43,964 nucleotides of DNA from Eubacteriales bacterium (GTDB lineage: Bacteria; Bacillota; Clostridia; Oscillospirales; JAAYXM01): assembly GCA_045614365.1 (NCBI GenBank), contig JAZLCV010000102.1, positions 1 through 43,964 of the forward strand, in the 5' to 3' direction. Below the pieces are notes generated by a model, which saw nothing but the letters and a program-made list of their open reading frames with translations, searched no databases and was not told where the DNA came from. Below, one piece after another: positions 1 through 43,964 of the stretch; the first letter of the stretch is position 1, and the number at the start of each line of letters is the position of its first letter. The position numbers and the translations under genes were made by a program.

Positions 1-1437
1 ACAGGTGGTATTAACCCAATCTGTCATCTTAGCGAGCGGTGACTCACCGTTATCGGTCGGCTCATAAGAATCTACGTCCGGAAGTAAAACGGGAAGCTCG
101 CTCTCGGGAACGGGAACCCAACCGCAGGTCTCACAGTAAACAAGCGGAATCGGCTCGCCCCAGTATCTCTGACGTGAGAATACCCAGTCACGGAGCTTGT
201 AGTTTGTTTTCGGTGTTCCGAGGCCTTCTTTTTCGAGGAACTCGATAATCTTTTTCTTTGCCTCGCTGACTTCAAGACCATCAAGGAATCCGGAATTTAC
301 CATCTTGCCTGTTTCGACATCGGTAAATGCTTCATTCTGGACATCACCGCCGGCGACAACCTCGATAATCGGGAGGTCAAACTTTTTTGCAAAATCCCAG
401 TCACGCGTGTCGTGAGCCGGAACTGCCATAATTGCACCCGTGCCGTAGGACATAAGAACATAGTCGGAAATAAAAATCGGGATCTCCTTGCCGTTTACGG
501 GGTTGATTGCCGAAACGCCCTCAATTTTCGCGCCGGTTTTATCCTTTGCAAGCTCTGTTCGCTCAAAGTCGGACTTCTTTGCAGAAAGCTCTGCATAAGC
601 GCGGACTTCGTCATAGTTCTTTATGATATCCTTCCACTTCTCGACATACGGATGCTCCGGAGAGATAACCATATATGTAGCACCGAAAAGCGTGTCCGGA
701 CGTGTGGTGTATACGGTAAGTGTGTCATCTGCAGTTGTTGCAAACTTAACCTCTGCACCTGTGGACTTACCTATCCAGTTCTTCTGCTGGATTTTTACGC
801 GCTCAATAAAATCAACATCGTCAAGATCGTTGATAAGGCGCTCTGCATACTCGGTAATCTTGAGCATCCACTGGCTCTTTTCCTTGCGGACAACTTCGCT
901 TCCGCAACGCTCACATCCGCCGTTTACAACCTCTTCGTTTGCAAGCACGCACTTACAAGACGTACACCAGTTTACGGGCATCTGCATCTTGTATGCAAGT
1001 CCCTTTTCAAAAAGCTTTAAGAAAATCCACTGTGTCCACTTGAAATAGTTCGGATCTGTGGTGTTGATTTCTCTGTCCCAATCGATAGAATAACCCAGCG
1101 ATGTAAGCTGTGATTTGAAGAATGCAACGTTCTTCTTTGTTACTTCTGCCGGATGGATTTTATGCTGTATAGCATAGTTTTCCGTAGGAAGGCCGAATGC
1201 GTCCCATCCCATCGGGAAAAGGACGTTATAGCCGTCCATACGGCGCTTTCTTGAGATAACGTCAAGCGCGGTATACGGACGCGCGTGACCTACATGCAGA
1301 CCATTACCGGACGGATACGGGAACTCGACAAGCGCAAAGAACTTTTTCTTATCACTGCCGTTTTCAGCGTGGAATGCCTTGGTCTCTTCCCAGCGCTTTT
1401 GCCACTTTTTTTCAATTGCACTAAAATCGTACTTCAT
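1..1437 (-). CDS. leuS: Leucine--tRNA ligase (3'-truncated by window edge)
   Basis: Not in the ORF track (no stop in window). Manual translation from ATG at 1437 gives [16 protein letters not shown]...[14 protein letters not shown] (HIGH motif)...[15 protein letters not shown]...[17 protein letters not shown]; the codons at base 1 are in the same frame. Confidence 0.97.
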
Positions 1438-1450
1438 TTGTAAAACCCCT

Positions 1451-1804
1451 TTACTCTTTTATCATATCGTCAACGGATAAGGCGGTTGCATCTGCCCACA
1501 CCTTGTCAAGCTGATAAAATCTTCTTCCTTCATCTGTAAAAATATGGATTATTATGCTGCCATAGTCCATAAGAACCCACGAGCCGCTGTGTCCTTCAAT
1601 ATGATGTGGCGCAATTCCCGCCTCGTCAAACTTCTGCTCAACGGCTTCTTTGAGCGTGCGCACGTGAGTGTTTGAATTACCCGTGCAGATTATAAAATAT
1701 TCGGACAGAGTTGAGATTTCTTCAATCTTTAAAACGTTTATGTCCAGCGCAAGCTTTGCATCAAGTGCTCCTACCGCGCATTTTACCTGTTCATTTACAT
1801 TCAT
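1451..1804 (-). CDS. rsfS: Ribosome silencing factor RsfS (Iojap)
   Basis: 117 aa; [13 protein letters not shown] and [14 protein letters not shown]...[10 protein letters not shown] motifs; downstream of nadD-yqeK. Confidence 0.95.
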
Positions 1805-1821
1805 TCGGTTTCCCTCCCTTT

Positions 1822-2793
1822 TTATCTTTTAAACAGATTGAGCTCTTCAATCTGTGTTGTGTACGGATTATAATATTCGTTGATAAGCGCAAGCGCTTCA
1901 TCTTCCTTTGTAAAATAATACGAAAGTCCGTCGTAATAATCGGCATATCCCGGAAGCGTATGCATCTCCACATCTTCTTCAAGGTTCATCGTAAGCATCT
2001 GCTTACCGAGCCATATTCCGTTGCCAAGAGTTAAGTCTGTTTCAAGATTTTCCGTTATTATCCCCGCAAGCTCCGGAATCTTTGCAAAGGTTGAAGGAGT
2101 AAGCATTTTCTTTATAACAGCTTCGACAAAGGTATGCTGAACCTTGATTCTTCCGAGGTCTCCGTCGGCATATGTCGCACGATATCGCATAAATCCCATT
2201 GAGTCGTAGCCGTCAAGCGTCTGCAAACCCTTATCTATATCTATAACAAGATCCTGTGTCGGGTCCTTATAGTGCATATCAATCGGAACATCAACCGTAA
2301 CACCGCCGATAGCATCAATTACGTCTACAAACGCATCCACGGTAACAAGCACGTATTTATCCGGACGGATTCCGGTAACGCTCTGCACCTCATCAAAAAG
2401 CGCATATATATCACCGTCTGACATCGCATAAGCCGCGTTTATCTTCTTTGTGGCACGTCGCGCGTTTATAATTGTATCGCGCGGGATGCTTAAAAGGTTC
2501 ATCTTCTTTTCAATTGTGTCAAAGCTTGCAAGCATAATCGTGTCCGTGCTTCGGCTTGCCGCATCGGTTCCGACAACAAGCATTGTAAATGCACCGTCGC
2601 GGTGCTCACGGTCCATCATTGATATCTTTTCATCGCGGATGACACTGCCGCGGAATGAGGCGCTTACCGGCTCTGCCTCCGGCGGGCGCACTTTATCTAT
2701 CACAAGTGCCGCCGCAACCATAATTGCCGCCGCAATAACCAGAATAGCCGATATTGTATATTTAGCCTTGTTGCTGAGTTTCGTTTTTTTCAT
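1822..2793 (-). CDS. LCP (LytR-CpsA-Psr) family cell-wall glycopolymer transferase
   Basis: N-terminal TM helix; LVVGTD..STDTIML..LLSIPRDT..KINAAY..VIDAIGGV..GDLGRIKVQ. Start placed at ATG 2793; TTG at 2829 is an alternative. Confidence 0.92.
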   Translation of the reverse strand: MKKTKLSNKAKYTISAILVIAAAIMVAAALVIDKVRPPEAEPVSASFRGSVIRDEKISMMDREHRDGAFTMLVVGTDAASRSTDTIMLASFDTIEKKMNLLSIPRDTIINARRATKKINAAYAMSDGDIYALFDEVQSVTGIRPDKYVLVTVDAFVDVIDAIGGVTVDVPIDMHYKDPTQDLVIDIDKGLQTLDGYDSMGFMRYRATYADGDLGRIKVQHTFVEAVIKKMLTPSTFAKIPELAGIITENLETDLTLGNGIWLGKQMLTMNLEEDVEMHTLPGYADYYDGLSYYFTKEDEALALINEYYNPYTTQIEELNLFKR

Positions 2794-2812
2794 CTTTTGT
2801 GAAACAGTCCTT

Positions 2813-3373
2813 TCAACTGTTGGCGGCAATTTCAGAATTGCGCGCCTTTACCATATTTGCATCAATCTCACAGCCGCGCGAAATAAGCACACGCAGCGTT
2901 GTATCAAAACCCGAAATAAGAGCACGGGACAAATTCTCAAACGCCAGCTTGCGTATATCACAAACCCCGTCAAAGCTTCTTCCCTCTTCCGTCAGGTCTG
3001 CAAGCCAGATTATTTTTTCAAGAAGCGTCATCCCGCTCTTTGCCGTGGTGTGCCAGCGGATTGCACCGCAAACCTCCTCCGGTTCGTCAAACTCACGCCA
3101 TGCAATAATAGCCCCGGAAAAAGCATGGATAATCTTTTCCGAGCGCTGAACCCGGTTCAATATAATGCCGTGCTCATCAACCAAAGAAAGCTGTTTTTCA
3201 TACGGCATTTCCTTTGCTATATCGTGCAAAAGCGCCGCCCTGCGCGCGAGCGGGATATCTGCCCCCCACTTTTCCGCAAGGCGCTCCGCCATATCGACGC
3301 AGCCGAGTGTGTGCTGATAGCGCTTCTCACTCATTACTGATTTTACACGCTTCTCTATCTCTTTTTCTGTCAA
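2813..3373 (-). CDS. yqeK: HD-domain Ap4A hydrolase YqeK
   Basis: KRYQHTLG, AALLHDIAKE, AIRWHTT, EKIIWLADLTEEGR; 4-bp overlap with nadD. Confidence 0.93.
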   Translation of the reverse strand: MTEKEIEKRVKSVMSEKRYQHTLGCVDMAERLAEKWGADIPLARRAALLHDIAKEMPYEKQLSLVDEHGIILNRVQRSEKIIHAFSGAIIAWREFDEPEEVCGAIRWHTTAKSGMTLLEKIIWLADLTEEGRSFDGVCDIRKLAFENLSRALISGFDTTLRVLISRGCEIDANMVKARNSEIAANS

Positions 3374-3987
3374 ATTTTATCACACCCCGAAATTCCGTAA
3401 AGATTTTTTCGGATTATATAATCATAAACCTCCGGAGGCAGGAATTTCTGAAGCTGCTTTCCTTTGCCGCCCGGACGAAGCTCCGTTGATGATACGGTAA
3501 GTGCCGCTACCTCCAGCACACGCGTTTTCGCGCCGTACTTTTCCTTCAGGTGCTCCGAATATGCACGCAGCCTTGTCCTATCGTCATCCTCTCGTGGAAC
3601 TGCCGCAATGCAGGCAAGCGAAAAAATCTCTTCAAAACAAAACCACGTCTCTAAGCTTAAGAACATATCCGTTCCCATAATAAGCCACAGCTCATCATCG
3701 GGATATTTTTTGCGAAGTTCGCGCAAGGTATACACTGTATAGCTTTTCCCCTCGCGCCGGATCTCAATATCGCTTACATCTGCATCAATGCTCTTTGCCG
3801 CAAGCTGTGCCATTTCAAGGCGTTGTGCAGTCGTTGCTGACCCCTCCGCCATTTCTTTATGTGGCGGAGTTCCCGTCGGGATGAAAATCAATTTATCAAG
3901 AAAAAGCTCTTTCTTTGCCGCACATGCGGCGTTTATATGTCCCATATGCGGCGGATTGAACGTTCCGCCCATAAGTCCTATCCGCAT
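3370..3987 (-). CDS. nadD: Nicotinate-nucleotide adenylyltransferase
   Basis: GGTFNPPHMGH, PPHK, SYTVYTL, IMGTD and VSSTELR motifs. Confidence 0.96.
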   Translation of the reverse strand: MRIGLMGGTFNPPHMGHINAACAAKKELFLDKLIFIPTGTPPHKEMAEGSATTAQRLEMAQLAAKSIDADVSDIEIRREGKSYTVYTLRELRKKYPDDELWLIMGTDMFLSLETWFCFEEIFSLACIAAVPREDDDRTRLRAYSEHLKEKYGAKTRVLEVAALTVSSTELRPGGKGKQLQKFLPPEVYDYIIRKNLYGISGCDKI

Positions 3988-4581
3988 TTACAAAACTTCC
4001 TCTAACTTTTCCGCCATAATGCGGAGAGATTTTGCACGGTGGGATATCTCATTTTTTCGCTCCTGCGTCATTTCCGCGGTGGACATTCCTTCTTCGGGAA
4101 CGAAGAAAATCGGATCGTATCCGAATCCTCCCTCACCGTGCGGTGCACGAAGTATCTCACCCTCAATCTCACCTCGGGCTGATATCTCACGCCCGTCGGG
4201 GAATACGCACGTTATTACGGAAACAAAGCGTGCCGCTCTCTTTCCGTCCGGGACATCCTTCATATTTTCAAGAAGATATTCATAGCGTTCTATATCATCG
4301 CGGCATTTATCTCCGCCGTAGCGCGCGGAATACACCCCCGGCTCACCGTTTAGTGCATCGACCTCAAGACCTGAATCGTCCGCTATCGCCGGAAGGTTTG
4401 CAACCTTCATGGCGGCAAGCGCCTTTATACGCGAATTTTCCTCAAACGTGGTTCCCGTTTCCTCGGCATCGGATTCTATCCCCGCCTCGGCAAGCGACAG
4501 CGCACGGACACCGAGCTTTTCAAGAATTGCGCCCATTTCGCGCAACTTCTTTTTATTATTGGTAGCAATTATAAACTCCAT
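3988..4581 (-). CDS. rdgB: Non-canonical purine NTP pyrophosphatase (RdgB/HAM1)
   Basis: ATNNKKK, ADDSGLEVDALNGEPGVYSARY, GFGYDPIF, KNEISHR. Confidence 0.96.
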   Translation of the reverse strand: MEFIIATNNKKKLREMGAILEKLGVRALSLAEAGIESDAEETGTTFEENSRIKALAAMKVANLPAIADDSGLEVDALNGEPGVYSARYGGDKCRDDIERYEYLLENMKDVPDGKRAARFVSVITCVFPDGREISARGEIEGEILRAPHGEGGFGYDPIFFVPEEGMSTAEMTQERKNEISHRAKSLRIMAEKLEEVL

Positions 4582-5493
4582 TTATACCACCTCAAAAAGC
4601 GCATCAACAAAGCCTTCAGCATCAAATTCGGTAAGATCGTCAATCTGCTCACCTACGCCGATATACTTTATCGGAAGACTCATTTCATCGGCAATTGAGA
4701 TAACAATGCCACCCTTTGCCGTGCCGTCAAGCTTTGTGAGGATAATTCCCGAAAGATTTGCAACCTCATTGAACTTTTTCGCCTGAATAAGCGCATTCTG
4801 CCCTGTTGTTGCATCAAGCACAAGGTATGATTCAATATCCGCATCCGGAAGCTCACGCTCAAGCACACGGCGGATTTTTGCAAGCTCATTCATAAGATTC
4901 TGATTATTGTGCAGACGTCCTGCCGTATCGCAGATAAGAACATCCGCTCCTCTTGCACGCGCAGCATTTGCCGCGTCAAAAACCACAGCCGCAGGGTCTG
5001 CCCCCTCGGCATGGCGGATGATATCCGCGCCCGATCGTTTTGCCCAGATGTCAAGCTGTTCTCCTGCCGCGGCACGGAAGGTATCTCCTGCCGCAAGAAC
5101 AACACGCTTGCCCTCTGCAATATACCTTGATGCAAGCTTGCCTATCGTTGTAGTCTTTCCCACTCCGTTAACGCCTACAATAAGAATTGCCTTCTGCTTT
5201 GTTGCGGTTTCTTCCTTCACATTTTCAGTGAGAATATCAAGAAGAGTTGCTTTAAGCTCTGAAAGAATTGCATCCGCATCGTAAAGCTTTTTCTCCTTTA
5301 CGCTTTCGCGCAAAGTATCAGTGACCTTCATCGCGGTTGAAACACCAAGATCCGCCATGATAAGCGTTTCTTCAAGCTCTTCAAGCATTTCCTCACGGTC
5401 GGACGAAAAGCTCCGAACAATACTCGCAAGCTGATTTCCAACTGCCGCACGCGTTTTTGCAAGCCCTTTTTTTATTTTATCGAATAATCCCAT
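4582..5493 (-). CDS. ftsY: Signal recognition particle receptor FtsY
   Basis: [35 protein letters not shown]; follows smc. Confidence 0.97.
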
Positions 5494-5548
5494 TTAAAAA
5501 ACCTCTTGAAAATTTCTTTAAACCTTAAGGTGTTCGATTCTCCTCAGC

Positions 5549-8500
5549 TTAAGTAAGCTTTACGCCGATTGAACGCTCAACCTCTGAGATGCTGATTGCC
5601 AGCATCTTTGAAACGCCCTTTTCCTGCATTGTTACGCCGTAAAGAGTGTCTGCCTCTTCCATCGTTCCGCGACGGTGCGTGATAACGATAAACTGCGTTG
5701 TAGCAGCAAGACGGCGCAGATACTCGGCATATCTTGCAACGTTTACATCGTCAAGCGCAGCTTCGATTTCGTCGAGCACACAGAAAGGTGTCGGACGTAT
5801 CTTCATAATAGCGAAGTAAAGCGCGATGGCTACAAGCGCACGCTCTCCACCGGAGAGAAGCGTTATGGTCTTGAGCGTCTTGCCCGGTGGCTGGACGCGG
5901 ATTTCAATACCGCAGTTTAAGATATCGCTTTCATCCTCAAGCACAAGCTCTGCCATACCTCCGCCGAATATCTCAGAGAAGGTTTCTCCGAAGTTCTTGT
6001 TGATAACCTTGAACTGTTCTGCAAAAATAGTCTGCATTTCCTCGGTTATTTCGGAAATCATCTTTTCAAGCTCTGTCTTTGCTTTTTCAAGATCTCCGCA
6101 CTGCTTCGTCATAAACTCATAACGCTCGGATACCTTGTCATATTCTTCAATCGCATTGACATTAACATCGCCAAGCTTTCTCATTGCACTCCGAAGCTCG
6201 GATATACGCTTTGTTGCTTCCGGAAGCGACGGAATCTCGACGATATATTTGTCGGCAGTGCCCATTGTAAGCTCATAAGTATCCCAGAGCTTTTCGGTAA
6301 TCTGCTGTTCCTCACGGGCGGCAGATTCCTTCTTCATTTCAAGGCGTGAGCGTTCTTTTTCAAGGTTAAGTATCTCATTGTTTTTTTCCTTGCTTTCCTT
6401 ATCCTTGCGAGTGCGCTCGGCCTCAAGTGAGAGGCGCGCCTCTGCAATACCTGAAATCTGCTTTTCTATGCTCTCTTTATTCCTGCGGCGCTCTTCAGCC
6501 TCAGTTTTCTTCTCCGCAATGTTTCCGGCAAGAGCTTCATTTTCCGCCTCAATAGTACGGATGCTCTGCTCTTTTACTTCGCGGTCTCCCGCAAGCGCGT
6601 CGGAAAGCTTCTCGATTTCCTCGCGTGCGCGCACGGCTTCTGCTGCCTCTGCGCGGATAGCCGCAAGAGCCGCTGTCTTCTCTGCCATTTTCTCGGCAAG
6701 CTCTGTTTTGCGGGTTGCAAGCTCCGCGTTTCCGGCAATAAGTGCCCCTTCTTCTTTGCGGAGAGACGCAAGTTCTTTTTCCTTTTCGGCTATACATTCA
6801 CTCGTCGTCTGCATAATGCGCCCGGACTGGCTTTTCTTTCCCGCAAGAGACGTAAGCTCTTCACTGAGAGAGTCGATAAGCTCATTTAAATGACGGTGAA
6901 GCATTTTATAATGCTCAATTTCCGTTTCAGCCTTAAGAAGAATGTCCTCACAAGCTCTCTTATCGTTGCGGCAGACCTCCATTTCATAGGTAAGCGCATT
7001 GTACTCGCGCTCAGCCTCTGCCTTTTCTGCATTTGCCGCATCAATCTTCCCTGCAAGCGAAGAAATCCCTGCTTCTATCTTTTTAATCTCATTCGTTCTG
7101 GTAAGTATTCCGGAGGTTTTGTTCACGCTACCGCCGGTGTACGTACCGCCCGAATTTATTATCTGCCCGTCAAGCGTAACTATACGGAAGCTGTAGCCGT
7201 ATTTTTTCGCAAGCGCAGATGCACTGTTTATGTTGTCGCATACGGCGATTTTTCCGAGAAGATAGCGGATCGCCGGAGAAAACTTTTCATCATATTCCAC
7301 AAGATCCGATGCAAGACCAACAAAGCCCGCCTGCTCGGAAAGACCTTTCTGCGCAAGCTCGCTTCCCTTCACGGTGTCAATCGGCATAAAGGTTGCACGG
7401 CCGCCGTCGGTACGCTTGAGATACGCAATCGCCTCTTTTGAATCGCGCTCAGACGCGACGATTACGTTCTGGAGAGCACCGCCGAGTATAGTTTCAATTG
7501 CAATGGTATATTTTTCCGGAACGCGGATAAGCTGAGAAACCGTTCCGTATATTCCGCCTAAACTTCCCGCATCCTTCGCCTTCATTATGTTTTTTACGGC
7601 ATACGAATATCCCTGAAGATCGCGCTCCATTTCACGAAGCATACGAAGCCTGTTTTCAAGCGACTCACGGTCAAGCAACAGCTTTCCGCAGCTTTCCTTT
7701 AATCGCTCAAACCGTTCTCCACGGGATTTGTACTTCATTTCAAAGCCGTTTAACATATTCTCCGCGCTTGAGCACTTTTCCTGTGCCGCGGAAAATTCTT
7801 CTTTAACAACGGCATACTTCTTTTTTGATTCCGCAAGCTCTGCTTCACGCGTCCGAAGCTCTTCCTCAATATCGGTGCGGCGTGCGTCGAAGCCGGATAT
7901 CTCTGCCTCGGATGCTGACATAGCAATGCGTAGCTTGCTTATATCATCCTCACACATACGCTCGCGCAGACGAATATCGTCAAGGCTTGCCTCGGCTGAC
8001 TCGCTTTTACCGGTCGCCGCCTCGGCAGCAGAGCGAAGCTGTTCAATATTCCTTTCTATTTCTCGGGCAGACTCTTCAAGCTCTTCCACCCTGTCGTTTC
8101 TCGACTTTATCTGTGCGGCAATATCCTCCGCGCGGGTTGTTTCGTCATTTATTTCGGCACGGATACGTTCGATATTCTTTATGTTGTTGGCAACGGTTGC
8201 TTCAAGCGTTGCAATCTCGCTTTGGGTTTCGTGGATTTCGCGCTCGGCTTCGCGCTCGCTCTCACGCGCACCTTCCGCCTCGATATCCTTCTCACGCATT
8301 TTCTCGGCAAGTGCTTCAACCTCTGCATAAAGGTTTTCAAGCGCAGCCTTTGACGAATCAAACTGCGCACACACAACCTCATAATCGTTTATGTATTTCT
8401 GAGCATTTTCCTTTGCACGGGCAAGGTTTTCCGTCCATACAGTAACCTCAAGGCCACGGAGCTCGTCAAATATTTTTATGTATTCCTTTGCCTTTTCTGC

Positions 8501-9124
8501 CTGAATTTTCAGCGGACCGACCTGCGCCTCAATTTCCGTGAGAATATCACGCAGACGGATAAGATTTTCCTCTGTCGATGCAAGTTTGCGCTCCGATTCC
8601 TCCTTGCGGTGGCGGAACTTTGAAATACCCGACGCTTCCTCGAAAATTTCACGGCGGTCACCACTTTTGGCGGAGAGGATTTCATCAATACGCCCCTGAC
8701 CGATGATAGAATAACCATCACGCCCAAGCCCCGTATCCATAAACATCTCATTTATATCGCGCAAACGGACAGAGCTTCGGTTGATGTAATACTCGCTTTC
8801 ACTCGAGCGATAAAGACGGCGGGTAACGGTAACCTCGTTATACTCACACGGGAGAACACCGTCTGAGTTGTCAATCGTCAGCGATACCTCGGCAAATCCG
8901 ACCGCACTTCTCTTCTGAGTTCCCGCGAAAATAACGTCCTGCATATTGCTTCCGCGAAGCGTACGGGTGGACTGCTCGCCCAGAACCCAGCGCACAGAGT
9001 CGGAAATATTAGACTTTCCGCTGCCGTTAGGTCCGACGATAGCCGTTATGCCGTCGCCGAAAGATATAACGGTTTTGTCCGGGAATGATTTAAATCCCTG
9101 AAGTTCAAGACTTTTTAAGCGCAA
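5549..9124 (-). CDS. smc: Chromosome segregation protein SMC
   Basis: GFKSF, GPNGSGKSN Walker A, coiled coils, hinge, LSGGE signature, LDEIEAALD. The start is likely TTG at 9124, because the track's GTG at 9133 is part of the AGGAGGTG RBS. Confidence 0.97.
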   Translation of the reverse strand: MRLKSLELQGFKSFPDKTVISFGDGITAIVGPNGSGKSNISDSVRWVLGEQSTRTLRGSNMQDVIFAGTQKRSAVGFAEVSLTIDNSDGVLPCEYNEVTVTRRLYRSSESEYYINRSSVRLRDINEMFMDTGLGRDGYSIIGQGRIDEILSAKSGDRREIFEEASGISKFRHRKEESERKLASTEENLIRLRDILTEIEAQVGPLKIQAEKAKEYIKIFDELRGLEVTVWTENLARAKENAQKYINDYEVVCAQFDSSKAALENLYAEVEALAEKMREKDIEAEGARESEREAEREIHETQSEIATLEATVANNIKNIERIRAEINDETTRAEDIAAQIKSRNDRVEELEESAREIERNIEQLRSAAEAATGKSESAEASLDDIRLRERMCEDDISKLRIAMSASEAEISGFDARRTDIEEELRTREAELAESKKKYAVVKEEFSAAQEKCSSAENMLNGFEMKYKSRGERFERLKESCGKLLLDRESLENRLRMLREMERDLQGYSYAVKNIMKAKDAGSLGGIYGTVSQLIRVPEKYTIAIETILGGALQNVIVASERDSKEAIAYLKRTDGGRATFMPIDTVKGSELAQKGLSEQAGFVGLASDLVEYDEKFSPAIRYLLGKIAVCDNINSASALAKKYGYSFRIVTLDGQIINSGGTYTGGSVNKTSGILTRTNEIKKIEAGISSLAGKIDAANAEKAEAEREYNALTYEMEVCRNDKRACEDILLKAETEIEHYKMLHRHLNELIDSLSEELTSLAGKKSQSGRIMQTTSECIAEKEKELASLRKEEGALIAGNAELATRKTELAEKMAEKTAALAAIRAEAAEAVRAREEIEKLSDALAGDREVKEQSIRTIEAENEALAGNIAEKKTEAEERRRNKESIEKQISGIAEARLSLEAERTRKDKESKEKNNEILNLEKERSRLEMKKESAAREEQQITEKLWDTYELTMGTADKYIVEIPSLPEATKRISELRSAMRKLGDVNVNAIEEYDKVSERYEFMTKQCGDLEKAKTELEKMISEITEEMQTIFAEQFKVINKNFGETFSEIFGGGMAELVLEDESDILNCGIEIRVQPPGKTLKTITLLSGGERALVAIALYFAIMKIRPTPFCVLDEIEAALDDVNVARYAEYLRRLAATTQFIVITHRRGTMEEADTLYGVTMQEKGVSKMLAISISEVERSIGVKLT

Positions 9125-9203
9125 ACAATCCACCTCCTCTTTTATGAAAATTTGAAAGTTAAAAATTAAAAATCATTTTATATGTACGCAAATATACTAT
9201 TAT

Positions 9204-9232
9204 ATTTTATCAATTTTTACATCATTTTGCAA
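9204..9232 (-). promoter_or_regulatory. Sigma-A-type promoter of smc operon
   Basis: Minus strand TTGCAA-N17-TAAAAT with TG extended -10. Confidence 0.65.
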
Positions 9233-9378
9233 GAAATATTTTTCAAAAAACGCAAAAAAATGTTTTTATCCGGCAAAAGTGCGTTTTCAGGCTCAGGCGG
9301 ACACTTATTGCGTGTAACGCCGCGGACTTTCCGGGCATAAAGTAAAATGAAAAACCACATTTCGGGAGTGAACTTTAT

Positions 9379-9618
9379 ATGCACGGAAAAATCCGTCTTT
9401 GTGATATGTGTCCCGGGCAAACCGGATGTGTCTTTTCCCTGTCGGAGGAAAGCAGTATTTCGGGGCGCCTTCGCGATCTCGGACTGATCAAAGGAACGAG
9501 GGTGGAGTGCGTTTTGAAAAGCCCGCTCGGTGACCCTACGGCATATCTTATCCGCGGCGCACTTATCGCCCTGCGCCGGGATGATGCAAAATATGTTCTT
9601 ATTGAAAGGAAGAGGTGA
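9379..9618 (+). CDS. feoA: Ferrous iron transport protein A
   Basis: RLRDLGLIKGT..SPLGDPTAYLIRGALIALR; directly upstream of feoB. Confidence 0.93.
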   Translation: MHGKIRLCDMCPGQTGCVFSLSEESSISGRLRDLGLIKGTRVECVLKSPLGDPTAYLIRGALIALRRDDAKYVLIERKR

Positions 9619-9624
9619 TTTTAA

Positions 9625-11526
9625 TTGGGACTTACCCGTGATTCCGTCGGCAAGTCTGCCGCGGACGGTATGCTTACTGTGAAAAAGAGAAAATCTGATG
9701 ACCGGATAATCGCACTTGCGGGAAATCCGAACGTCGGCAAAAGCACGGTCTTCAACGAGCTGACGGGACTTCGTCAGCATACCGGCAACTGGCCGGGCAA
9801 AACCGTAACAAACGCACAGGGGTTCTGCGAAAGAAACGGACACGGATATGTACTTGTCGATATTCCGGGTACATATTCGCTCTCTCCATCCTCTGCCGAG
9901 GAAGAGGTTGCCCGTGATTTTTTGTGCTCAGGCATTTCCGATGCCGTTGTCGTCGTTTGTGATGCAACATGCCTCCAGCGCAATCTGATACTTGTCCTTC
10001 AGACTGCGGAAATCGCTGAAAACGTAATCGTTTGTGTGAATCTTATGGACGAGGCGGAAAAGAAGAAAATAGAGATTGACTTTGCCGCGCTCTCCCGCGA
10101 GCTGTCTTTGCCCGTTGTTTCAACCCGCGCCCGTGACGGAAAGGGCCTTGACGAGCTTCTTGATACCGTAGAAACCGTCATTTCAACACCTTTCCACCGA
10201 AACAAGCTCTCATTTTCTTCCACAGAAGAGCTTACATGTGAAGCTGAGCGTATTTACAGCATTTCGGTAAAAAATCCGCTCGGATGCAGCTATTCACCGC
10301 GCGCACGGCTTGCAGATAAAATTCTTACAAGCAGACTTTTCGGATTTCCGATAATGCTTTTAATGCTTCTCGGGATATTCTGGATTACTATTGAGGGAGC
10401 AAATTATCCCTCATCACTTCTTTCCGGATTTCTTCTTGGTCTTGAAGATGACATTTCCGGAATCCTTTCTTTCCTTCGCCTGCCCGCACCGGTCTGTGAT
10501 GCGTTAGTCTCCGGCGTTTACCGCACGCTTTCGTGGGTAGTTTCCGTGATGCTTCCGCCAATGGCAATATTTTTTCCTCTGTTCACGCTTTTAGAAGACC
10601 TCGGATATCTTCCTCGCGTTGCGTTCAACTTAGACCGCATATTCAAAAAATGCGGTGCCTGCGGAAAGCAGGGACTTACCACCTGTATGGGCTTTGGATG
10701 TAATGCCGCAGGGGTTGTCGGATGCCGCATTATAGACTCTCCGCGCGAGCGGCTTATCGCAATGCTGACAAACAGCTTTATCCCCTGCAACGGTCGTTTT
10801 CCGGCGCTGATATCAATTCTTATAATCTTCTTTATCGGCCACAGCGGAGGACTTTTTAAATCAGGCCTTGCCGCCCTTTCTCTTACTGCTCTTATTCTGC
10901 TGGGAATTCTTATGTCCTTTCTCGCATCAAAGCTTCTTTCCTCTACCATCCTGCGTGGTGTACCGTCCTCCTTTACGCTTGAGCTTTCCCCTTACCGCGC
11001 GCCACAGGTCGGTAAGGTTATCGTCCGCTCTGTTTTCGACAGAACTCTGTTCGTTCTCGGCCGCGCCGTAAGTGCCGCCGCACCTGCCGGACTTCTTATC
11101 TGGCTTATGGCTAATGTTACGCTTGGCGGGCACACTCTCCTTACTCATTGCAGTTCTTTTCTTGATCCTTTCGGGCGGCTTTTGGGGCTTGACGGAGTTA
11201 TCCTGATGGCTTTTATTCTGGGCTTTCCCGCAAATGAAATAGTTATTCCGATTGTAATAATGGCATACACCTCCGGCGGTGCTCTTACGGATATAAGCGA
11301 CCTTGGCACGCTTTCCACCCTTCTTAAAAGCAACGGATGGGGAATGCAAACTGCGATAAGCGTTATGCTTTTCTCGCTGATGCACTGGCCATGCTCTACC
11401 ACACTTATGACGGTAAAAAAGGAAAGCGGGAGTGTTTTCTGGACTCTTGTTGCCGCAGCATTGCCGACGCTTTTCGGAGTAATTTTATGCTTGATGCTGA
11501 ACATAATTGTAAAAATACTGTTATAG
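9625..11526 (+). CDS. feoB: Ferrous iron transport protein B
   Basis: GNPNVGKS, TGNWPGKTV, DIPGTYSL, NLMDEA GTPase motifs; membrane domain with LEDLGYLPR, MGFGC, FIPCNGR. Confidence 0.95.
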   Translation: MGLTRDSVGKSAADGMLTVKKRKSDDRIIALAGNPNVGKSTVFNELTGLRQHTGNWPGKTVTNAQGFCERNGHGYVLVDIPGTYSLSPSSAEEEVARDFLCSGISDAVVVVCDATCLQRNLILVLQTAEIAENVIVCVNLMDEAEKKKIEIDFAALSRELSLPVVSTRARDGKGLDELLDTVETVISTPFHRNKLSFSSTEELTCEAERIYSISVKNPLGCSYSPRARLADKILTSRLFGFPIMLLMLLGIFWITIEGANYPSSLLSGFLLGLEDDISGILSFLRLPAPVCDALVSGVYRTLSWVVSVMLPPMAIFFPLFTLLEDLGYLPRVAFNLDRIFKKCGACGKQGLTTCMGFGCNAAGVVGCRIIDSPRERLIAMLTNSFIPCNGRFPALISILIIFFIGHSGGLFKSGLAALSLTALILLGILMSFLASKLLSSTILRGVPSSFTLELSPYRAPQVGKVIVRSVFDRTLFVLGRAVSAAAPAGLLIWLMANVTLGGHTLLTHCSSFLDPFGRLLGLDGVILMAFILGFPANEIVIPIVIMAYTSGGALTDISDLGTLSTLLKSNGWGMQTAISVMLFSLMHWPCSTTLMTVKKESGSVFWTLVAAALPTLFGVILCLMLNIIVKILL

Positions 11527-11550
11527 CACCAAAAAACCGTCCTCAAAACA

Positions 11551-11579
11551 TTGACATTCATGCAATTTTGTGTTTTAAT
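11551..11579 (+). promoter_or_regulatory. Sigma-A-type promoter of ddh
   Basis: TTGACA-N17-TTTAAT with TG extended -10. Confidence 0.65.
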
Positions 11580-11627
11580 TATTCATCATAAGAACGTGTA
11601 AAATCACCCCGAAAGGAAGTTTTTAAT

Positions 11628-12608
11628 ATGAAGATAAAAGTTGCAATCGCAGGCTACGGAAATCTCGGCCGCGGTGTTGAATGTGCAGTAAGTGCTGCTC
11701 CGGATATGGAGCTTTGCGCACTCTTTACAAGGCGCTCTCCTGAAAATGTAAAACCGGCAACTGCGGTTCCCGTATATCATATGGATAAAGCAATTGAGAT
11801 GAAGGACGACATCGACGTTCTCATCCTCTGCGGTGGAAGTGCCAATGACCTTCCCACTCAGACACCTGAGCTTGCAAAGTATTTCAACGTAATCGACAGC
11901 TTTGACACTCACGCAAAAATCCCGGAGCATTTTGCAAACGTCGATAAAGAGAGCCGTGCAGCAAAAAAAGTAAGCGTAATTTCTGCCGGATGGGACCCGG
12001 GTATGTTCTCGCTCAACCGCCTTTACGGTCAGGCAATACTTCCTGATGGAAACGACTATACATTCTGGGGCAAAGGCGTAAGCCAGGGACATTCCGATGC
12101 AATACGCAGAATTGACGGCGTTATTGATGCCCGCCAGTATACCGTTCCGGTAGAAAATGCACTCAACAGTGTCCGTGCAGGAGAAAACCCGACTCTCACA
12201 ACACGCGAAAAGCACACGCGCGAATCCTTTGTTGTCGCAGAAGATGGCGCTGATCTTGCACGTATTGAGCGCGAAATCGTAACTATGCCGAACTATTTTG
12301 CAGATTACGATACAACCGTTCACTTTATCTCTCAGGAAGAGCTTAACCGAGACCACGCAGGTATTCCGCACGGTGGCAGAGTTTTCCGCACAGGAACAAC
12401 CAACAACGGCAAGAACTCTCACGTTATTGAATACAGCTTAAAACTTGACTCTAACCCCGAGTTTACCGCAAGCGTTCTTACCGCATATGCCCGTGCAGCG
12501 TATCGCTTAAATCAAGAAGGCGCATGCGGTGCAAAAACTGTTTTCGATATCGCACCGGCATATCTCCATCCGGCAAGCGGCGAAGAACTTCGCAAAAACC
12601 TTTTATAA
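11628..12608 (+). CDS. ddh: meso-Diaminopimelate D-dehydrogenase
   Basis: GYGNLGRG, DSFDTHA, GWDPGMFS, FWGKGVSQGHSDA, HGG, NPEFT. Confidence 0.96.
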   Translation: MKIKVAIAGYGNLGRGVECAVSAAPDMELCALFTRRSPENVKPATAVPVYHMDKAIEMKDDIDVLILCGGSANDLPTQTPELAKYFNVIDSFDTHAKIPEHFANVDKESRAAKKVSVISAGWDPGMFSLNRLYGQAILPDGNDYTFWGKGVSQGHSDAIRRIDGVIDARQYTVPVENALNSVRAGENPTLTTREKHTRESFVVAEDGADLARIEREIVTMPNYFADYDTTVHFISQEELNRDHAGIPHGGRVFRTGTTNNGKNSHVIEYSLKLDSNPEFTASVLTAYARAAYRLNQEGACGAKTVFDIAPAYLHPASGEELRKNLL

Positions 12609-12627
12609 GATAAATCCTATAAAGCTT

Positions 12628-12669
12628 AAACGTTCTTGCAGCGTATTTTCGCCGCAAGAACGTTTTTTT
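12628..12669 (+). terminator. Intrinsic terminator after ddh
   Basis: AAACGTTCTTGC..GCAAGAACGTTT stem followed by T run. Confidence 0.8.
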
Positions 12670-12690
12670 GTTGCTTTTATTTTACGCTTC

Positions 12691-12719
12691 TTGTATACCA
12701 AGGAAATTTGTGGTATACT
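12691..12719 (+). promoter_or_regulatory. Sigma-A-type promoter of nadE-ydcF-cysK
   Basis: TTGTAT-N17-TATACT with TG extended -10. Confidence 0.7.
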
Positions 12720-12749
12720 ATTTCTATAATGCTGAAAGGATGTTTTATT

Positions 12750-13487
12750 ATGCGTGATTATGCAAAAGAGCTTAACGAAAGAGTAGCTTATATAAAAAAT
12801 ATTATAGAGGAAAGCCATGCTTCCGGCATTGTTTTCGGAAACTCCGGTGGAAAGGATTGTGCGCTAGTCGGCATTCTCTGCAAAAAAGCGTGTGACAACA
12901 CCGTCTGCATCCAGATGCCCTGCCACTCAAAGCAGAATTTTGGCTCGGATATGGATGATGCACTTGCCGTTGCAAAGAAGTTTGGCATTGAGCACCGTAC
13001 ATTCGATTTAACTCCCGTCCGTGCGGCTATGCTTGAAATGATGGGCGATGAGGTTGAGCTTAACAGTAACGCACTCGTTAATCTTCCGCCGCGACTTCGC
13101 ATGACAACACTCTACACCGTTGCGGCGGCAGAAAACCGTCTTGTCGCCGGCACAGGCAACCGCAGTGAGCGTTATATGGGATACTTCACAAAGCACGGTG
13201 ACGGTGCGTGCGACTTCAACCCCATTTCCGACCTGACCGTCGGCGAGGTTTACGAATTTCTGCGCTTTTTAGAAGCACCGGAGTCCGTTATCACAAAAGC
13301 ACCGTCGGCAGGATTGTATGAAGGCCAGACAGACGAAAAGGATATGGGCGTAACGTATGCCGAAATTGACGAATACATTTTAAACGGAACAGGAAAGCCG
13401 GAAAGCATTGAAATCATCAACCGTTATCATTCAAGAAGTGCACACAAGCGCGGCGCAACGAATATGTTCCGCGAAATCAATGAATAA
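12750..13487 (+). CDS. nadE: NH3-dependent NAD+ synthetase
   Basis: SGGKDC P-loop, RLRMTTLY, GTGNRSE, GYFTKHGDG, KAPSAGLYEGQTDE; no glutaminase domain. Start moved to ATG 12750 (AAGGA RBS, downstream of promoter). Confidence 0.93.
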   Translation: MRDYAKELNERVAYIKNIIEESHASGIVFGNSGGKDCALVGILCKKACDNTVCIQMPCHSKQNFGSDMDDALAVAKKFGIEHRTFDLTPVRAAMLEMMGDEVELNSNALVNLPPRLRMTTLYTVAAAENRLVAGTGNRSERYMGYFTKHGDGACDFNPISDLTVGEVYEFLRFLEAPESVITKAPSAGLYEGQTDEKDMGVTYAEIDEYILNGTGKPESIEIINRYHSRSAHKRGATNMFREINE

Positions 13488-14226
13488 TATGAAAAAGCTT
13501 CTTTCCGTTTTTTCCGCACTCTGCTTTCTTGTTTCATTTGTTTTCATGTTTTGTCTTATAGGCTACAGCTTTACCGGATTTCTTATTTTTGTTCTCGGTG
13601 CATTTCTTCTCTATCTCGCACTGAGCATCGGTGTAACAAAACGCACCCTTATTATTCTGCGGCGTATCGTTGTTTCGCTCGCCGCACTCGGCATCGGATT
13701 CACCGCTATAATGACCGGTATTGTCGTCCGCGATATGAGCGGAGATGTTCCGACAGCATGCGATTATGTAATCGTTCTCGGCGCGGGACTTAATAAAGAA
13801 ACACCGTCACTTACTTTGGTTGACAGGCTGAACAGGACCATTGCATACATGAACGAATATCCAGGAAGCATCGCAATAGTCAGTGGTTCTCAAGGAAGCG
13901 ACGAGACAATCACCGAGGCTCTCGCTATGGAGCGTTATCTTGTTTCTCACGGTATTCCGAGAGAGAGAATAATAAAAGAAGAAAAGGCAAGAAACACAAA
14001 CGAAAATCTGATTTATTCCCGCGAAATAATTAACTCTCTCGGTGGCGGGAGCGTGGCGATAATATCAAGCGACTATCACATATTCCGTGCACGGCTTCTT
14101 GCCGAAAAACAGGGCTTACGTGCCGTGATGCTCTCTGCTAAATCCTCACTCCCCATTCTTCGCATAAACTATGCTGTCCGCGAGGGTTTTGCACTCGTGA
14201 AAGCAAAATTACTCGGCCATATTTAG
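13480..14226 (+). CDS. YdcF/SanA (DUF218) family membrane protein
   Basis: N-terminal TM helices; IVLGAG, SGSQG, EEKARNTNENL, SSDYHIFRA, REGFA. Start at ATG 13480 or 13489. Confidence 0.88.
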   Translation: MNNMKKLLSVFSALCFLVSFVFMFCLIGYSFTGFLIFVLGAFLLYLALSIGVTKRTLIILRRIVVSLAALGIGFTAIMTGIVVRDMSGDVPTACDYVIVLGAGLNKETPSLTLVDRLNRTIAYMNEYPGSIAIVSGSQGSDETITEALAMERYLVSHGIPRERIIKEEKARNTNENLIYSREIINSLGGGSVAIISSDYHIFRARLLAEKQGLRAVMLSAKSSLPILRINYAVREGFALVKAKLLGHI

Positions 14227-14238
14227 GAGGTTACATCC

Positions 14239-15171
14239 GTGAATATTCACAAATCCATAGAAAGCCTTATCGGAAACACACCGATACTTGAGCTTAGAAA
14301 TTTTATATCGGAACGAAAAATCCCCGCAACCGTTGCGGCAAAGCTTGAATATCTCAACCCTACCGGCAGCGTAAAAGATCGCGCGGCATTTGGAATGATT
14401 CTGGATGCGGAAAAGCGCGGAGTTCTCAAGCCCGGCTCGGTTATCATTGAGCCGACAAGCGGCAACACCGGAATCGGACTTGCCGCAATAGGGGCTGCCC
14501 GCGGATACCGCGTTGTCCTCACAATGCCCGACACTATGAGCGCAGAGCGGCGCGCACTTCTCTCTGCATACGGCGCGGAGCTTGTTCTCACTCCCGGAAG
14601 CGAAGGGATGAGCGGAGCAATACGTCGAGCGGAAGAGCTTTCAAAGGAAATCCCCGGAAGCTTTATTCCAAACCAGTTTGAAAACCTCTCAAACCCCGCA
14701 ATACATGAAGAAACAACAGCGCAGGAGATATGGAAAGACACCGACGGGCATGTGGATGCCGTTGTCTGCGGCGTAGGCTCGGGCGGAACCGTTTCCGGAA
14801 TCGGGCGGGCGCTTAAAAGGCTTAATCCCGAAATTAAAATCATAGCGGTTGAACCGTGCGACTCGCCCGTTCTCTCCGGAGGATGCGCAGGCGCTCACAA
14901 GCTTCAGGGAATCGGCGCAGGCTTTATTCCGAAAGCGCTTGATACCAAAGCTTACGATGAAATCATAACTGTCTCTGCAGAGGATGCATATTCCGCTGCG
15001 CGTGATATCTGCCGCACAGACGGCATATTCTGCGGAATAACCTCCGGTGCGGCAATATTTGCCGCCGAAAGCTTCGCCCGCCGTCCCGAAAACGCAGGAA
15101 AGCTTATCGTTGCCATCGCGCCCGACTCCGGCTCGCGCTATCTCTCCACCCCGGGGTTGTTTTCTGAATAA
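14239..15171 (+). CDS. cysK: Cysteine synthase A
   Basis: NPTGSVKDR (PLP lysine), EPTSGNTG, GVGSGGT, HKLQGIGAGFIP; AGGAGG RBS with GTG start. Confidence 0.95.
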   Translation: MNIHKSIESLIGNTPILELRNFISERKIPATVAAKLEYLNPTGSVKDRAAFGMILDAEKRGVLKPGSVIIEPTSGNTGIGLAAIGAARGYRVVLTMPDTMSAERRALLSAYGAELVLTPGSEGMSGAIRRAEELSKEIPGSFIPNQFENLSNPAIHEETTAQEIWKDTDGHVDAVVCGVGSGGTVSGIGRALKRLNPEIKIIAVEPCDSPVLSGGCAGAHKLQGIGAGFIPKALDTKAYDEIITVSAEDAYSAARDICRTDGIFCGITSGAAIFAAESFARRPENAGKLIVAIAPDSGSRYLSTPGLFSE

Positions 15172-15213
15172 AAACAATACATTGAACTTACTGTAAACAG
15201 AAAAAATGCTTTA

Positions 15214-15250
15214 AACCGCAAAAGGGATGGTTTTCGTCCTTTTTGCGGTT
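15214..15250. terminator. Stem-loop after cysK (probable terminator; right arm overlaps REP-like element)
   Basis: AACCGCAAAAGGGATG..CGTCCTTTTTGCGGTT inverted repeat. Confidence 0.6.
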
Positions 15251-15271
15251 CGTCGTAAATGCCGCCCCTAC
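15244..15271 (-). repeat. REP-like GTAG palindrome, intergenic copy
   Basis: Minus strand GTAGGGGCGGCATTTACGACGAACCGCA; 26 positions identical to the copy at 21168-21196. Confidence 0.75.
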
Positions 15272-15317
15272 ACCCATTCCCTTTAATTTGCTTTGTTTGT
15301 GAAAAAATTAATTTTGC

Positions 15318-15346
15318 TTTATCTTCTGCGTGTTTTGTGGTATGAT
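15318..15346 (+). promoter_or_regulatory. Extended -10 promoter of pyk
   Basis: TTTATC-N17-TATGAT preceded by TG. Confidence 0.55.
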
Positions 15347-15393
15347 ATATTTGGTGAAGATTTTGATTATTCCAAGAAAGGAAGATTTGATAT

Positions 15394-16806
15394 ATGCGAA
15401 AGACAAAAATTGTTTGTACTATCGGTCCGGCAAGCGCTGATGATCTTACGTTTGAAGCCATGTGCCGCGCAGGACTTAACGTTGCCCGCCTTAACTTTTC
15501 TCACGGCACTCACGCCGAGCACAGGGAAAAGCTGGATATGATAAAGCGCGTCCGTGAAAAGCTTAATCTGCCGATTGCAATTATGCTTGACACAAAGGGA
15601 CCCGAATACAGAATAAAAACATTTAAAAACGATAAAGTGACGGTAGCTGCCGGTGATAAATTCACCTTCACCACAGAGGATGTAGAGGGCGATAGCACCC
15701 GCGTTTCCGTAAACTACAGCGGTCTTGCCAACGACCTTGCAATCGGCGATCGTGTGCTCGTAAATAACGGCCTCGTCATTTTCAGAGTTACGGAGATAAG
15801 CGGCCACGATGTAATCTGCGAGGTTATCGCAGGAGGAGAGCTTTCCAACCGAAAGAGCATGAGCTTTCCGAACAAGGTTCTCAAAAAGGAATATTTAAGC
15901 GAGCAGGATAAGGAAGATCTTCTCTTTGGTATATCAAACGGAGTCGATTTCGTAGCGGCATCGTTTGTTTCTTCAAAGCAGGACGTGATTGACCTTAAAA
16001 ACTTCCTTGCCGAAAACGGAGGAGAAAATATCGAGGTTATCGCAAAAATCGAAAACCGCTCCGGCGTTGACAACATTGAAGAAATCTGCGAGGTTTGTGA
16101 AGGGATTATGGTTGCCAGAGGCGACCTTGGTGTTGAGGTTCCCTTTGCAGAGCTTCCTGCAATACAGAAGTATCTCATAACAAAATGCCGCCTTCTCGGC
16201 AAACGCGTTATCACCGCAACGGAAATGCTTGAATCTATGATTCACAACCCGCGCCCGACCCGTGCTGAAATTTCCGACGTTGCAAACGCAGTTTACGACG
16301 GAACAAGCGCAGTTATGCTTTCCGGCGAGACTGCCGCGGGCAAATATCCGGTTGAAACCATAACTGCAATGGAAGAAATTGTTGAGGAAACAGAGAAGAA
16401 CATAAATTACGAAAAGCGTTTCCGCACAAGCTCTTTCAAGATAAAAAACAAAGTTGATGCTATCTCCCACGCAACCTGCGGCATGGCGATTGACATTGAC
16501 GCAAAAGCGATTGTCGTAAGCTCTATGTCCGGTATGACGGTGCGTATGGTTTCCCGTTTCCGTGCGCCGACAGATATTATAGGTATGGCAACAAACAAGG
16601 CGGTGTGGTACAAACTTGCTCTTTCCTGGGGTGTTCTGCCCGTACTCAGCGAGCAGTTCAGCTCTTCCGACGTTCTGTTTTATCACGCAACACGTGCAGC
16701 AAAAGACAATCTCCCGCTCAAAAAAGGAGACCTCGTCGTTCTTACAGGCGGTATTATCAACGGAAAGTCAGGAAATACAAATACAATCAAGGTAGAAGAG
16801 ATTTAA
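15394..16806 (+). CDS. pyk: Pyruvate kinase
   Basis: RKTKIVCTIGPAS, ARLNFSHG, MLDTKGPE, IAKIEN, MVARGDLGVE, MLSGETA. Confidence 0.98.
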   Translation: MRKTKIVCTIGPASADDLTFEAMCRAGLNVARLNFSHGTHAEHREKLDMIKRVREKLNLPIAIMLDTKGPEYRIKTFKNDKVTVAAGDKFTFTTEDVEGDSTRVSVNYSGLANDLAIGDRVLVNNGLVIFRVTEISGHDVICEVIAGGELSNRKSMSFPNKVLKKEYLSEQDKEDLLFGISNGVDFVAASFVSSKQDVIDLKNFLAENGGENIEVIAKIENRSGVDNIEEICEVCEGIMVARGDLGVEVPFAELPAIQKYLITKCRLLGKRVITATEMLESMIHNPRPTRAEISDVANAVYDGTSAVMLSGETAAGKYPVETITAMEEIVEETEKNINYEKRFRTSSFKIKNKVDAISHATCGMAIDIDAKAIVVSSMSGMTVRMVSRFRAPTDIIGMATNKAVWYKLALSWGVLPVLSEQFSSSDVLFYHATRAAKDNLPLKKGDLVVLTGGIINGKSGNTNTIKVEEI

Positions 16807-16812
16807 TTTAAC

Positions 16813-16991
16813 GCCCGCCCCTGACGAGGCGGGCAGATGTTCTGTTTACAGATTCCCCGTCCTTTTCGGGGCGGGTAGTTGTTGTATATAGTATTTTCGC
16901 CCCCTGTTTGGGAGGTAATTGCAGTATATGCACCCTTAACAAATCATCCCTGCCATATGACACAATCACCACCCCGCACGGGGTGGTGATT
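16813..16991. terminator. Three stem-loops between convergent pyk and amidohydrolase genes
   Basis: GCCCGCC/GGCGGGC (16813-34), CCCGTCC/GGGCGGG (16856-75), perfect 12-bp AATCACCACCCC-GCAC-GGGGTGGTGATT (16964-91). Confidence 0.6.
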
Positions 16992-17004
16992 AAATTTCCG
17001 TTAT

Positions 17005-17796
17005 TTATATTCCGAACAGCTTTTCAGCGTTTCTACCGAGGATGTCGAGCTTTTGCTCATCATCAATATCCGCCATTGCTATCCTTCCGAGGGTGAAGGT
17101 CGGCGAATAGAATCCGCCGTCTGTGCCGAAAAGAATTTTCTTTGTATCAACATATTTGCAAAGAAGCTCAATACTGCCCTCAGACGCTCCGGCAAGAGCT
17201 GTATCAATATAGAAATTATCAAGGGAATTTACAGCATCGGCGATGCGCTCAACGCTGTCTATGCCTACCTCGCTGTGCGCCGCAATGAACTTTACGTCCG
17301 GATACTGCTTTGCTGCAGCGGAAAGAGAAATCAACGCATCTGCGCCATAGGTGTGATGCAAAATCGGAAGATTGTTCTCTGCGGCATATTTATACGCCGG
17401 TTCATATTTGTATGAAGAGAATGGCGTTTTATTTATACTTACGTGAAATTTTATCCCCTTAAATCCGGCATTGTTTTTGTACTTTTCAAGCTCCGGTATC
17501 ATCTCATCCGCATATACTGGATTTAAGCACGCATAACCGTAAATTCTTCCGGGATGCTTTTCAATTGCATCGGCAAGATATGCATTGCCTCGCGCAAAGT
17601 CAGACTTAAATGCAACATTTGTCGAAACAAATATACATTCAATGCCAAGGCTATCAAGAACCTTAACGATCTCTCCCGGCTCGCCCCCGCGCGGGATATA
17701 AAAATCGCTGTACGGACCACAGTGGCCGTGTGTATCTATAATGCGCACGCCCTCAATCGGAAGACCGTATTTTACATTTTCCCAGACCTTCATCAT
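17005..17796 (-). CDS. Amidohydrolase-2-type TIM-barrel metal-dependent hydrolase
   Basis: IDTHGH, GIKFH, ILHHT, IAAH, ILFGTD motifs. Confidence 0.85.
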   Translation of the reverse strand: MMKVWENVKYGLPIEGVRIIDTHGHCGPYSDFYIPRGGEPGEIVKVLDSLGIECIFVSTNVAFKSDFARGNAYLADAIEKHPGRIYGYACLNPVYADEMIPELEKYKNNAGFKGIKFHVSINKTPFSSYKYEPAYKYAAENNLPILHHTYGADALISLSAAAKQYPDVKFIAAHSEVGIDSVERIADAVNSLDNFYIDTALAGASEGSIELLCKYVDTKKILFGTDGGFYSPTFTLGRIAMADIDDEQKLDILGRNAEKLFGI

Positions 17797-18545
17797 CAGA
17801 ACGTCACCTCACTTAACAGTCTTTTTATATTACCGGAACCGATAAGCGCCTTATCCTCATCGCTTATTCTTGCATATGTAAGAAGCGCAACGGATGAAGC
17901 ACCGGAAACATTCGGCATTCCGCTTCCGAAAACAAGTCTCTTTGCGCCAAAGCGCTCCACGGTATCCTCAATTCCCTCAAATCCGCGGTAAATGGATGTT
18001 GAAATATACAAATTCGGGAACATAGAGAGAAGCGGATAAACATCACGCATTGTGGTATAGCTTACGCCCGTAAGTATAACACGAAGCTCTTTATGTTCTT
18101 TTAATATATTGTACACCACATTGAAATCGCCGGCGCGGGAAAGCGGCAGAAGAAGCGGAATTTTGTGCTTTTCAAGCATAGAGAACAGCTCTCCGCACGA
18201 CCATTCCGCAACCATCCAGTTACCGGCAGGCAGGCTTATCATCTTTACATCGTTTTCTTTCATAAGGTGCACAAGCTCTGCAGGTGCAGGGAACTCACCC
18301 GTATGATGCGGAATTGCATACCACACGGGGAACAGGCGTGCATCGCTCTTTATAACCTCGCAAAGCTCAAGATTTCCCATGCGGGCATTTCCTGTGCTCG
18401 CGTATTCGTAACGCATCAGCGCAGAATCAATACCGTATCTGTCAAATTTTGAAAGCATCTCGTCTTTCGTTATCGGCGTGGTCTCACGCTTGTACCCACC
18501 GATACCGAAGGATGCTTCACAGTCAAAAAGCTCTGTTTTTTTCAT
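17796..18545 (-). CDS. Amidohydrolase-fold protein with degenerate metal site
   Basis: FDCEASFG instead of DxHxH; RLVFGSGMP; ISDEDKALIGSGNIKRLL C-terminus; TGATG coupling to next gene. Confidence 0.75.
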   Translation of the reverse strand: MKKTELFDCEASFGIGGYKRETTPITKDEMLSKFDRYGIDSALMRYEYASTGNARMGNLELCEVIKSDARLFPVWYAIPHHTGEFPAPAELVHLMKENDVKMISLPAGNWMVAEWSCGELFSMLEKHKIPLLLPLSRAGDFNVVYNILKEHKELRVILTGVSYTTMRDVYPLLSMFPNLYISTSIYRGFEGIEDTVERFGAKRLVFGSGMPNVSGASSVALLTYARISDEDKALIGSGNIKRLLSEVTF

Positions 18546-18664
18546 GTGCTCATCTCCTGAATTATATTACCCAAATAATGATACACCAATTAAAAATCAA
18601 AATCAATATGCTTTTTTATAAAAGCCGGAAAATTTATGTTTTTTTTAACACATGCCCTTTTCCC

Positions 18665-18693
18665 TTGACATTTCCCATGCATTTTGGTAATAT
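18665..18693 (+). promoter_or_regulatory. Strong sigma-A-type promoter
   Basis: TTGACA-N17-TAATAT with TG extended -10. Confidence 0.75.
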
Positions 18694-18771
18694 TATGTTG
18701 ATAAAAGACATTCACCCGCGACGATGTATTTTTTGTCGCGAAAACTCAACTTACATAAGGAGCGTATTGTT

Positions 18772-19659
18772 ATGAACAAGGCAATTATGCACATCAACTA
18801 CGGCGAGCTTACCTACAACTCATACGGCAAAAAAACCATCGATGAGATCTGCAAGCAGGCAGCTGATATCGGTTATGACGGAATCGAGTTCCGCGGCAAC
18901 CCTCCGAAAGAGCTTGCGAGCCTTTCCTTCAAGGAATATGCAACCCAGATTGCAGAAGGAAAGAAGAAATACGGTCTTTCCGAAATTCTTTTCGGCATCG
19001 GCGTTCACGGCTGCACAAGTGCTGATAAGGAAGAACGTGCAAAGTCCATCGCAGATGCAATTGAAAAGGTAAAAATTGCAAACGAGCTTTGCGGAACAAC
19101 TATTTGCAACACATTCGGTTCAAACGTACGTTCCTCTATCACAACCGCACCGCCCGCAGCTTATGAATTCCACGGCAGTGCCGCTGCAACTCAGGAGCAG
19201 TGGGACCTTACCGTTGACGCCTTCCGGCAGGTTGGCCACGAGCTTGAGAAAATCGGCGTCAAATTCGGTTTTGAAACACATATGAACTACATTCACGACC
19301 TTCCTGCCGCTGCAAAGAAGCTTGTTGACCTCATCGACAGCCCGATGATCGGTATCAACATGGACTACGGCAACACCGCATACTTCCCTGTTCGTCCGAC
19401 AGTTGAAGAGACCATTGACCTTTATGGCGACAAGCTTTTCTACACTCACCTTAAGAATTCCTCCCCTGTTCCGGGTTCCGGTCTCCGCATGGCAACAGGT
19501 CTCGGTGACGGCGAGATAAACCACAGAATCTACCTTGCAAAGCTTCATGAAGTCGGCTTTACCGGCCCGATAGGCATTGAAGCACCGCGCGGTGGCGACA
19601 GAGTATGGTTCGCTCAGCAGGATTTCAACTACTATAAGTCCGTTATGGAATCCCTTTAA
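18772..19659 (+). CDS. Sugar phosphate isomerase/epimerase (xylose isomerase-like TIM barrel), paralog 1
   Basis: GYDGIEF, FETH, NMDYGN, THLKN, GDGEIN, IGIEAP metal ligands; start at ATG 18772 (AGGAG RBS; matches paralog N-terminus). Confidence 0.88.
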   Translation: MNKAIMHINYGELTYNSYGKKTIDEICKQAADIGYDGIEFRGNPPKELASLSFKEYATQIAEGKKKYGLSEILFGIGVHGCTSADKEERAKSIADAIEKVKIANELCGTTICNTFGSNVRSSITTAPPAAYEFHGSAAATQEQWDLTVDAFRQVGHELEKIGVKFGFETHMNYIHDLPAAAKKLVDLIDSPMIGINMDYGNTAYFPVRPTVEETIDLYGDKLFYTHLKNSSPVPGSGLRMATGLGDGEINHRIYLAKLHEVGFTGPIGIEAPRGGDRVWFAQQDFNYYKSVMESL

Positions 19660-19661
19660 TA

Positions 19662-20000
19662 ATGAATATTCAGATTTACGGTGCCAAATCCTGCTTTGAT
19701 ACAAAAAAGGCAGAGCGTTACTTCAAAGAAAGAAGAATTAAATTTCAGGCAATAGATCTTCCGCGCTTCGGGCTTTCTCCGAAGGAGTTTGACCTTGTTA
19801 TGTCAAAGGTCGGTCTGAATGAAATGATAAACAAAAAAGCAAAAGGCTATGATGCAAGCTTTATCGAATATATGGCAAGCGACGATGACAAAGCCGACAA
19901 GCTTTTTGATAATCCGGAGCTTATTTCCACGCCGATTGTAAGAAACGGCAGAGAAATAACCATCGGCTATTGCCCTGATATATGGAAAACTTGGGAATAA
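19662..20000 (+). CDS. ArsC/Spx family thioredoxin-fold protein
   Basis: 112 aa; IQIYGAKSCFDTKKAERYF, TPIVRNG. Confidence 0.8.
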   Translation: MNIQIYGAKSCFDTKKAERYFKERRIKFQAIDLPRFGLSPKEFDLVMSKVGLNEMINKKAKGYDASFIEYMASDDDKADKLFDNPELISTPIVRNGREITIGYCPDIWKTWE

Positions 20001-20010
20001 ACTGTTCTAC

Positions 20011-20034
20011 AATCCCCGCCCGACGGCGGGGATT
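20011..20034. repeat. Perfect 10-bp inverted repeat (possible terminator or small palindromic repeat)
   Basis: AATCCCCGCC-CGAC-GGCGGGGATT. Confidence 0.6.
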
Positions 20035-20081
20035 ATACATAAGATAAGAGCTAAAAGAGAAGAATAAAGAGGTATTGAGAA

Positions 20082-20897
20082 ATGAAAATAAGCTGTTGCG
20101 TATTTGACCTTGACGGAACACTGCTGACATCTCAAAACGTAATATCGGACACTGACAAAAAAACGCTGAGAAATTTAAGCGAAAAAGGCGTAAGAATTAT
20201 CATTGCCACCGGTCGCTCTGATTTGCAGATACGCGAATATGTCCATTCTCTCGGCGTGGCTGACCCTGTAATCACCTGCAACGGAGGGCAGATAATAAAC
20301 ATCACCACAGGAGAAGTTTTGCACCGCAGATTTTTACGTCCCGAAGATGCAAAGCGGATAATTGATACTGCCGAAAAAGAAGGCATTGATTACCTCTTCT
20401 ATACTCCCGAATACGTCTACCACGCATACTCAAGCGAGCGCGTAAAGTTTTTTATGGCGTATAACGAAACAGCGCCGGAACGGTTCAAGGTTCCTATTCG
20501 CGAAGCATCTCAGTATCGTGAAAAAGATGCGTTTTCAAACGTAGTAAAAATACTCATCCACGACGACACTGCACGTATTCCGGAATTCGAAAACAGGTTC
20601 AACGAAGAAAACACGCTCACCATTGTGTCCTCCGGCAAAAATCTGATAGACATAATGCCCGATAACACAACAAAGGGAAACGGGATAAAAGTTCTTGCCG
20701 ACAAGCTTGGCATTCCGGTTTCCGAGGTTGCCGCATTCGGTGACAGCTTAAACGATGAAACTATGCTACGTGCCGCAGGCTTTTCCGTTGCCATGGGCAA
20801 TGCAGAAAAAGAGATAAAGGATATCTGCGATTTTGTTACGAAAACTAACGATGAGTTTGGTATCACCCACGCGATAAAGCATATATTCGGCGAATAA
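20082..20897 (+). CDS. Cof-type HAD-IIB family hydrolase
   Basis: FDLDGTLL, IATGR, ITCNGG, TKGNG, AFGDSLNDETML, AMGNA. Confidence 0.93.
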   Translation: MKISCCVFDLDGTLLTSQNVISDTDKKTLRNLSEKGVRIIIATGRSDLQIREYVHSLGVADPVITCNGGQIINITTGEVLHRRFLRPEDAKRIIDTAEKEGIDYLFYTPEYVYHAYSSERVKFFMAYNETAPERFKVPIREASQYREKDAFSNVVKILIHDDTARIPEFENRFNEENTLTIVSSGKNLIDIMPDNTTKGNGIKVLADKLGIPVSEVAAFGDSLNDETMLRAAGFSVAMGNAEKEIKDICDFVTKTNDEFGITHAIKHIFGE

Positions 20898-20904
20898 AAT
20901 TCTC

Positions 20905-20943
20905 AAGAGAGGGAGCTGCAACAAAGCAGTTCCCTCTCTTTTT
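20905..20943. terminator. Terminator between convergent genes
   Basis: AAGAGAGGGAGCTGC-AACAAA-GCAGTTCCCTCTCTT-TTT. Confidence 0.85.
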
Positions 20944-20992
20944 CACTGTCCGTTTTTCTCAAAATTGAGTGACACTTTTGTATAGGGGCAAT

Positions 20993-23900
20993 TTATGACT
21001 TGCCCGCTACATAATCCAATATACGCTTGAGCAGCACTGCAACCTCGGCTCGTGTCGTGTAATCAGTTGGAGCGATAAGTCCGGATTTGCCGTTGACGAT
21101 ACCCGAACCGACAAGCGCAGAAACTGCTTCCTTTGCGTAAGGTGCGATGGTAGCGAAGTCCTCATTCTGCGGTTCGTCATAAATGCCGAACCCTACATTT
21201 AGTATCTGCAGTGCACGGTAGACGATTACCATCATATCCTGACGAGTGATGGAGTTGCGTGGTGCAAACTTGTTATCACCAATGCCGCCGATTATGCCAT
21301 TGTTTCGTGCTATTGCAAGCTCGGATGCATAATAATCATTCACCATAACATCTGCGAAGTTTTCCGTATTATCTGAGCTTAGCTTGAATGCACGCACCAG
21401 AAGCAGTGCAAAATCTGCGCGGGTGATATTTGATTCCGGATTGAACGTACTTGCAGTCATGCCCTTTATTATTCCATCTGCCGCAAGCGCGTTTATCGCA
21501 TCTGCTGCCCATGCGTGATTACCCAAATCCGTGAATTTCGGTTCGTCGGAACCACTGAACCCTACGTTGGGTTGGGTTGCAGCATCTTCGTTGCCGTTTT
21601 CATCGGTATCCGTTGTGTCACCAGTTGTGTCATGCGGTTTGTCATCCGGTGCGGCACCGCCGCCACCGCCTCCTCCACCGCCAGCGGCAGGTGTATCGGT
21701 GTTTCCTGCCTCCGGTGTTTCGGTTGTATCAGTTTTATCCTGAGATGAGCCACCCGTTGTCGAACCGTAGACAGTGACAGTAAAATACAGCGTTGATGTT
21801 CTGCCAAGCGAGTCGGTCGCATCAATTGCGACAAGGCTCTCTCCCACCTGGCTGCCATCCGGCTTCCATGTAAAGGTTGCCGTCTCTGCACTAAAGCTTG
21901 CGCCTCGCGGAAGTGTGCGTGCAGAGTAAGTAACTATACCGTCTTCTACCTGACTTTCCGCTCTTACTGTAAGCTTCAAAGAGCTTCCGGCAGATGATGT
22001 AATATTTCCCGGCTCGTCAAACTCAGGAGCATTGTCTTCTTCATACGACATCGGAATTGCAAAACGCGTTCCCTCATTGATGATATAATTGTATGTATCA
22101 TCCTCATAGCTGTCATATGAATCGACAAATGTTACATTACCAAAGCTCAGAATTGCCGTTTTTCCATCCTCAGAAATCTCAGCATCCTCTATTATGAATG
22201 CCGCATTGCCCGGAGAGTCGGTCTCTCCGACGAAAATACGTCCGGACAGACTTGTTTTTTCATCATTCATCATTTTAAGCAGAGCTTTACTTATGGGCTC
22301 ATCAAACTCGACCTGCGCTTTATTTACAATAGAAAGCCCCTTTGTATGCCACGTTACCTTACCGGTAAGAGCATCGGTCTGCTCATTATCCTCGTTTCCG
22401 ATAAGCGTTCCGTCGTGGAGATAGCTGTAAATGTTTTCAAGCTTACCGTCAACCGACTTAACCGTCCAGACTCCCGCAAAGCCGCAGAACAGGAAGCTGT
22501 AGCCTTCGGTATCGGTTCCGACGGTTGTATCGGCTATAGTGTATGTAATGTCCTTTCTTGTTGCGTACATTACATAATCAACTCTTCCGTCAATAAGCTC
22601 CACTCTGACCGCTGCTGCCTTGTCAGCGCCGAGATTTTCGCCATTTACCGGCACCATCTCAATGCGGTCGATGTTCTTTATATACGGAGTTTTGTTATAC
22701 GGCTCGAAAACAGTTGTATAAAGCGTATCAAGCTTTTCATCTGCCTTTGCCTTGCGGCGCACAAGCAAATACTCAATTCTGTTTATCACCTTATCCCAAT
22801 CATCTTTACGCGTAGGAACACTCTGCGCAAGCGTTACCTCATCTGCCTTCCAGTCGTTTGCGGTTGTAACCTTCAGATGAATATCCATAAGACTGCTATT
22901 ATTGCGCGACAACTTTCTCATATCTGAAATCTTATAGTCAACAGAGAAATTCATATCAGGATCATTGTCCTTGCGGATTTTCTCAAGCCAAGTATAACCC
23001 GAAGGATATTTCAGCGGAACATACTGATTAGAAGTATTAGTCCACGGGTCGTTTCCGAAACGCGCATCAGTTCCTGCATAAGTACCGATGTAATTGCCGT
23101 TTTCATCAACCTGATGTTCAATGCTGTCAAGCCCCGTTGTCTCCGCCACGGTATTACTCGATGCATGGAAGGAATAAATATGATCTTCCCCGCCGAGCAC
23201 CTTGAAGAAGTCTACACCGTAAGATATTTCATCGTCGTAGTCTATCATCATTACTGTTCTGCGATAATCATCAGCCGTCTGATAGGTTGTGCTTCCGTCA
23301 ACATCCATAAGGCGGACTCTTGTATCCTTGTTGTCAAAGTGCAGTGGCTTTGCCGGATCTTCGGGTTTTACCGAACTTGTTTCGTTTATGACAACCGTGT
23401 TGTGCGAAAGCGTAACATTCGTCCACTGATGACGGCTTGGATATGCACCTGTTCTTTCCGGGTATCCGTTGTCCGACGACATTGAAATTCCATATGCATC
23501 AATACCTATATTCAGGAAATCTCGGTGCATGTGCGATGTTGCTCCGCCAAAGTACATCCAGAAATCGCGCGTGGTGTCTTTTATTGTACTCGTTCCCAAA
23601 ACGTTATTATACAGCGCACCGGCGCGAAGCGATGCAAAGCCGTAGCCCGTCATCATAGAGCTTCTGTCATAATTATATTCACCAAAAGCATCTATTTCCT
23701 TTTCGATATCACTATAAAGGCTGTCGGGATTTTTCGTGAAGATATCGTAATGCAGATCTTCGAGTGCAAAGTTCTTACCCTTTACGGCAATCTCATAAAG
23801 AAGCTGGGCAAGCTGCGTCTTTGTCTTTTGGTAACCGCTTATCTTTTCTTCAAGCTCTGCCCTAACAGCCTCATCAACTGTCTTAAGACTTTCTTCAAGC

Positions 23901-26900
23901 TCTGCTGTATATATTGCAAGCTGCTTATAGCTTTCGGCAATAATATTTGTATCCGATGGCATAACACGGTATGTTCCCATCATTCCCTGGTCGCCTATTG
24001 ACTGCGTTCCACGATGCAGATCAATCATATCGTTATAGCAGGTAAGCATCGTTATATATTTCGGATTTCTCCAGAGGTTTTCCTTTTCAGTCAGCTCGCC
24101 CTTGTACAAGCCGAGCGTCGTAGCCACAGCAACGGTATCCTCAATCCAGCCGTAGTTGTAGGATGATGAGGATTCTGTTCCCTGACCGTCACGCGAAACC
24201 TGATTTACAATCTTATAAAGAAGCTCGCCACCGGTGTTGAAGGTTTTGCCAGCCGTTGATGTGTTCTGCTTGCTTTCCACGAACAACCAGTCTATCATCT
24301 CACGCGAATACGGTTCTCGGTCATATACAACAGCAGCATTTGCCACTGCCGCCTGATGCATACCAAAGTTTCCGTTTACATCTCCCGCCATCGCCGCACT
24401 GTATATCTCATAGATGAGGTCACGCTCGATATTATCACGTATGTTCTTGTTGGAGTTTTTGGGAAGCCTTGCTTCTCCCGTTACCTGATGCACTGCTATT
24501 CCGTAATACTCCCGTTCTTTTTCGGCAAGAAAGCTTTGTACCTCGGGGTCATCATACATCGGCCAGAACGCATCATATGCCGTTGAGAAGCTTATAGCAA
24601 AGTTTGCATCCCAGATATCATTTGATATTTTGCCGGAATTGTGTGAGCTTGACGAGAATGCATAACGCAGCACATTCCAGTTTACGGTTTCGCCGTTGCT
24701 GTTTTTCCACTCGTTTGCGCTATATTCGGGATACAGGTCTGCAAGGCGGTCAATCAGGACCGCGCCGATCTTTCCATACTTTTCTTCACCTGTGTAGACA
24801 TACGCAAGCTTCAAAGAATCAATCGCTTCAATAATGGCGTTTGCTCCTGCATGCCAGAATCCGCAATGGTTGTAGTATGGTATAAAAGGCCACAAATCTG
24901 AAATTGCATCGCTTGTTTCCCATGCACAGCCCGGAGCATATCCCCAACCATCATCAACACACCAGAGCATACCGCTCTTGACCTCATCATATCCTCCGAC
25001 GAGATTGTATATCTTATGGTCTGCTTTTCCGTCGCTGTCGAGGTCTGCATTATAGCGAAACGGGTCTATGCCGTTAAACTCTTTTCCTTCAGTATACAGG
25101 TCGGTATACATATCATTTTTAAGATACCCTTGGCCGTAGCCGTAGTATTTATACCAGTTCGTAAGCTCGGTTCCATATTGATCGAAAAATGCGGTTGTAC
25201 CTGTCGGATCCACCATCTCCAGCTTTTCGCAATCACATTCAAAATCATGATTTTCCGCAAAGTCAGCCTTGTGGTAAATCATATTATGATGGCGCAAAAG
25301 CGCAAGAGCACGGTCAAACACGCCGTCGTTTCCGAGCCCCAGCTCATAGAACGAGCCGAAATCATTTGACGGGAAAAGGCGCTTGCATTCCGGGCACTGT
25401 ATTTTCCACGGACGTGTCAGCGGTGATGTGATCCACGGATACCCTGACTCTGCAACCTTGACTCCGCAATAACGGCAGACATATGTGGATATTTCATCAC
25501 CACGGCGGCTGAGCTGAATAGAACGCGGAATGCCCTCTCCCGCAAGCAGATTCCATATTCCTTCCATACCAAGGGCTACGTATTTATCTGCCTTTTCAAC
25601 CGCAGCATCCTTTTCGTTCTTTGCCCAGGTATATTTTTTGATGTTTTCTCGAGCAATCGCAATGCGTTCGTCCGTATAATACGTACGGCCTGCCTTACCG
25701 TGCGTGACGGTAATTGTCGCCGATGCTTCATACGGCACGTCGTCAAGCGTCGTAGTAACCGAAACTGTATAAACTCCTTCTTCTGCATCGGAGCCTATCT
25801 CTGCCGTGAACGTACCATTCTCGCCTTCCTCAAAGCTTACGTTAGTCTGCTCTGCGTCATAGTTCCACTCGATGCTGTCCCAAGATATATCGCCTGCGAA
25901 GTCATAACCACCAAGAGATACTGCTTTTATGCCAAGTATGATGCTCTCCCGCTCGCCGGGGCGCATAACAAAGCTGTCTCCGGTTATCTCAATGCCTGCA
26001 AGCTCTGAATAATCGCGCACATTAACCTCTACCGTCTCTGACCAGCTCTGTCCCTTGCTCTCGCCCGTGTTGTCCGTAAGCGTCATTTTAACGTGTGCCG
26101 TACCTAATTCTTTTGCCGTAACCGTGCCATCAGCTGCAAGGTCTATATATTCCCCGCCGTCTGAAAGTTCATATACGATCGCATAGTCCTGTCCTACGCC
26201 TGTAAGCGACGGCATAATCTCGTGAGAAACGCCGTTTTTAAACAGAATTGATGCCGAAAGAGCAACACTTTCGCCTTTGTTTATTTCATAGCTTTCCTTC
26301 ATCGGAGTGAGCGCCTTTATTTCAGGTATGCTCTCTGCCGCGAAAAATGCAATCGAGCCATAAGCCTGTCCGTAATATGTGTTGTTCACATACTCCATCT
26401 CACCCGTCACCGGATTGAAAACCTGCAAAGTACGAGTCTGGCAATCAAACGTCAGCGTGTGCGTTCCCTCTTCGATATAAAACGTACGGAAGGTTTCCGG
26501 CAGAATGTTATTGGATGTTCCTTTGTTGTAAAAGCAGAAATCTCCTGCATATACTCCATCAAGATAAATATCCACGTCCTCTGCCGCTTTTATTCCGTTT
26601 CCTTTTCCCGAAATGGAAATCGAGTAATATCCCGAGCGCGGAATTTTAACCTCAAGAACGCCCTTTCCTGTTCTTCGCGGAGTTACGGTAAGCCCGTTAA
26701 GATTAAGATTTATCGTCCCCTTGCTTGTGAGATCCCACGAAACAAATCTCCATCCGTGTTCTTCGAGCGTTGCGGCATATACATCCGTTATCGGCTGATT
26801 CATAAAATCAATGATAACGTGCTTGTCGTTATCGGTATTGACAATTTCTATATCAGTGCTGCCCGTTACTGTTTTTCCGTTATACGCTGCTTCGGCGCAG

Positions 26901-28093
26901 AGCTTTATGCCGTCAACACCCGCAGGTACCGTTATGTACCACTCGCTATTATCTTCTATTCCGTCAACGATGTCGTTTCCGCACTCAAACCATACGCGGA
27001 CAGAGGGTTGCGTCTCAAACTCCGTAATAACCGTTCCGTTTCTGTCCCTGAACGTGAGCTTCACACGCCGCGTTGCATATGCCGGAATTCTGTTGCCGCC
27101 GTCAAGAGAAACATCGACCGTGTGTATAGATTCGTCAATAACGGTTATTGTTGCAGAGCCGGTCAGCTCCACTCCTTCAACAACTGCCGTAGCAGTAATT
27201 GTTGCAGTTCCCTCGCCAATTCCCGTCACGGAATTTCCGTCAATTGAAATAATCCCGTTATCTTCTGTCGTATATGTAACCTCAGCATCAACAACCGTAC
27301 CACTTGCGTCTTTTACCACGCTGGAAAGCGTTGCCACCTCATTTTTCTTTATCTGCTCCTTTGAGGTTTTTACAAGCACGCGCGGGGTAAGCGTAAGCGA
27401 TGCTACCGACAGAGTTCTCGTTTGCCCTGCCTTTCCTTGATTAAAAACAAGAACATATTCCTTTTCCGCACTCAGCGTAACATCCTTTGCCGATTTAATT
27501 GTCATTGCTTTCGTTGCTGCGGTTGACTGTTTTATCATTGCCGTTCCGACAAGAGACTCGGACGAGATTCCAAGATCTCCGAACGCAAGTCCGCCTGTTC
27601 TTACAGACGAGCTAACCGTTCCATATGTATCACCACTTGCAAATGTCTCGGCAAGTTTTCCCTCAAGCGGGGCAATATACATCTCTAATGCTTCCGAGCC
27701 GTACTTCTGATGTGAGGCCGTACCCGATATGCTATAAGTGGCAGTTTTCGGAACTCTTATTTTAAAAGCAATCCAGTTATTTGCCGCCTGACGGCTTGTC
27801 TGCAAATACGCAAACGCCGCGACTACAGCAGTTGTTGAAGATGATGCAGCACCTGTAATATGAGAGCCGAGATATGCCCAGTTGCGGTCTGTTCCGTAGC
27901 TTGTAAAATACTTTTCACCGGATGCCGATTCCAGCGGGACCAATGCCGCTGTCGAAACAACATCATTATGTCCGTCTATATGAAAATTATAGTTTACGGC
28001 ATCTGTTTCCGTTGCTCCTGCAAACAGAACTGTTGTAGGCAACAATGATATCAGCATGCATATGCTTAAGATTAACGATAATGTTCTTTTCAT
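20993..28093 (-). CDS. SLH-anchored multimodular heparinase II/III-like polysaccharide lyase (~2366 aa)
   Basis: Signal peptide from ATG 28093 (AGGAG RBS); CBM-like and Ig-like modules; CRYCG..CPEC; HMHRD..DNGYP..SHNTVVINE resembling the heparinase II/III C-terminal domain; putative Ig (LPRGASF..TFTWKP); poly-Gly linker; three SLH repeats (ITRADF, ITRQDM, TTRAEV). Confidence 0.8.
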   Translation of the reverse strand: MKRTLSLILSICMLISLLPTTVLFAGATETDAVNYNFHIDGHNDVVSTAALVPLESASGEKYFTSYGTDRNWAYLGSHITGAASSSTTAVVAAFAYLQTSRQAANNWIAFKIRVPKTATYSISGTASHQKYGSEALEMYIAPLEGKLAETFASGDTYGTVSSSVRTGGLAFGDLGISSESLVGTAMIKQSTAATKAMTIKSAKDVTLSAEKEYVLVFNQGKAGQTRTLSVASLTLTPRVLVKTSKEQIKKNEVATLSSVVKDASGTVVDAEVTYTTEDNGIISIDGNSVTGIGEGTATITATAVVEGVELTGSATITVIDESIHTVDVSLDGGNRIPAYATRRVKLTFRDRNGTVITEFETQPSVRVWFECGNDIVDGIEDNSEWYITVPAGVDGIKLCAEAAYNGKTVTGSTDIEIVNTDNDKHVIIDFMNQPITDVYAATLEEHGWRFVSWDLTSKGTINLNLNGLTVTPRRTGKGVLEVKIPRSGYYSISISGKGNGIKAAEDVDIYLDGVYAGDFCFYNKGTSNNILPETFRTFYIEEGTHTLTFDCQTRTLQVFNPVTGEMEYVNNTYYGQAYGSIAFFAAESIPEIKALTPMKESYEINKGESVALSASILFKNGVSHEIMPSLTGVGQDYAIVYELSDGGEYIDLAADGTVTAKELGTAHVKMTLTDNTGESKGQSWSETVEVNVRDYSELAGIEITGDSFVMRPGERESIILGIKAVSLGGYDFAGDISWDSIEWNYDAEQTNVSFEEGENGTFTAEIGSDAEEGVYTVSVTTTLDDVPYEASATITVTHGKAGRTYYTDERIAIARENIKKYTWAKNEKDAAVEKADKYVALGMEGIWNLLAGEGIPRSIQLSRRGDEISTYVCRYCGVKVAESGYPWITSPLTRPWKIQCPECKRLFPSNDFGSFYELGLGNDGVFDRALALLRHHNMIYHKADFAENHDFECDCEKLEMVDPTGTTAFFDQYGTELTNWYKYYGYGQGYLKNDMYTDLYTEGKEFNGIDPFRYNADLDSDGKADHKIYNLVGGYDEVKSGMLWCVDDGWGYAPGCAWETSDAISDLWPFIPYYNHCGFWHAGANAIIEAIDSLKLAYVYTGEEKYGKIGAVLIDRLADLYPEYSANEWKNSNGETVNWNVLRYAFSSSSHNSGKISNDIWDANFAISFSTAYDAFWPMYDDPEVQSFLAEKEREYYGIAVHQVTGEARLPKNSNKNIRDNIERDLIYEIYSAAMAGDVNGNFGMHQAAVANAAVVYDREPYSREMIDWLFVESKQNTSTAGKTFNTGGELLYKIVNQVSRDGQGTESSSSYNYGWIEDTVAVATTLGLYKGELTEKENLWRNPKYITMLTCYNDMIDLHRGTQSIGDQGMMGTYRVMPSDTNIIAESYKQLAIYTAELEESLKTVDEAVRAELEEKISGYQKTKTQLAQLLYEIAVKGKNFALEDLHYDIFTKNPDSLYSDIEKEIDAFGEYNYDRSSMMTGYGFASLRAGALYNNVLGTSTIKDTTRDFWMYFGGATSHMHRDFLNIGIDAYGISMSSDNGYPERTGAYPSRHQWTNVTLSHNTVVINETSSVKPEDPAKPLHFDNKDTRVRLMDVDGSTTYQTADDYRRTVMMIDYDDEISYGVDFFKVLGGEDHIYSFHASSNTVAETTGLDSIEHQVDENGNYIGTYAGTDARFGNDPWTNTSNQYVPLKYPSGYTWLEKIRKDNDPDMNFSVDYKISDMRKLSRNNSSLMDIHLKVTTANDWKADEVTLAQSVPTRKDDWDKVINRIEYLLVRRKAKADEKLDTLYTTVFEPYNKTPYIKNIDRIEMVPVNGENLGADKAAAVRVELIDGRVDYVMYATRKDITYTIADTTVGTDTEGYSFLFCGFAGVWTVKSVDGKLENIYSYLHDGTLIGNEDNEQTDALTGKVTWHTKGLSIVNKAQVEFDEPISKALLKMMNDEKTSLSGRIFVGETDSPGNAAFIIEDAEISEDGKTAILSFGNVTFVDSYDSYEDDTYNYIINEGTRFAIPMSYEEDNAPEFDEPGNITSSAGSSLKLTVRAESQVEDGIVTYSARTLPRGASFSAETATFTWKPDGSQVGESLVAIDATDSLGRTSTLYFTVTVYGSTTGGSSQDKTDTTETPEAGNTDTPAAGGGGGGGGGAAPDDKPHDTTGDTTDTDENGNEDAATQPNVGFSGSDEPKFTDLGNHAWAADAINALAADGIIKGMTASTFNPESNITRADFALLLVRAFKLSSDNTENFADVMVNDYYASELAIARNNGIIGGIGDNKFAPRNSITRQDMMVIVYRALQILNVGFGIYDEPQNEDFATIAPYAKEAVSALVGSGIVNGKSGLIAPTDYTTRAEVAVLLKRILDYVAGKS
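21168..21196 (-). repeat. REP-like GTAG palindrome in-frame within SLH gene (encodes VGFGIYDEP)
   Basis: GTAG-GGTTCG-GCATTTATGA-CGAACC-GCA; lies between SLH2 and SLH3. Confidence 0.75.
21539..21565 (-). repeat. REP-like GTAG palindrome in-frame within SLH gene (encodes VGFSGSDEP)
   Basis: GTAG-GGTTC-AGTGGTTCCGAC-GAACC-G; 21/27 identical to 21170-21196; immediately before SLH1. Confidence 0.65.
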
Positions 28094-28144
28094 AAAATTT
28101 CTCCTTATAAACAGCGTTTGTGATCTTTCAGCGAACCTCAGGAT

Positions 28145-28185
28145 GAAATGTGGGAGAATGAACACCGTCCATCCTCCCCCATTCC
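28145..28185 (-). other. Intergenic RNA stem-loop between the two large surface-protein genes
   Basis: 18-bp stem with three G-U pairs that form only in the minus-strand transcript; no U tract. Confidence 0.65.
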
Positions 28186-28194
28186 GATGTATTA

Positions 28195-31100
28195 TCAGTC
28201 AGAATAAATCACTTTATAGGAATTATCCGTATCTTTATAAATCATATATCCGCGGGCTATGTAGCTGCTGTCTGTCGGACGTGCGGTAAACTGACCGTGG
28301 TCAAGTCCGCGTGAAGACGTGAATTTCTCATCACAGCTTTCAACACTCGGAGTTCTGTTTCCAAACAGAATACCAACTTCTACAATTTCGTATCCGGACG
28401 AAGCTTCATACTCAATCATATATCCACCTTCAATTGTGGTGTCTTCAAGCACAACCAGAGGTTTGGGAACAACAGTTGCATATGATGAGTAGATACGCGT
28501 TGCATCCCACACATAATGCGTGTATTCTTTATTGTATGAAACTATTTTTCCGTCACGCAACCAATGGGTAACGTTTGCTCCGTCATTGCATACAATTTCC
28601 GTAGCATAAGGAATCGCAACAACATTGTCTAAACTACTTTCCTTTCCGTCCGCGCCAACTTTCTTTCCGTTTACGGTAATAATTTCACTTACCGTCAATT
28701 CCGTATACTGTGCAACAGCCTTTGTCGGCGCGATGATCTCTTCGACGCTTGAAAGTACCCCGTTTTCCGTTTTCCAGTTTAAGAAGTTAAATCCGGTAAG
28801 CTTCATTTCCGGAAGCCCCTTCGTTGCAAGAATGGATTTTGCAATTGCGCCAAGATACGAACCATCCATATTCCAGAATTCAACAGTCGGGTCATCGGAA
28901 TGTGCCGGGTTTTCCTCTTCATAAACTGCTGTAAGGAATGTGTTGCTGTAAATTGCGTAAGTGCCGTTTTGGCTAAGCTCTAAGATAAACTTTTCAGAAT
29001 CTTCCACAAGCCCGTTTGCATCCGCAGAATAAACTCCGCGTTTCCAACCGATAAATTCGTATCCCTCAACCTCCGGAGCAGAAACTGAAATCTTATCGCC
29101 GCGCTCTGCGGAAATTACCTTGTTGTTGCCAATAACGCCGTTCACGCTTATCTTTGCCTCAGGAATATTAGCCGTTGCAGAAAAGCTGAGATTCTGCGCG
29201 TTGCCGGTATAGCCATCAGCCTCTTTTTCTTCTTCCGGCTCACCCTCTTTAAGAGTGATTCCCGCAAGATTCAAAAACTGCTTTGATGAATTTCCGGTAA
29301 TGTTATTGCTGTTAAAACTGAATATCATATAATAGTCGCCTGCGGTCTTAAAGTTGTAGTTGCCTATATCTCCGTCAACCTTATCCGTTACTCCGCAAAC
29401 TCTGCCGATGATGGGTAAAGTTTTTAATGTATCAGATGTAATATCAGCTCTTATTTCAGAAACAGGAACAATATAAATATCTGCTTCTGCACCGGTTACA
29501 ATACCAATAATATCAGCTGTTATATCATAAGTTCCGGATACAGGGATGCTGAGTTTCAACACAAACCGCGCATCTGCATCATCCGTATGCTGCAATGTTT
29601 TGCGCCCTACCATCTGAATGTATCCGCTTTTATTTAAATTTGACGCACTTTTTTCGCTGTCTACTTTCTCTCCGTCGGAGTCTTCTATGCTGTTAAAGGC
29701 TCCACCAAGAGTAGTTATCGCCCACGGGAGAGTTTTCGCGGTATCTATATAAGCATAATCACTCAGCCAACTTGAATCGACAACCGTGTCACTGTCTGAA
29801 TCATAGAATGGTCTGCCATACTGTGTGAAGCTTGCATTCTCGAGAATATCTCCTTTAAGAACATCAACAGAGAATATATAGTCATAAGTTTTGACTGAAA
29901 CAACAATTTCAATTGTATCTGTCACGCTCTTCCCTTCAACACTCGCCGTCGCTGTGACTAAAGCCGTTCCTTCTTTAACACCTGTTACCTTATTTCCGCT
30001 AATTGAAACGCAATCGGAAGTAGTTGTATATGCAACAGAAGTAGTTGCTGTCACATCATCTGCCTTTGAATCTGTAATAGTACTTGAAAGCGTTGCAGTC
30101 TCTCCGACGAGGATATTGGTTTTATCCGAAGAAACTTCTATCGTGGGTTCAACTACAAGTTCTCCTACCTTCTTAAGCTCAATAGAATCAATATATGCAA
30201 AATATTTATTTCTAGCGTTAAGTGTCGCCTCTGTACCATCCATCGCAATCACGAGATAGTATGTTTTGTTTTTGAGACCAACCTGCCCACCAACATATGG
30301 CGAATCTGTAGTCGCTGCAGTTGATGTGTTTACTGCTGATGCTATCGTTTTTACAACAGGTGTAACGTTTGCTGCATCAGTAATTACGTTAGCTACTGCA
30401 TTAAATATTCCGTCATCTGACATATCCCACGCTTTGCCAGTCACGGGGTCAATGGTATCAGGGTCTACAATATAAGTGCTTATCTTGCCGCCGTTTGCCA
30501 GTTCTGTATAATTCAATATGGGTATATATGTGCCCTTTTCAGGTACTGTTATTGTAAGCACAATACCATTTGTTCCAAGCTCTGTATAGCTGTGGCTTGC
30601 ACGAATTGTAAGATATGTTGCACCAAGGTTTATATAGTCAAGACGTCTGTTCCCTATATATCCCCACGCACTTGATACCTGCGGGTTTATAGTAAAAGTT
30701 CCGCCATTAAGCAAATCAACAGCCTCATCCTCAGTCGTTGCAGATGTATCAAATTCATATGTATATTTCTTAGCGTTTATCGTAATTTCTATTGTATCTG
30801 TTACTGCCTTTCCGTCAACAGTTGCGGTTGCAGTAATCGTTGCAACACCGTCTTTTGCACCTGCCACAACATTTCCGGATATTGAAACGATGTCTGTATT
30901 CTCAGTTGTGTATGTAACACCCGGTGTTACTGTTGCTCCTGTTGAATCTGTAACAACACTTGAAAGGATCGCTTCCTCCCCGATTAAAAGTTCTGCCTTA
31001 TCGGAAGAAACTGTAATTGTCGGCTCAGCAGTTACAGCCTGAGGAGTGAGCGTAAGAGATGAGGGGAACATACCGGCTGCTGTAGCACTAACAGCATTGA

Positions 31101-31758
31101 ATAAAACTATGTTTTCTCCTGCTGAAATCGACATTTCTACGCCTGTAATAAGTTCCATTTCAGAAGCTGTAGAACCACTCTTGTAGAAAGACACATTTCC
31201 CACCTTTGCAGTTTCCGGAATATTTAAATATTCAAAGCTTGCAGCTTCTGTTCGAGCCGCATTCGCAACAGTTCCGTAAGTTGTTACATTCCCTTCTGCT
31301 AACTTTGCCTCAAGCTCTGCTGTTATAGGCGCAATATATAAATCAGCGCTATTAGAGAATGTTTTTTTCTTATAACCGGTAGCAGATACCATGTATTTCC
31401 CGCTCTTCGGAACATTTATTCTAAGAGCAATCCATTCACCTGTTTTAGCCGAACCCGTCTGAATATAAGAACCAGTGACAACAGTAAACCCTTTAGTATC
31501 ATTAGCAGGTGTACTTATTGTCGTACCACAATAAGCCCAGTTTGCTCCCGCATCAGTAGGCTCTGCCGGATAGTTTTTATATGCCGCAAGCCAAGTTCCT
31601 GCAGCGTTCTCCATATAAACGGCTTCGGTTGAACGTATGTTATCCACCTCAAACTCATACGTAATCGCACCCGTTGTTTCATCCACGGCTGCGAAGGTTG
31701 TTGGCATCATTGCCAGAATCATTGTTACTGCGAGGAAAATTGATAAAAATCTTTTCAT
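28195..31758 (-). CDS. Secreted multimodular protein (CBM-like + Big_2 Ig-like repeats; InlB-B-like C-terminal region), function unknown
   Basis: Signal peptide MKRFLSIFLAVTMILAMMPTTFA; two EPTIxVSSDK..VSISGNxV.G..G.A..TATA.V.GK.VTDTIEI repeats; no catalytic motif, SLH or LPxTG recognised. Confidence 0.7.
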   Translation of the reverse strand: MKRFLSIFLAVTMILAMMPTTFAAVDETTGAITYEFEVDNIRSTEAVYMENAAGTWLAAYKNYPAEPTDAGANWAYCGTTISTPANDTKGFTVVTGSYIQTGSAKTGEWIALRINVPKSGKYMVSATGYKKKTFSNSADLYIAPITAELEAKLAEGNVTTYGTVANAARTEAASFEYLNIPETAKVGNVSFYKSGSTASEMELITGVEMSISAGENIVLFNAVSATAAGMFPSSLTLTPQAVTAEPTITVSSDKAELLIGEEAILSSVVTDSTGATVTPGVTYTTENTDIVSISGNVVAGAKDGVATITATATVDGKAVTDTIEITINAKKYTYEFDTSATTEDEAVDLLNGGTFTINPQVSSAWGYIGNRRLDYINLGATYLTIRASHSYTELGTNGIVLTITVPEKGTYIPILNYTELANGGKISTYIVDPDTIDPVTGKAWDMSDDGIFNAVANVITDAANVTPVVKTIASAVNTSTAATTDSPYVGGQVGLKNKTYYLVIAMDGTEATLNARNKYFAYIDSIELKKVGELVVEPTIEVSSDKTNILVGETATLSSTITDSKADDVTATTSVAYTTTSDCVSISGNKVTGVKEGTALVTATASVEGKSVTDTIEIVVSVKTYDYIFSVDVLKGDILENASFTQYGRPFYDSDSDTVVDSSWLSDYAYIDTAKTLPWAITTLGGAFNSIEDSDGEKVDSEKSASNLNKSGYIQMVGRKTLQHTDDADARFVLKLSIPVSGTYDITADIIGIVTGAEADIYIVPVSEIRADITSDTLKTLPIIGRVCGVTDKVDGDIGNYNFKTAGDYYMIFSFNSNNITGNSSKQFLNLAGITLKEGEPEEEKEADGYTGNAQNLSFSATANIPEAKISVNGVIGNNKVISAERGDKISVSAPEVEGYEFIGWKRGVYSADANGLVEDSEKFILELSQNGTYAIYSNTFLTAVYEEENPAHSDDPTVEFWNMDGSYLGAIAKSILATKGLPEMKLTGFNFLNWKTENGVLSSVEEIIAPTKAVAQYTELTVSEIITVNGKKVGADGKESSLDNVVAIPYATEIVCNDGANVTHWLRDGKIVSYNKEYTHYVWDATRIYSSYATVVPKPLVVLEDTTIEGGYMIEYEASSGYEIVEVGILFGNRTPSVESCDEKFTSSRGLDHGQFTARPTDSSYIARGYMIYKDTDNSYKVIYSD

Positions 31759-31779
31759 TTTTGCCTTGCCTCCTTAAAT

Positions 31780-32670
31780 TTATATATTCAAAAGCTTTTC
31801 AGCATTTTTTCGGATAATCTTTTCGTATGTCTCCGTGCTTATCATTTTGTCGTTCACCAATCCGGTGAGGAATTTATCGAAAGTATACTGGAAGGTCTGT
31901 GCCGCATGGCAAACGTCTGCGCCGTAGTATATTCTGTCGGAGAATTCCGTAAGAAATTTTGCAGCATAATCCGGATCACGCATCATAGCGTTTGAACCGC
32001 TGCCTGCCGAGAGGTCACAGTAAAGATTTCCATACTCGCGCATAAGCTCCGCAAGGTGACCTTCCGTAACCTTTCCTTTCGGATAACCGTTGCGGTTGTC
32101 CGTATCATTGTTTTTGCTTATTTCCCACCAGAATGCGGCAGAATGACCGATAAGCTTAAGATCGGGATGTTTTTTCAGCATCTTTTCAATTCTCGGTAGT
32201 CCCGGGTCGTCTATAACGCCGTAGGTGCCGCCAAAATGTGGTCCGACGTGGATAAGCACCGGCATATCACACTGAACGCAATGGTAGAAGAAGTTATCCA
32301 TCAAATCGCTGTCGGCATACAGCTGAGCTGTAACCTCTCCAACACCTTTTGCACCGAGTTCTTTATAGTGACCTATGTATTTACTGAGGTCTGTTTCCGG
32401 ACTGAAGCGACCGGCGCGCGGGTCAACATTACAAAACCAGGTGAACCTGTCGGGGTATTTGTCAGCAATATACTTACAGTTTTCTGTTGGCATAGCTGCC
32501 CACTGCCCTTCCGGTGCCGTTATCGGAAGAAGAACTGCAAAATCAACATCTGTTTTATCATGAATCTCTATCTGTTCTTCCACGGACAGAAGCTGAGTTC
32601 CCGTCAAGTGATATTTTGGTGAATACTCAGGAAACAGAATAACGTGAGAATGGATATCAATTTTCTTCAT
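31780..32670 (-). CDS. Amidohydrolase-2-type metal-dependent hydrolase
   Basis: IDIHSH, KGVGE, PVLIH, LIGH, CDLSAGSG, IYYGAD. Confidence 0.85.
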   Translation of the reverse strand: MKKIDIHSHVILFPEYSPKYHLTGTQLLSVEEQIEIHDKTDVDFAVLLPITAPEGQWAAMPTENCKYIADKYPDRFTWFCNVDPRAGRFSPETDLSKYIGHYKELGAKGVGEVTAQLYADSDLMDNFFYHCVQCDMPVLIHVGPHFGGTYGVIDDPGLPRIEKMLKKHPDLKLIGHSAAFWWEISKNNDTDNRNGYPKGKVTEGHLAELMREYGNLYCDLSAGSGSNAMMRDPDYAAKFLTEFSDRIYYGADVCHAAQTFQYTFDKFLTGLVNDKMISTETYEKIIRKNAEKLLNI

Positions 32671-32720
32671 TTTTTCATCCCTTCAAATCGGAATTTCGAA
32701 CGCTTATGCATTTGACATTG

Positions 32721-32764
32721 TTTGCAGTGTGTGAAAGCACACTGCAAAAGGGATATCCCTTTTG
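32721..32764. promoter_or_regulatory. Two overlapping inverted repeats in 5' leader
   Basis: TTTGCAGTGTG-TGAAAG-CACACTGCAAA (32721-48) overlapping perfect 20-bp palindrome CAAAAGGGAT|ATCCCTTTTG (32745-64). Confidence 0.6.
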
Positions 32765-32781
32765 GCATTTTTATATTGTAT

Positions 32782-32834
32782 ATTTTAACTTACAGCCACA
32801 CTCCATTTCCACTAAAAGCGTTTACAAATCGGAT
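32782..32834 (-). promoter_or_regulatory. Regulon promoter 1 with upstream 15-bp box
   Basis: ATCCGATTTGTAAAC-N8-TGGAAA-N18-TAAAAT. Confidence 0.8.
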
Positions 32835-32862
32835 AATTCAAATTGGTAACATCTTCTCTGCT

Positions 32863-32891
32863 TTGACAAGTGAGTTCATATATGATATATT
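32863..32891 (+). promoter_or_regulatory. Sigma-A-type promoter of AraC gene
   Basis: TTGACA-N17-TATATT with TG extended -10. Confidence 0.7.
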
Positions 32892-32926
32892 TAAAATATC
32901 TTAAAACAAGGAAGAGGTGCGTGGCT

Positions 32927-33871
32927 ATGAAAACAAACTACAGCATAGAGACCACTGAAGTGCTGAACAAGCTTCCGATAAGCATTTCAACCTTATGTTT
33001 CCGCGCTTTGGAAAATCTTGATCACATTCACAGCTACACGCATATTTCCTTTGTCATTGCAGGAAATGCCAATGGCATAATCGGCGATACGGAATATACC
33101 TTCCCGGCAGGCTCCGCATCAATTAGTGCTCCCTATCTCCCCCATTCTTTTGACACAAGAGAAAGCGATGACACTCCGATTGTTGTTCACATCCGCTTCG
33201 ACGATGCATTTTTGACAGATCGCGGATACCGTTTTTTTCACTATAACAAAACACTGCGTTTTGAAGAGCGTACAATTCCTGATTGCGTTTGCTTTTCCGG
33301 CGCAAACAAAACGAAGGCAACCGGGCTGATCCGCTCTATAACAGCAGAATTTGAAAAAGGCAAAAATATGTCGTTTGACCTCATAGCAAAGAATCTTGCT
33401 GAATTTCTGCGTATGACAGCTGAAGAAACTCCTCAAGAGCCAATTCCGTTTCTTACCACAGAAGCTATACGGTGTATAACCAAGGCTGTAAAATATATTA
33501 TCGCTCACCACGCAGAAAAGCTGTCCATTGATGATCTACTTCCGATTACCGCGATGTCCAGAAGTCTTTTCACAAAACACTTCAAAGCCATCACCGGAAT
33601 GACATTTGTGAATTTTCTTACTGCTGTGCGCTTAAGTCACGCACTTCCGATGGTTCTCACCGAGGAAGACATGTCTCTAAACGAAATAGCTGCAAAAACA
33701 GGGTTGTATAACAAAACCAACCTTGTCCGCATATTCACTAAAGCCTTTGGTATGCCACCGATAAAATTCCGGGAACATTTTGAAAAAAGTTCACCCGGAA
33801 CAATGGAACGTCACAGGATGTATCAAAAACGCTGGAAATGGCTGTTTGAAGATAAGCCCAAAAAAGATTAA
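32927..33871 (+). CDS. AraC family transcriptional regulator
   Basis: Cupin-like HIHSYTHISFV..PYLPH sensor; C-terminal MSRSLFTKHFKAITGMTF..EIAAKTG..FTKAFGMPPIKFR. Start at ATG 32927 after GAGGTG. Confidence 0.92.
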   Translation: MKTNYSIETTEVLNKLPISISTLCFRALENLDHIHSYTHISFVIAGNANGIIGDTEYTFPAGSASISAPYLPHSFDTRESDDTPIVVHIRFDDAFLTDRGYRFFHYNKTLRFEERTIPDCVCFSGANKTKATGLIRSITAEFEKGKNMSFDLIAKNLAEFLRMTAEETPQEPIPFLTTEAIRCITKAVKYIIAHHAEKLSIDDLLPITAMSRSLFTKHFKAITGMTFVNFLTAVRLSHALPMVLTEEDMSLNEIAAKTGLYNKTNLVRIFTKAFGMPPIKFREHFEKSSPGTMERHRMYQKRWKWLFEDKPKKD

Positions 33872-33905
33872 CAGAGCGGCTCTCAATAAAAGAGCAGCTC
33901 TGTTA
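33869..33905. terminator. Stem-loop between convergent genes
   Basis: TAACAGAGC-G-GCTCT..AGAGC-A-GCTCTGTTA. Confidence 0.7.
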
Positions 33906-33909
33906 TGCT

Positions 33910-34806
33910 TTATATTTTAAAAATTGAACTGTAAACGGACTTGAAATAAGCAAAATCCTGCTCCGCAAAATATCTTCTGTCCCCCGCGCGCGGCGCTTCA
34001 ATCCCTATCGGCCCGTCAAATCCCACCTCATTCAGCTTTGCAAGGTATGTACGGTGGTTAATCTCGCCGTCGGAAAGAGGTTTTCCCACGCGCTCCCCTG
34101 TTCCGGGGATTGCAGAAGAGTTTTTCAAATGCGTGTAAAACAGCTTGTCACCATATATATCGATTGTATCTTCAAGGCTCGGATGTTCCTTGAAATAAAC
34201 GGTGTTGCCAAAGTCCATATTTACGCCTATTGCCGGGCTGTCTATAAGGTTAACAAGTTTCATCGTCTTCTCCGGCGTATCGTGTATATGTAGCATATGG
34301 GTTTCAAAGCCGAATTTCATGCCAAGCTTTTCAGCTTCACAAGCAAGTCTTTGATATGCTTCAACGGTAAACTTCCACTCTTCTTCCGTTGCAACCGCAC
34401 TTCCGTGGAACTCATACACACGCGGCGGTGCAGTGGGTATGCTTGACCTGAGGGTGGGGGCAACGGTATTGCAAATCACTGTACCGCAAATTTCGCTTGC
34501 AAGACGCGCCTTTTCTATTGCATCGGCAATATCTTTTTCGCGCACCATCTTATCGCTGTCCGAGCACTTGTACATATGTATTCCGAAAAGAACATCCGAA
34601 AGCCCGTATTTTTTCTTTGCCTTTGCAATTTCTTCTGCATACTCACGAAAGCTGAGAGAATCAAGCTCCTTTGGAGGATTGCCGCGAAACTCTATGCCGT
34701 CAAATCCGATTTCTGCCGCCATCCTGCAAATATCATCAATTGTCTTGTTTCCAATAAGACAATAAGCTGTTTCCGCATAGTTTATATGCATTATCGCCTT
34801 GTTCAT
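33910..34806 (-). CDS. Sugar phosphate isomerase/epimerase (TIM barrel), paralog 2
   Basis: Collinear with 18772..19659; GFDGIEF, FETH, NMDFGN, THLKN, IGIEAP. Confidence 0.88.
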   Translation of the reverse strand: MNKAIMHINYAETAYCLIGNKTIDDICRMAAEIGFDGIEFRGNPPKELDSLSFREYAEEIAKAKKKYGLSDVLFGIHMYKCSDSDKMVREKDIADAIEKARLASEICGTVICNTVAPTLRSSIPTAPPRVYEFHGSAVATEEEWKFTVEAYQRLACEAEKLGMKFGFETHMLHIHDTPEKTMKLVNLIDSPAIGVNMDFGNTVYFKEHPSLEDTIDIYGDKLFYTHLKNSSAIPGTGERVGKPLSDGEINHRTYLAKLNEVGFDGPIGIEAPRAGDRRYFAEQDFAYFKSVYSSIFKI

Positions 34807-34827
34807 ATTAAAGCTTCTCCATTGATG

Positions 34828-36180
34828 TTATGATTTTTTGCTGTGATTGAATCTGAACCAGCCACCGAGAGCGCCCTTGTTGCCCTCGTCACCGGCAATC
34901 AGCTCTTCGTGGTTTTCAACAACCTTTTTAAATGCAGCAATATACTGGTCAATTATTTCAGGTCTGTAATGCTTGAACCACGGCAGGAAGAACGCCCGCT
35001 CGTTAATAATTGAAGCTACGGACAAATCCTTATCGCCCTCACGGATATCTTTGTCGGAAAATGCGCGATAGGTAGGCTTGCCGTCGTGGTATACGTCTGC
35101 CATTGTATGTACCGGATGGGTATGAAGCGGACGGTTTACCCCTGGATTTACGGCAACTCCCTCTGCACGCATTGCCTCGCAGAAGCGGGTGATTGAAAGA
35201 CCGCCAAGCTCATCGGGGTTATACCTGATTACCGGAACATACCAGCCCGCCATGGTGGAACCATCACTTTCGTCTACGTGTACAAGCTTTATTCCCGGAA
35301 TATCCTTAATTCCTGCCTCAAAGTATTTCACAGCTTTGTTAATCTCTGCACAGCGTGCGTCGTAGTGTTTAAGCTGAACCCTGCCCATCGCGGCGCTTAC
35401 CTGATGCATTCTGTGTTTAAATCCACCGAGAGGAATACCCATATATTTTTTCAGATCCTCCGACTGCAAATCGTATGTATAGAAGCGCTCGTATGAACCA
35501 AATGCAACTGCGCGCTCATATATCTCCTGATTATTAGTCCAGAGCATTCCTGCCTCACCTATTGCAAAGGATTTTCCGGACATAAGCGAAGCTGCACCGA
35601 TATCACCGATTGTTCCAAGCATTCTGCCCTTGTACTTGCCGCCCTGCGCGTGAGACACGTCCTCAATAACCTTGAGGTTGTGTTTTTTTGCAATTGCCAT
35701 AATTGCATCCATATCTGCCGGATATGCACAATAGTGAACAACCATAATTGCCTTTGTCTTATCCGTTATCTTTTCTTCAAGCTTTTTCGGGTCAAGGCAG
35801 AGCGTTTCCGGATCAACATCCGCAAAAACGACTGTCGCGCCAAGCGAATATGCGCTTGTGCAGCTTGCCCAGAAGGTTATGCTTGGGCAGATGATTTCGT
35901 CTCCTCTTCCAAGGCCGCATGCAAACATCGCCGCATGAAGCGCCGCTGTTCCGTTGTTTGTGCCGAGGGCGTACTTTGCACCCGTCCATTCGCAGAATTC
36001 GCGCTCAAACTCACGCGTGATATCCGTTCCGCTCATTGCGCCCTTGTTGATAACATCAAGCACAGCTTCACGGTCCTCATCCGTAACAACAGGCCATTTG
36101 AACATATCGCTTCCGTCGGTCTTCCCCGTTCCAACATATGTTACCGCCGGCTCTCCGCCGAAAATTGCAAGCTTAGACAT
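34828..36180 (-). CDS. DegT/DnrJ/EryC1/StrS PLP-dependent sugar aminotransferase
   Basis: NGTAALH, GDEIICP.TF.AS, IEDVSHAQG, SLMSGKS (PLP lysine), GEAGML. Confidence 0.92.
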   Translation of the reverse strand: MSKLAIFGGEPAVTYVGTGKTDGSDMFKWPVVTDEDREAVLDVINKGAMSGTDITREFEREFCEWTGAKYALGTNNGTAALHAAMFACGLGRGDEIICPSITFWASCTSAYSLGATVVFADVDPETLCLDPKKLEEKITDKTKAIMVVHYCAYPADMDAIMAIAKKHNLKVIEDVSHAQGGKYKGRMLGTIGDIGAASLMSGKSFAIGEAGMLWTNNQEIYERAVAFGSYERFYTYDLQSEDLKKYMGIPLGGFKHRMHQVSAAMGRVQLKHYDARCAEINKAVKYFEAGIKDIPGIKLVHVDESDGSTMAGWYVPVIRYNPDELGGLSITRFCEAMRAEGVAVNPGVNRPLHTHPVHTMADVYHDGKPTYRAFSDKDIREGDKDLSVASIINERAFFLPWFKHYRPEIIDQYIAAFKKVVENHEELIAGDEGNKGALGGWFRFNHSKKS

Positions 36181-36206
36181 TTTAAATTCTCCTCTGTTTT
36201 AATACT

Positions 36207-37751
36207 TTATTTTACGCGATTGTATGCAGACTCGTATGCTGCAAGAACTTCTGCCACGTTCATTTCTTCAAGTTTTTTTACAAACGAATCAAAATCCGAA
36301 AGCGGTGCCTGACCAAGAATGAATTTGGTAAGCATTTCCTGAGTGTAGGTCTTAAGTCCTGTGTTGTATGTGTCAATGACCATCTGTTCATCATCGTTAA
36401 AGTCAAGCCACATTGTTACCGGATAATACGGGAGTGTATGCTCACGCAGCATTGCCTCAGACTCAAGTGTGGTTTCCGACTGTACTGCTTCTGCGGCAAG
36501 CGGGTCAAGACGCGTGAATGAGCCGTAGAGCTGGAAGCCGTAAAGAGTGTTCGGGCCTGAATTGTTTTCATCGGTTATAAACTTCTTTTTGCCATTTACA
36601 ACCTCATAGGTTTCTCCCTCTTTACCCCACGAAAGAAGCTCCATTCCTTCATCGGTATACATCCAGTCTATGAACTTTGCTGCATTTGCAATACCCTCAG
36701 CTTTTCCCGTGTCACAAACAGAAAGCCCCATAGTCTCAACATCACCTCGTTCTACCATAGCAACTCCCTTTTCGGAATTTGCAACAGGCGGAACAAATGC
36801 CTGAATTTTAAAACCGGGAATTTTGTCCTTTGCAAGGTTGTTGAAATGGTCGATACGAAGCTGTAAATGCGGCATAATAAACGTTCTGTTTGTAAGAACA
36901 AGCTCTTCAAACGCATTGTTGTTCATTGTAAGCATATCAGCAGGCGCAAGCTTTTCTTCAATCATCTTTTTGTAGAAGCTTACAACCTCGAGAGCAGTTT
37001 CTTCTGTTGCGCCCCAGCGCCACTCGTTATCGTCGTGATCGTAATACGCATCATACTCCCACCACTTGTCAAACGATGAACCGATTATGTCAAACACATA
37101 CGACATACTGCGCGTGCTATACGGATATGATTCCGGATACAGCTCTTTAAGTTTTTTGGACACCTCATAAATCTCATCAAAGGTTTCCGGTGCCTTCAGA
37201 TTGTGCTTTTTGAAAATATCCTCGCGGTAAAGCCATGCGCGCATGCGGGTTTTGCCTTCACGCCCCGTAGCCGGGGTGTAATAAATCTTGCCATCCTGTG
37301 TAACGCGGTTTTTTACGGCAACTGCATATTCATCTTCGGAAAGCGAGTTTTTCCATGCATTATATGCAGGCATATATGCTTCGAGGTCTTCAAGAGCGAT
37401 AAGCCCTTCTCCTGCATATTTCAGCGCATCACTGCCCATAGAAAATGCCATAATGTCCGGAAGCGTATCACGCCCCGCAAACATAAGTGACCATTTTGTA
37501 ACGGCATCTGTGGACGGAAGAGAATTTACCTGTAGCGTTGCGCCCGAACCTTCGGACATATACTCCCATAACTTCCAATCCTCACGATAGGGCCAGCTTG
37601 CATTGGACGGAACAAGCAGTGTTATAACATCGTCTTTTGTCAGCGGTTCTCCCGCTTCCACATCATCCAAAACTGCCCGATTTCCTCCGCAGGCAGAAAT
37701 CGCAAGCATCATGATGCATGCGAGAAGTAAAGCTGTAATTCTTTTAATCAT
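36207..37751 (-). CDS. Carbohydrate ABC transporter substrate-binding lipoprotein
   Basis: Lipobox ISAC; LPDIM, DGKIYYTP, YREDIFKK..PETFDE, WGKEGETYE, KFILGQAPLSDFD typical of clostridial sugar SBPs. Confidence 0.88.
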   Translation of the reverse strand: MIKRITALLLACIMMLAISACGGNRAVLDDVEAGEPLTKDDVITLLVPSNASWPYREDWKLWEYMSEGSGATLQVNSLPSTDAVTKWSLMFAGRDTLPDIMAFSMGSDALKYAGEGLIALEDLEAYMPAYNAWKNSLSEDEYAVAVKNRVTQDGKIYYTPATGREGKTRMRAWLYREDIFKKHNLKAPETFDEIYEVSKKLKELYPESYPYSTRSMSYVFDIIGSSFDKWWEYDAYYDHDDNEWRWGATEETALEVVSFYKKMIEEKLAPADMLTMNNNAFEELVLTNRTFIMPHLQLRIDHFNNLAKDKIPGFKIQAFVPPVANSEKGVAMVERGDVETMGLSVCDTGKAEGIANAAKFIDWMYTDEGMELLSWGKEGETYEVVNGKKKFITDENNSGPNTLYGFQLYGSFTRLDPLAAEAVQSETTLESEAMLREHTLPYYPVTMWLDFNDDEQMVIDTYNTGLKTYTQEMLTKFILGQAPLSDFDSFVKKLEEMNVAEVLAAYESAYNRVK

Positions 37752-37781
37752 GGCAAATTGCCTCCTTTTGTATTTTGTTTT

Positions 37782-37838
37782 ATTTTACAACACTTTTTAT
37801 TCCAATTTCAAACGAACTCGTTTACAAATCGGATTTTG
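37782..37838 (-). promoter_or_regulatory. Regulon promoter 2 with upstream 15-bp box
   Basis: ATCCGATTTGTAAAC-N8-TTGAAA-N18-TAAAAT. Confidence 0.8.
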
Positions 37839-37857
37839 ACAGAATATTTTTTCTCTG

Positions 37858-39663
37858 TTATTCAAAATCAAACGATATTACAGGGATTTTTTTTCCTTCT
37901 CCCCATACATCAACCGGAACAAGAATGAGTTTATCAACAGCTTTATCCACATTAATGTGATATGCGCGTTTACGGTTTTTTTCAATCCTTAGCATCTCAA
38001 CGCGCACACCTTCCTTTTCGCCGTAAAGCACAAACTCCTTACACAGAGTTTTGGGCATATGCATCATCGGGCTGTCAAGGCGTGTGTTGGCGCGGGTTAT
38101 ATGCCGACTCTCAACAGGGTTCATTTGCAGAGTTTCACGATTCAAATCACTGTCAAACACAACATGCACAGCAGATACCTTAGTCTGCGGAAAAGCGTAT
38201 TCTATCTCTTGCCCTTTAGCTGCATAATAGCAAAACTCTTCTTCACCGTATATAGCATGGAATCTGTCTTTCCCGTTTCTCAGCACGTTTTCTCCGGCAC
38301 TGAGAGCTGCACCCGCGCAGATTTCAGATATACTTCTCACCTTTGACGGGAGGAAGCAGTCCTCATTAAGAAGCTTTTTCTGCAAAAGCTCAACATAATC
38401 CATATAAACGCCGTGAGGGGTTGCGTTTTTCAGCACAGCTATCGCCGCAGCTTTTCCGACCGCCTCTCCGAGAAGCGAACACGTTGCCATAACTCTGATA
38501 CTGCTCATCGCCATATGCGTCATACTTATATTGCGTCCTGCAAAAAACAGATTTTCCACATTCTTTGAGTATAGTGCGCGGTACGGAATGGAATACGGTG
38601 CAGGAGTCTGTATATCGGTATTAGGCACGCCTCTGTGATAAAAACCGCCGGGATAATGATCATCTATCGGCCAGCCGCCAAAAGCGATTTCATCTTCAAA
38701 CACGCGTCCGTCGGAGATATCACGTTGAGTTATCATATACTCTCCACACATCCTGCGCGATTCGCGCTTTCCCGGAAGGAAACCCAGAAAATCAAGTTCC
38801 CAGTTTTCGCTTTTAAAATTGCCTGAATTTTTTATATAGTTCCACGTTCCGGTTGCAAGAGCGAGAAGCTCGTCCCTTATTTCTTCCGTATCACCGATGG
38901 AATCACGGTCACCTCCAAGCTCAAGATACCAGAAATTCTCAGCCGGATCATAGATATCGGGTGCACTGTTCTCCCAAACCTTATCGGGAGCTCTGTTCTC
39001 AAAATCCTTTTCAGTAAGCTTTGCGCTCCACTCCGGTGCGGTGTATTTGACCGCTCTGCAGGTTTCCCGCCCTTGAAGCAGACATGACATTCCCATCGTC
39101 ATATTATCCGGCTCTATGAGCATGGTATCCTCTCCAAACTCCGACTTCGCTTCTCTTCCTATGCGGAACTCTGCACCTGTAAGCGGAGCAAGAATGCTAT
39201 CGCCGGAGCTATCGCAGAAGAAGCTTGCGCTAACCTCGATAAAACACTGGGTCGTCATCTGGTATCCCGTAACTGACTTAATTTTTACGCTTCTTCCATC
39301 CGCAAATGCTCCGGTTTCTGTTTTTGCATCAATACATGTGCAATTAAGTAAAAGTGTAATATTCTTTTCGCGACGTACAAAATCATATAAGATTGTATCC
39401 CACACAGCATAGCTTTTGGTAGGGTTGCGATACAGGCTTTCAAGATAAATTTCTTCTAAAATCCCTGTTTCGCGATTGTTCTCCCCCTTAGCGTGACTTA
39501 TCCACATACGGATTTCGGATGATGCATTTCCGCCAAGCACCGGACGTTCATGCATTAGAACAACCTTTACCCCCTCGCGAGCTGCAGAGATAGCAGCAGA
39601 CAATCCCGCCATACCTGCACCTACCACGCATAAGTCGCATTCTAATTTTTTCTTTTTAAGCAT
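37858..39663 (-). CDS. FAD-dependent oxidoreductase (FAD_oxidored type)
   Basis: VVGAGMAG Rossmann motif, LGGNASSEIR, DSSGD, GKRESRR, IPYRALYS, FAGRNIS.TH. Confidence 0.9.
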   Translation of the reverse strand: MLKKKKLECDLCVVGAGMAGLSAAISAAREGVKVVLMHERPVLGGNASSEIRMWISHAKGENNRETGILEEIYLESLYRNPTKSYAVWDTILYDFVRREKNITLLLNCTCIDAKTETGAFADGRSVKIKSVTGYQMTTQCFIEVSASFFCDSSGDSILAPLTGAEFRIGREAKSEFGEDTMLIEPDNMTMGMSCLLQGRETCRAVKYTAPEWSAKLTEKDFENRAPDKVWENSAPDIYDPAENFWYLELGGDRDSIGDTEEIRDELLALATGTWNYIKNSGNFKSENWELDFLGFLPGKRESRRMCGEYMITQRDISDGRVFEDEIAFGGWPIDDHYPGGFYHRGVPNTDIQTPAPYSIPYRALYSKNVENLFFAGRNISMTHMAMSSIRVMATCSLLGEAVGKAAAIAVLKNATPHGVYMDYVELLQKKLLNEDCFLPSKVRSISEICAGAALSAGENVLRNGKDRFHAIYGEEEFCYYAAKGQEIEYAFPQTKVSAVHVVFDSDLNRETLQMNPVESRHITRANTRLDSPMMHMPKTLCKEFVLYGEKEGVRVEMLRIEKNRKRAYHINVDKAVDKLILVPVDVWGEGKKIPVISFDFE

Positions 39664-39689
39664 ATTTCCCCTCCGCGCTTTTTTTACTA

Positions 39690-39745
39690 ATTTTACAACG
39701 CATGCTCATTTCACTTCAAACAAAAGTGTTTACAAATCGGATTTT
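39690..39745 (-). promoter_or_regulatory. Regulon promoter 3 with upstream 15-bp box
   Basis: ATCCGATTTGTAAAC-N8-TTGAAG-N18-TAAAAT. Confidence 0.8.
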
Positions 39746-39748
39746 CGT

Positions 39749-39801
39749 AAAAAAGCACCGTCGCAAAGGTTAATTTTCACCCTTGCGACGGTGTTCTTTT
39801 T
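39749..39801 (-). terminator. Intrinsic terminator after ceramidase-like gene
   Basis: GCACCGTCGCAA..TTGCGACGGTGT stem flanked by A6 (U tract on minus) and T run. Confidence 0.8.
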
Positions 39802-39811
39802 AATATTGAAT

Positions 39812-41170
39812 TTACAGACCGGATTTCTCTAAAAGCTCAATTGTAGCGTTTACCATATCCGTACCGATTTTCGGTTCGGGAGTTGTCCCTCCGGTAATGG
39901 TCGGCTCATAGCCTCCCTGCTCAATTGCATCCTCCGTCGGAAGATAGCATCCAAAAGAGCCATTTGAAAGCTCACCGATAATGATGTTCTTATCTGCAAA
40001 CCTCTCACGGACAGCCTTACCGTATTCAACAAATACTTCTGCCGGCCACGTTACGATTGCGCTGTCTCCGAGCGTAAGCGTCATAACCTCTGCATCAATC
40101 ATCTTTATTGGATTGTTGAATGCATCAACGGTTGCAAGCGCAATATGACGGCGCTCCTTAAGTCCAAGATTTTCCATGCTGTATCCCTCAAAGCGAACAT
40201 CTTCGCCGTGAAGAAAGCGGTATGCAGTGTCAACATACTCTTTTGTAGGAACACGAAGACGACCCGAAATAAACTCGCGCGATACAACCGGAGAAACATC
40301 GCCCGAAAGCGGGATTTTCCCTTCAATTTCGCAAAGCGCGTCAAAAAGCGCGTGTGCTGTCTTCTTGTAGATATAAAGCTCCGGATTAGTCTCTTCAATT
40401 TTTGATTTTACCGGAATATGCAATGGATTTAAGTGATTTGTATTCCCGCACGGCCCCGTGAAGAACACACTTTCAACATCCTCACCGAACTTTTCCGCAA
40501 CAAGCGTTGCAAGATACCCCGGATAGTCTGCTGAAATATTTCCTTCGCCCATAGCTCCACCGAGCATATCAAGATGAACACCGTAGTTGGATAAGAAAGC
40601 GAGGATTTTTCCGTTTTCATCACATACCTTACCGACAACGAACGACTCATCCGGTGTTCCTACGGCCTCAACTATATCGGGGTTCATATTGCCCGGATTT
40701 GTTCTTACTCTTCCGTTTTTCATAAGATATCTGCGTATGAATGTATAGCCGGACACTTCTGTTTTTGCAAATCCGATTTTTGCATTTATGCGCTTTTCAT
40801 AAGCCTCGACAGCAGCATCAATCGCCGCAGATATAAGCTTGTTCATATAAATCGGGTCATGTTCTCCGGCTTCGTACCAATGCCATGACGGACCACCGGT
40901 ATGCGTATGCGAAGCAGATACAGAAATATTCTTTTCCGGAATCCCGCAGTTTTCATATATTCCGCGGCGGATGCGCAAGATGTCATCCCTTCGTAGATTT
41001 ATCGTGTCGCACACAACAGCAACCGCAAAGCTACCGTCATTTTCAAACACCATTGCCTTTGCATAAAGCGGGTCAAGAATTGTACTTGCAAATCTCTTTG
41101 AATAATATCCCGGAATAACCATACCGAGTTCAGGTGTGATATCTCTTTTTGCAACACCAAATTTCAACAT
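39812..41170 (-). CDS. Neutral/alkaline ceramidase-like amidohydrolase
   Basis: DITP..GY..DPLYAKA, ASHTHTGG, NYGVHLD, ISADYPG, GPCGN, GGYE. Confidence 0.8.
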   Translation of the reverse strand: MLKFGVAKRDITPELGMVIPGYYSKRFASTILDPLYAKAMVFENDGSFAVAVVCDTINLRRDDILRIRRGIYENCGIPEKNISVSASHTHTGGPSWHWYEAGEHDPIYMNKLISAAIDAAVEAYEKRINAKIGFAKTEVSGYTFIRRYLMKNGRVRTNPGNMNPDIVEAVGTPDESFVVGKVCDENGKILAFLSNYGVHLDMLGGAMGEGNISADYPGYLATLVAEKFGEDVESVFFTGPCGNTNHLNPLHIPVKSKIEETNPELYIYKKTAHALFDALCEIEGKIPLSGDVSPVVSREFISGRLRVPTKEYVDTAYRFLHGEDVRFEGYSMENLGLKERRHIALATVDAFNNPIKMIDAEVMTLTLGDSAIVTWPAEVFVEYGKAVRERFADKNIIIGELSNGSFGCYLPTEDAIEQGGYEPTITGGTTPEPKIGTDMVNATIELLEKSGL

Positions 41171-41199
41171 ATTTTTCTTCCCCTTTCTGCTGAAAATTT

Positions 41200-41223
41200 A
41201 TGCCCCGCAAGAAAGCGGGGCAT
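41200..41223. terminator. Stem-loop between Gfo/Idh/MocA and ceramidase-like genes
   Basis: ATGCCCCGC-AAGAAA-GCGGGGCAT. Confidence 0.6.
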
Positions 41224-41232
41224 TTTTGTTCA

Positions 41233-42273
41233 TTAAAGCTCTACAAACTTGCCTGTCTCAGAAGATTCATATGCAGCCTGAATTACGCGCTGAGCGCAAA
41301 TCGCATCTGCTGCCGGAACTTCAATCGGAGCACCGTCACGGTGAGAACGACCGAAGCTGTCAAGCTCTTTGGTGTACATATTGCCAAACTCAACCTTAAC
41401 ATCCAACTTCTTGACTTCATTTCTCGTCTGCTGTGCGTCATAGCCGAGAGAGCTGTCAGCAGCGATAACGTCAATCGTACCGCCCTCTTCCTGAGAAAGA
41501 GTGCCGTAAGCAACGATTGAACCTGCTGTACCGTAGATTTCGAGCTTACTCGGAACAGCATCCGGAATGTTGAAGTTAGACTCAACATATGCAACAGCGC
41601 CGTTTTCAAGCTCCATCATAAGAGAAGCCTGATCTTCAACCTCATAGGAGAAAGTGTTTGTCTTGCAGAAGGATGCAACTTTCTTTGCCTTTGATCCTGT
41701 AATATACTGGAGAAGGTCAATGCAGTGAACGCCCATATCCATAAGCGCACCGCCGCCGGAAAGCGCCTTTACCTGACGCCATGCGCCCGGAATTTCCGGA
41801 TACCAGCAAGAAAACTGTGCACGGCAGTTGATAATCTGACCAATCTGACCGGACTGAACAATCTCACGGATTTTTGCGTTGATTGCGTGGAAGCGCATAA
41901 GGAAGCCTGTTGCAATCTTTACGCCCTCTTCCTCACAAACGCGAAGAACTTCTTCACCGTCTGCAATATCAAGGCAAATCGGCTTTTCAAGAAGAATATC
42001 CTTCTTTGCGCGAGCAGCATCAATAGCCTGCTCCTTGTGGCAATTAACGGGAGATGCAATGTAAACAACATCAACCTCGGGGTCTGCAAGAAGTGCCTTG
42101 TGGTCAGTGTAAGCGCGCTTTGCGCCGTACTTTACGCGAAGCTTTTCTGCAAGCTCTTCGTTGATTTCCATAACGGCGATAAGCTCTGCCTCGTCGGAAA
42201 GCATCATACCCGGAAGAGTACGTCTGTCAGCAATACCGCCGGCGCCGATAACGCCCCATCTTACTTTTTTCAT
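41233..42273 (-). CDS. Gfo/Idh/MocA family NAD(P)-dependent oxidoreductase
   Basis: GVIGAGGIA, LLEKP, GGGALMDMGVHCID. Confidence 0.93.
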   Translation of the reverse strand: MKKVRWGVIGAGGIADRRTLPGMMLSDEAELIAVMEINEELAEKLRVKYGAKRAYTDHKALLADPEVDVVYIASPVNCHKEQAIDAARAKKDILLEKPICLDIADGEEVLRVCEEEGVKIATGFLMRFHAINAKIREIVQSGQIGQIINCRAQFSCWYPEIPGAWRQVKALSGGGALMDMGVHCIDLLQYITGSKAKKVASFCKTNTFSYEVEDQASLMMELENGAVAYVESNFNIPDAVPSKLEIYGTAGSIVAYGTLSQEEGGTIDVIAADSSLGYDAQQTRNEVKKLDVKVEFGNMYTKELDSFGRSHRDGAPIEVPAADAICAQRVIQAAYESSETGKFVEL

Positions 42274-42299
42274 TATATGTTACCTCACTTAAATATCAA

Positions 42300-43247
42300 T
42301 TAGTTGCACTCTGCAACAAGCGGACCTGCAAGTTCTTTAAGGAAGAAGAGCTTGCCTGCGAGAGTGGGCATATAGGAAGAAGTGATCCACGGAGTCGGTC
42401 CATAGCGGAGAGTCATCCACAGCGACATACCCTGCCACTGCATTCCGCGGGAAAGAGCGCCGTCACAGCCACCGATGATACGGTCAGACTGGAGGAAGAG
42501 GCCGGGGCCGATTGTGTTTGCACGGCACGGAACGAGTGTTGTGCGGCTCTTGAAGCTTGTGATAGCGTTCTGCTCGATTGTAAGCGGGTGAAGCTTTGCA
42601 CCGATGCGGTACATCTGGTTCTTCCACTCTTCTTCTGTTGCAAACTCAGCTGCAAACTGCGGCTCCCAGAAAGCGATATGGCACATACGTCCGATACCGA
42701 AGGTTGTGATAAGGCGTGCGCCCTCTGCCTTAAGCTTTGCAATCTTTTCCGGATATGTCGGGAGATTTTCCTTTGTTGCAAAGTTTCTCTGATTTTCCGG
42801 AACGGTCTTGTTAATTTTGCTGTAGAATGCATCACGCATTGCATATGTAAATGAACCGGGGTTTGACGGATCAAGTGTGTTGCCGTCTGCATCAGACCAC
42901 TCGTCCATATTAAAGCCGTAAACGTGAGAGCAATCAATATCCCACTCGTTGAGGAAGTATGCCGCCCAGCGATACATACCCATCGGACCTGCCGGAAGAA
43001 TCATTGCAAGCTTAATTCCTTCATCGCGTGCCATCTTGATCTGGTTTGCAATCTCGTGGCCCATCATCATATCAAACTCTGCAACGTTGTCGCACTGTAC
43101 CGGCTTAAAATCCGGGTTCCAGAAGCTCTGGCGCTCGAAAATCTCTTCAGGTGCATTGGAGCAGCACTTGTCAATCTTCTCAAAATCCCAGCCTTCCGGA
43201 TAGAATCCCTCTAAAAGGGAGCCTTTTACTGTACTAATGAAATCCAT
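42300..43247 (-). CDS. Divergent glucosamine-6-phosphate deaminase/isomerase (NagB-like)
   Basis: [33 protein letters not shown] correspond to NagB-fold motifs (FNMDEY, GIGxNGHIGFNEP). Confidence 0.75.
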
Positions 43248-43274
43248 AATTTTTATCCTCCTTTAAAATAAGCC

Positions 43275-43964
43275 TTACGGCAAATGTCTCATTGTTGTCT
43301 GGCGAAGGTGTGCCTTACAGGTTTTGAAGCCCTCGGCATACATAACTCCGCACTGAAGTCCGCGCGCACGGGTGCAGGAACGCACAAACTCGATAAAGTC
43401 AATTTTATCGTGCTCACGCATCCAGACTATCTGGCTTTCGTGGCATTCCACAGCAGAAAGCTTCTGATCGATATAGTCCGTAACGTCAACATACATTTCG
43501 GGGACAAAGTTTGTTCCGGCAAGATTATCCATATAGTAAATAGGAACAACACTGCCCATCGGTGCTCCGGTTTCAGGGAACATATGCCCAACGGTCGCGG
43601 TAAAGCTCGTTTCAAAAACAAGCTGGCTGACCTGAAGATGGTCGTTCATATAATCATCCGGTCCGTGTGTGATTATAAAATCAGGCTTTACCTCACGAAG
43701 AATTCTGACCATTTCGCGGCGGGCGTTTATATCGTCCGCATAAATCATACAATCTCCGACATTGACATTGTAAACTTTTTTCACACCGAGAACGGCGCCG
43801 GCATTTTCCGCTTCCTTTGTACGCATTGCATTAAGCTCTTCCGGCATAATGACAGCATGCCCCATATCACCGTTGCAGACATGGCAGGTATATACTTCAT
43901 ATCCTTCCTTTACCATACGCGCAAGGGTTCCGCCGCAGCTGAGCTCGAGGTCATCAGGATGACA
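43275..43964 (-). CDS. PIG-L/LmbE family N-acetylglucosaminyl deacetylase (5'-truncated)
   Basis: Frame stays open to the window end: CHPDDLELSCGGTLARMVKEG; R..EA, ITHGPDDYMNDH, CHESQ, AEGF. Confidence 0.9.
   Translation of the reverse strand, partial: CHPDDLELSCGGTLARMVKEGYEVYTCHVCNGDMGHAVIMPEELNAMRTKEAENAGAVLGVKKVYNVNVGDCMIYADDINARREMVRILREVKPDFIITHGPDDYMNDHLQVSQLVFETSFTATVGHMFPETGAPMGSVVPIYYMDNLAGTNFVPEMYVDVTDYIDQKLSAVECHESQIVWMREHDKIDFIEFVRSCTRARGLQCGVMYAEGFKTCKAHLRQTTMRHLP

What the first reader, a model, noticed from the sequence alone, without database searches (positions are those of the whole stretch)
20993..43964. Candidate undescribed pathway for degrading an amino-uronate (possibly di-N-acetylated) glycan
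Seen: a cell-surface lyase-like enzyme, a sugar SBP, several amide-cleaving enzymes (PIG-L, ceramidase-like, amidohydrolase), two different nitrogen-handling enzymes (NagB-like and DegT), two oxidoreductases and a TIM-barrel isomerase. All lie on the minus strand around one AraC gene; no glycosyltransferase or nucleotidyltransferase is present in the window. Known: heparinase II/III-fold lyases need a uronic acid; NagB acts at C2; DegT enzymes reversibly transaminate C3/C4 of sugars, usually in biosynthesis. Inference: a DegT enzyme run catabolically together with NagB-like and multiple deacylases fits a sugar with two N-acyl groups, such as the 2,3-diacetamido-hexuronic acids of microbial surface glycans. 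The cell may therefore scavenge other microbes' glycans. The substrate is a hypothesis only.
Basis: partly seen in the sequence, partly recalled or inferred. Interest (0 to 1): 0.8.

Follow-up and report, generated by a model that had tools for sequence, protein, structure and literature searches.

The report
Surface lyase module beside amino-sugar operon
This stretch joins a widely conserved amino-sugar breakdown operon to one of dozens of variable modules built around a giant cell-wall-anchored lyase-like enzyme, so it is an interesting uncharacterised sugar-scavenging locus but not one single dedicated pathway.

Summary
The "one pathway" reading does not hold.

**Two units.** The right end (39812-43964: ceramidase-like, Gfo/Idh/MocA, NagB-like, PIG-L) is a cytoplasmic amino-sugar operon. 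It is kept in 28 of 32 genomes of the family and in at least 66 of 398 other Clostridia sampled, mostly with no lyase beside it. The rest (20993-39663) is a variable AraC-linked module. One genome of the same genus lacks it at this site.

**The giant protein.** Its core folds like PL40/PL17 polysaccharide lyases. This genome holds 23 more full-length copies, and such ORFs make up about 11.6% of the assembly.

**What beyond the contig end shows.** In relatives, the next genes are a second DegT, a methyltransferase and RNase Y. There is no biosynthetic locus.

**DegT.** Catabolic use is supported by context only: AraC and Gfo neighbours, no glycosyltransferase.

**Substrate.** It remains unknown, and the amino-uronate proposal is untested. 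The "two N-acyl groups" idea fits the conserved operon better than the lyase module.

The parts
20993..28165 (-). Giant secreted protein. The ORF runs from a GTG; the likely start is the ATG at 28093, giving 2366 aa. Layout: signal peptide, about 800 aa unassigned, a PL-like core, He_PIG, and three SLH cell-wall anchor domains.
   Evidence: (P0001, 2366 aa).
22106..25678 (-). Conserved core (residues 830-2020): an alpha/alpha toroid followed by a beta-sandwich, the polysaccharide-lyase fold.
   Evidence: Alignment A2 of 21 paralogs. AlphaFold model with pLDDT 77 and pTM 0.81. Foldseek: PL40 9vtk at 1e-21 and PL17 4ok4 at 2e-20. Profile against PDB.
25385..25477 (-). CxxC...CxxC motif (residues 897-927), invariant in 21 of 21 paralogs. 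A zinc-ribbon-like insert is my reading.
   Evidence: Invariant columns C68, C71, C95 and C98 of A2.
23111..23545 (-). Hepar_II_III_C match. It contains the HGHxD, D(LGYP) and SHNT motifs.
   Evidence: Pfam, 28 bits. The motifs align with the GHGHFD, TDYG and AHNT stretches of PL17 Alg17c.
21029..21538 (-). Three S-layer homology domains (cell-wall anchor).
28195..31758 (-). Secreted 1187-aa protein with a weak Ig-like hit. Its N-terminal ~330 aa resemble the N-terminus of the giant protein (36% identity). Paralogs lie beside many giant-protein paralogs.
31780..32670 (-). PF04909 metal-dependent hydrolase or decarboxylase, with six paralogs at 59-78% identity in the genome. Cytoplasmic.
32870..33871 (+). 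AraC-family regulator, divergent from the 31780-32670 gene. The likely start is the ATG at 32927, downstream of a promoter-like site at 32863-32891.
33910..34806 (-). Xylose-isomerase-like TIM barrel (isomerase, epimerase or dehydratase type). It is 66% identical to the copy at 18724-19659.
34828..36180 (-). DegT-family PLP aminotransferase (450 aa), with the lysine motif present. Three paralogs at 66-77% identity in the genome, and orthologs at 53-61% in other Clostridia families.
36207..37751 (-). Lipoprotein solute-binding protein, one of about 25 paralogs. No permease gene lies in the locus.
37858..39663 (-). FAD-dependent oxidoreductase (PF12831), cytoplasmic. No characterised close relative.
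   Evidence: (adjacent to a DegT in L004).
39756..39793 (-). Terminator-like hairpin (15 pairs, 9 of them G-C, followed by a T run), just after the stop of the ceramidase-like gene. It marks the proposed boundary between the two units.
39812..41170 (-). Short ceramidase-like protein (N-terminal domain only), cytoplasmic. It lies beside Gfo in 5 of 16 family loci and in the operon of another family.
41233..42273 (-). Gfo/Idh/MocA NAD(P) oxidoreductase, a member of the conserved operon.
42300..43247 (-). NagB-like deaminase/isomerase (315 aa). It is 81-99% identical across the family and 66-80% identical across other Clostridia families.
43275..43964 (-). PIG-L family de-N-acetylase, with its 5' end cut by the contig end. 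The operon goes on in contig C158 with a second DegT.
17005..19659 (.). Outside the finding: two more PF04909 genes (17005-17796 and 17796-18545, minus strand) and a second TIM barrel (18724-19659, plus strand). This is a second indel relative to genome G018.

Best explanation
The region is a mosaic of two units that happen to lie side by side.

**Unit A (39812-43964, continuing on contig C158)** is a conserved cytoplasmic amino-sugar catabolic operon. Its order is DegT2, PIG-L de-N-acetylase, NagB-like deaminase/isomerase, Gfo/Idh/MocA oxidoreductase and a ceramidase-like protein. In relatives a PfkB kinase and a NagC-like ROK protein follow.

Inferred chemistry of unit A:
- An N-acyl amino sugar is deacylated.
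- A C2 amine is removed by aldose-ketose isomerisation, as in NagB or AgaI.
- Where DegT2 is present, a second amine is removed by transamination to a keto sugar, which Gfo then reduces.
- The product is phosphorylated and enters glycolysis.

**Unit B (20993-39663)** is one of two dozen or more paralogous, fast-changing modules. It holds an AraC regulator, a giant SLH-anchored enzyme with a PL40/PL17-like lyase core, a secreted Ig-like partner, an orphan lipoprotein SBP and four cytoplasmic enzymes (FAD oxidoreductase, DegT, TIM barrel, PF04909).

Inferred working of unit B:
- The surface enzyme cuts an acidic polysaccharide by beta-elimination.
- The SBP hands oligosaccharides to ABC permeases encoded elsewhere.
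- The cytoplasmic set converts an unusual amino or keto sugar into ordinary intermediates.

**Shown here:** gene content, folds, conservation, copy number and the presence/absence pattern. **Inferred:** every enzymatic step and the substrate.
For: **Separate units**
- NagB-like is found in 28 of 32 family genomes at 81-100% identity.
- NagB-like and Gfo are adjacent in 15 of 16 fetched family loci. The giant protein is absent from their neighbourhood in most of these loci.
- In G018, Gfo is followed directly by HAD, ArsC and pyruvate kinase, the genes that lie at 15394-20897 in the window.
- In G019 the core genes are 97-99% identical to the window, but AraC is 71% and the Ig-like protein 62% identical, and the TIM and PF04909 genes are missing.
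- A terminator-like hairpin lies at 39793-39756.

**Unit A is catabolic**
- Its neighbours are PfkB and a NagC-like ROK protein.
- In other Clostridia families its neighbours are a class II bisphosphate aldolase, PfkB and a NagA-like Amidohydro_1.
- The NagB fold is confirmed, and the FNMDEW and HIAFWEP motifs are kept.
- Two metatranscriptome runs of one study hold near-identical contigs over 39822-43808. This is a weak hint only.

**Unit B**
- The lyase fold and a metal-site motif are present.
- The genome holds 23 further full-length copies and 12 partial ones.
- Within the genus there are 0-2 matches in 1.2-1.6 Mb genomes, but 24 or more (the scoring cap) in eight genomes of 1.5-3.2 Mb.
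- Paralogous loci carry varied glycosidases and esterases plus recurring DegT, PF04909, TIM and Gfo genes.
- The signal peptides fit the proposed locations.

**DegT**
- Orthologs at 53-61% identity occur in 21 of 398 other Clostridia genomes.
- Gfo is adjacent in 11 of 26 of their loci.
- AraC-DegT-Gfo units carry no glycosyltransferase.
Against: - No activity has been measured for any protein.
- The toroid catalytic residues of PL17 could not be aligned, and the PL17 Tyr450 falls in an insert.
- This genome has only two weak GH88 hits, one KduI and no KDPG aldolase above cut-off. That is few for a cell with more than 20 uronate lyases. The assembly is 82% complete.
- No permease lies in the locus, and only 7 permease matches were found in the genome.
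- The direction of the DegT reaction is unknown.
- Two DegT ortholog loci lie near a GT4 or a UDP-glucose dehydrogenase gene.
- Units A and B are adjacent in three genomes of the genus (G000, G019, G011). This could reflect a functional link.
- Whether G018 lost the module or the others gained it is not resolved.
Confidence: 0.6

Rival explanations
1. One reading: all 12 genes form one dedicated pathway for a glycan made of amino-uronic acids, possibly 2,3-diacetamido-hexuronates. The lyase releases the sugar. PIG-L and the ceramidase-like and 'amidohydrolase' proteins remove acyl groups. DegT and NagB-like remove the two amines.
For: - The genes are contiguous, and 11 of 12 share a strand.
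- A similar adjacency of the module with the core occurs in G019 and G011.
- The giant protein has a lyase fold.
- No biosynthetic genes lie nearby.
Against: - The core exists without the lyase in most genomes.
- G018 lacks the module at this site.
- A terminator-like site lies between the two parts.
- DegT450-type genes at 65-95% identity sit beside lyase paralogs that are only about 40% identical to this one. This DegT is therefore not tied to this particular lyase.
- The PF04909 protein is not a clear amidase.
Confidence: 0.1
2. The giant SLH proteins are not lyases. They would be adhesins or other cell-surface proteins with a lyase-like binding or epimerase/hydrolase domain. The neighbouring cytoplasmic enzymes would then be unrelated sugar-metabolism genes.
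For: - Identity to solved lyases is only 13-15%.
- The fold is shared with dermatan sulfate epimerase 6hzn.
- Canonical enzymes for unsaturated uronates are scarce in the genome.
- About 800 N-terminal residues are unassigned.
Against: - 21 of 21 paralogs, at 35-39% pairwise identity to the window's copy, keep the His/Asp/His motif and many toroid residues invariant. That argues for a conserved active site.
- SBP, AraC, glycosidases and esterases recur beside the paralogs.
Confidence: 0.12
3. The DegT, Gfo, PIG-L and related enzymes build or remodel the cell's own envelope glycan, for example the wall polymer that holds SLH proteins. They would not break down imported sugars.
For: - The best NCBIfam hits of both DegTs are the biosynthetic PseC and LegC families. 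The scores are 204 and 173 bits for DegT450 and 236 and 210 bits for DegT2, all below the cut-offs.
- The cell makes very many SLH proteins.
Against: - No glycosyltransferase, nucleotidyltransferase or acetyltransferase lies in the window or in the core operon of relatives.
- Deacetylases, a kinase, a NagC-like ROK protein, AraC regulators and aldolases are the neighbours.
Confidence: 0.08
4. Unit A degrades an aminocyclitol or an inositol-linked amino sugar rather than a hexosamine. This would be inosamine-type chemistry, or turnover of GlcN-inositol- or GlcN-malate-type thiols.
For: - Gfo346 scores best against IolG, at 158 bits.
- PfkB scores best against IolC, at 150 bits.
- The TIM barrels hit IolE weakly, at 34 bits.
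- PIG-L scores best against BshB1, at 132-142 bits.
- Solved relatives of the DegT include scyllo-inosose aminotransferases.
Against: - All these scores lie far below the family cut-offs.
- NagB-like keeps the motifs of an aldose-ketose deaminase.
- In other families the neighbours are a class II aldolase and a NagA-like enzyme.
Confidence: 0.05

Closest known systems
PL17 alginate lyases (Alg17c, 4ojz/4ok4) and the PL40 ulvan lyase Uly1040 (9vtk), within the heparinase II/III-fold superfamily
   Same: - Alpha/alpha toroid plus beta-sandwich fold (Foldseek E 1e-21 to 2e-20).
- Hepar_II_III_C signature.
- His/Asp/His motif aligned.
   Different: - Only 13-15% identity.
- The core is embedded in a 2366-aa SLH-anchored protein with about 800 unassigned N-terminal residues.
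- It carries an invariant CxxC...CxxC insert.
- The catalytic Tyr/His of the toroid were not verified.
- The family has at least 1014 representative clusters at E <= 1e-30, all without a functional name in what I saw.
- It is likely a family of its own.
GlcNAc/GalNAc catabolism (NagA-NagB; the Aga pathway with AgaA, AgaI/AgaS, tagatose-6-P kinase and KbaY aldolase). For the E. coli aga genes I saw only the start of the abstract of PMC3668189, in the listing.
   Same: Unit A and its relatives combine a deacetylase, a NagB/AgaI-like deaminase, a PfkB kinase, a class II aldolase and a ROK protein.
   Different: - The deacetylase is PIG-L type, not NagA type.
- NagB-like is far below the nagB cut-off (45 against 236.9 bits). 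It lacks the Asp two residues before the catalytic His, and it has an extra 50-aa N-terminus.
- Canonical NagA occurs alongside it in this genome (3 matches over the cut-off). Canonical NagB reaches its cut-off in 24 of 32 family genomes but not in this one.
- Gfo, DegT2 and ceramidase-like genes are extra.
Dehydrogenase plus DegT aminotransferase pairs of amino-sugar biosynthesis: NtdC/NtdA (kanosamine, on glucose-6-phosphate) and WbpB/WbpE (UDP-2,3-diacetamido sugars). The roles are recalled; NtdA and WbpE are among the PDB hits.
   Same: A Gfo/Idh/MocA enzyme next to a DegT enzyme is the recurring pair here too. The chemistry alcohol <-> ketone <-> amine is reversible.
   Different: - The context here is catabolic: AraC, ROK, a kinase, deacetylases, and no transferases.
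- Direction and regiochemistry are unknown.
- No equivalog cut-off is met.
Gram-positive polysaccharide utilisation loci and SLH-anchored CAZymes (for example Monoglobus pectinilyticus; recalled, not read here)
   Same: A regulator, an SBP, secreted wall-anchored enzymes and cytoplasmic finishing enzymes.
   Different: - No ABC permease genes lie in the locus or in the 135 flank ORFs of 20 paralogous stretches.
- The catalytic family is uncharacterised and expanded to about 11.6% of the assembly.

Membership tests
Heparinase II/III-fold polysaccharide lyases (PL17/PL40-like) | Alpha/alpha toroid followed by an antiparallel beta-sandwich | tested here: met
   Model with pLDDT 77 and pTM 0.81. 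The top 50 Foldseek hits are lyases of this fold, plus one epimerase of the same fold.
Heparinase II/III-fold polysaccharide lyases (PL17/PL40-like) | Hepar_II_III_C sequence signature with the His/Asp/His metal site (residue roles recalled from PL17) | tested here: met
   PF07940 at 28.0 bits against a cut-off of 24. HGHxD, D and SHNT align with GHGHFD, TDYG and AHNT of Alg17c. H716, H718 and H759 are invariant in 21 of 21 paralogs, and D736 is nearly invariant.
Heparinase II/III-fold polysaccharide lyases (PL17/PL40-like) | Catalytic Tyr and the His/Asn neutraliser in the toroid | tested here: inconclusive
   The profile alignment does not reach the toroid reliably, and Alg17c Tyr450 lies in an insert. 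Invariant Tyr, Asn and Asp residues exist in the toroid, but their equivalence is not shown.
Heparinase II/III-fold polysaccharide lyases (PL17/PL40-like) | Beta-elimination on a uronate-containing glycan | not testable with these tools
   Needs an enzyme assay. Enzymes for unsaturated uronates are scarce in the genome: two weak GH88 hits, one KduI, and no Eda above cut-off.
NagB/AgaI glucosamine-6-phosphate deaminase family | NagB fold | tested here: met
   Model with pLDDT 82. NagB structures at E 7e-15, 20-21% identity and TM about 0.7; 6-phosphogluconolactonases rank lower.
NagB/AgaI glucosamine-6-phosphate deaminase family | Curated family score (TIGR00502) | tested here: not met
   45.4 bits against a cut-off of 236.9. 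It is a distinct paralog beside canonical NagA in this genome and beside canonical NagB in 24 of 32 family genomes, but not in this one.
NagB/AgaI glucosamine-6-phosphate deaminase family | Catalytic Asp (FNxDEY) and the His/Glu of GxGxDGHIAFNEP (roles recalled) | tested here: inconclusive
   FNMDEW and HIAFWEP are invariant in 24 of 24 orthologs. The Asp two residues before the His is replaced (GIGRMCH), and the phosphate loop differs (LPVGPMG).
DegT/DnrJ/EryC1/StrS aminotransferases | PF01041 domain and a PLP-binding lysine | tested here: met
   276 bits. The motifs SLMSGK in DegT450 and SFCQSK in DegT2 were found by pattern; the motif itself is recalled.
DegT/DnrJ/EryC1/StrS aminotransferases | Nucleotide-sugar biosynthetic context (glycosyltransferase or nucleotidyltransferase nearby) | tested here: not met
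   None in the window, beyond its end in relatives, or in the AraC-DegT-Gfo units. Two of the eight ortholog contexts fetched (seven of them scanned with Pfam) have a GT4 or a UDP-glucose dehydrogenase some genes away.
PIG-L/LmbE de-N-acetylases (BshB1 equivalog) | PF02585 domain; BshB1 cut-off | tested here: inconclusive
   PF02585 at 95 bits is met. BshB1 at 132 bits against a cut-off of 182.5 is not met. The gene is cut at the contig end.
Gram-positive polysaccharide utilisation locus | Regulator, SBP, ABC permeases and CAZymes in one locus | tested here: not met
   Regulator, SBP and a secreted enzyme are present. No permease lies in the window. The genome has 7 PF00528 matches on 5 contigs.

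The most novel reading that the evidence does not exclude
Two linked claims.

(1) The conserved operon is an undescribed catabolic route for di-N-acylated diamino sugars of other microbes' surface glycans.
- The operon consists of DegT2, PIG-L, NagB-like and Gfo, with a ceramidase-like or NagA-like deacylase and ROK/PfkB.
- In one Clostridia family it is fused to a NanA-like lyase, an aldo-keto reductase and an SDR.
- Candidate substrates are the 2,4-diacetamido-trideoxyhexoses that an aldolase would release from pseudaminic or legionaminic acids, or 2,3-diacetamido sugars.
- In this route a DegT enzyme would run in the deaminating direction on a sugar that is not nucleotide-linked.

(2) The giant SLH-anchored proteins are a new polysaccharide-lyase family. 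It would have diversified into dozens of copies per genome to depolymerise the varied acidic capsules and exopolysaccharides of neighbouring gut bacteria.
Probability: 0.15. Interest if true: 0.85.

Novelty: new variant of a known kind. Interest (0 to 1): 0.6.

Why it matters
- **A large uncharacterised enzyme family.** If the core domain is a lyase, this is a large family of surface depolymerases. The profile search found at least 1014 representative clusters at E <= 1e-30, and none that I saw carries a functional name. The family would then account for most of the genome-size difference within a genus of uncultured gut Clostridia (1.2-1.6 Mb against up to 3.2 Mb).
- **A possible catabolic DegT.** The conserved PIG-L/NagB-like/Gfo(/DegT2) operon occurs in roughly one in six of the Clostridia genomes sampled, and I found no described function for it. 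Showing that a DegT aminotransferase works catabolically on free or phosphorylated amino sugars would add a new step to amino-sugar metabolism. It would also make the recycling of bacterial surface sugars in the gut testable.
- **An annotation warning.** A contiguous, same-strand gene run need not be one pathway.

Tried and rejected
- **Literature.**
  - Searches for the PDB codes of the best DegT hits showed only that 8GYJ is Fic25. I read one passage of PMC11726168.
  - Searches on SLH, heparinase and Oscillospiraceae gave no description of this locus or operon.
  - Searches on catabolic sugar aminotransferases and on DegT with polysaccharide utilisation gave none either.
  - Searches on LmbE, NagB, tagatose and GalNAc and on pseudaminic acid catabolism or pseudaminidase also gave none.
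  - I read listings only, and supplements were not seen.
- **Solved structures by sequence.** The ceramidase-like protein has no hit. The FAD enzyme matches only at its dinucleotide-binding motif. The PF04909 protein has only weak LigW hits.
- **Unassigned parts.** Atlas and relaxed Pfam searches gave nothing usable for the 1187-aa protein or for the N-terminal 800 aa of the giant protein.
- **NagB replacement rejected.** I tested whether NagB-like simply replaces a missing NagA/NagB. It does not: canonical NagA occurs alongside it in this genome, and canonical NagB occurs alongside it in 24 of 32 family genomes, though not above cut-off in this one.
- **Reads.**
  - RNA and DNA contigs of four public runs were laid on 24000-43964.
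  - The module (24000-39300) had almost no cover in the two RNA runs, apart from a conserved DegT spot with loose ends. This shows nothing about its expression.
  - Low shares of words in the other runs are not evidence of habitat.
- **Locus L043.** It could not be read by my crude gene caller and was left out of the locus counts.

Full report
**1. Observation.**
The window is a whole 43,964-base contig (C102) of a 2.11-Mb assembly in 212 contigs, 82% complete. The closest named records are gut MAGs labelled Oscillospiraceae or Eubacteriales.

- The 'amidohydrolase' is PF04909. As I recall, that family is known mainly for lactonases and decarboxylases.
- The ceramidase-like hit is below Pfam's cut-off (28.3 against 32.1 bits), although the Atlas feature search agrees with it (0.96).

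Only three products carry signal peptides: the giant protein, the 1187-aa protein and the lipoprotein SBP. The other products look cytoplasmic. The left half of the window is housekeeping. The exception is 17005-19659, which holds two more PF04909 genes and a second TIM barrel.

**2. The region is a mosaic.**
The NagB-like gene is present in 28 of 32 genomes of the family at 81-100% identity.

I fetched 16 family loci and could read 15 of them.
- NagB-like and Gfo are adjacent in all 15.
- PIG-L is adjacent in 11. In the other 4 my crude gene caller picked the antisense ORF that overlaps the PIG-L position. It did the same in the window itself.
- A second DegT (DegT2, 422 aa, 33-38% identical to the window's DegT) precedes PIG-L in 7 loci.
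- A ceramidase-like gene follows Gfo in 5 loci.
- A PfkB kinase and a NagC-like ROK protein follow in 4 loci.
- The outer flanks are RNase Y, YmdB, a methyltransferase, Pth and Mfd.

In G018, a genome of the same genus, Gfo is followed directly by the HAD, ArsC and pyruvate kinase genes. In the window those genes lie at 15394-20897. So 20993-41170 and 17005-19659 are indels between the two genomes. The direction of the change is not resolved.

In G019 the core genes are 97-99% identical to the window. AraC is only 71% and the Ig-like protein 62% identical, and the TIM and PF04909 genes are absent.

A strong terminator-like hairpin lies just after the ceramidase-like stop codon, at 39793-39756.

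In this genome the operon continues on contig C158 with DegT2, the methyltransferase, RNase Y and YmdB. PfkB and ROK lie on contig C188.

**3. The conserved operon outside the family.**
In a sample of 399 scored Clostridia genomes, 81 have a match to NagB-like. There are 67 full-length places in 66 other genomes at 66-80% identity.

Within 1.5 kb of the gene, in 29 loci of other families:
- PIG-L occurs in 20.
- A Gfo346-like gene occurs in 11.
- DegT2 occurs in 7.
- PfkB occurs in 5.

Further neighbours are a class II bisphosphate aldolase (L080, L085), a NagA-like Amidohydro_1 (L061, L064) and DUF4432 (L070).

In one family, four loci share this order: ROK, ceramidase-like, two small ORFs, DegT2, PIG-L, NagB-like, Amidohydro_1, Gfo. 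In the one locus scanned in full (L164), a DHDPS/NanA-like lyase, an aldo-keto reductase and an SDR follow.

This genome holds those extra genes on contig C49. There they lie beside YhcH, a BNR protein, an SBP and a giant-protein paralog, and the two small ORFs are fused into one. Another family has only PIG-L, NagB-like and Gfo.

NagB-like has the NagB fold. It keeps the FNMDEW and HIAFWEP motifs but lacks one Asp of the canonical triad. Canonical NagA is present in this genome as well (3 matches over the cut-off). Canonical NagB reaches its cut-off in 24 of 32 family genomes, but not in this assembly. NagB-like is therefore a distinct enzyme.

Two metatranscriptome runs of one study hold near-identical contigs over 39822-43808. 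For example, 2 of 502, 3 of 516 and 0 of 201 letters differ. This is only a weak hint of expression.

**4. The giant protein.**
Residues 830-2030 recur in the genome: 23 further full-length copies and 12 partial ones. ORFs over 700 aa whose best hit is this protein add up to 245 kb, or 11.6% of the assembly.

An alignment of 21 paralogs, at 35-39% identity to the window's copy, keeps several features invariant: a CxxC...CxxC motif, the HGHxD and SHNTV motifs, and many toroid residues.

The model (pLDDT 77, pTM 0.81) matches the PL40 ulvan lyase 9vtk at 1e-21 and PL17 alginate lyases at about 2e-20. Heparinases, PL15, PL33 and one epimerase of the same fold follow, at 13-15% identity for the best. 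A profile alignment puts the three motifs on the GHGHFD, TDYG and AHNT stretches of Alg17c. It does not settle the catalytic Tyr/His.

Homologs are giant proteins of uncultured Oscillospiraceae, with no functional name in the listings. The profile finds 1014 representative clusters at E <= 1e-30.

Copy number varies within the genus. There are 0-2 matches in genomes of 1.2-1.6 Mb. Eight genomes of 1.5-3.2 Mb have 24 or more matches, which is the scoring cap, with 25-79 first-look candidates.

**5. The paralogous modules.**
I scanned 135 flank ORFs from 20 stretches.
- Varied enzymes: GH20, GH29, GH30, GH39, GH43, GH78, CE4, CE15, GDSL esterases, a BNR protein, a DHDPS lyase, GlcNAc 2-epimerase, YhcH, M20 and M55 peptidases, and creatininase.
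- Recurring enzymes: DegT, PF04909, TIM barrels, Gfo and AraC.
- Missing: no ABC permease and no GH88.

The genome has about 25 SBP paralogs but only 7 permease matches. It has two weak GH88 hits, one KduI and no KDPG aldolase above cut-off.

**6. The DegT of the window.**
- It keeps the lysine motif.
- Its best solved relative is Fic25 (8gyh/8gyj). KdnA and the 2-deoxy-scyllo-inosose aminotransferases follow. As I recall, these enzymes do not use nucleotide sugars.
- Paralogs at 65-95% identity lie beside giant-protein paralogs that are only about 40% identical to this one. Some relatives carry three tandem copies.
- Orthologs at 53-61% identity occur in 21 of 398 other Clostridia genomes sampled. 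Gfo is adjacent in 11 of 26 of their loci.
- Their contexts include AraC-DegT-Gfo, and AraC followed by two PF04909 genes, an M55 peptidase, DegT and Gfo.

This supports a redox-transamination pair under catabolic-type control. It does not show the direction of the reaction.

**7. Verdict.**
The best reading is two units:
- a conserved amino-sugar operon, related in logic to the Nag and Aga pathways but with PIG-L, Gfo and DegT components of unknown role;
- next to it, one copy of a greatly expanded, variable module built around a new lyase-like surface enzyme.

The substrate is unknown. The idea of a sugar with two N-acyl groups remains open, and it fits the conserved operon rather than the lyase.

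Noticed in passing
window 17005-19659: Two more PF04909 genes and a second TIM barrel (66% identical to the one at 33910-34806) lie between pyruvate kinase and ArsC. Genome G018 lacks them at this site. Pairs of a DegT gene and a PF04909 gene recur on contigs C18, C144 and C203, and on C148 a DegT gene lies beside two PF04909 genes.
   Followed up: partly
G000 genome-wide (contigs C141, C151, C152, C170, C184 for the permeases): There are about 25 paralogs of the 514-aa lipoprotein SBP but only 7 ABC permease (PF00528) matches on 5 contigs, and none beside the SBPs examined. The SBPs may share a few permeases, or they may act as surface glycan binders.
   Followed up: partly
Family genomes G000-G031: Within one genus, genome size tracks the copy number of the giant protein. 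Genomes of 1.2-1.6 Mb have 0-2 matches. Eight genomes of 1.5-3.2 Mb have 24 or more matches (the cap), with 25-79 first-look candidates.
   Followed up: partly
L164 (G072:C2:554001-574000); G000 contig C49:766-5846: In another Clostridia family the DegT2/PIG-L/NagB-like/Gfo operon runs on into a NanA-like DHDPS lyase, an aldo-keto reductase and an SDR. This genome keeps those genes on C49, beside YhcH, a BNR protein and a giant-protein paralog. Its 326-aa ORF matches both small ORFs of the other family.
   Followed up: partly
window 25385-25477: A CxxC...CxxC motif inside the lyase-like core is invariant in 21 of 21 paralogs. It was not among the stretches that aligned with PL17 or PL40 structures.
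   Followed up: no
window 27140-28093 and 30778-31758: The N-terminal ~330 residues of the giant protein and of the 1187-aa protein are 36% identical. Neither region matches any known family.
   Followed up: partly
window 43284-43964 (+): A 227-aa ORF on the plus strand lies antisense to the PIG-L gene. A longest-ORF gene caller picks it instead of PIG-L, here and in relatives (252-265 aa). It is most likely a shadow ORF.
   Followed up: partly
L007, L008, L009 (relatives' contigs): Three tandem copies of the DegT450-type gene (65-69% identical to the window's). In L008 they lie next to an AraC gene and a giant-protein paralog.
   Followed up: no

What the first reader, a model, noticed from the sequence alone, without database searches (positions are those of the whole stretch)
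21168..21565. REP-like palindromes translated in-frame inside the SLH anchor region
Seen: two 27-nt GTAG+palindrome units (GTAG-GGTTC..GAACC-G) lie in the same frame and orientation in the lyase gene. They encode VGFSGSDEP (just before SLH1) and VGFGIYDEP (between SLH2 and SLH3). A near-identical copy of the latter is intergenic at 15244-71. Known: a GTAG tetranucleotide followed by a short palindrome is the REP signature associated with RAYT/TnpA-REP HUH nucleases, and REPs are normally extragenic. Inference: a repeat family has colonised domain linkers as peptide cassettes, analogous to Rickettsia palindromic elements, and might mark or promote SLH module shuffling.
Basis: partly seen in the sequence, partly recalled or inferred. 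Interest (0 to 1): 0.7.

Follow-up and report, generated by a model that had tools for sequence, protein, structure and literature searches.

The report
REP hairpins translated inside SLH linkers
Two short DNA hairpin repeats of a mobile "REP" family lie in frame in the flexible linkers of a giant cell-wall-anchored protein and are read as nine-residue peptides, a known type of event seen here in a new bacterial group and protein family.

Summary
Two GTAG+palindrome units lie on the minus strand at 21170-21196 (VGFGIYDEP, SLH2-SLH3 linker) and 21539-21565 (VGFSGSDEP, just before SLH1). Both are in frame in a 2390-aa heparinase-II/III-like, SLH-anchored ORF. The 15246-15271 copy is real but degenerate.

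I first took the units for a paralog-conserved linker. Sister genomes of the genus (uncultured Oscillospiraceae MAGs) then showed the same GTAGGG-hairpins in three settings: intergenic clusters, RAYT-like (REP-associated tyrosine transposase-like) genes, and the two SLH linkers. Stems covary while the GTAG head stays fixed (7 of 9 pairs compensatory). One sister genome has the identical 26-mer 19 times in SLH2-3 linkers and 19 times outside long ORFs. Another has a RAYT-like protein that itself contains VGFGVYDEP.

In 80 related anchors, the hairpin model hit the SLH2-3 linker in 36 and the pre-SLH1 region in 18. It never hit inside an SLH domain body.

No RAYT-like gene was found in this 82%-complete assembly. 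The pre-SLH1 copy here is decayed.

In-frame GTAG REPs, and REPs inside tnpAREP genes, are already published. This is a new member of a known kind, in a new lineage and host protein. The SLH-shuffling idea is not shown.

The parts
20993..28165 (-). ORF of 2390 aa for a giant surface protein with Hepar_II_III_C, He_PIG and three C-terminal SLH domains. The likely true start is the Met at residue 25, about 28093, ahead of a signal-peptide-like stretch (inference).
21539..21565 (-). REP-derived unit A (27 nt), translated VGFSGSDEP and ending one residue before SLH1. It has a GTAG head and 5 outer stem pairs (GGTTC/GAACC). The inner stem is decayed relative to the intact copy at the same place in the sister-species ortholog.
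21407..21538 (-). SLH domain 1
   Evidence: PF00395 positions 1-44, 59.5 bits
21233..21334 (-). SLH domain 2 (the part matched by the profile)
   Evidence: PF00395 positions 11-43
21170..21196 (-). REP-derived unit B (27 nt), translated VGFGIYDEP, in the SLH2-SLH3 linker. It has a GTAG head and a 6+2 bp stem, and forms a stable ssDNA hairpin.
   Evidence: CM hit, 37.7 bits
21038..21160 (-). SLH domain 3
15246..15271 (-). Degenerate extragenic copy (26 nt) between a PLP-enzyme gene and pyruvate kinase. The 5' arm is altered, so there is no hairpin. It is absent from the syntenic spacer of the five sister genomes examined.
15216..15248 (.). Inverted repeat (11 of 12 positions pair, 9-nt loop) overlapping the 3' end of the extragenic copy. 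It is homologous to a hairpin at the same place in G018.
   Evidence: read; not called by the terminator scan

Best explanation
The two units are in-frame, translated copies of a GTAG-headed REP (repetitive extragenic palindrome) family that exists in this genus of uncultured Oscillospiraceae. In sister genomes the family goes together with RAYT/TnpAREP-like HUH-Y1 genes.

A REP is about 26-27 nt: GTAG, a stem that starts with GG, a short loop, the complementary arm ending CC, then G. Read in the frame GTA-GGG it gives V-G-...-x-P. The residue coded by the 5' arm and the residue coded by the 3' arm are set by base complementarity (F with E, E with L, D with V, N with V).

The copies sit in the two non-globular linkers of the C-terminal SLH anchor, before SLH1 and between SLH2 and SLH3, where nine extra or replaced residues are tolerated.

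Shown here:
- the sequence family
- its extragenic and RAYT-internal members
- stem covariation
- the restriction to the two linkers
- orthologous presence in one sister species

Inferred:
- A REP first entered a linker by RAYT-type single-strand transposition or by conversion from another REP.
- It then spread through the roughly 40 paralogous anchors by duplication and short-tract gene conversion.
- In this genome the copies are now probably inert and decaying, since no RAYT-like gene was found.
For: (1) Family beyond SLH genes. The T1 type GTAGGGTTCGG..CGACGAACC occurs in non-coding DNA in G000 (C205:3294, C207:39863) and in 8 other genomes of the genus. One of them, G004, gave no match to this SLH anchor at E<=1e-20. 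Contexts there show clusters of GTAGGG-hairpins with other stems, in both orientations.

(2) RAYT link. ORFs whose best NCBIfam match is REP_Tyr_transpos NF047646 (66-78 bits, cut-off 80) occur in sister genomes. All 10 of 10 examined carry two in-frame GTAGG hairpins, one sense after the first strand and one antisense between HxH and Y. The G001 ORF encodes VGFGVYDEP from GTAGGGTTCGGCGTTTACGACGAACCG.

(3) Identity. In G013 the 26-mer GTAGGGGACGGCGTCCTCGACGTCCC was found 19 times in SLH2-3 linkers, 19 times where no frame reaches 150 aa, once in a RAYT-like ORF and 3 times in other frames. These come from 64 units in 40 sampled stretches.

(4) Covariation. Over 29 distinct 26-nt units, 7 of 9 stem pairs show changes on both sides. 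There are 52 doubly changed cells against 14.5 in shuffles (0 of 500 shuffles as high), and sliding the partner column destroys the signal.

(5) Position. In 80 related anchors the covariance model gave 58 hits, 57 on the sense strand. 36 loci have a hit at the SLH2-3 linker and 18 loci in the pre-SLH1 region; there are no hits inside SLH bodies.

(6) In G000, of 71 in-frame GTAGGG sites in long frames, 10 are followed by a hairpin and 9 of those are SLH linkers.

(7) Orthology. The G001 ortholog (79% identical over 491 upstream aa) has an intact REP at the pre-SLH1 place.

(8) The extragenic copy at 15246 is missing from the syntenic spacers of the five sister genomes examined (G018, G009, G001, G011, G003).
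Against: - No RAYT-like or Y1_Tnp gene was found in this assembly, and few extragenic copies (about 6).
- There is no clean 27-nt presence/absence at either linker. The G002 ortholog (72% identical upstream) has non-REP linkers of similar length. Sap of Bacillus anthracis has an SLH2-3 linker of similar length, and SbsB has LDVGN at the equivalent place. An actual insertion event is therefore inferred, not seen.
- The window's pre-SLH1 unit does not fold better than shuffles.
- The rows of the covariation alignment were pre-selected for at least 5 outer pairs, so the percentage paired is inflated by construction.
- One of the six peptide patterns used to collect the 80 anchors was YDEPQNED, which favours this linker type.
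- CM counts per genome are lower bounds, because only 150 candidates were scored per genome.
Confidence: 0.8

Rival explanations
1. Protein-driven conservation. VG....DEP is simply a conserved linker of a lineage-specific SLH anchor family. The palindrome is a by-product of Gly-Phe and Glu-Pro codons, and nucleotide identity reflects recent paralogy.
For: - The unit lies at the same place in many paralogs whose whole anchor is 70-80% identical.
- Divergence is graded, with stem-breaking variants such as GTAGAGTTC and GTAGTGTTC.
- There is no clean indel, and the G002 ortholog has a same-length linker.
- SbsB has LDVGN at the equivalent linker.
Against: - Identical 26-mers occur outside long ORFs and inside RAYT-like genes.
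- Linkers with unrelated peptides (VGEGLRALP, VGDGVLDVP, VGNGGSDVP) are all GTAGGG plus a palindrome with compensated stems.
- G004, which gave no match to this anchor, has the same units.
- The codon coincidence has probability 0.0011.
Confidence: 0.04
2. Selected hairpin. The stem-loops at the SLH domain boundaries are kept because they do something as DNA or mRNA, for example a translational pause before a domain folds, mRNA processing, or a recombination joint. REP sequences were co-opted for that role. This does not exclude a REP origin.
For: - At one site the loop stays constant while the stem triplets switch with compensation (TTC/GAA, GAC/GTC, AAC/GTT with loop GGCGGTTCCGAC).
- A second, unrelated 11-bp hairpin (GTGAAACGGAT-N3-ATCCGTTTCAC, coding SGETDxIRFT) occupies the same pre-SLH1 boundary in 9 of 32 anchors of this genome. 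It has three compensated variants.
- 57 of 58 model hits are on the sense strand.
Against: - Many copies are decayed: 8 of the 15 intact or T1-derived SLH2-3 linkers in this genome have broken stems, and the window's own pre-SLH1 unit does not fold.
- 12 of 31 SLH2-3 linkers and 21 of 32 pre-SLH1 linkers have no such hairpin.
- Compensated changes can also arise without selection, by templated repair within quasi-palindromes (established knowledge, not tested here).
- The sense bias follows from descent and from the TAG stop in one frame.
Confidence: 0.12
3. Assembly artefact. Repeats in a fragmented metagenome-assembled genome were mis-joined, creating apparent in-frame copies.
For: The genome is in 212 contigs and many REP hits in sister genomes lie near contig ends.
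Against: - Both units lie deep inside an uninterrupted 7.2-kb frame on a 44-kb contig.
- The same arrangement recurs in dozens of independent assemblies.
Confidence: 0.01

Closest known systems
Intragenic GTAG-tagged REPs (Di Nocera, De Gregorio and Rocco 2013, PMC3733652; passages read)
   Same: An unpaired GTAG tag next to a short palindrome. Copies lie entirely inside ORFs, keep the frame and add a few residues. The authors argue such inserts are tolerated in flexible linkers or loops of modular proteins. RAYT association.
   Different: - That survey reports them mostly in Proteobacteria, Opitutus, Thauera and others; 'Firmicutes' and 'Clostridi' do not occur in its text.
- Host genes there are mostly DNA replication and repair genes, with scattered single sites.
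- Here the hosts are SLH cell-wall anchors of giant surface proteins.
- The same two linker positions are occupied across dozens of paralogs and several species.
- Different stem types occupy the same site.
REPs inserted in frame inside tnpAREP genes of subclass 2.4 (= RAYT group 4) (Quentin et al. 2018, PMC6006769; passages read)
   Same: [quoted passage not shown] The REP stems begin with G-C pairs after GT[AG]G. This matches the RAYT-like ORFs of the sister genomes.
   Different: - I could not assign the ORFs here to subclass 2.4, as no such profile was available. Their best library match is NF047646, below its cut-off.
- Here there is also a sense copy at a second site, after the first strand.
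- In 7 of 10 genes the first six stem pairs of the two copies are the same. In the other 3 they differ by 1-2 pairs (compensated where the stems are perfect).
- The passages I read do not mention these last two points. The paper's supplementary figure S10 was not seen.
Rickettsia palindromic elements (RPE), as described in passages of PMC3733652; original papers recalled, not read
   Same: Palindromic repeats found in frame inside ORFs that still appear functional; peptide cassettes at the protein surface. It works like this.
   Different: By the passages read, RPEs carry a CGTC tag, not GTAG, and have no dedicated transposase; RPE-1 is described there only as a longer insertion (that it is much longer than these units is recalled, not from a passage read). 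The units here are 26-27 nt with a GTAG tag and go with RAYT-like genes. They are not members.
REPIN/RAYT systems (search listing and abstract of PMC3337134 only)
   Same: Two REPs in inverted orientation as a unit linked to a RAYT. The RAYT-like ORFs here hold an inverted pair about 145-190 nt apart.
   Different: Here the pair lies inside the coding sequence of the RAYT-like gene. The SLH copies are single, all in one orientation, and copy number in this genome is low.

Membership tests
GTAG-type REP | Unpaired GT[AG]G tetranucleotide directly 5' of the hairpin | tested here: met
   Both units and the extragenic copy start with GTAG followed by GG. Columns 1-6 are invariant in the 29 aligned units.
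GTAG-type REP | Short palindrome forming a stem-loop (stems 5-13 bp, loops 2-20 nt by Table 1 of PMC3733652) | tested here: met
   SLH2-3 unit: 6+2 bp stem, -7.5 kcal/mol, z -3.9. The pre-SLH1 unit keeps only 5 outer pairs and folds no better than shuffles (z 0.13). The extragenic copy does not fold. So the feature is met for one unit, marginal for the second and lost in the third.
GTAG-type REP | Repeated family with extragenic members, often clustered in both orientations | tested here: met
   In G000: 18 model hits and about 6 units outside long frames. In G013: at least 136 hits, with clusters of alternating types. The feature is met for the genus; copy number in this genome is low.
GTAG-type REP | Stem sequence varies with compensation while the tag is fixed | tested here: met
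   7 of 9 pairs have changes on both sides; covariation score 0.531 against 0.165 in shuffles, 0 of 500 shuffles as high. The rows were pre-selected for pairing.
GTAG-type REP | A cognate RAYT/TnpAREP gene in the same genome | tested here: not met
   No PF01797 or NF047646 match, and no tblastn match with 7 RAYT-like proteins of the genus. The assembly is 81.65% complete. RAYT-like ORFs distinct from IS200-type loci occur in G001, G004, G007, G008, G013, G014 and G016.
GTAG-type REP | Extragenic location | tested here: not met
   Both units are inside a 2390-aa ORF. Intragenic exceptions are in print (PMC3733652).
TnpAREP subclass 2.4 / RAYT group 4 system | REPs inserted in frame within the tnpAREP gene between HuH and Y | tested here: met
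   10 of 10 RAYT-like ORFs of sister genomes. None is available in this genome.
TnpAREP subclass 2.4 / RAYT group 4 system | Protein falls in subclass 2.4 by the authors' profiles or phylogeny | not testable with these tools
   Only NF047646 (66-78 bits, below the 80-bit cut-off) and PF01797 (25-36 bits) could be scored.
Rickettsia palindromic elements | CGTC tag at one end (per PMC3733652) | tested here: not met
   The units carry GTAG.
SLH domain anchor (host protein) | Three PF00395 repeats at the C-terminus | tested here: met
   3 stretches, 101 bits. Solved SLH domains align from the residue after unit A and stop just before unit B.

The most novel reading that the evidence does not exclude
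The linker REPs may be live substrates rather than fossils. Whichever RAYT-like enzyme resides in a genome would recognise and re-type them, so that linker stems follow the enzyme's own internal REPs. That pattern is seen in G013, G001 and G008.

The hairpins are kept paired by compensation, and could serve as single-strand recombination joints through which giant surface proteins exchange or renew their SLH anchors. This would be a domesticated HUH-nuclease system acting on coding DNA of cell-surface proteins.

A side effect is that pairs of amino acids in a protein covary only because their codons must base-pair.
Probability: 0.12. Interest if true: 0.85.

Novelty: new member of a known kind. 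Interest (0 to 1): 0.55.

Why it matters
The case extends in-frame REP colonisation to uncultured gut Clostridia (Oscillospiraceae MAGs) and to SLH cell-wall anchors. Up to 82 giant surface proteins per genome share this anchor. No paper in the library holds both 'S-layer homology' and 'repetitive extragenic palindrom'.

It gives a clear natural example of protein residues dictated by DNA complementarity: the stem triplets fix residue pairs F/E, E/L, D/V and N/V.

It also offers a tractable test bed. The same REP occurs in intergenic DNA, in RAYT-like genes and in coding linkers, with intact, compensated and decayed copies side by side. This allows tests of whether RAYT-type enzymes act on REPs within genes, and of whether hairpins in coding DNA are maintained or merely tolerated.

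For annotation, it warns that 'VG...P' linker motifs and short 'hypothetical proteins' of this kind are repeat-derived.

Tried and rejected
1. First reading: an ordinary paralog-conserved SLH linker with an incidental palindrome. I dropped it.
2. Synonymous-site conservation of the unit against its flanks. The unit scored highest (0.88 against 0.52), but I had chosen the 6 sequences by the unit's own peptide. The test is therefore circular and I do not use it.
3. Rfam: no match in the window at gathering score, and none in three leader loci at E<=1.
4. Strong PF01797 loci of the genus (L064-L071). These look like IS200-type elements with their own end hairpins. Only 1 of 8 (L068) has a GTAGGG hairpin nearby, so they are not the cognate genes. 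The weaker, NF047646-like ORFs are.
5. Recombination breakpoints at the units. The best-matching partner changes every 50-100 nt along the whole anchor, not specifically at the units. This gives no support for unit-driven shuffling.
6. Insertion relative to solved SLH proteins. The result was ambiguous: 5 extra residues against SbsB, none against Sap.
7. Promoter/terminator scan around the extragenic copy: nothing called.
8. Earlier notes of this scan: none fit.
9. One script stopped on a bug after printing the SLH2-3 table. Its categories also mislabelled GGAGGG-containing linkers. The counts I use are from the corrected script.
Full report
**What is in the window**

On the minus strand, ORF 20993-28165 codes for 2390 aa. 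It carries Hepar_II_III_C, He_PIG and three C-terminal SLH repeats. The likely real start is the Met at residue 25, in front of a signal-peptide-like stretch (read; inference).

- Unit B, GTAGGGTTCGGCATTTATGACGAACCG, is at 21170-21196.
- Unit A, GTAGGGTTCAGTGGTTCCGACGAACCG, is at 21539-21565.
- They share frame and orientation. They encode VGFGIYDEP, between SLH2 and SLH3, and VGFSGSDEP, which ends one residue before SLH1.
- The pattern has 2 matches in the window against 0.01 expected.
- Given the peptides, the probability of six identical flanking codons is 0.0011, because GGG and GTA are minority codons here.
- As single-stranded DNA, unit B folds into the expected hairpin (-7.5 kcal/mol, z -3.9). 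Unit A does not fold better than shuffles.

The extragenic copy is 15246-15271 (-), 26 nt, with 24 of 27 aligned columns identical to unit B. Its 5' arm is altered, so the palindrome is lost. It lies between a PLP-enzyme gene and pyruvate kinase, next to an 11-of-12 inverted repeat that the simple terminator scan does not call.

**First reading, later overturned**

The window lies on contig C102 of a 2.11-Mb assembly (212 contigs, 81.65% complete). That genome has 131 SLH-domain matches. It has 48 open frames matching this anchor, most of them 2000-3000 aa.

The exact pattern GTAGGG-N10-14-GACGAACCG occurs 7 times: 5 in SLH proteins and 2 non-coding. A looser search adds SLH2-3 linkers with stem-breaking variants such as GTAGAGTTC (VEF) and GTAGTGTTC (VVF). 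An alignment of 43 anchors shows V[GE]FG[IV]YDEP as the commonest SLH2-3 linker, with no clean 27-nt indel. The pre-SLH1 linker of the window looks like one variant among several.

At that point the units looked like a conserved paralogous linker. No Y1_Tnp gene was found.

**What changed the reading**

The genus holds 19 genomes in the collection, with up to 82 copies of this anchor per genome. Searching them with the T1 pattern gave two classes in 9 of 19 genomes:
- the 26-nt coding form;
- a 27-nt non-coding form, GTAGGGTTCGGCGCTTGCCGACGAACC.

The non-coding form includes three copies in G004, which gave no match to this anchor at E<=1e-20. Their contexts show clusters of other GTAGGG-hairpins with different stems, in both orientations.

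Back in the own genome, GTAGGG is rare: 176 sites on both strands, against 771 for the reversed word. 12 of the 176 (6.8%) are followed at once by a perfect stem of 6 bp or more, against 1.0-1.7% for control heads.

Of 71 in-frame GTAGGG sites in long frames, 10 have a hairpin, and 9 of those are SLH linkers. These include linkers with quite different peptides:
- VGEGLRALP, stem GGGAGGG/CCCTCCC, at C125
- VGEGVPALR, stem GGAGGG/CCCTCC, before SLH1 at C142

In relatives the linkers VGDGVLDVP (GGGACG/CGTCCC) and VGNGGSDVP (GGAACG/CGTTCC) follow the same rule.

**Covariation**

I aligned 29 distinct 26-nt units from SLH linkers, intergenic DNA and RAYT-like genes; they align without gaps. With the structure GTAG + 9 pairs + 4-nt loop:
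- 7 of 9 pairs show changes on both sides;
- 52 cells are doubly changed, against 14.5 in shuffles (0 of 500 shuffles as high);
- sliding the 3' partner by 1-3 columns drops the paired fraction from 89% to 25-52%.

The rows had been chosen for at least 5 outer pairs. The paired fraction is therefore biased upward, but the diversity of pair types at columns 7-24, 8-23 and 9-22, with no unpaired cell, is not.

At the pre-SLH1 site the loop GGCGGTTCCGAC stays the same while the stem triplets switch among TTC/GAA (window), GAC/GTC (G001) and AAC/GTT (G011). The peptide pairs F..E, D..V and N..V therefore follow from base pairing.

**The transposase side**

Strong PF01797 matches in the genus are IS200-type loci with their own end hairpins. 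Only 1 of 8 has a GTAGGG hairpin nearby.

Weaker matches are ORFs of 163-183 aa. Their best NCBIfam match is the REP-associated tyrosine transposase model NF047646 (66-78 bits, below the 80-bit cut-off; IS200 model 17-31 bits). By my reading, such ORFs, distinct from the IS200-type loci, occur in G001, G004, G007, G008, G013, G014 and G016. None was found in G000.

All 10 of 10 examined carry two in-frame GTAGG hairpins: a sense copy after the first strand, and an antisense copy between HxH and the catalytic Tyr region. In 7 of the 10 the first six stem pairs of the two copies are the same. In 3 they differ by 1-2 pairs (compensated where the stems are perfect).

The G001 ORF reads ...GKIVGFGVYDEPKMT..., encoded by GTAGGGTTCGGCGTTTACGACGAACCG. 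That is the same type as the window's units. The antisense copy in the G013 ORF is identical, 26 of 26, to the SLH2-3 linker unit of G013.

**Counts in relatives**

A covariance model built from the 29 units found these hits per genome:

| Genome | Hits |
|---|---|
| G013 | 136 |
| G007 | 58 |
| G004 | 40 |
| G008 | 33 |
| G011 | 31 |
| G001 | 26 |
| G015 | 20 |
| G000 | 18 |

There were 0-7 hits in the other 11 genomes. Only 150 candidates per genome were scored, so these are lower bounds.

In 40 stretches of G013, taken around its top-scoring hits, my script found 64 units:
- 19 in SLH2-3 linkers
- 37 where no frame reaches 150 aa
- 4 in other sense frames
- 2 antisense in long frames
- 2 in a RAYT-like ORF

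Five of the 'non-SLH' ones have SLH-type flanks at contig ends. The single 26-mer GTAGGGGACGGCGTCCTCGACGTCCC accounts for 19 SLH2-3 copies and 19 copies without a long frame.

I also collected 80 anchors from public genomes labelled Oscillospiraceae, Eubacteriales or Clostridia MAGs. In these the model gave 58 hits, 57 on the sense strand:
- 36 loci hit at the SLH2-3 linker
- 18 loci (20 hits) hit in the pre-SLH1 region
- 1 partial antisense hit and 1 hit downstream
- no hits inside SLH bodies

Positions were judged from the tblastn match and checked by translation for 5 loci. One of the six collecting peptides was YDEPQNED, which favours this linker.

**Orthologs and the extragenic copy**

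The G001 ortholog is 79% identical over 491 upstream residues. It has an intact REP, GTAGGGTTCGGCGTTCACGACGAACCG (-8.2 kcal/mol), at the pre-SLH1 place. The window's unit A is therefore a decayed orthologous copy.

The G002 ortholog (72% identical) has non-REP linkers of similar length at both places. Presence and absence is therefore by replacement, not by a clean indel.

The spacer between the PLP-enzyme gene and pyruvate kinase keeps its promoter-proximal 110 nt across species. The REP-like 26-mer is seen only in G000; it is missing from G018, G009, G001 and G011, and from G003, which has a larger insert.

**Tally in this genome**

| Linker | Number | Composition |
|---|---|---|
| SLH2-3 | 31 | 7 intact GTAGGG hairpin; 8 T1-derived with broken stem; 4 with an 84-nt insert; 12 other |
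| pre-SLH1 | 32 | 2 REP-type (the window's and C142); 9 with a different perfect hairpin; 21 other |

The best-matching partner of the window's anchor changes every 50-100 nt. This fits pervasive short-tract conversion among paralogs, but it is not focused on the units.

**Comparison with what is known**

- Di Nocera et al. 2013 (PMC3733652; passages read) describe GTAG- and CGTC-tagged REPs. They report REPs lying wholly within ORFs in several species, and argue that such inserts may be neutral in flexible linkers or loops. 'Firmicutes' and 'Clostridi' do not occur in their text.
- Quentin et al. 2018 (PMC6006769; passages read) report that tnpAREP subclass 2.4 (= RAYT group 4) genes often contain in-frame REPs between HuH and Y, and that their REP stems begin with G-C pairs.
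- No paper in the library holds both 'S-layer homology' and 'repetitive extragenic palindrom'.

The kind is therefore known. The lineage, the host protein family, the fixed two-site occupancy across dozens of paralogs, and the several stem types at one site are new details.

**Verdict**

- The most likely account (about 0.8) is REP copies fixed in tolerant linkers. They spread with the anchor cassette and are now mostly decaying in this genome.
- A non-exclusive rival (about 0.12) is that the hairpins are kept for a function as DNA or mRNA.
- The boldest reading not excluded is that resident RAYT-like enzymes still act on these coding REPs (about 0.12).

Noticed in passing
Own genome, pre-SLH1 linkers, e.g. 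C130:2651, C53:6697, C182:8529, C18:6514, C174:11093 (not in the window): A second, unrelated hairpin lies in frame just before SLH1 in 9 of 32 anchors: GTGAAACGGAT-N3-ATCCGTTTCAC, an 11-bp perfect stem coding SGETDxIRFT. The innermost pair has three compensated variants (GAT/ATC, GAC/GTC, GAG/CTC). All 9 copies are in this linker. The hairpin is preceded by ..CGTC-GG, which recalls the CGTC tag of the other REP super-family; I did not test that lead.
   Followed up: partly
Own genome C154:15555-15716, C207:31749-31910, C211:8156-8315, C174:11454-11611; sister locus L047 (G004:C19): An 84-nt in-frame insert (SEAERNVGAAMNDSPVDYQNRDVTEPGEM) lies in the SLH2-3 linker of 4 paralogs, with a clean presence/absence against C31 and C24. 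The same ~90-nt sequence is intergenic next to REPs in G004. It is a low-copy repeat in the genus (G015 14, G011 9, G000 6 copies).
   Followed up: partly
Whole genome; window ORF 20993-28165: There is a very large family of giant SLH-anchored proteins. The 2.1-Mb genome has 131 SLH-domain matches and 48 open frames matching this anchor, most of them 2000-3000 aa. Sister genomes have up to 82 anchor matches.
   Followed up: partly
Own genome C205:3224-3321, C207:39863-39961, C116:10574-10651, C211:15477-15556, C16:15841-15904, C152:9783-9831: A conserved perfect hairpin, TATAGCGGAGAG-N6-CTCTCCGCTATAATA, lies between the stop of one gene and the ribosome-binding site of a giant gene. In two of the six copies (C205, C207) a T1-type REP sits, antisense to the gene, between this hairpin and the start codon. 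There is no Rfam match.
   Followed up: partly
Sister loci L072-L084 (RAYT-like ORFs): Each RAYT-like ORF holds an inverted pair of its own REP type inside the coding sequence (sense after the first strand, antisense after HxH), about 145-190 nt apart. The pair encloses the HxH motif. The antisense site is in print for subclass 2.4. I did not see the sense site in the passages read.
   Followed up: partly
Own genome: The hexamer GTAGGG is strongly under-represented: 176 sites on both strands, against 771 for its reversed word GGGATG.
   Followed up: no
L012 / L199 (G013:C95): An in-frame TAA lies immediately before the REP-coded linker of one G013 anchor (..TGMN*LNVGDGVLDVPQ..). This anchor may be broken or split there.
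   Followed up: no
L214 and L178 (Oscillospiraceae MAG anchors): Two REP-coded modules of the form [ST]TD-VGxGxxDxP-Q lie in tandem in the acidic stretch before SLH1. In L178 one is intact and one decayed.
   Followed up: partly
window 15290-15393: The roughly 110 nt upstream of pyruvate kinase (ttgtgaaaaa.ttaattttgctttatcttc..tatgatatattt..ggaaaggaag) are conserved across five species, while the rest of the spacer is not.
   Followed up: no

Follow-up and report, generated by a model that had tools for sequence, protein, structure and literature searches.

An invariant 15-bp box ahead of three promoters beside an AraC/XylS-family gene: a candidate regulatory site of a putative glycan-utilization cluster

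Introduction

Which protein reads a 15-bp sequence that recurs unchanged ahead of three promoters, and which genes would such a site connect? The question is raised by a stretch of 43,964 bases, referred to as the window throughout, in which an earlier note had described three identical boxes at fixed spacing and had proposed the product of a divergent AraC gene as their binder. Here, we consider the box and its promoters, the genes they head, the regulator and two related loci, and weigh the possible readings of the box against this evidence.

A box at a fixed distance from three promoters

The sequence ATCCGATTTGTAAAC occurs three times in the whole 43,964-base window, and all three exact copies lie on the minus strand.

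32820-32834, minus strand: box 1, exact match to ATCCGATTTGTAAAC, covering roughly positions -59 to -45 of promoter 1
32782-32811, minus strand: promoter 1, -35-like TGGAAA (32806-32811), 18-nt spacer, -10 element TAAAAT (32782-32787), score 9/12
37820-37834, minus strand: box 2, exact match to ATCCGATTTGTAAAC, beginning 24 bp past the FAD oxidoreductase stop codon
37782-37811, minus strand: promoter 2, TTGAAA, 18-nt spacer, TAAAAT, score 10/12
39728-39742, minus strand: box 3, exact match to ATCCGATTTGTAAAC, immediately after the terminator that ends the preceding operon
39690-39719, minus strand: promoter 3, TTGAAG, 18-nt spacer, TAAAAT, score 9/12
39756-39793, minus strand: intrinsic terminator of the upstream operon, 15 pairs and a T run

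Each box is followed by N8, T(T/G)GAA(A/G), N18 and TAAAAT, with identical spacing in 3/3 copies, so that the exact matches bear out the description of one box repeated three times in fixed register. No other 15-mer reaches at least three copies in the 43,964 bases, and none of 50 second-order Markov shuffles contained any 15-mer at this copy number. All three exact boxes of the window precede units of the cluster and none lies elsewhere. Sequences with three mismatches to the box are found at 39810-39824 and 40763-40777, both inside the ceramidase-like gene, and correspond to chance level (1.6 expected at up to three mismatches). The promoter pattern itself is similarly restricted: TKGAAR-N18-TAAAAT with at most one mismatch occurs at four places in the window, three of which are the box promoters, while the fourth (36805-36834, one mismatch) lies inside the gene for the solute-binding protein (SBP). 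In this part of the window, the three box promoters are those seen on the minus strand before catabolic units. In the literature, a 12-mer of the box turned up in two papers, both on eukaryotes and unrelated.

The box contains 5 G/C among its 15 positions and is not palindromic, as the earlier note had stated. A search for a second half-site near the boxes, from -40 to +44, gave no offset that stands out; the best score (23/45) was located at the -10 element. In all three copies, an asymmetric site stands at a constant distance from a suboptimal core promoter downstream, the arrangement expected of class I activation. The core promoters had also been described as having a weak -35, which is overstated: they score 9-10/12 and their main defect is the 18-bp spacer. 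With such scores, dependence on an activator need not be obligatory.

The terminator at 39756-39793 insulates promoter 3. No clear terminator precedes box 2 and read-through from unit 3 into unit 2 is therefore possible.

When the box is left out, identity among the three 53-nt promoter stretches is only 62-72%; between promoters 2 and 3 it reaches 72% over 65 nt. The latter value, together with the common -35 type, spacer length and -10 element, might suggest that the promoters derive from one ancestral module, with the box kept identical through descent or gene conversion and serving as a basal promoter part, for example an upstream contact of RNA polymerase. We consider such an origin improbable. 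The flanks have drifted to 62-72% while the box is 15/15 in three copies. UP elements are of the A/T-rich type, which the box with its five G/C does not resemble. Furthermore, the exact box with a nearby TKGA is at chance level across 185,579 species genomes except in two close relatives (see below), which argues against a general promoter element.

A second possibility concerns carbon catabolite control of the cluster, with the right half of the box being a cre bound by CcpA. The cre consensus is WTGNAANCGNWNNCW, a pseudo-palindrome of 14-16 bp, and TTGTAAACGCTTTTA at box 1 fits it with one mismatch. Box 1 is the only one of the three within one mismatch of WTGNAANCGNWNNCW, matches at this tolerance are common in the window (36 versus 26 expected), and no cre would cover the invariant left part, ATCCGAT. 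Moreover, the invariant part is non-palindromic. A CcpA operator is hence very unlikely here.

Genes headed by the box promoters

The three promoters head the following units, assigned from open reading frames (ORFs) and Pfam.

20993-32670, minus strand: unit 1, headed by box 1, with intergene gaps of 21 and 29 bp
31780-32670, minus strand: amidohydrolase (Pfam Amidohydro_2), unit 1
28195-31758, minus strand: 1187-aa protein with a weak Big_2 match, unit 1
20993-28165, minus strand: 2390-aa surface protein (Pfam SLH, He_PIG, heparinase II/III-like), unit 1
32671-32775, minus strand: structured leader of unit 1, about 105 nt long, separating promoter 1 from the amidohydrolase start
33910-37751, minus strand: unit 2, headed by box 2
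36207-37751, minus strand: lipoprotein-type binding protein (SBP_bac_1), unit 2
34828-36180, minus strand: DegT-family aminotransferase, unit 2
33910-34806, minus strand: xylose-isomerase-like TIM barrel, unit 2
37858-39663, minus strand: unit 3, headed by box 3, FAD-dependent oxidoreductase of 601 aa (FAD_oxidored, PF12831)

The earlier note had placed an amidohydrolase/surface-protein unit, an SBP-DegT-isomerase unit and an FAD oxidoreductase behind the boxes, and these assignments are correct. Its proposal that extracellular and cytoplasmic genes are tied together also stands, since the three promoters join surface and cytoplasmic genes. The SLH protein carries a heparinase II/III-like C-terminal domain (Pfam E 1.9e-6). 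Upstream of box 3 lies an operon encoding PIG-L, NagB-like, GFO/IDH/MocA and ceramidase-like proteins, of which the PIG-L gene extends past the window end. According to ORFs and Pfam, the window contains no permease or ATPase genes and transport is represented by the binding protein only. A binding protein without nearby permease genes suggests that parts of the system are encoded elsewhere in the genome. The cluster is read as one for glycan or amino-sugar utilization, with breakdown of a sugar polymer. The enzymes that would belong to an amino-sugar-polymer pathway are the 2390-aa heparinase-like SLH protein, the deacetylase, a 3-dehydrogenase-like oxidoreductase, the DegT aminotransferase and the FAD oxidoreductase.

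The units differ in what follows the promoter. Between the -10 element of promoter 2 and the SBP start codon there are 30 nt with the ribosome-binding site AAAGGAGG, and 26 nt with the ribosome-binding site GGAGGGG separate the -10 element of promoter 3 from the FAD oxidoreductase start codon. A perfect palindrome of 20 bp occupies 32745-32764 of the unit 1 leader, with a second hairpin at 32723-32744. The fold of the leader has a z-score of -4.2, and none of 200 shuffles was equally stable. Rfam covariance models at gathering score gave no match in the whole window including this leader, and no further copies of the palindrome above chance were found in the window.

The divergently encoded regulator

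Box 1 lies within a divergent intergenic region, 92 bp from the start codon of the AraC gene.

[quoted passage not shown]
32863-32891, plus strand: promoter of the AraC gene, TTGACA-N17-TATATT, score 11/12, 28 bp from box 1

The protein has the C-terminal domain of about 100 aa with two HTH motifs that defines the AraC/XylS family (Pfam HTH_18, E 3.4e-16, 59.7 bits against a cut-off of 33.6; HTH_AraC, E 2.6e-10), and its sequence matches in the PDB are the DNA-binding domains of AdpA, XylR and RamA. In the N-terminal part, Cupin_2 (E 0.003) and AraC_binding (E 0.013) both fail the curated Pfam cut-offs; among eight relatives of 42-49% identity, PF07883 is precomputed in 8/8 and PF02311 additionally in 5/8. 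The AF2 model has a mean pLDDT of 75, with mostly 70-86 in the beta-rich residues 18-122. In Foldseek searches, the full-length model is predicted to resemble ToxT, Rns and CsvR (E 4e-8 to 4e-6, TM 0.36-0.47), and its N-terminal domain the regulatory domains of RhaR, BgaR and AraC (E 4e-5 to 9e-4). The C-terminal part of the model aligns with the DNA-binding domains of AdpA, SoxS and YesN at target-normalized TM values of 0.78-0.86. Solved structures share a low sequence identity of 10-23% with the protein.

Of the 31 window ORFs scanned, only the AraC gene encodes the DNA-binding domain of a transcription factor. Its HTH segments are near-invariant across 12 full-length relatives of 62-82% identity and differ in the group of 42-49% identity. 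The earlier note had named this protein as the candidate binder. It is a genuine, divergently encoded AraC/XylS member with a cupin-like sensor; that it binds the adjacent box is an inference.

Conservation in two close relatives

Next, we consider the box in other genomes. A pattern scan of 185,579 species genomes, among which the source genome is not included, searched for the box followed by N{7,9} and TKGA, such that the off-spacings N7 and N9 provide a built-in background for N8. It returned 19 loci, one per genome, with seven at N7, five at N8 and seven at N9. Similarity to the window (BLAST E <= 1e-5) is confined to two of these loci, here called L007 and L018; without these two close relatives, three N8 loci are left, which is chance level. 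One of them, L016 from Clostridiales, is taken as a chance match because its box lies between gene ends without a downstream gene. The other 16 loci were judged from their printed flanks and the BLAST result.

Compared with promoter 1, L007 retains the box at 15/15 positions, N8 at 8/8, the -35 at 6/6 and the -10 at 6/6, with 13/18 in the spacer. L018 keeps box 3 and shows the same values relative to promoter 3 (N8 8/8, -35 6/6, -10 6/6, spacer 13/18). As both loci were found through an exact-match pattern, conservation of the box is not independent evidence. In both, differences cluster in the middle of the spacer, and such drift between fixed hexamers is as expected of real -35 and -10 elements. 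Retention of box, N8, -35 and -10 in the relatives, with a variable mid-spacer and 45-59% identity at third codon positions of flanking genes, supports a functional shared site and promoter. In the orthologous comparison, the entire intergenic block is conserved and not the box in particular: with search-pattern positions excluded, 140/157 positions of the block 32723-32898 are identical in L007, where third codon positions amount to 135/302 in AraC and about 50% in the 1187-aa gene. In L018, 55/63 positions of the block are identical versus 57-59% at third codon positions. The L007 block includes the AraC promoter region 32863-32898 (32/36 positions kept) and hairpin 2 of the leader, the pairing of which is kept via a G-C to U-A change. 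Likewise, the terminator stem at 39756-39793 is kept in L018 despite changes on both arms. The L007 contig (JAZQFJ010000094.1) extends 16 kb towards the side of boxes 2 and 3 and has one pattern match only, so strict identity of all boxes is not universal.

These loci also bear on a possible sigma factor other than sigma-A. The box part TGTAAAC resembles the AAC-type -35 motifs of ECF-type sigma factors, which read for example TGTAAC or TGAAAC, and the box might accordingly be the -35 region of such a promoter. By eye, the three copies lack a shared CGT-type -10 at 16-17 nt downstream; what is shared, and conserved in the relatives, is TKGAAR-N18-TAAAAT. No sigma or anti-sigma gene is present among the 31 ORFs scanned, and we regard an ECF promoter as highly implausible. 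A sigma-54 promoter was rejected by eye from the promoter sequences, judged against its motifs as generally known.

In L007, the DNA-binding half of AraC keeps 101/128 aa versus 109/174 in the sensor half. At the position of its start codon, the L007 orthologue carries neither ATG nor GTG nor TTG, although box 1 is kept. In L018, the AraC gene is deleted and box 3 is retained. Box retention in both loci would agree with a real site whose regulator has its gene outside the window. This could be a further AraC-type protein, a repressor, or a response regulator with an output domain of the AraC type, and the neighboring AraC protein would then have other targets or work through other sequences. 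In addition, adjacency is the sole link of the AraC protein to the box, and the lack of permease genes near the SBP points to system parts elsewhere. We consider an outside regulator rather unlikely, though the likeliest of the alternatives. The deletion in L018 may be recent, the AraC gene is the only transcription-factor gene among the ORFs scanned, and box 1 sits in its divergent promoter region. Furthermore, an asymmetric 15-bp site at this distance from the -35 suits one AraC-type DNA-binding domain, judged by the excerpted text on SoxS (PMC9638938).

Proposed mechanism

Taken together, we favor, as a probable though by no means secure reading, that the box is a cis-regulatory site of three sigma-A-type promoters, most likely bound by AraC and acting in class-I-like activation. 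The 15-bp box would occupy about -59 to -45, 8 bp upstream of the -35-like hexamer, which is set off from a good -10 TAAAAT by the suboptimal 18-bp spacer. The AraC/XylS protein encoded divergently from box 1 would be the most likely binder. Its two-HTH domain might read the asymmetric box through elements near TCCG and GTAAAC, about one helical turn apart, and from this class-I-like position the protein could aid RNA polymerase onto the promoters. The activating signal may be a degradation product of the substrate, held in the cupin-like N-terminal domain. Surface enzymes, among them the giant SLH-anchored protein, would thereby be switched on jointly with the binding protein and the enzymes of the cytoplasm. 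The sites, their spacing and conservation and the family of the regulator are observed; the identity of the binder, activation instead of repression, the nature of the inducer and the start points of transcription (approximately 32775, 37775 and 39683) are inferred. A counterpoint is that one box is visible per promoter, whereas AraC, RhaS, RhaR and other AraC proteins of the cupin type usually work as dimers across two half-sites.

Comparison with known systems

The layout has a precedent in SoxS. According to the excerpted text of PMC9638938, 7 bp separate the SoxS box at zwf from the non-optimal -35 downstream of it, and one SoxS monomer reads two elements about one helical turn apart via its two HTHs. 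The AraC-type activator layout that the earlier note had suggested agrees with this class I precedent: as at zwf and at the class I marboxes of MarA/Rob, an asymmetric box is found here, 8 bp upstream of the -35 (PMC9638938, as excerpted). The regulators differ in that SoxS and MarA are bare DNA-binding domains, while the protein described here adds a cupin-like sensor domain. The box is also unrelated in sequence to the SoxS/marbox GCAC...CAAA, the host is of Clostridia type, and the system is known from sequence alone.

In its predicted domain plan, the regulator resembles AraC, RhaS/RhaR and BgaR of Clostridium perfringens, with which it also shares a gene position beside putative target catabolic genes. 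In contrast to the two half-sites per promoter typical of these proteins, one conserved box per promoter is found here. ToxT, Rns and CsvR are the best full-length structural matches of the AraC model, but share 11-16% identity and control virulence genes with fatty-acid ligands; the modeled likeness does not go beyond the family fold. ToxT acts at some promoters through single asymmetric boxes.

The gene content can be compared with Gram-positive polysaccharide utilization loci (gpPULs), defined from Roseburia and Eubacterium rectale in the excerpted text of PMC5320581 by a polysaccharide-degrading enzyme, a sugar-binding transport component and an AraC-type regulator. The cluster similarly combines a putative polysaccharide-degrading enzyme, a binding protein and an adjacent AraC-type regulator. 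It differs from these loci in that permease and ATPase genes are absent from the window and in that heparinase II/III-like, PIG-L deacetylase, DegT, GFO and FAD oxidoreductase proteins take the place of classical glycoside hydrolases. The excerpted text of PMC5320581 gives no operator motifs.

More tentatively, a cupin-type AraC protein confined to a narrow uncultured Oscillospiraceae-like group might work by monomer-style class I activation via a single, unusually invariant box per promoter, co-inducing an undescribed amino-sugar-polymer degradation, with the module gained, trimmed or deleted among relatives. We consider this broader scenario possible but doubtful.

Significance

The type of regulation is textbook, ordinary gene control and would not surprise a specialist. 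If AraC binds the box, three promoters and one regulator would form a compact, testable switch in an uncultured gut or rumen lineage of Clostridia. Given a complete genome, the box could then serve as a probe for missing pathway parts, such as the permeases and the promoter of the PIG-L operon. It would also help to find out on which substrate this unusual set of amino-sugar-modifying enzymes acts.

A Common Box at Three Core Promoters

The box ATCCGATTTGTAAAC occurs in three exact copies in the window, all on the minus strand:

32820-32834 (-), box 1, exact match to ATCCGATTTGTAAAC
37820-37834 (-), box 2, exact match to ATCCGATTTGTAAAC
39728-39742 (-), box 3, exact match to ATCCGATTTGTAAAC

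On the 3' side of each 15-bp copy come 8 nt and a -35-like hexamer (TGGAAA, TTGAAA or TTGAAG), then, after exactly 18 nt, TAAAAT, and the fixed spacing that the earlier note had read from the three promoters holds as written. The box is the only 15-mer with at least three copies in the 43,964 bases; such a 15-mer appeared in 0 of 50 second-order Markov shuffles. With up to one mismatch, TKGAAR-N18-TAAAAT has four matches in the window, namely the three box promoters and one within the gene of the solute-binding protein (SBP). Outside the box, the 53-nt promoter stretches resemble each other by only 62-72%. It is this comparison of three paralogous promoters that sets the box apart, and some function as a shared regulatory site is highly likely.

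If the -10 is placed at -12 to -7, the box occupies about -59 to -45 and ends 8 bp before the -35, and comparison of the three promoters reveals no second half-site nearby. The -35 had also been called weak; since the promoter hexamers score 9-10 of 12, this description fits mainly the spacer. That the box is a cre site is very improbable, as only box 1 comes within one mismatch of the cre consensus and this consensus is common in the window. Equally hard to credit is a role as part of an ECF-type promoter, because the three copies have no CGT-type -10 in common and no sigma gene was found among the window ORFs scanned.

At three mismatches, box matches occur at 39810-39824 and 40763-40777, both inside the ceramidase-like gene and at chance level. 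The former, kept at 1917-1931 of L018 (a locus orthologous to box 3), comprises the final codons of this gene (…AAATCCGGTCTGTAA). It lies 82 bp upstream of box 3, in coding sequence, and probably matches by chance. Boxes 1 and 2 start exactly 5000 bp apart (32820 and 37820), a distance in which we see no reason for more than coincidence.

Genes Headed by the Boxes

The gene map, based on ORFs and Pfam/NCBIfam matches, bears out the proposal that the boxes head an amidohydrolase/surface-protein unit, an SBP-DegT-isomerase unit and an FAD oxidoreductase:

31780-32670 (-), Amidohydro_2 gene, behind box 1
28195-31758 (-), 1187-aa protein with only a weak Big_2 match, behind box 1
20993-28165 (-), 2390-aa protein with SLH, He_PIG and heparinase II/III-like domains, behind box 1
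36207-37751 (-), SBP_bac_1 binding protein, behind box 2
34828-36180 (-), DegT-family aminotransferase, behind box 2
33910-34806 (-), xylose-isomerase-like TIM barrel, behind box 2
37858-39663 (-), PF12831 FAD oxidoreductase, behind box 3
39756-39793, strong terminator of the PIG-L operon, just before box 3

The operon upstream of box 3 encodes a PIG-L deacetylase, whose gene extends past the window end, a NagB-like protein (match under the curated cut-off), a GFO/IDH/MocA oxidoreductase and a ceramidase-like protein. Together with the DegT protein, the TIM-barrel isomerase/dehydratase-like protein, the PF12831 flavoprotein and the SLH-anchored protein with its heparinase II/III-like domain, these enzymes make an N-acetylated amino-sugar polymer a likelier substrate for degradation than a plant glycan, with the NCBIfam matches of the cluster enzymes (33910-43964 and 20993-32670) all under curated cut-offs. 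No ABC permease or ATPase genes accompany the 514-aa SBP anywhere in the window, and its membrane partners must be encoded elsewhere. Next to the cluster, at 17005-19659, is another small group of genes with paralogous functions, two Amidohydro_2 genes (-) and a divergent xylose-isomerase-like TIM-barrel gene; no box occurs there at up to three mismatches.

The -10 is separated from the ATG by 30 nt at promoter 2 and 26 nt at promoter 3, with a good ribosome-binding site before each ATG. Promoter 1 is followed by a strongly structured leader of about 105 nt (32671-32775, minus strand; z -4.2), which contains the perfect 20-bp palindrome CAAAAGGGATATCCCTTTTG (32745-32764) and a second hairpin of 8-9 bp whose pairing is preserved in L007, a locus orthologous to box 1, via a G-C to U-A change. 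No Rfam family matches the leader. As RNA, it could govern transcript stability or attenuation; as DNA, it could serve as an operator for a further regulator that acts as a dimer.

Conservation in Related Genomes

We scanned 185,579 species genomes, the source genome not among them, with the pattern box + N{7,9} + TKGA, in which the off-spacings serve as background. The 19 matching loci, one per genome, are divided into seven with N7, five with N8 and seven with N9. Only L007 (Eubacteriales MAG) and L018 (Oscillospiraceae MAG SIG480), both N8, resemble the window; without them N8 retains three loci, so in the rest of these genomes the motif is no more frequent than expected by chance. L016 was inspected and set aside as a chance match. 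The 12-mer core of the box had no relevant match in the literature (two eukaryotic papers only, judged by their listing), and there was no Rfam family match. That the promoter copies share the box merely by descent is quite doubtful, given that their flanks have drifted and the motif is not above chance elsewhere in the scanned genomes.

Because L007 and L018 were found by exact match, conservation of the box in them is ascertained and provides no independent evidence; in both comparisons the entire regulatory block is kept and not the box alone. In L007, which covers box 1 and the AraC gene, the intergenic block 32723-32898 is identical at 140/157 positions (19 search-pattern positions excluded), while AraC third codon positions agree at 135/302 (45%). 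In L018, the promoter block is identical at 55/63 positions outside the pattern, and third positions of the flanking genes at 57-59%. N8 (8/8), -35 (6/6) and -10 (6/6) are kept at both promoters, and each 18-nt spacer retains 13/18, with the changes in L007 grouped in the spacer middle. This footprint is expected of a real -35/-10 pair with a free spacer and hence supports the reading of the TKGAAR-N18-TAAAAT elements as promoters.

Compared with the window, 17.7 kb are missing from L018, among them the AraC gene and boxes 1 and 2, and box 3 is retained. At the deletion joint (2661-2667; window 39075 and 21406), which preserves the reading frame, lies the 7-bp microhomology CTGCTTC. The deletion takes out the SBP, DegT, isomerase-like, AraC, amidohydrolase and 1187-aa genes, plus most of the FAD oxidoreductase gene and most of the gene for the SLH giant protein. 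What remains is a 326-aa chimera that follows the intact box 3 promoter and joins an FAD-binding N-terminus to an SLH C-terminus.

The L007 contig continues for 16 kb toward the expected boxes 2 and 3, yet has a single pattern match; the other boxes would deviate from the pattern at one specified position or more, have another spacing or be absent. In L007 1-2687 (window 31265-35733), promoter and leader run directly into the 1187-aa homolog without the amidohydrolase gene, and DegT lies directly 3' of AraC without the isomerase-like gene. Divergence is uneven, with DegT at 93% amino-acid and 71% third-position identity, AraC at 69% and 45%, and the 1187-aa gene at about 50% in third positions. 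The locus looks modular or mosaic.

The Adjacent AraC-Type Protein

The candidate binder is encoded divergently from unit 1:

32863-32891, promoter of the AraC gene, TTGACA-N17-TATATT, near-consensus, 28 bp from box 1
32927-33871 (+), AraC gene, ATG at 32927

Its promoter is kept in L007 (32/36), and its product alone among the 31 window ORFs scanned has a transcription-factor DNA-binding domain. Pfam assigns HTH_18 (E 3.4e-16) and HTH_AraC; residues 32-81 match Cupin_2 and AraC_binding below threshold. In a large protein collection, only 22 other clusters match at E <= 1e-10: 12 full-length relatives at 62-82% identity, two short forms (226 and 228 aa) and eight at 42-49%, all eight with a precomputed cupin annotation. 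Two relatives bear names, both Oscillospiraceae MAG proteins. An AF2 model built from 21 sequences (mean pLDDT 75) matches ToxT, Rns and CsvR over its full length, the regulatory domains of RhaR, BgaR and AraC with its N-terminal part, and the DNA-binding domains of AdpA, SoxS and YesN with its C-terminal part. On the Pfam matches, the relatives' cupin annotations and the model matches, the protein is an AraC/XylS family member, with a domain plan predicted to be the classical one of a sensor plus two HTHs.

Compared with the L007 protein, the DNA-binding half is identical at 101/128 positions and the sensor half at 109/174. The 62-82% relatives show hardly any variation in their HTH segments; this is consistent with a common DNA target and is also typical of the family. 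In L007, the reading frame of the orthologue is uninterrupted and conserved starting at the orthologous N-terminus, where no ATG, GTG or TTG is present (about 775-800), and its first listed start gives 226 aa. This 226-aa form is in the protein collection, and a second genome has an annotated 228-aa form (P0014, P0015), suggesting that translation begins at a rare start codon or that the gene is damaged at its N-terminal end.

Proposed Regulation From the Box

Among documented layouts, that of zwf, a class I SoxS promoter, comes closest. There, the -35 is non-optimal and follows the box at a distance of 7 bp, compared with 8 bp here, and one SoxS monomer places two HTHs on two elements and contacts the alpha C-terminal domains (PMC9638938). 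The locus also fits a Gram-positive polysaccharide utilization locus with an adjacent AraC-type regulator, but lacks permease genes inside the window (PMC5320581). By analogy with these two systems, activation by the adjacent AraC protein is the best explanation, and a reasonably probable one: the protein would bind the box (about -59 to -45) and, from this class-I-like site, activate the promoters.

Several sequence features argue against activation by the adjacent protein. L018 keeps box 3 despite loss of the AraC gene, and binding of the box by another regulator is an unlikely but not negligible alternative. The single pattern match over 16 kb of the L007 contig and its AraC orthologue without a canonical start also count against activation by the adjacent protein. 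Moreover, cupin-type AraC proteins usually act as dimers, yet no second half-site is visible.

The system would be an AraC-type local regulon of a glycan utilization cluster in an uncultured Clostridia lineage, of a kind already known. Its value is that it is cleanly testable, with the box as a probe for missing parts of an unusual amino-sugar pathway.
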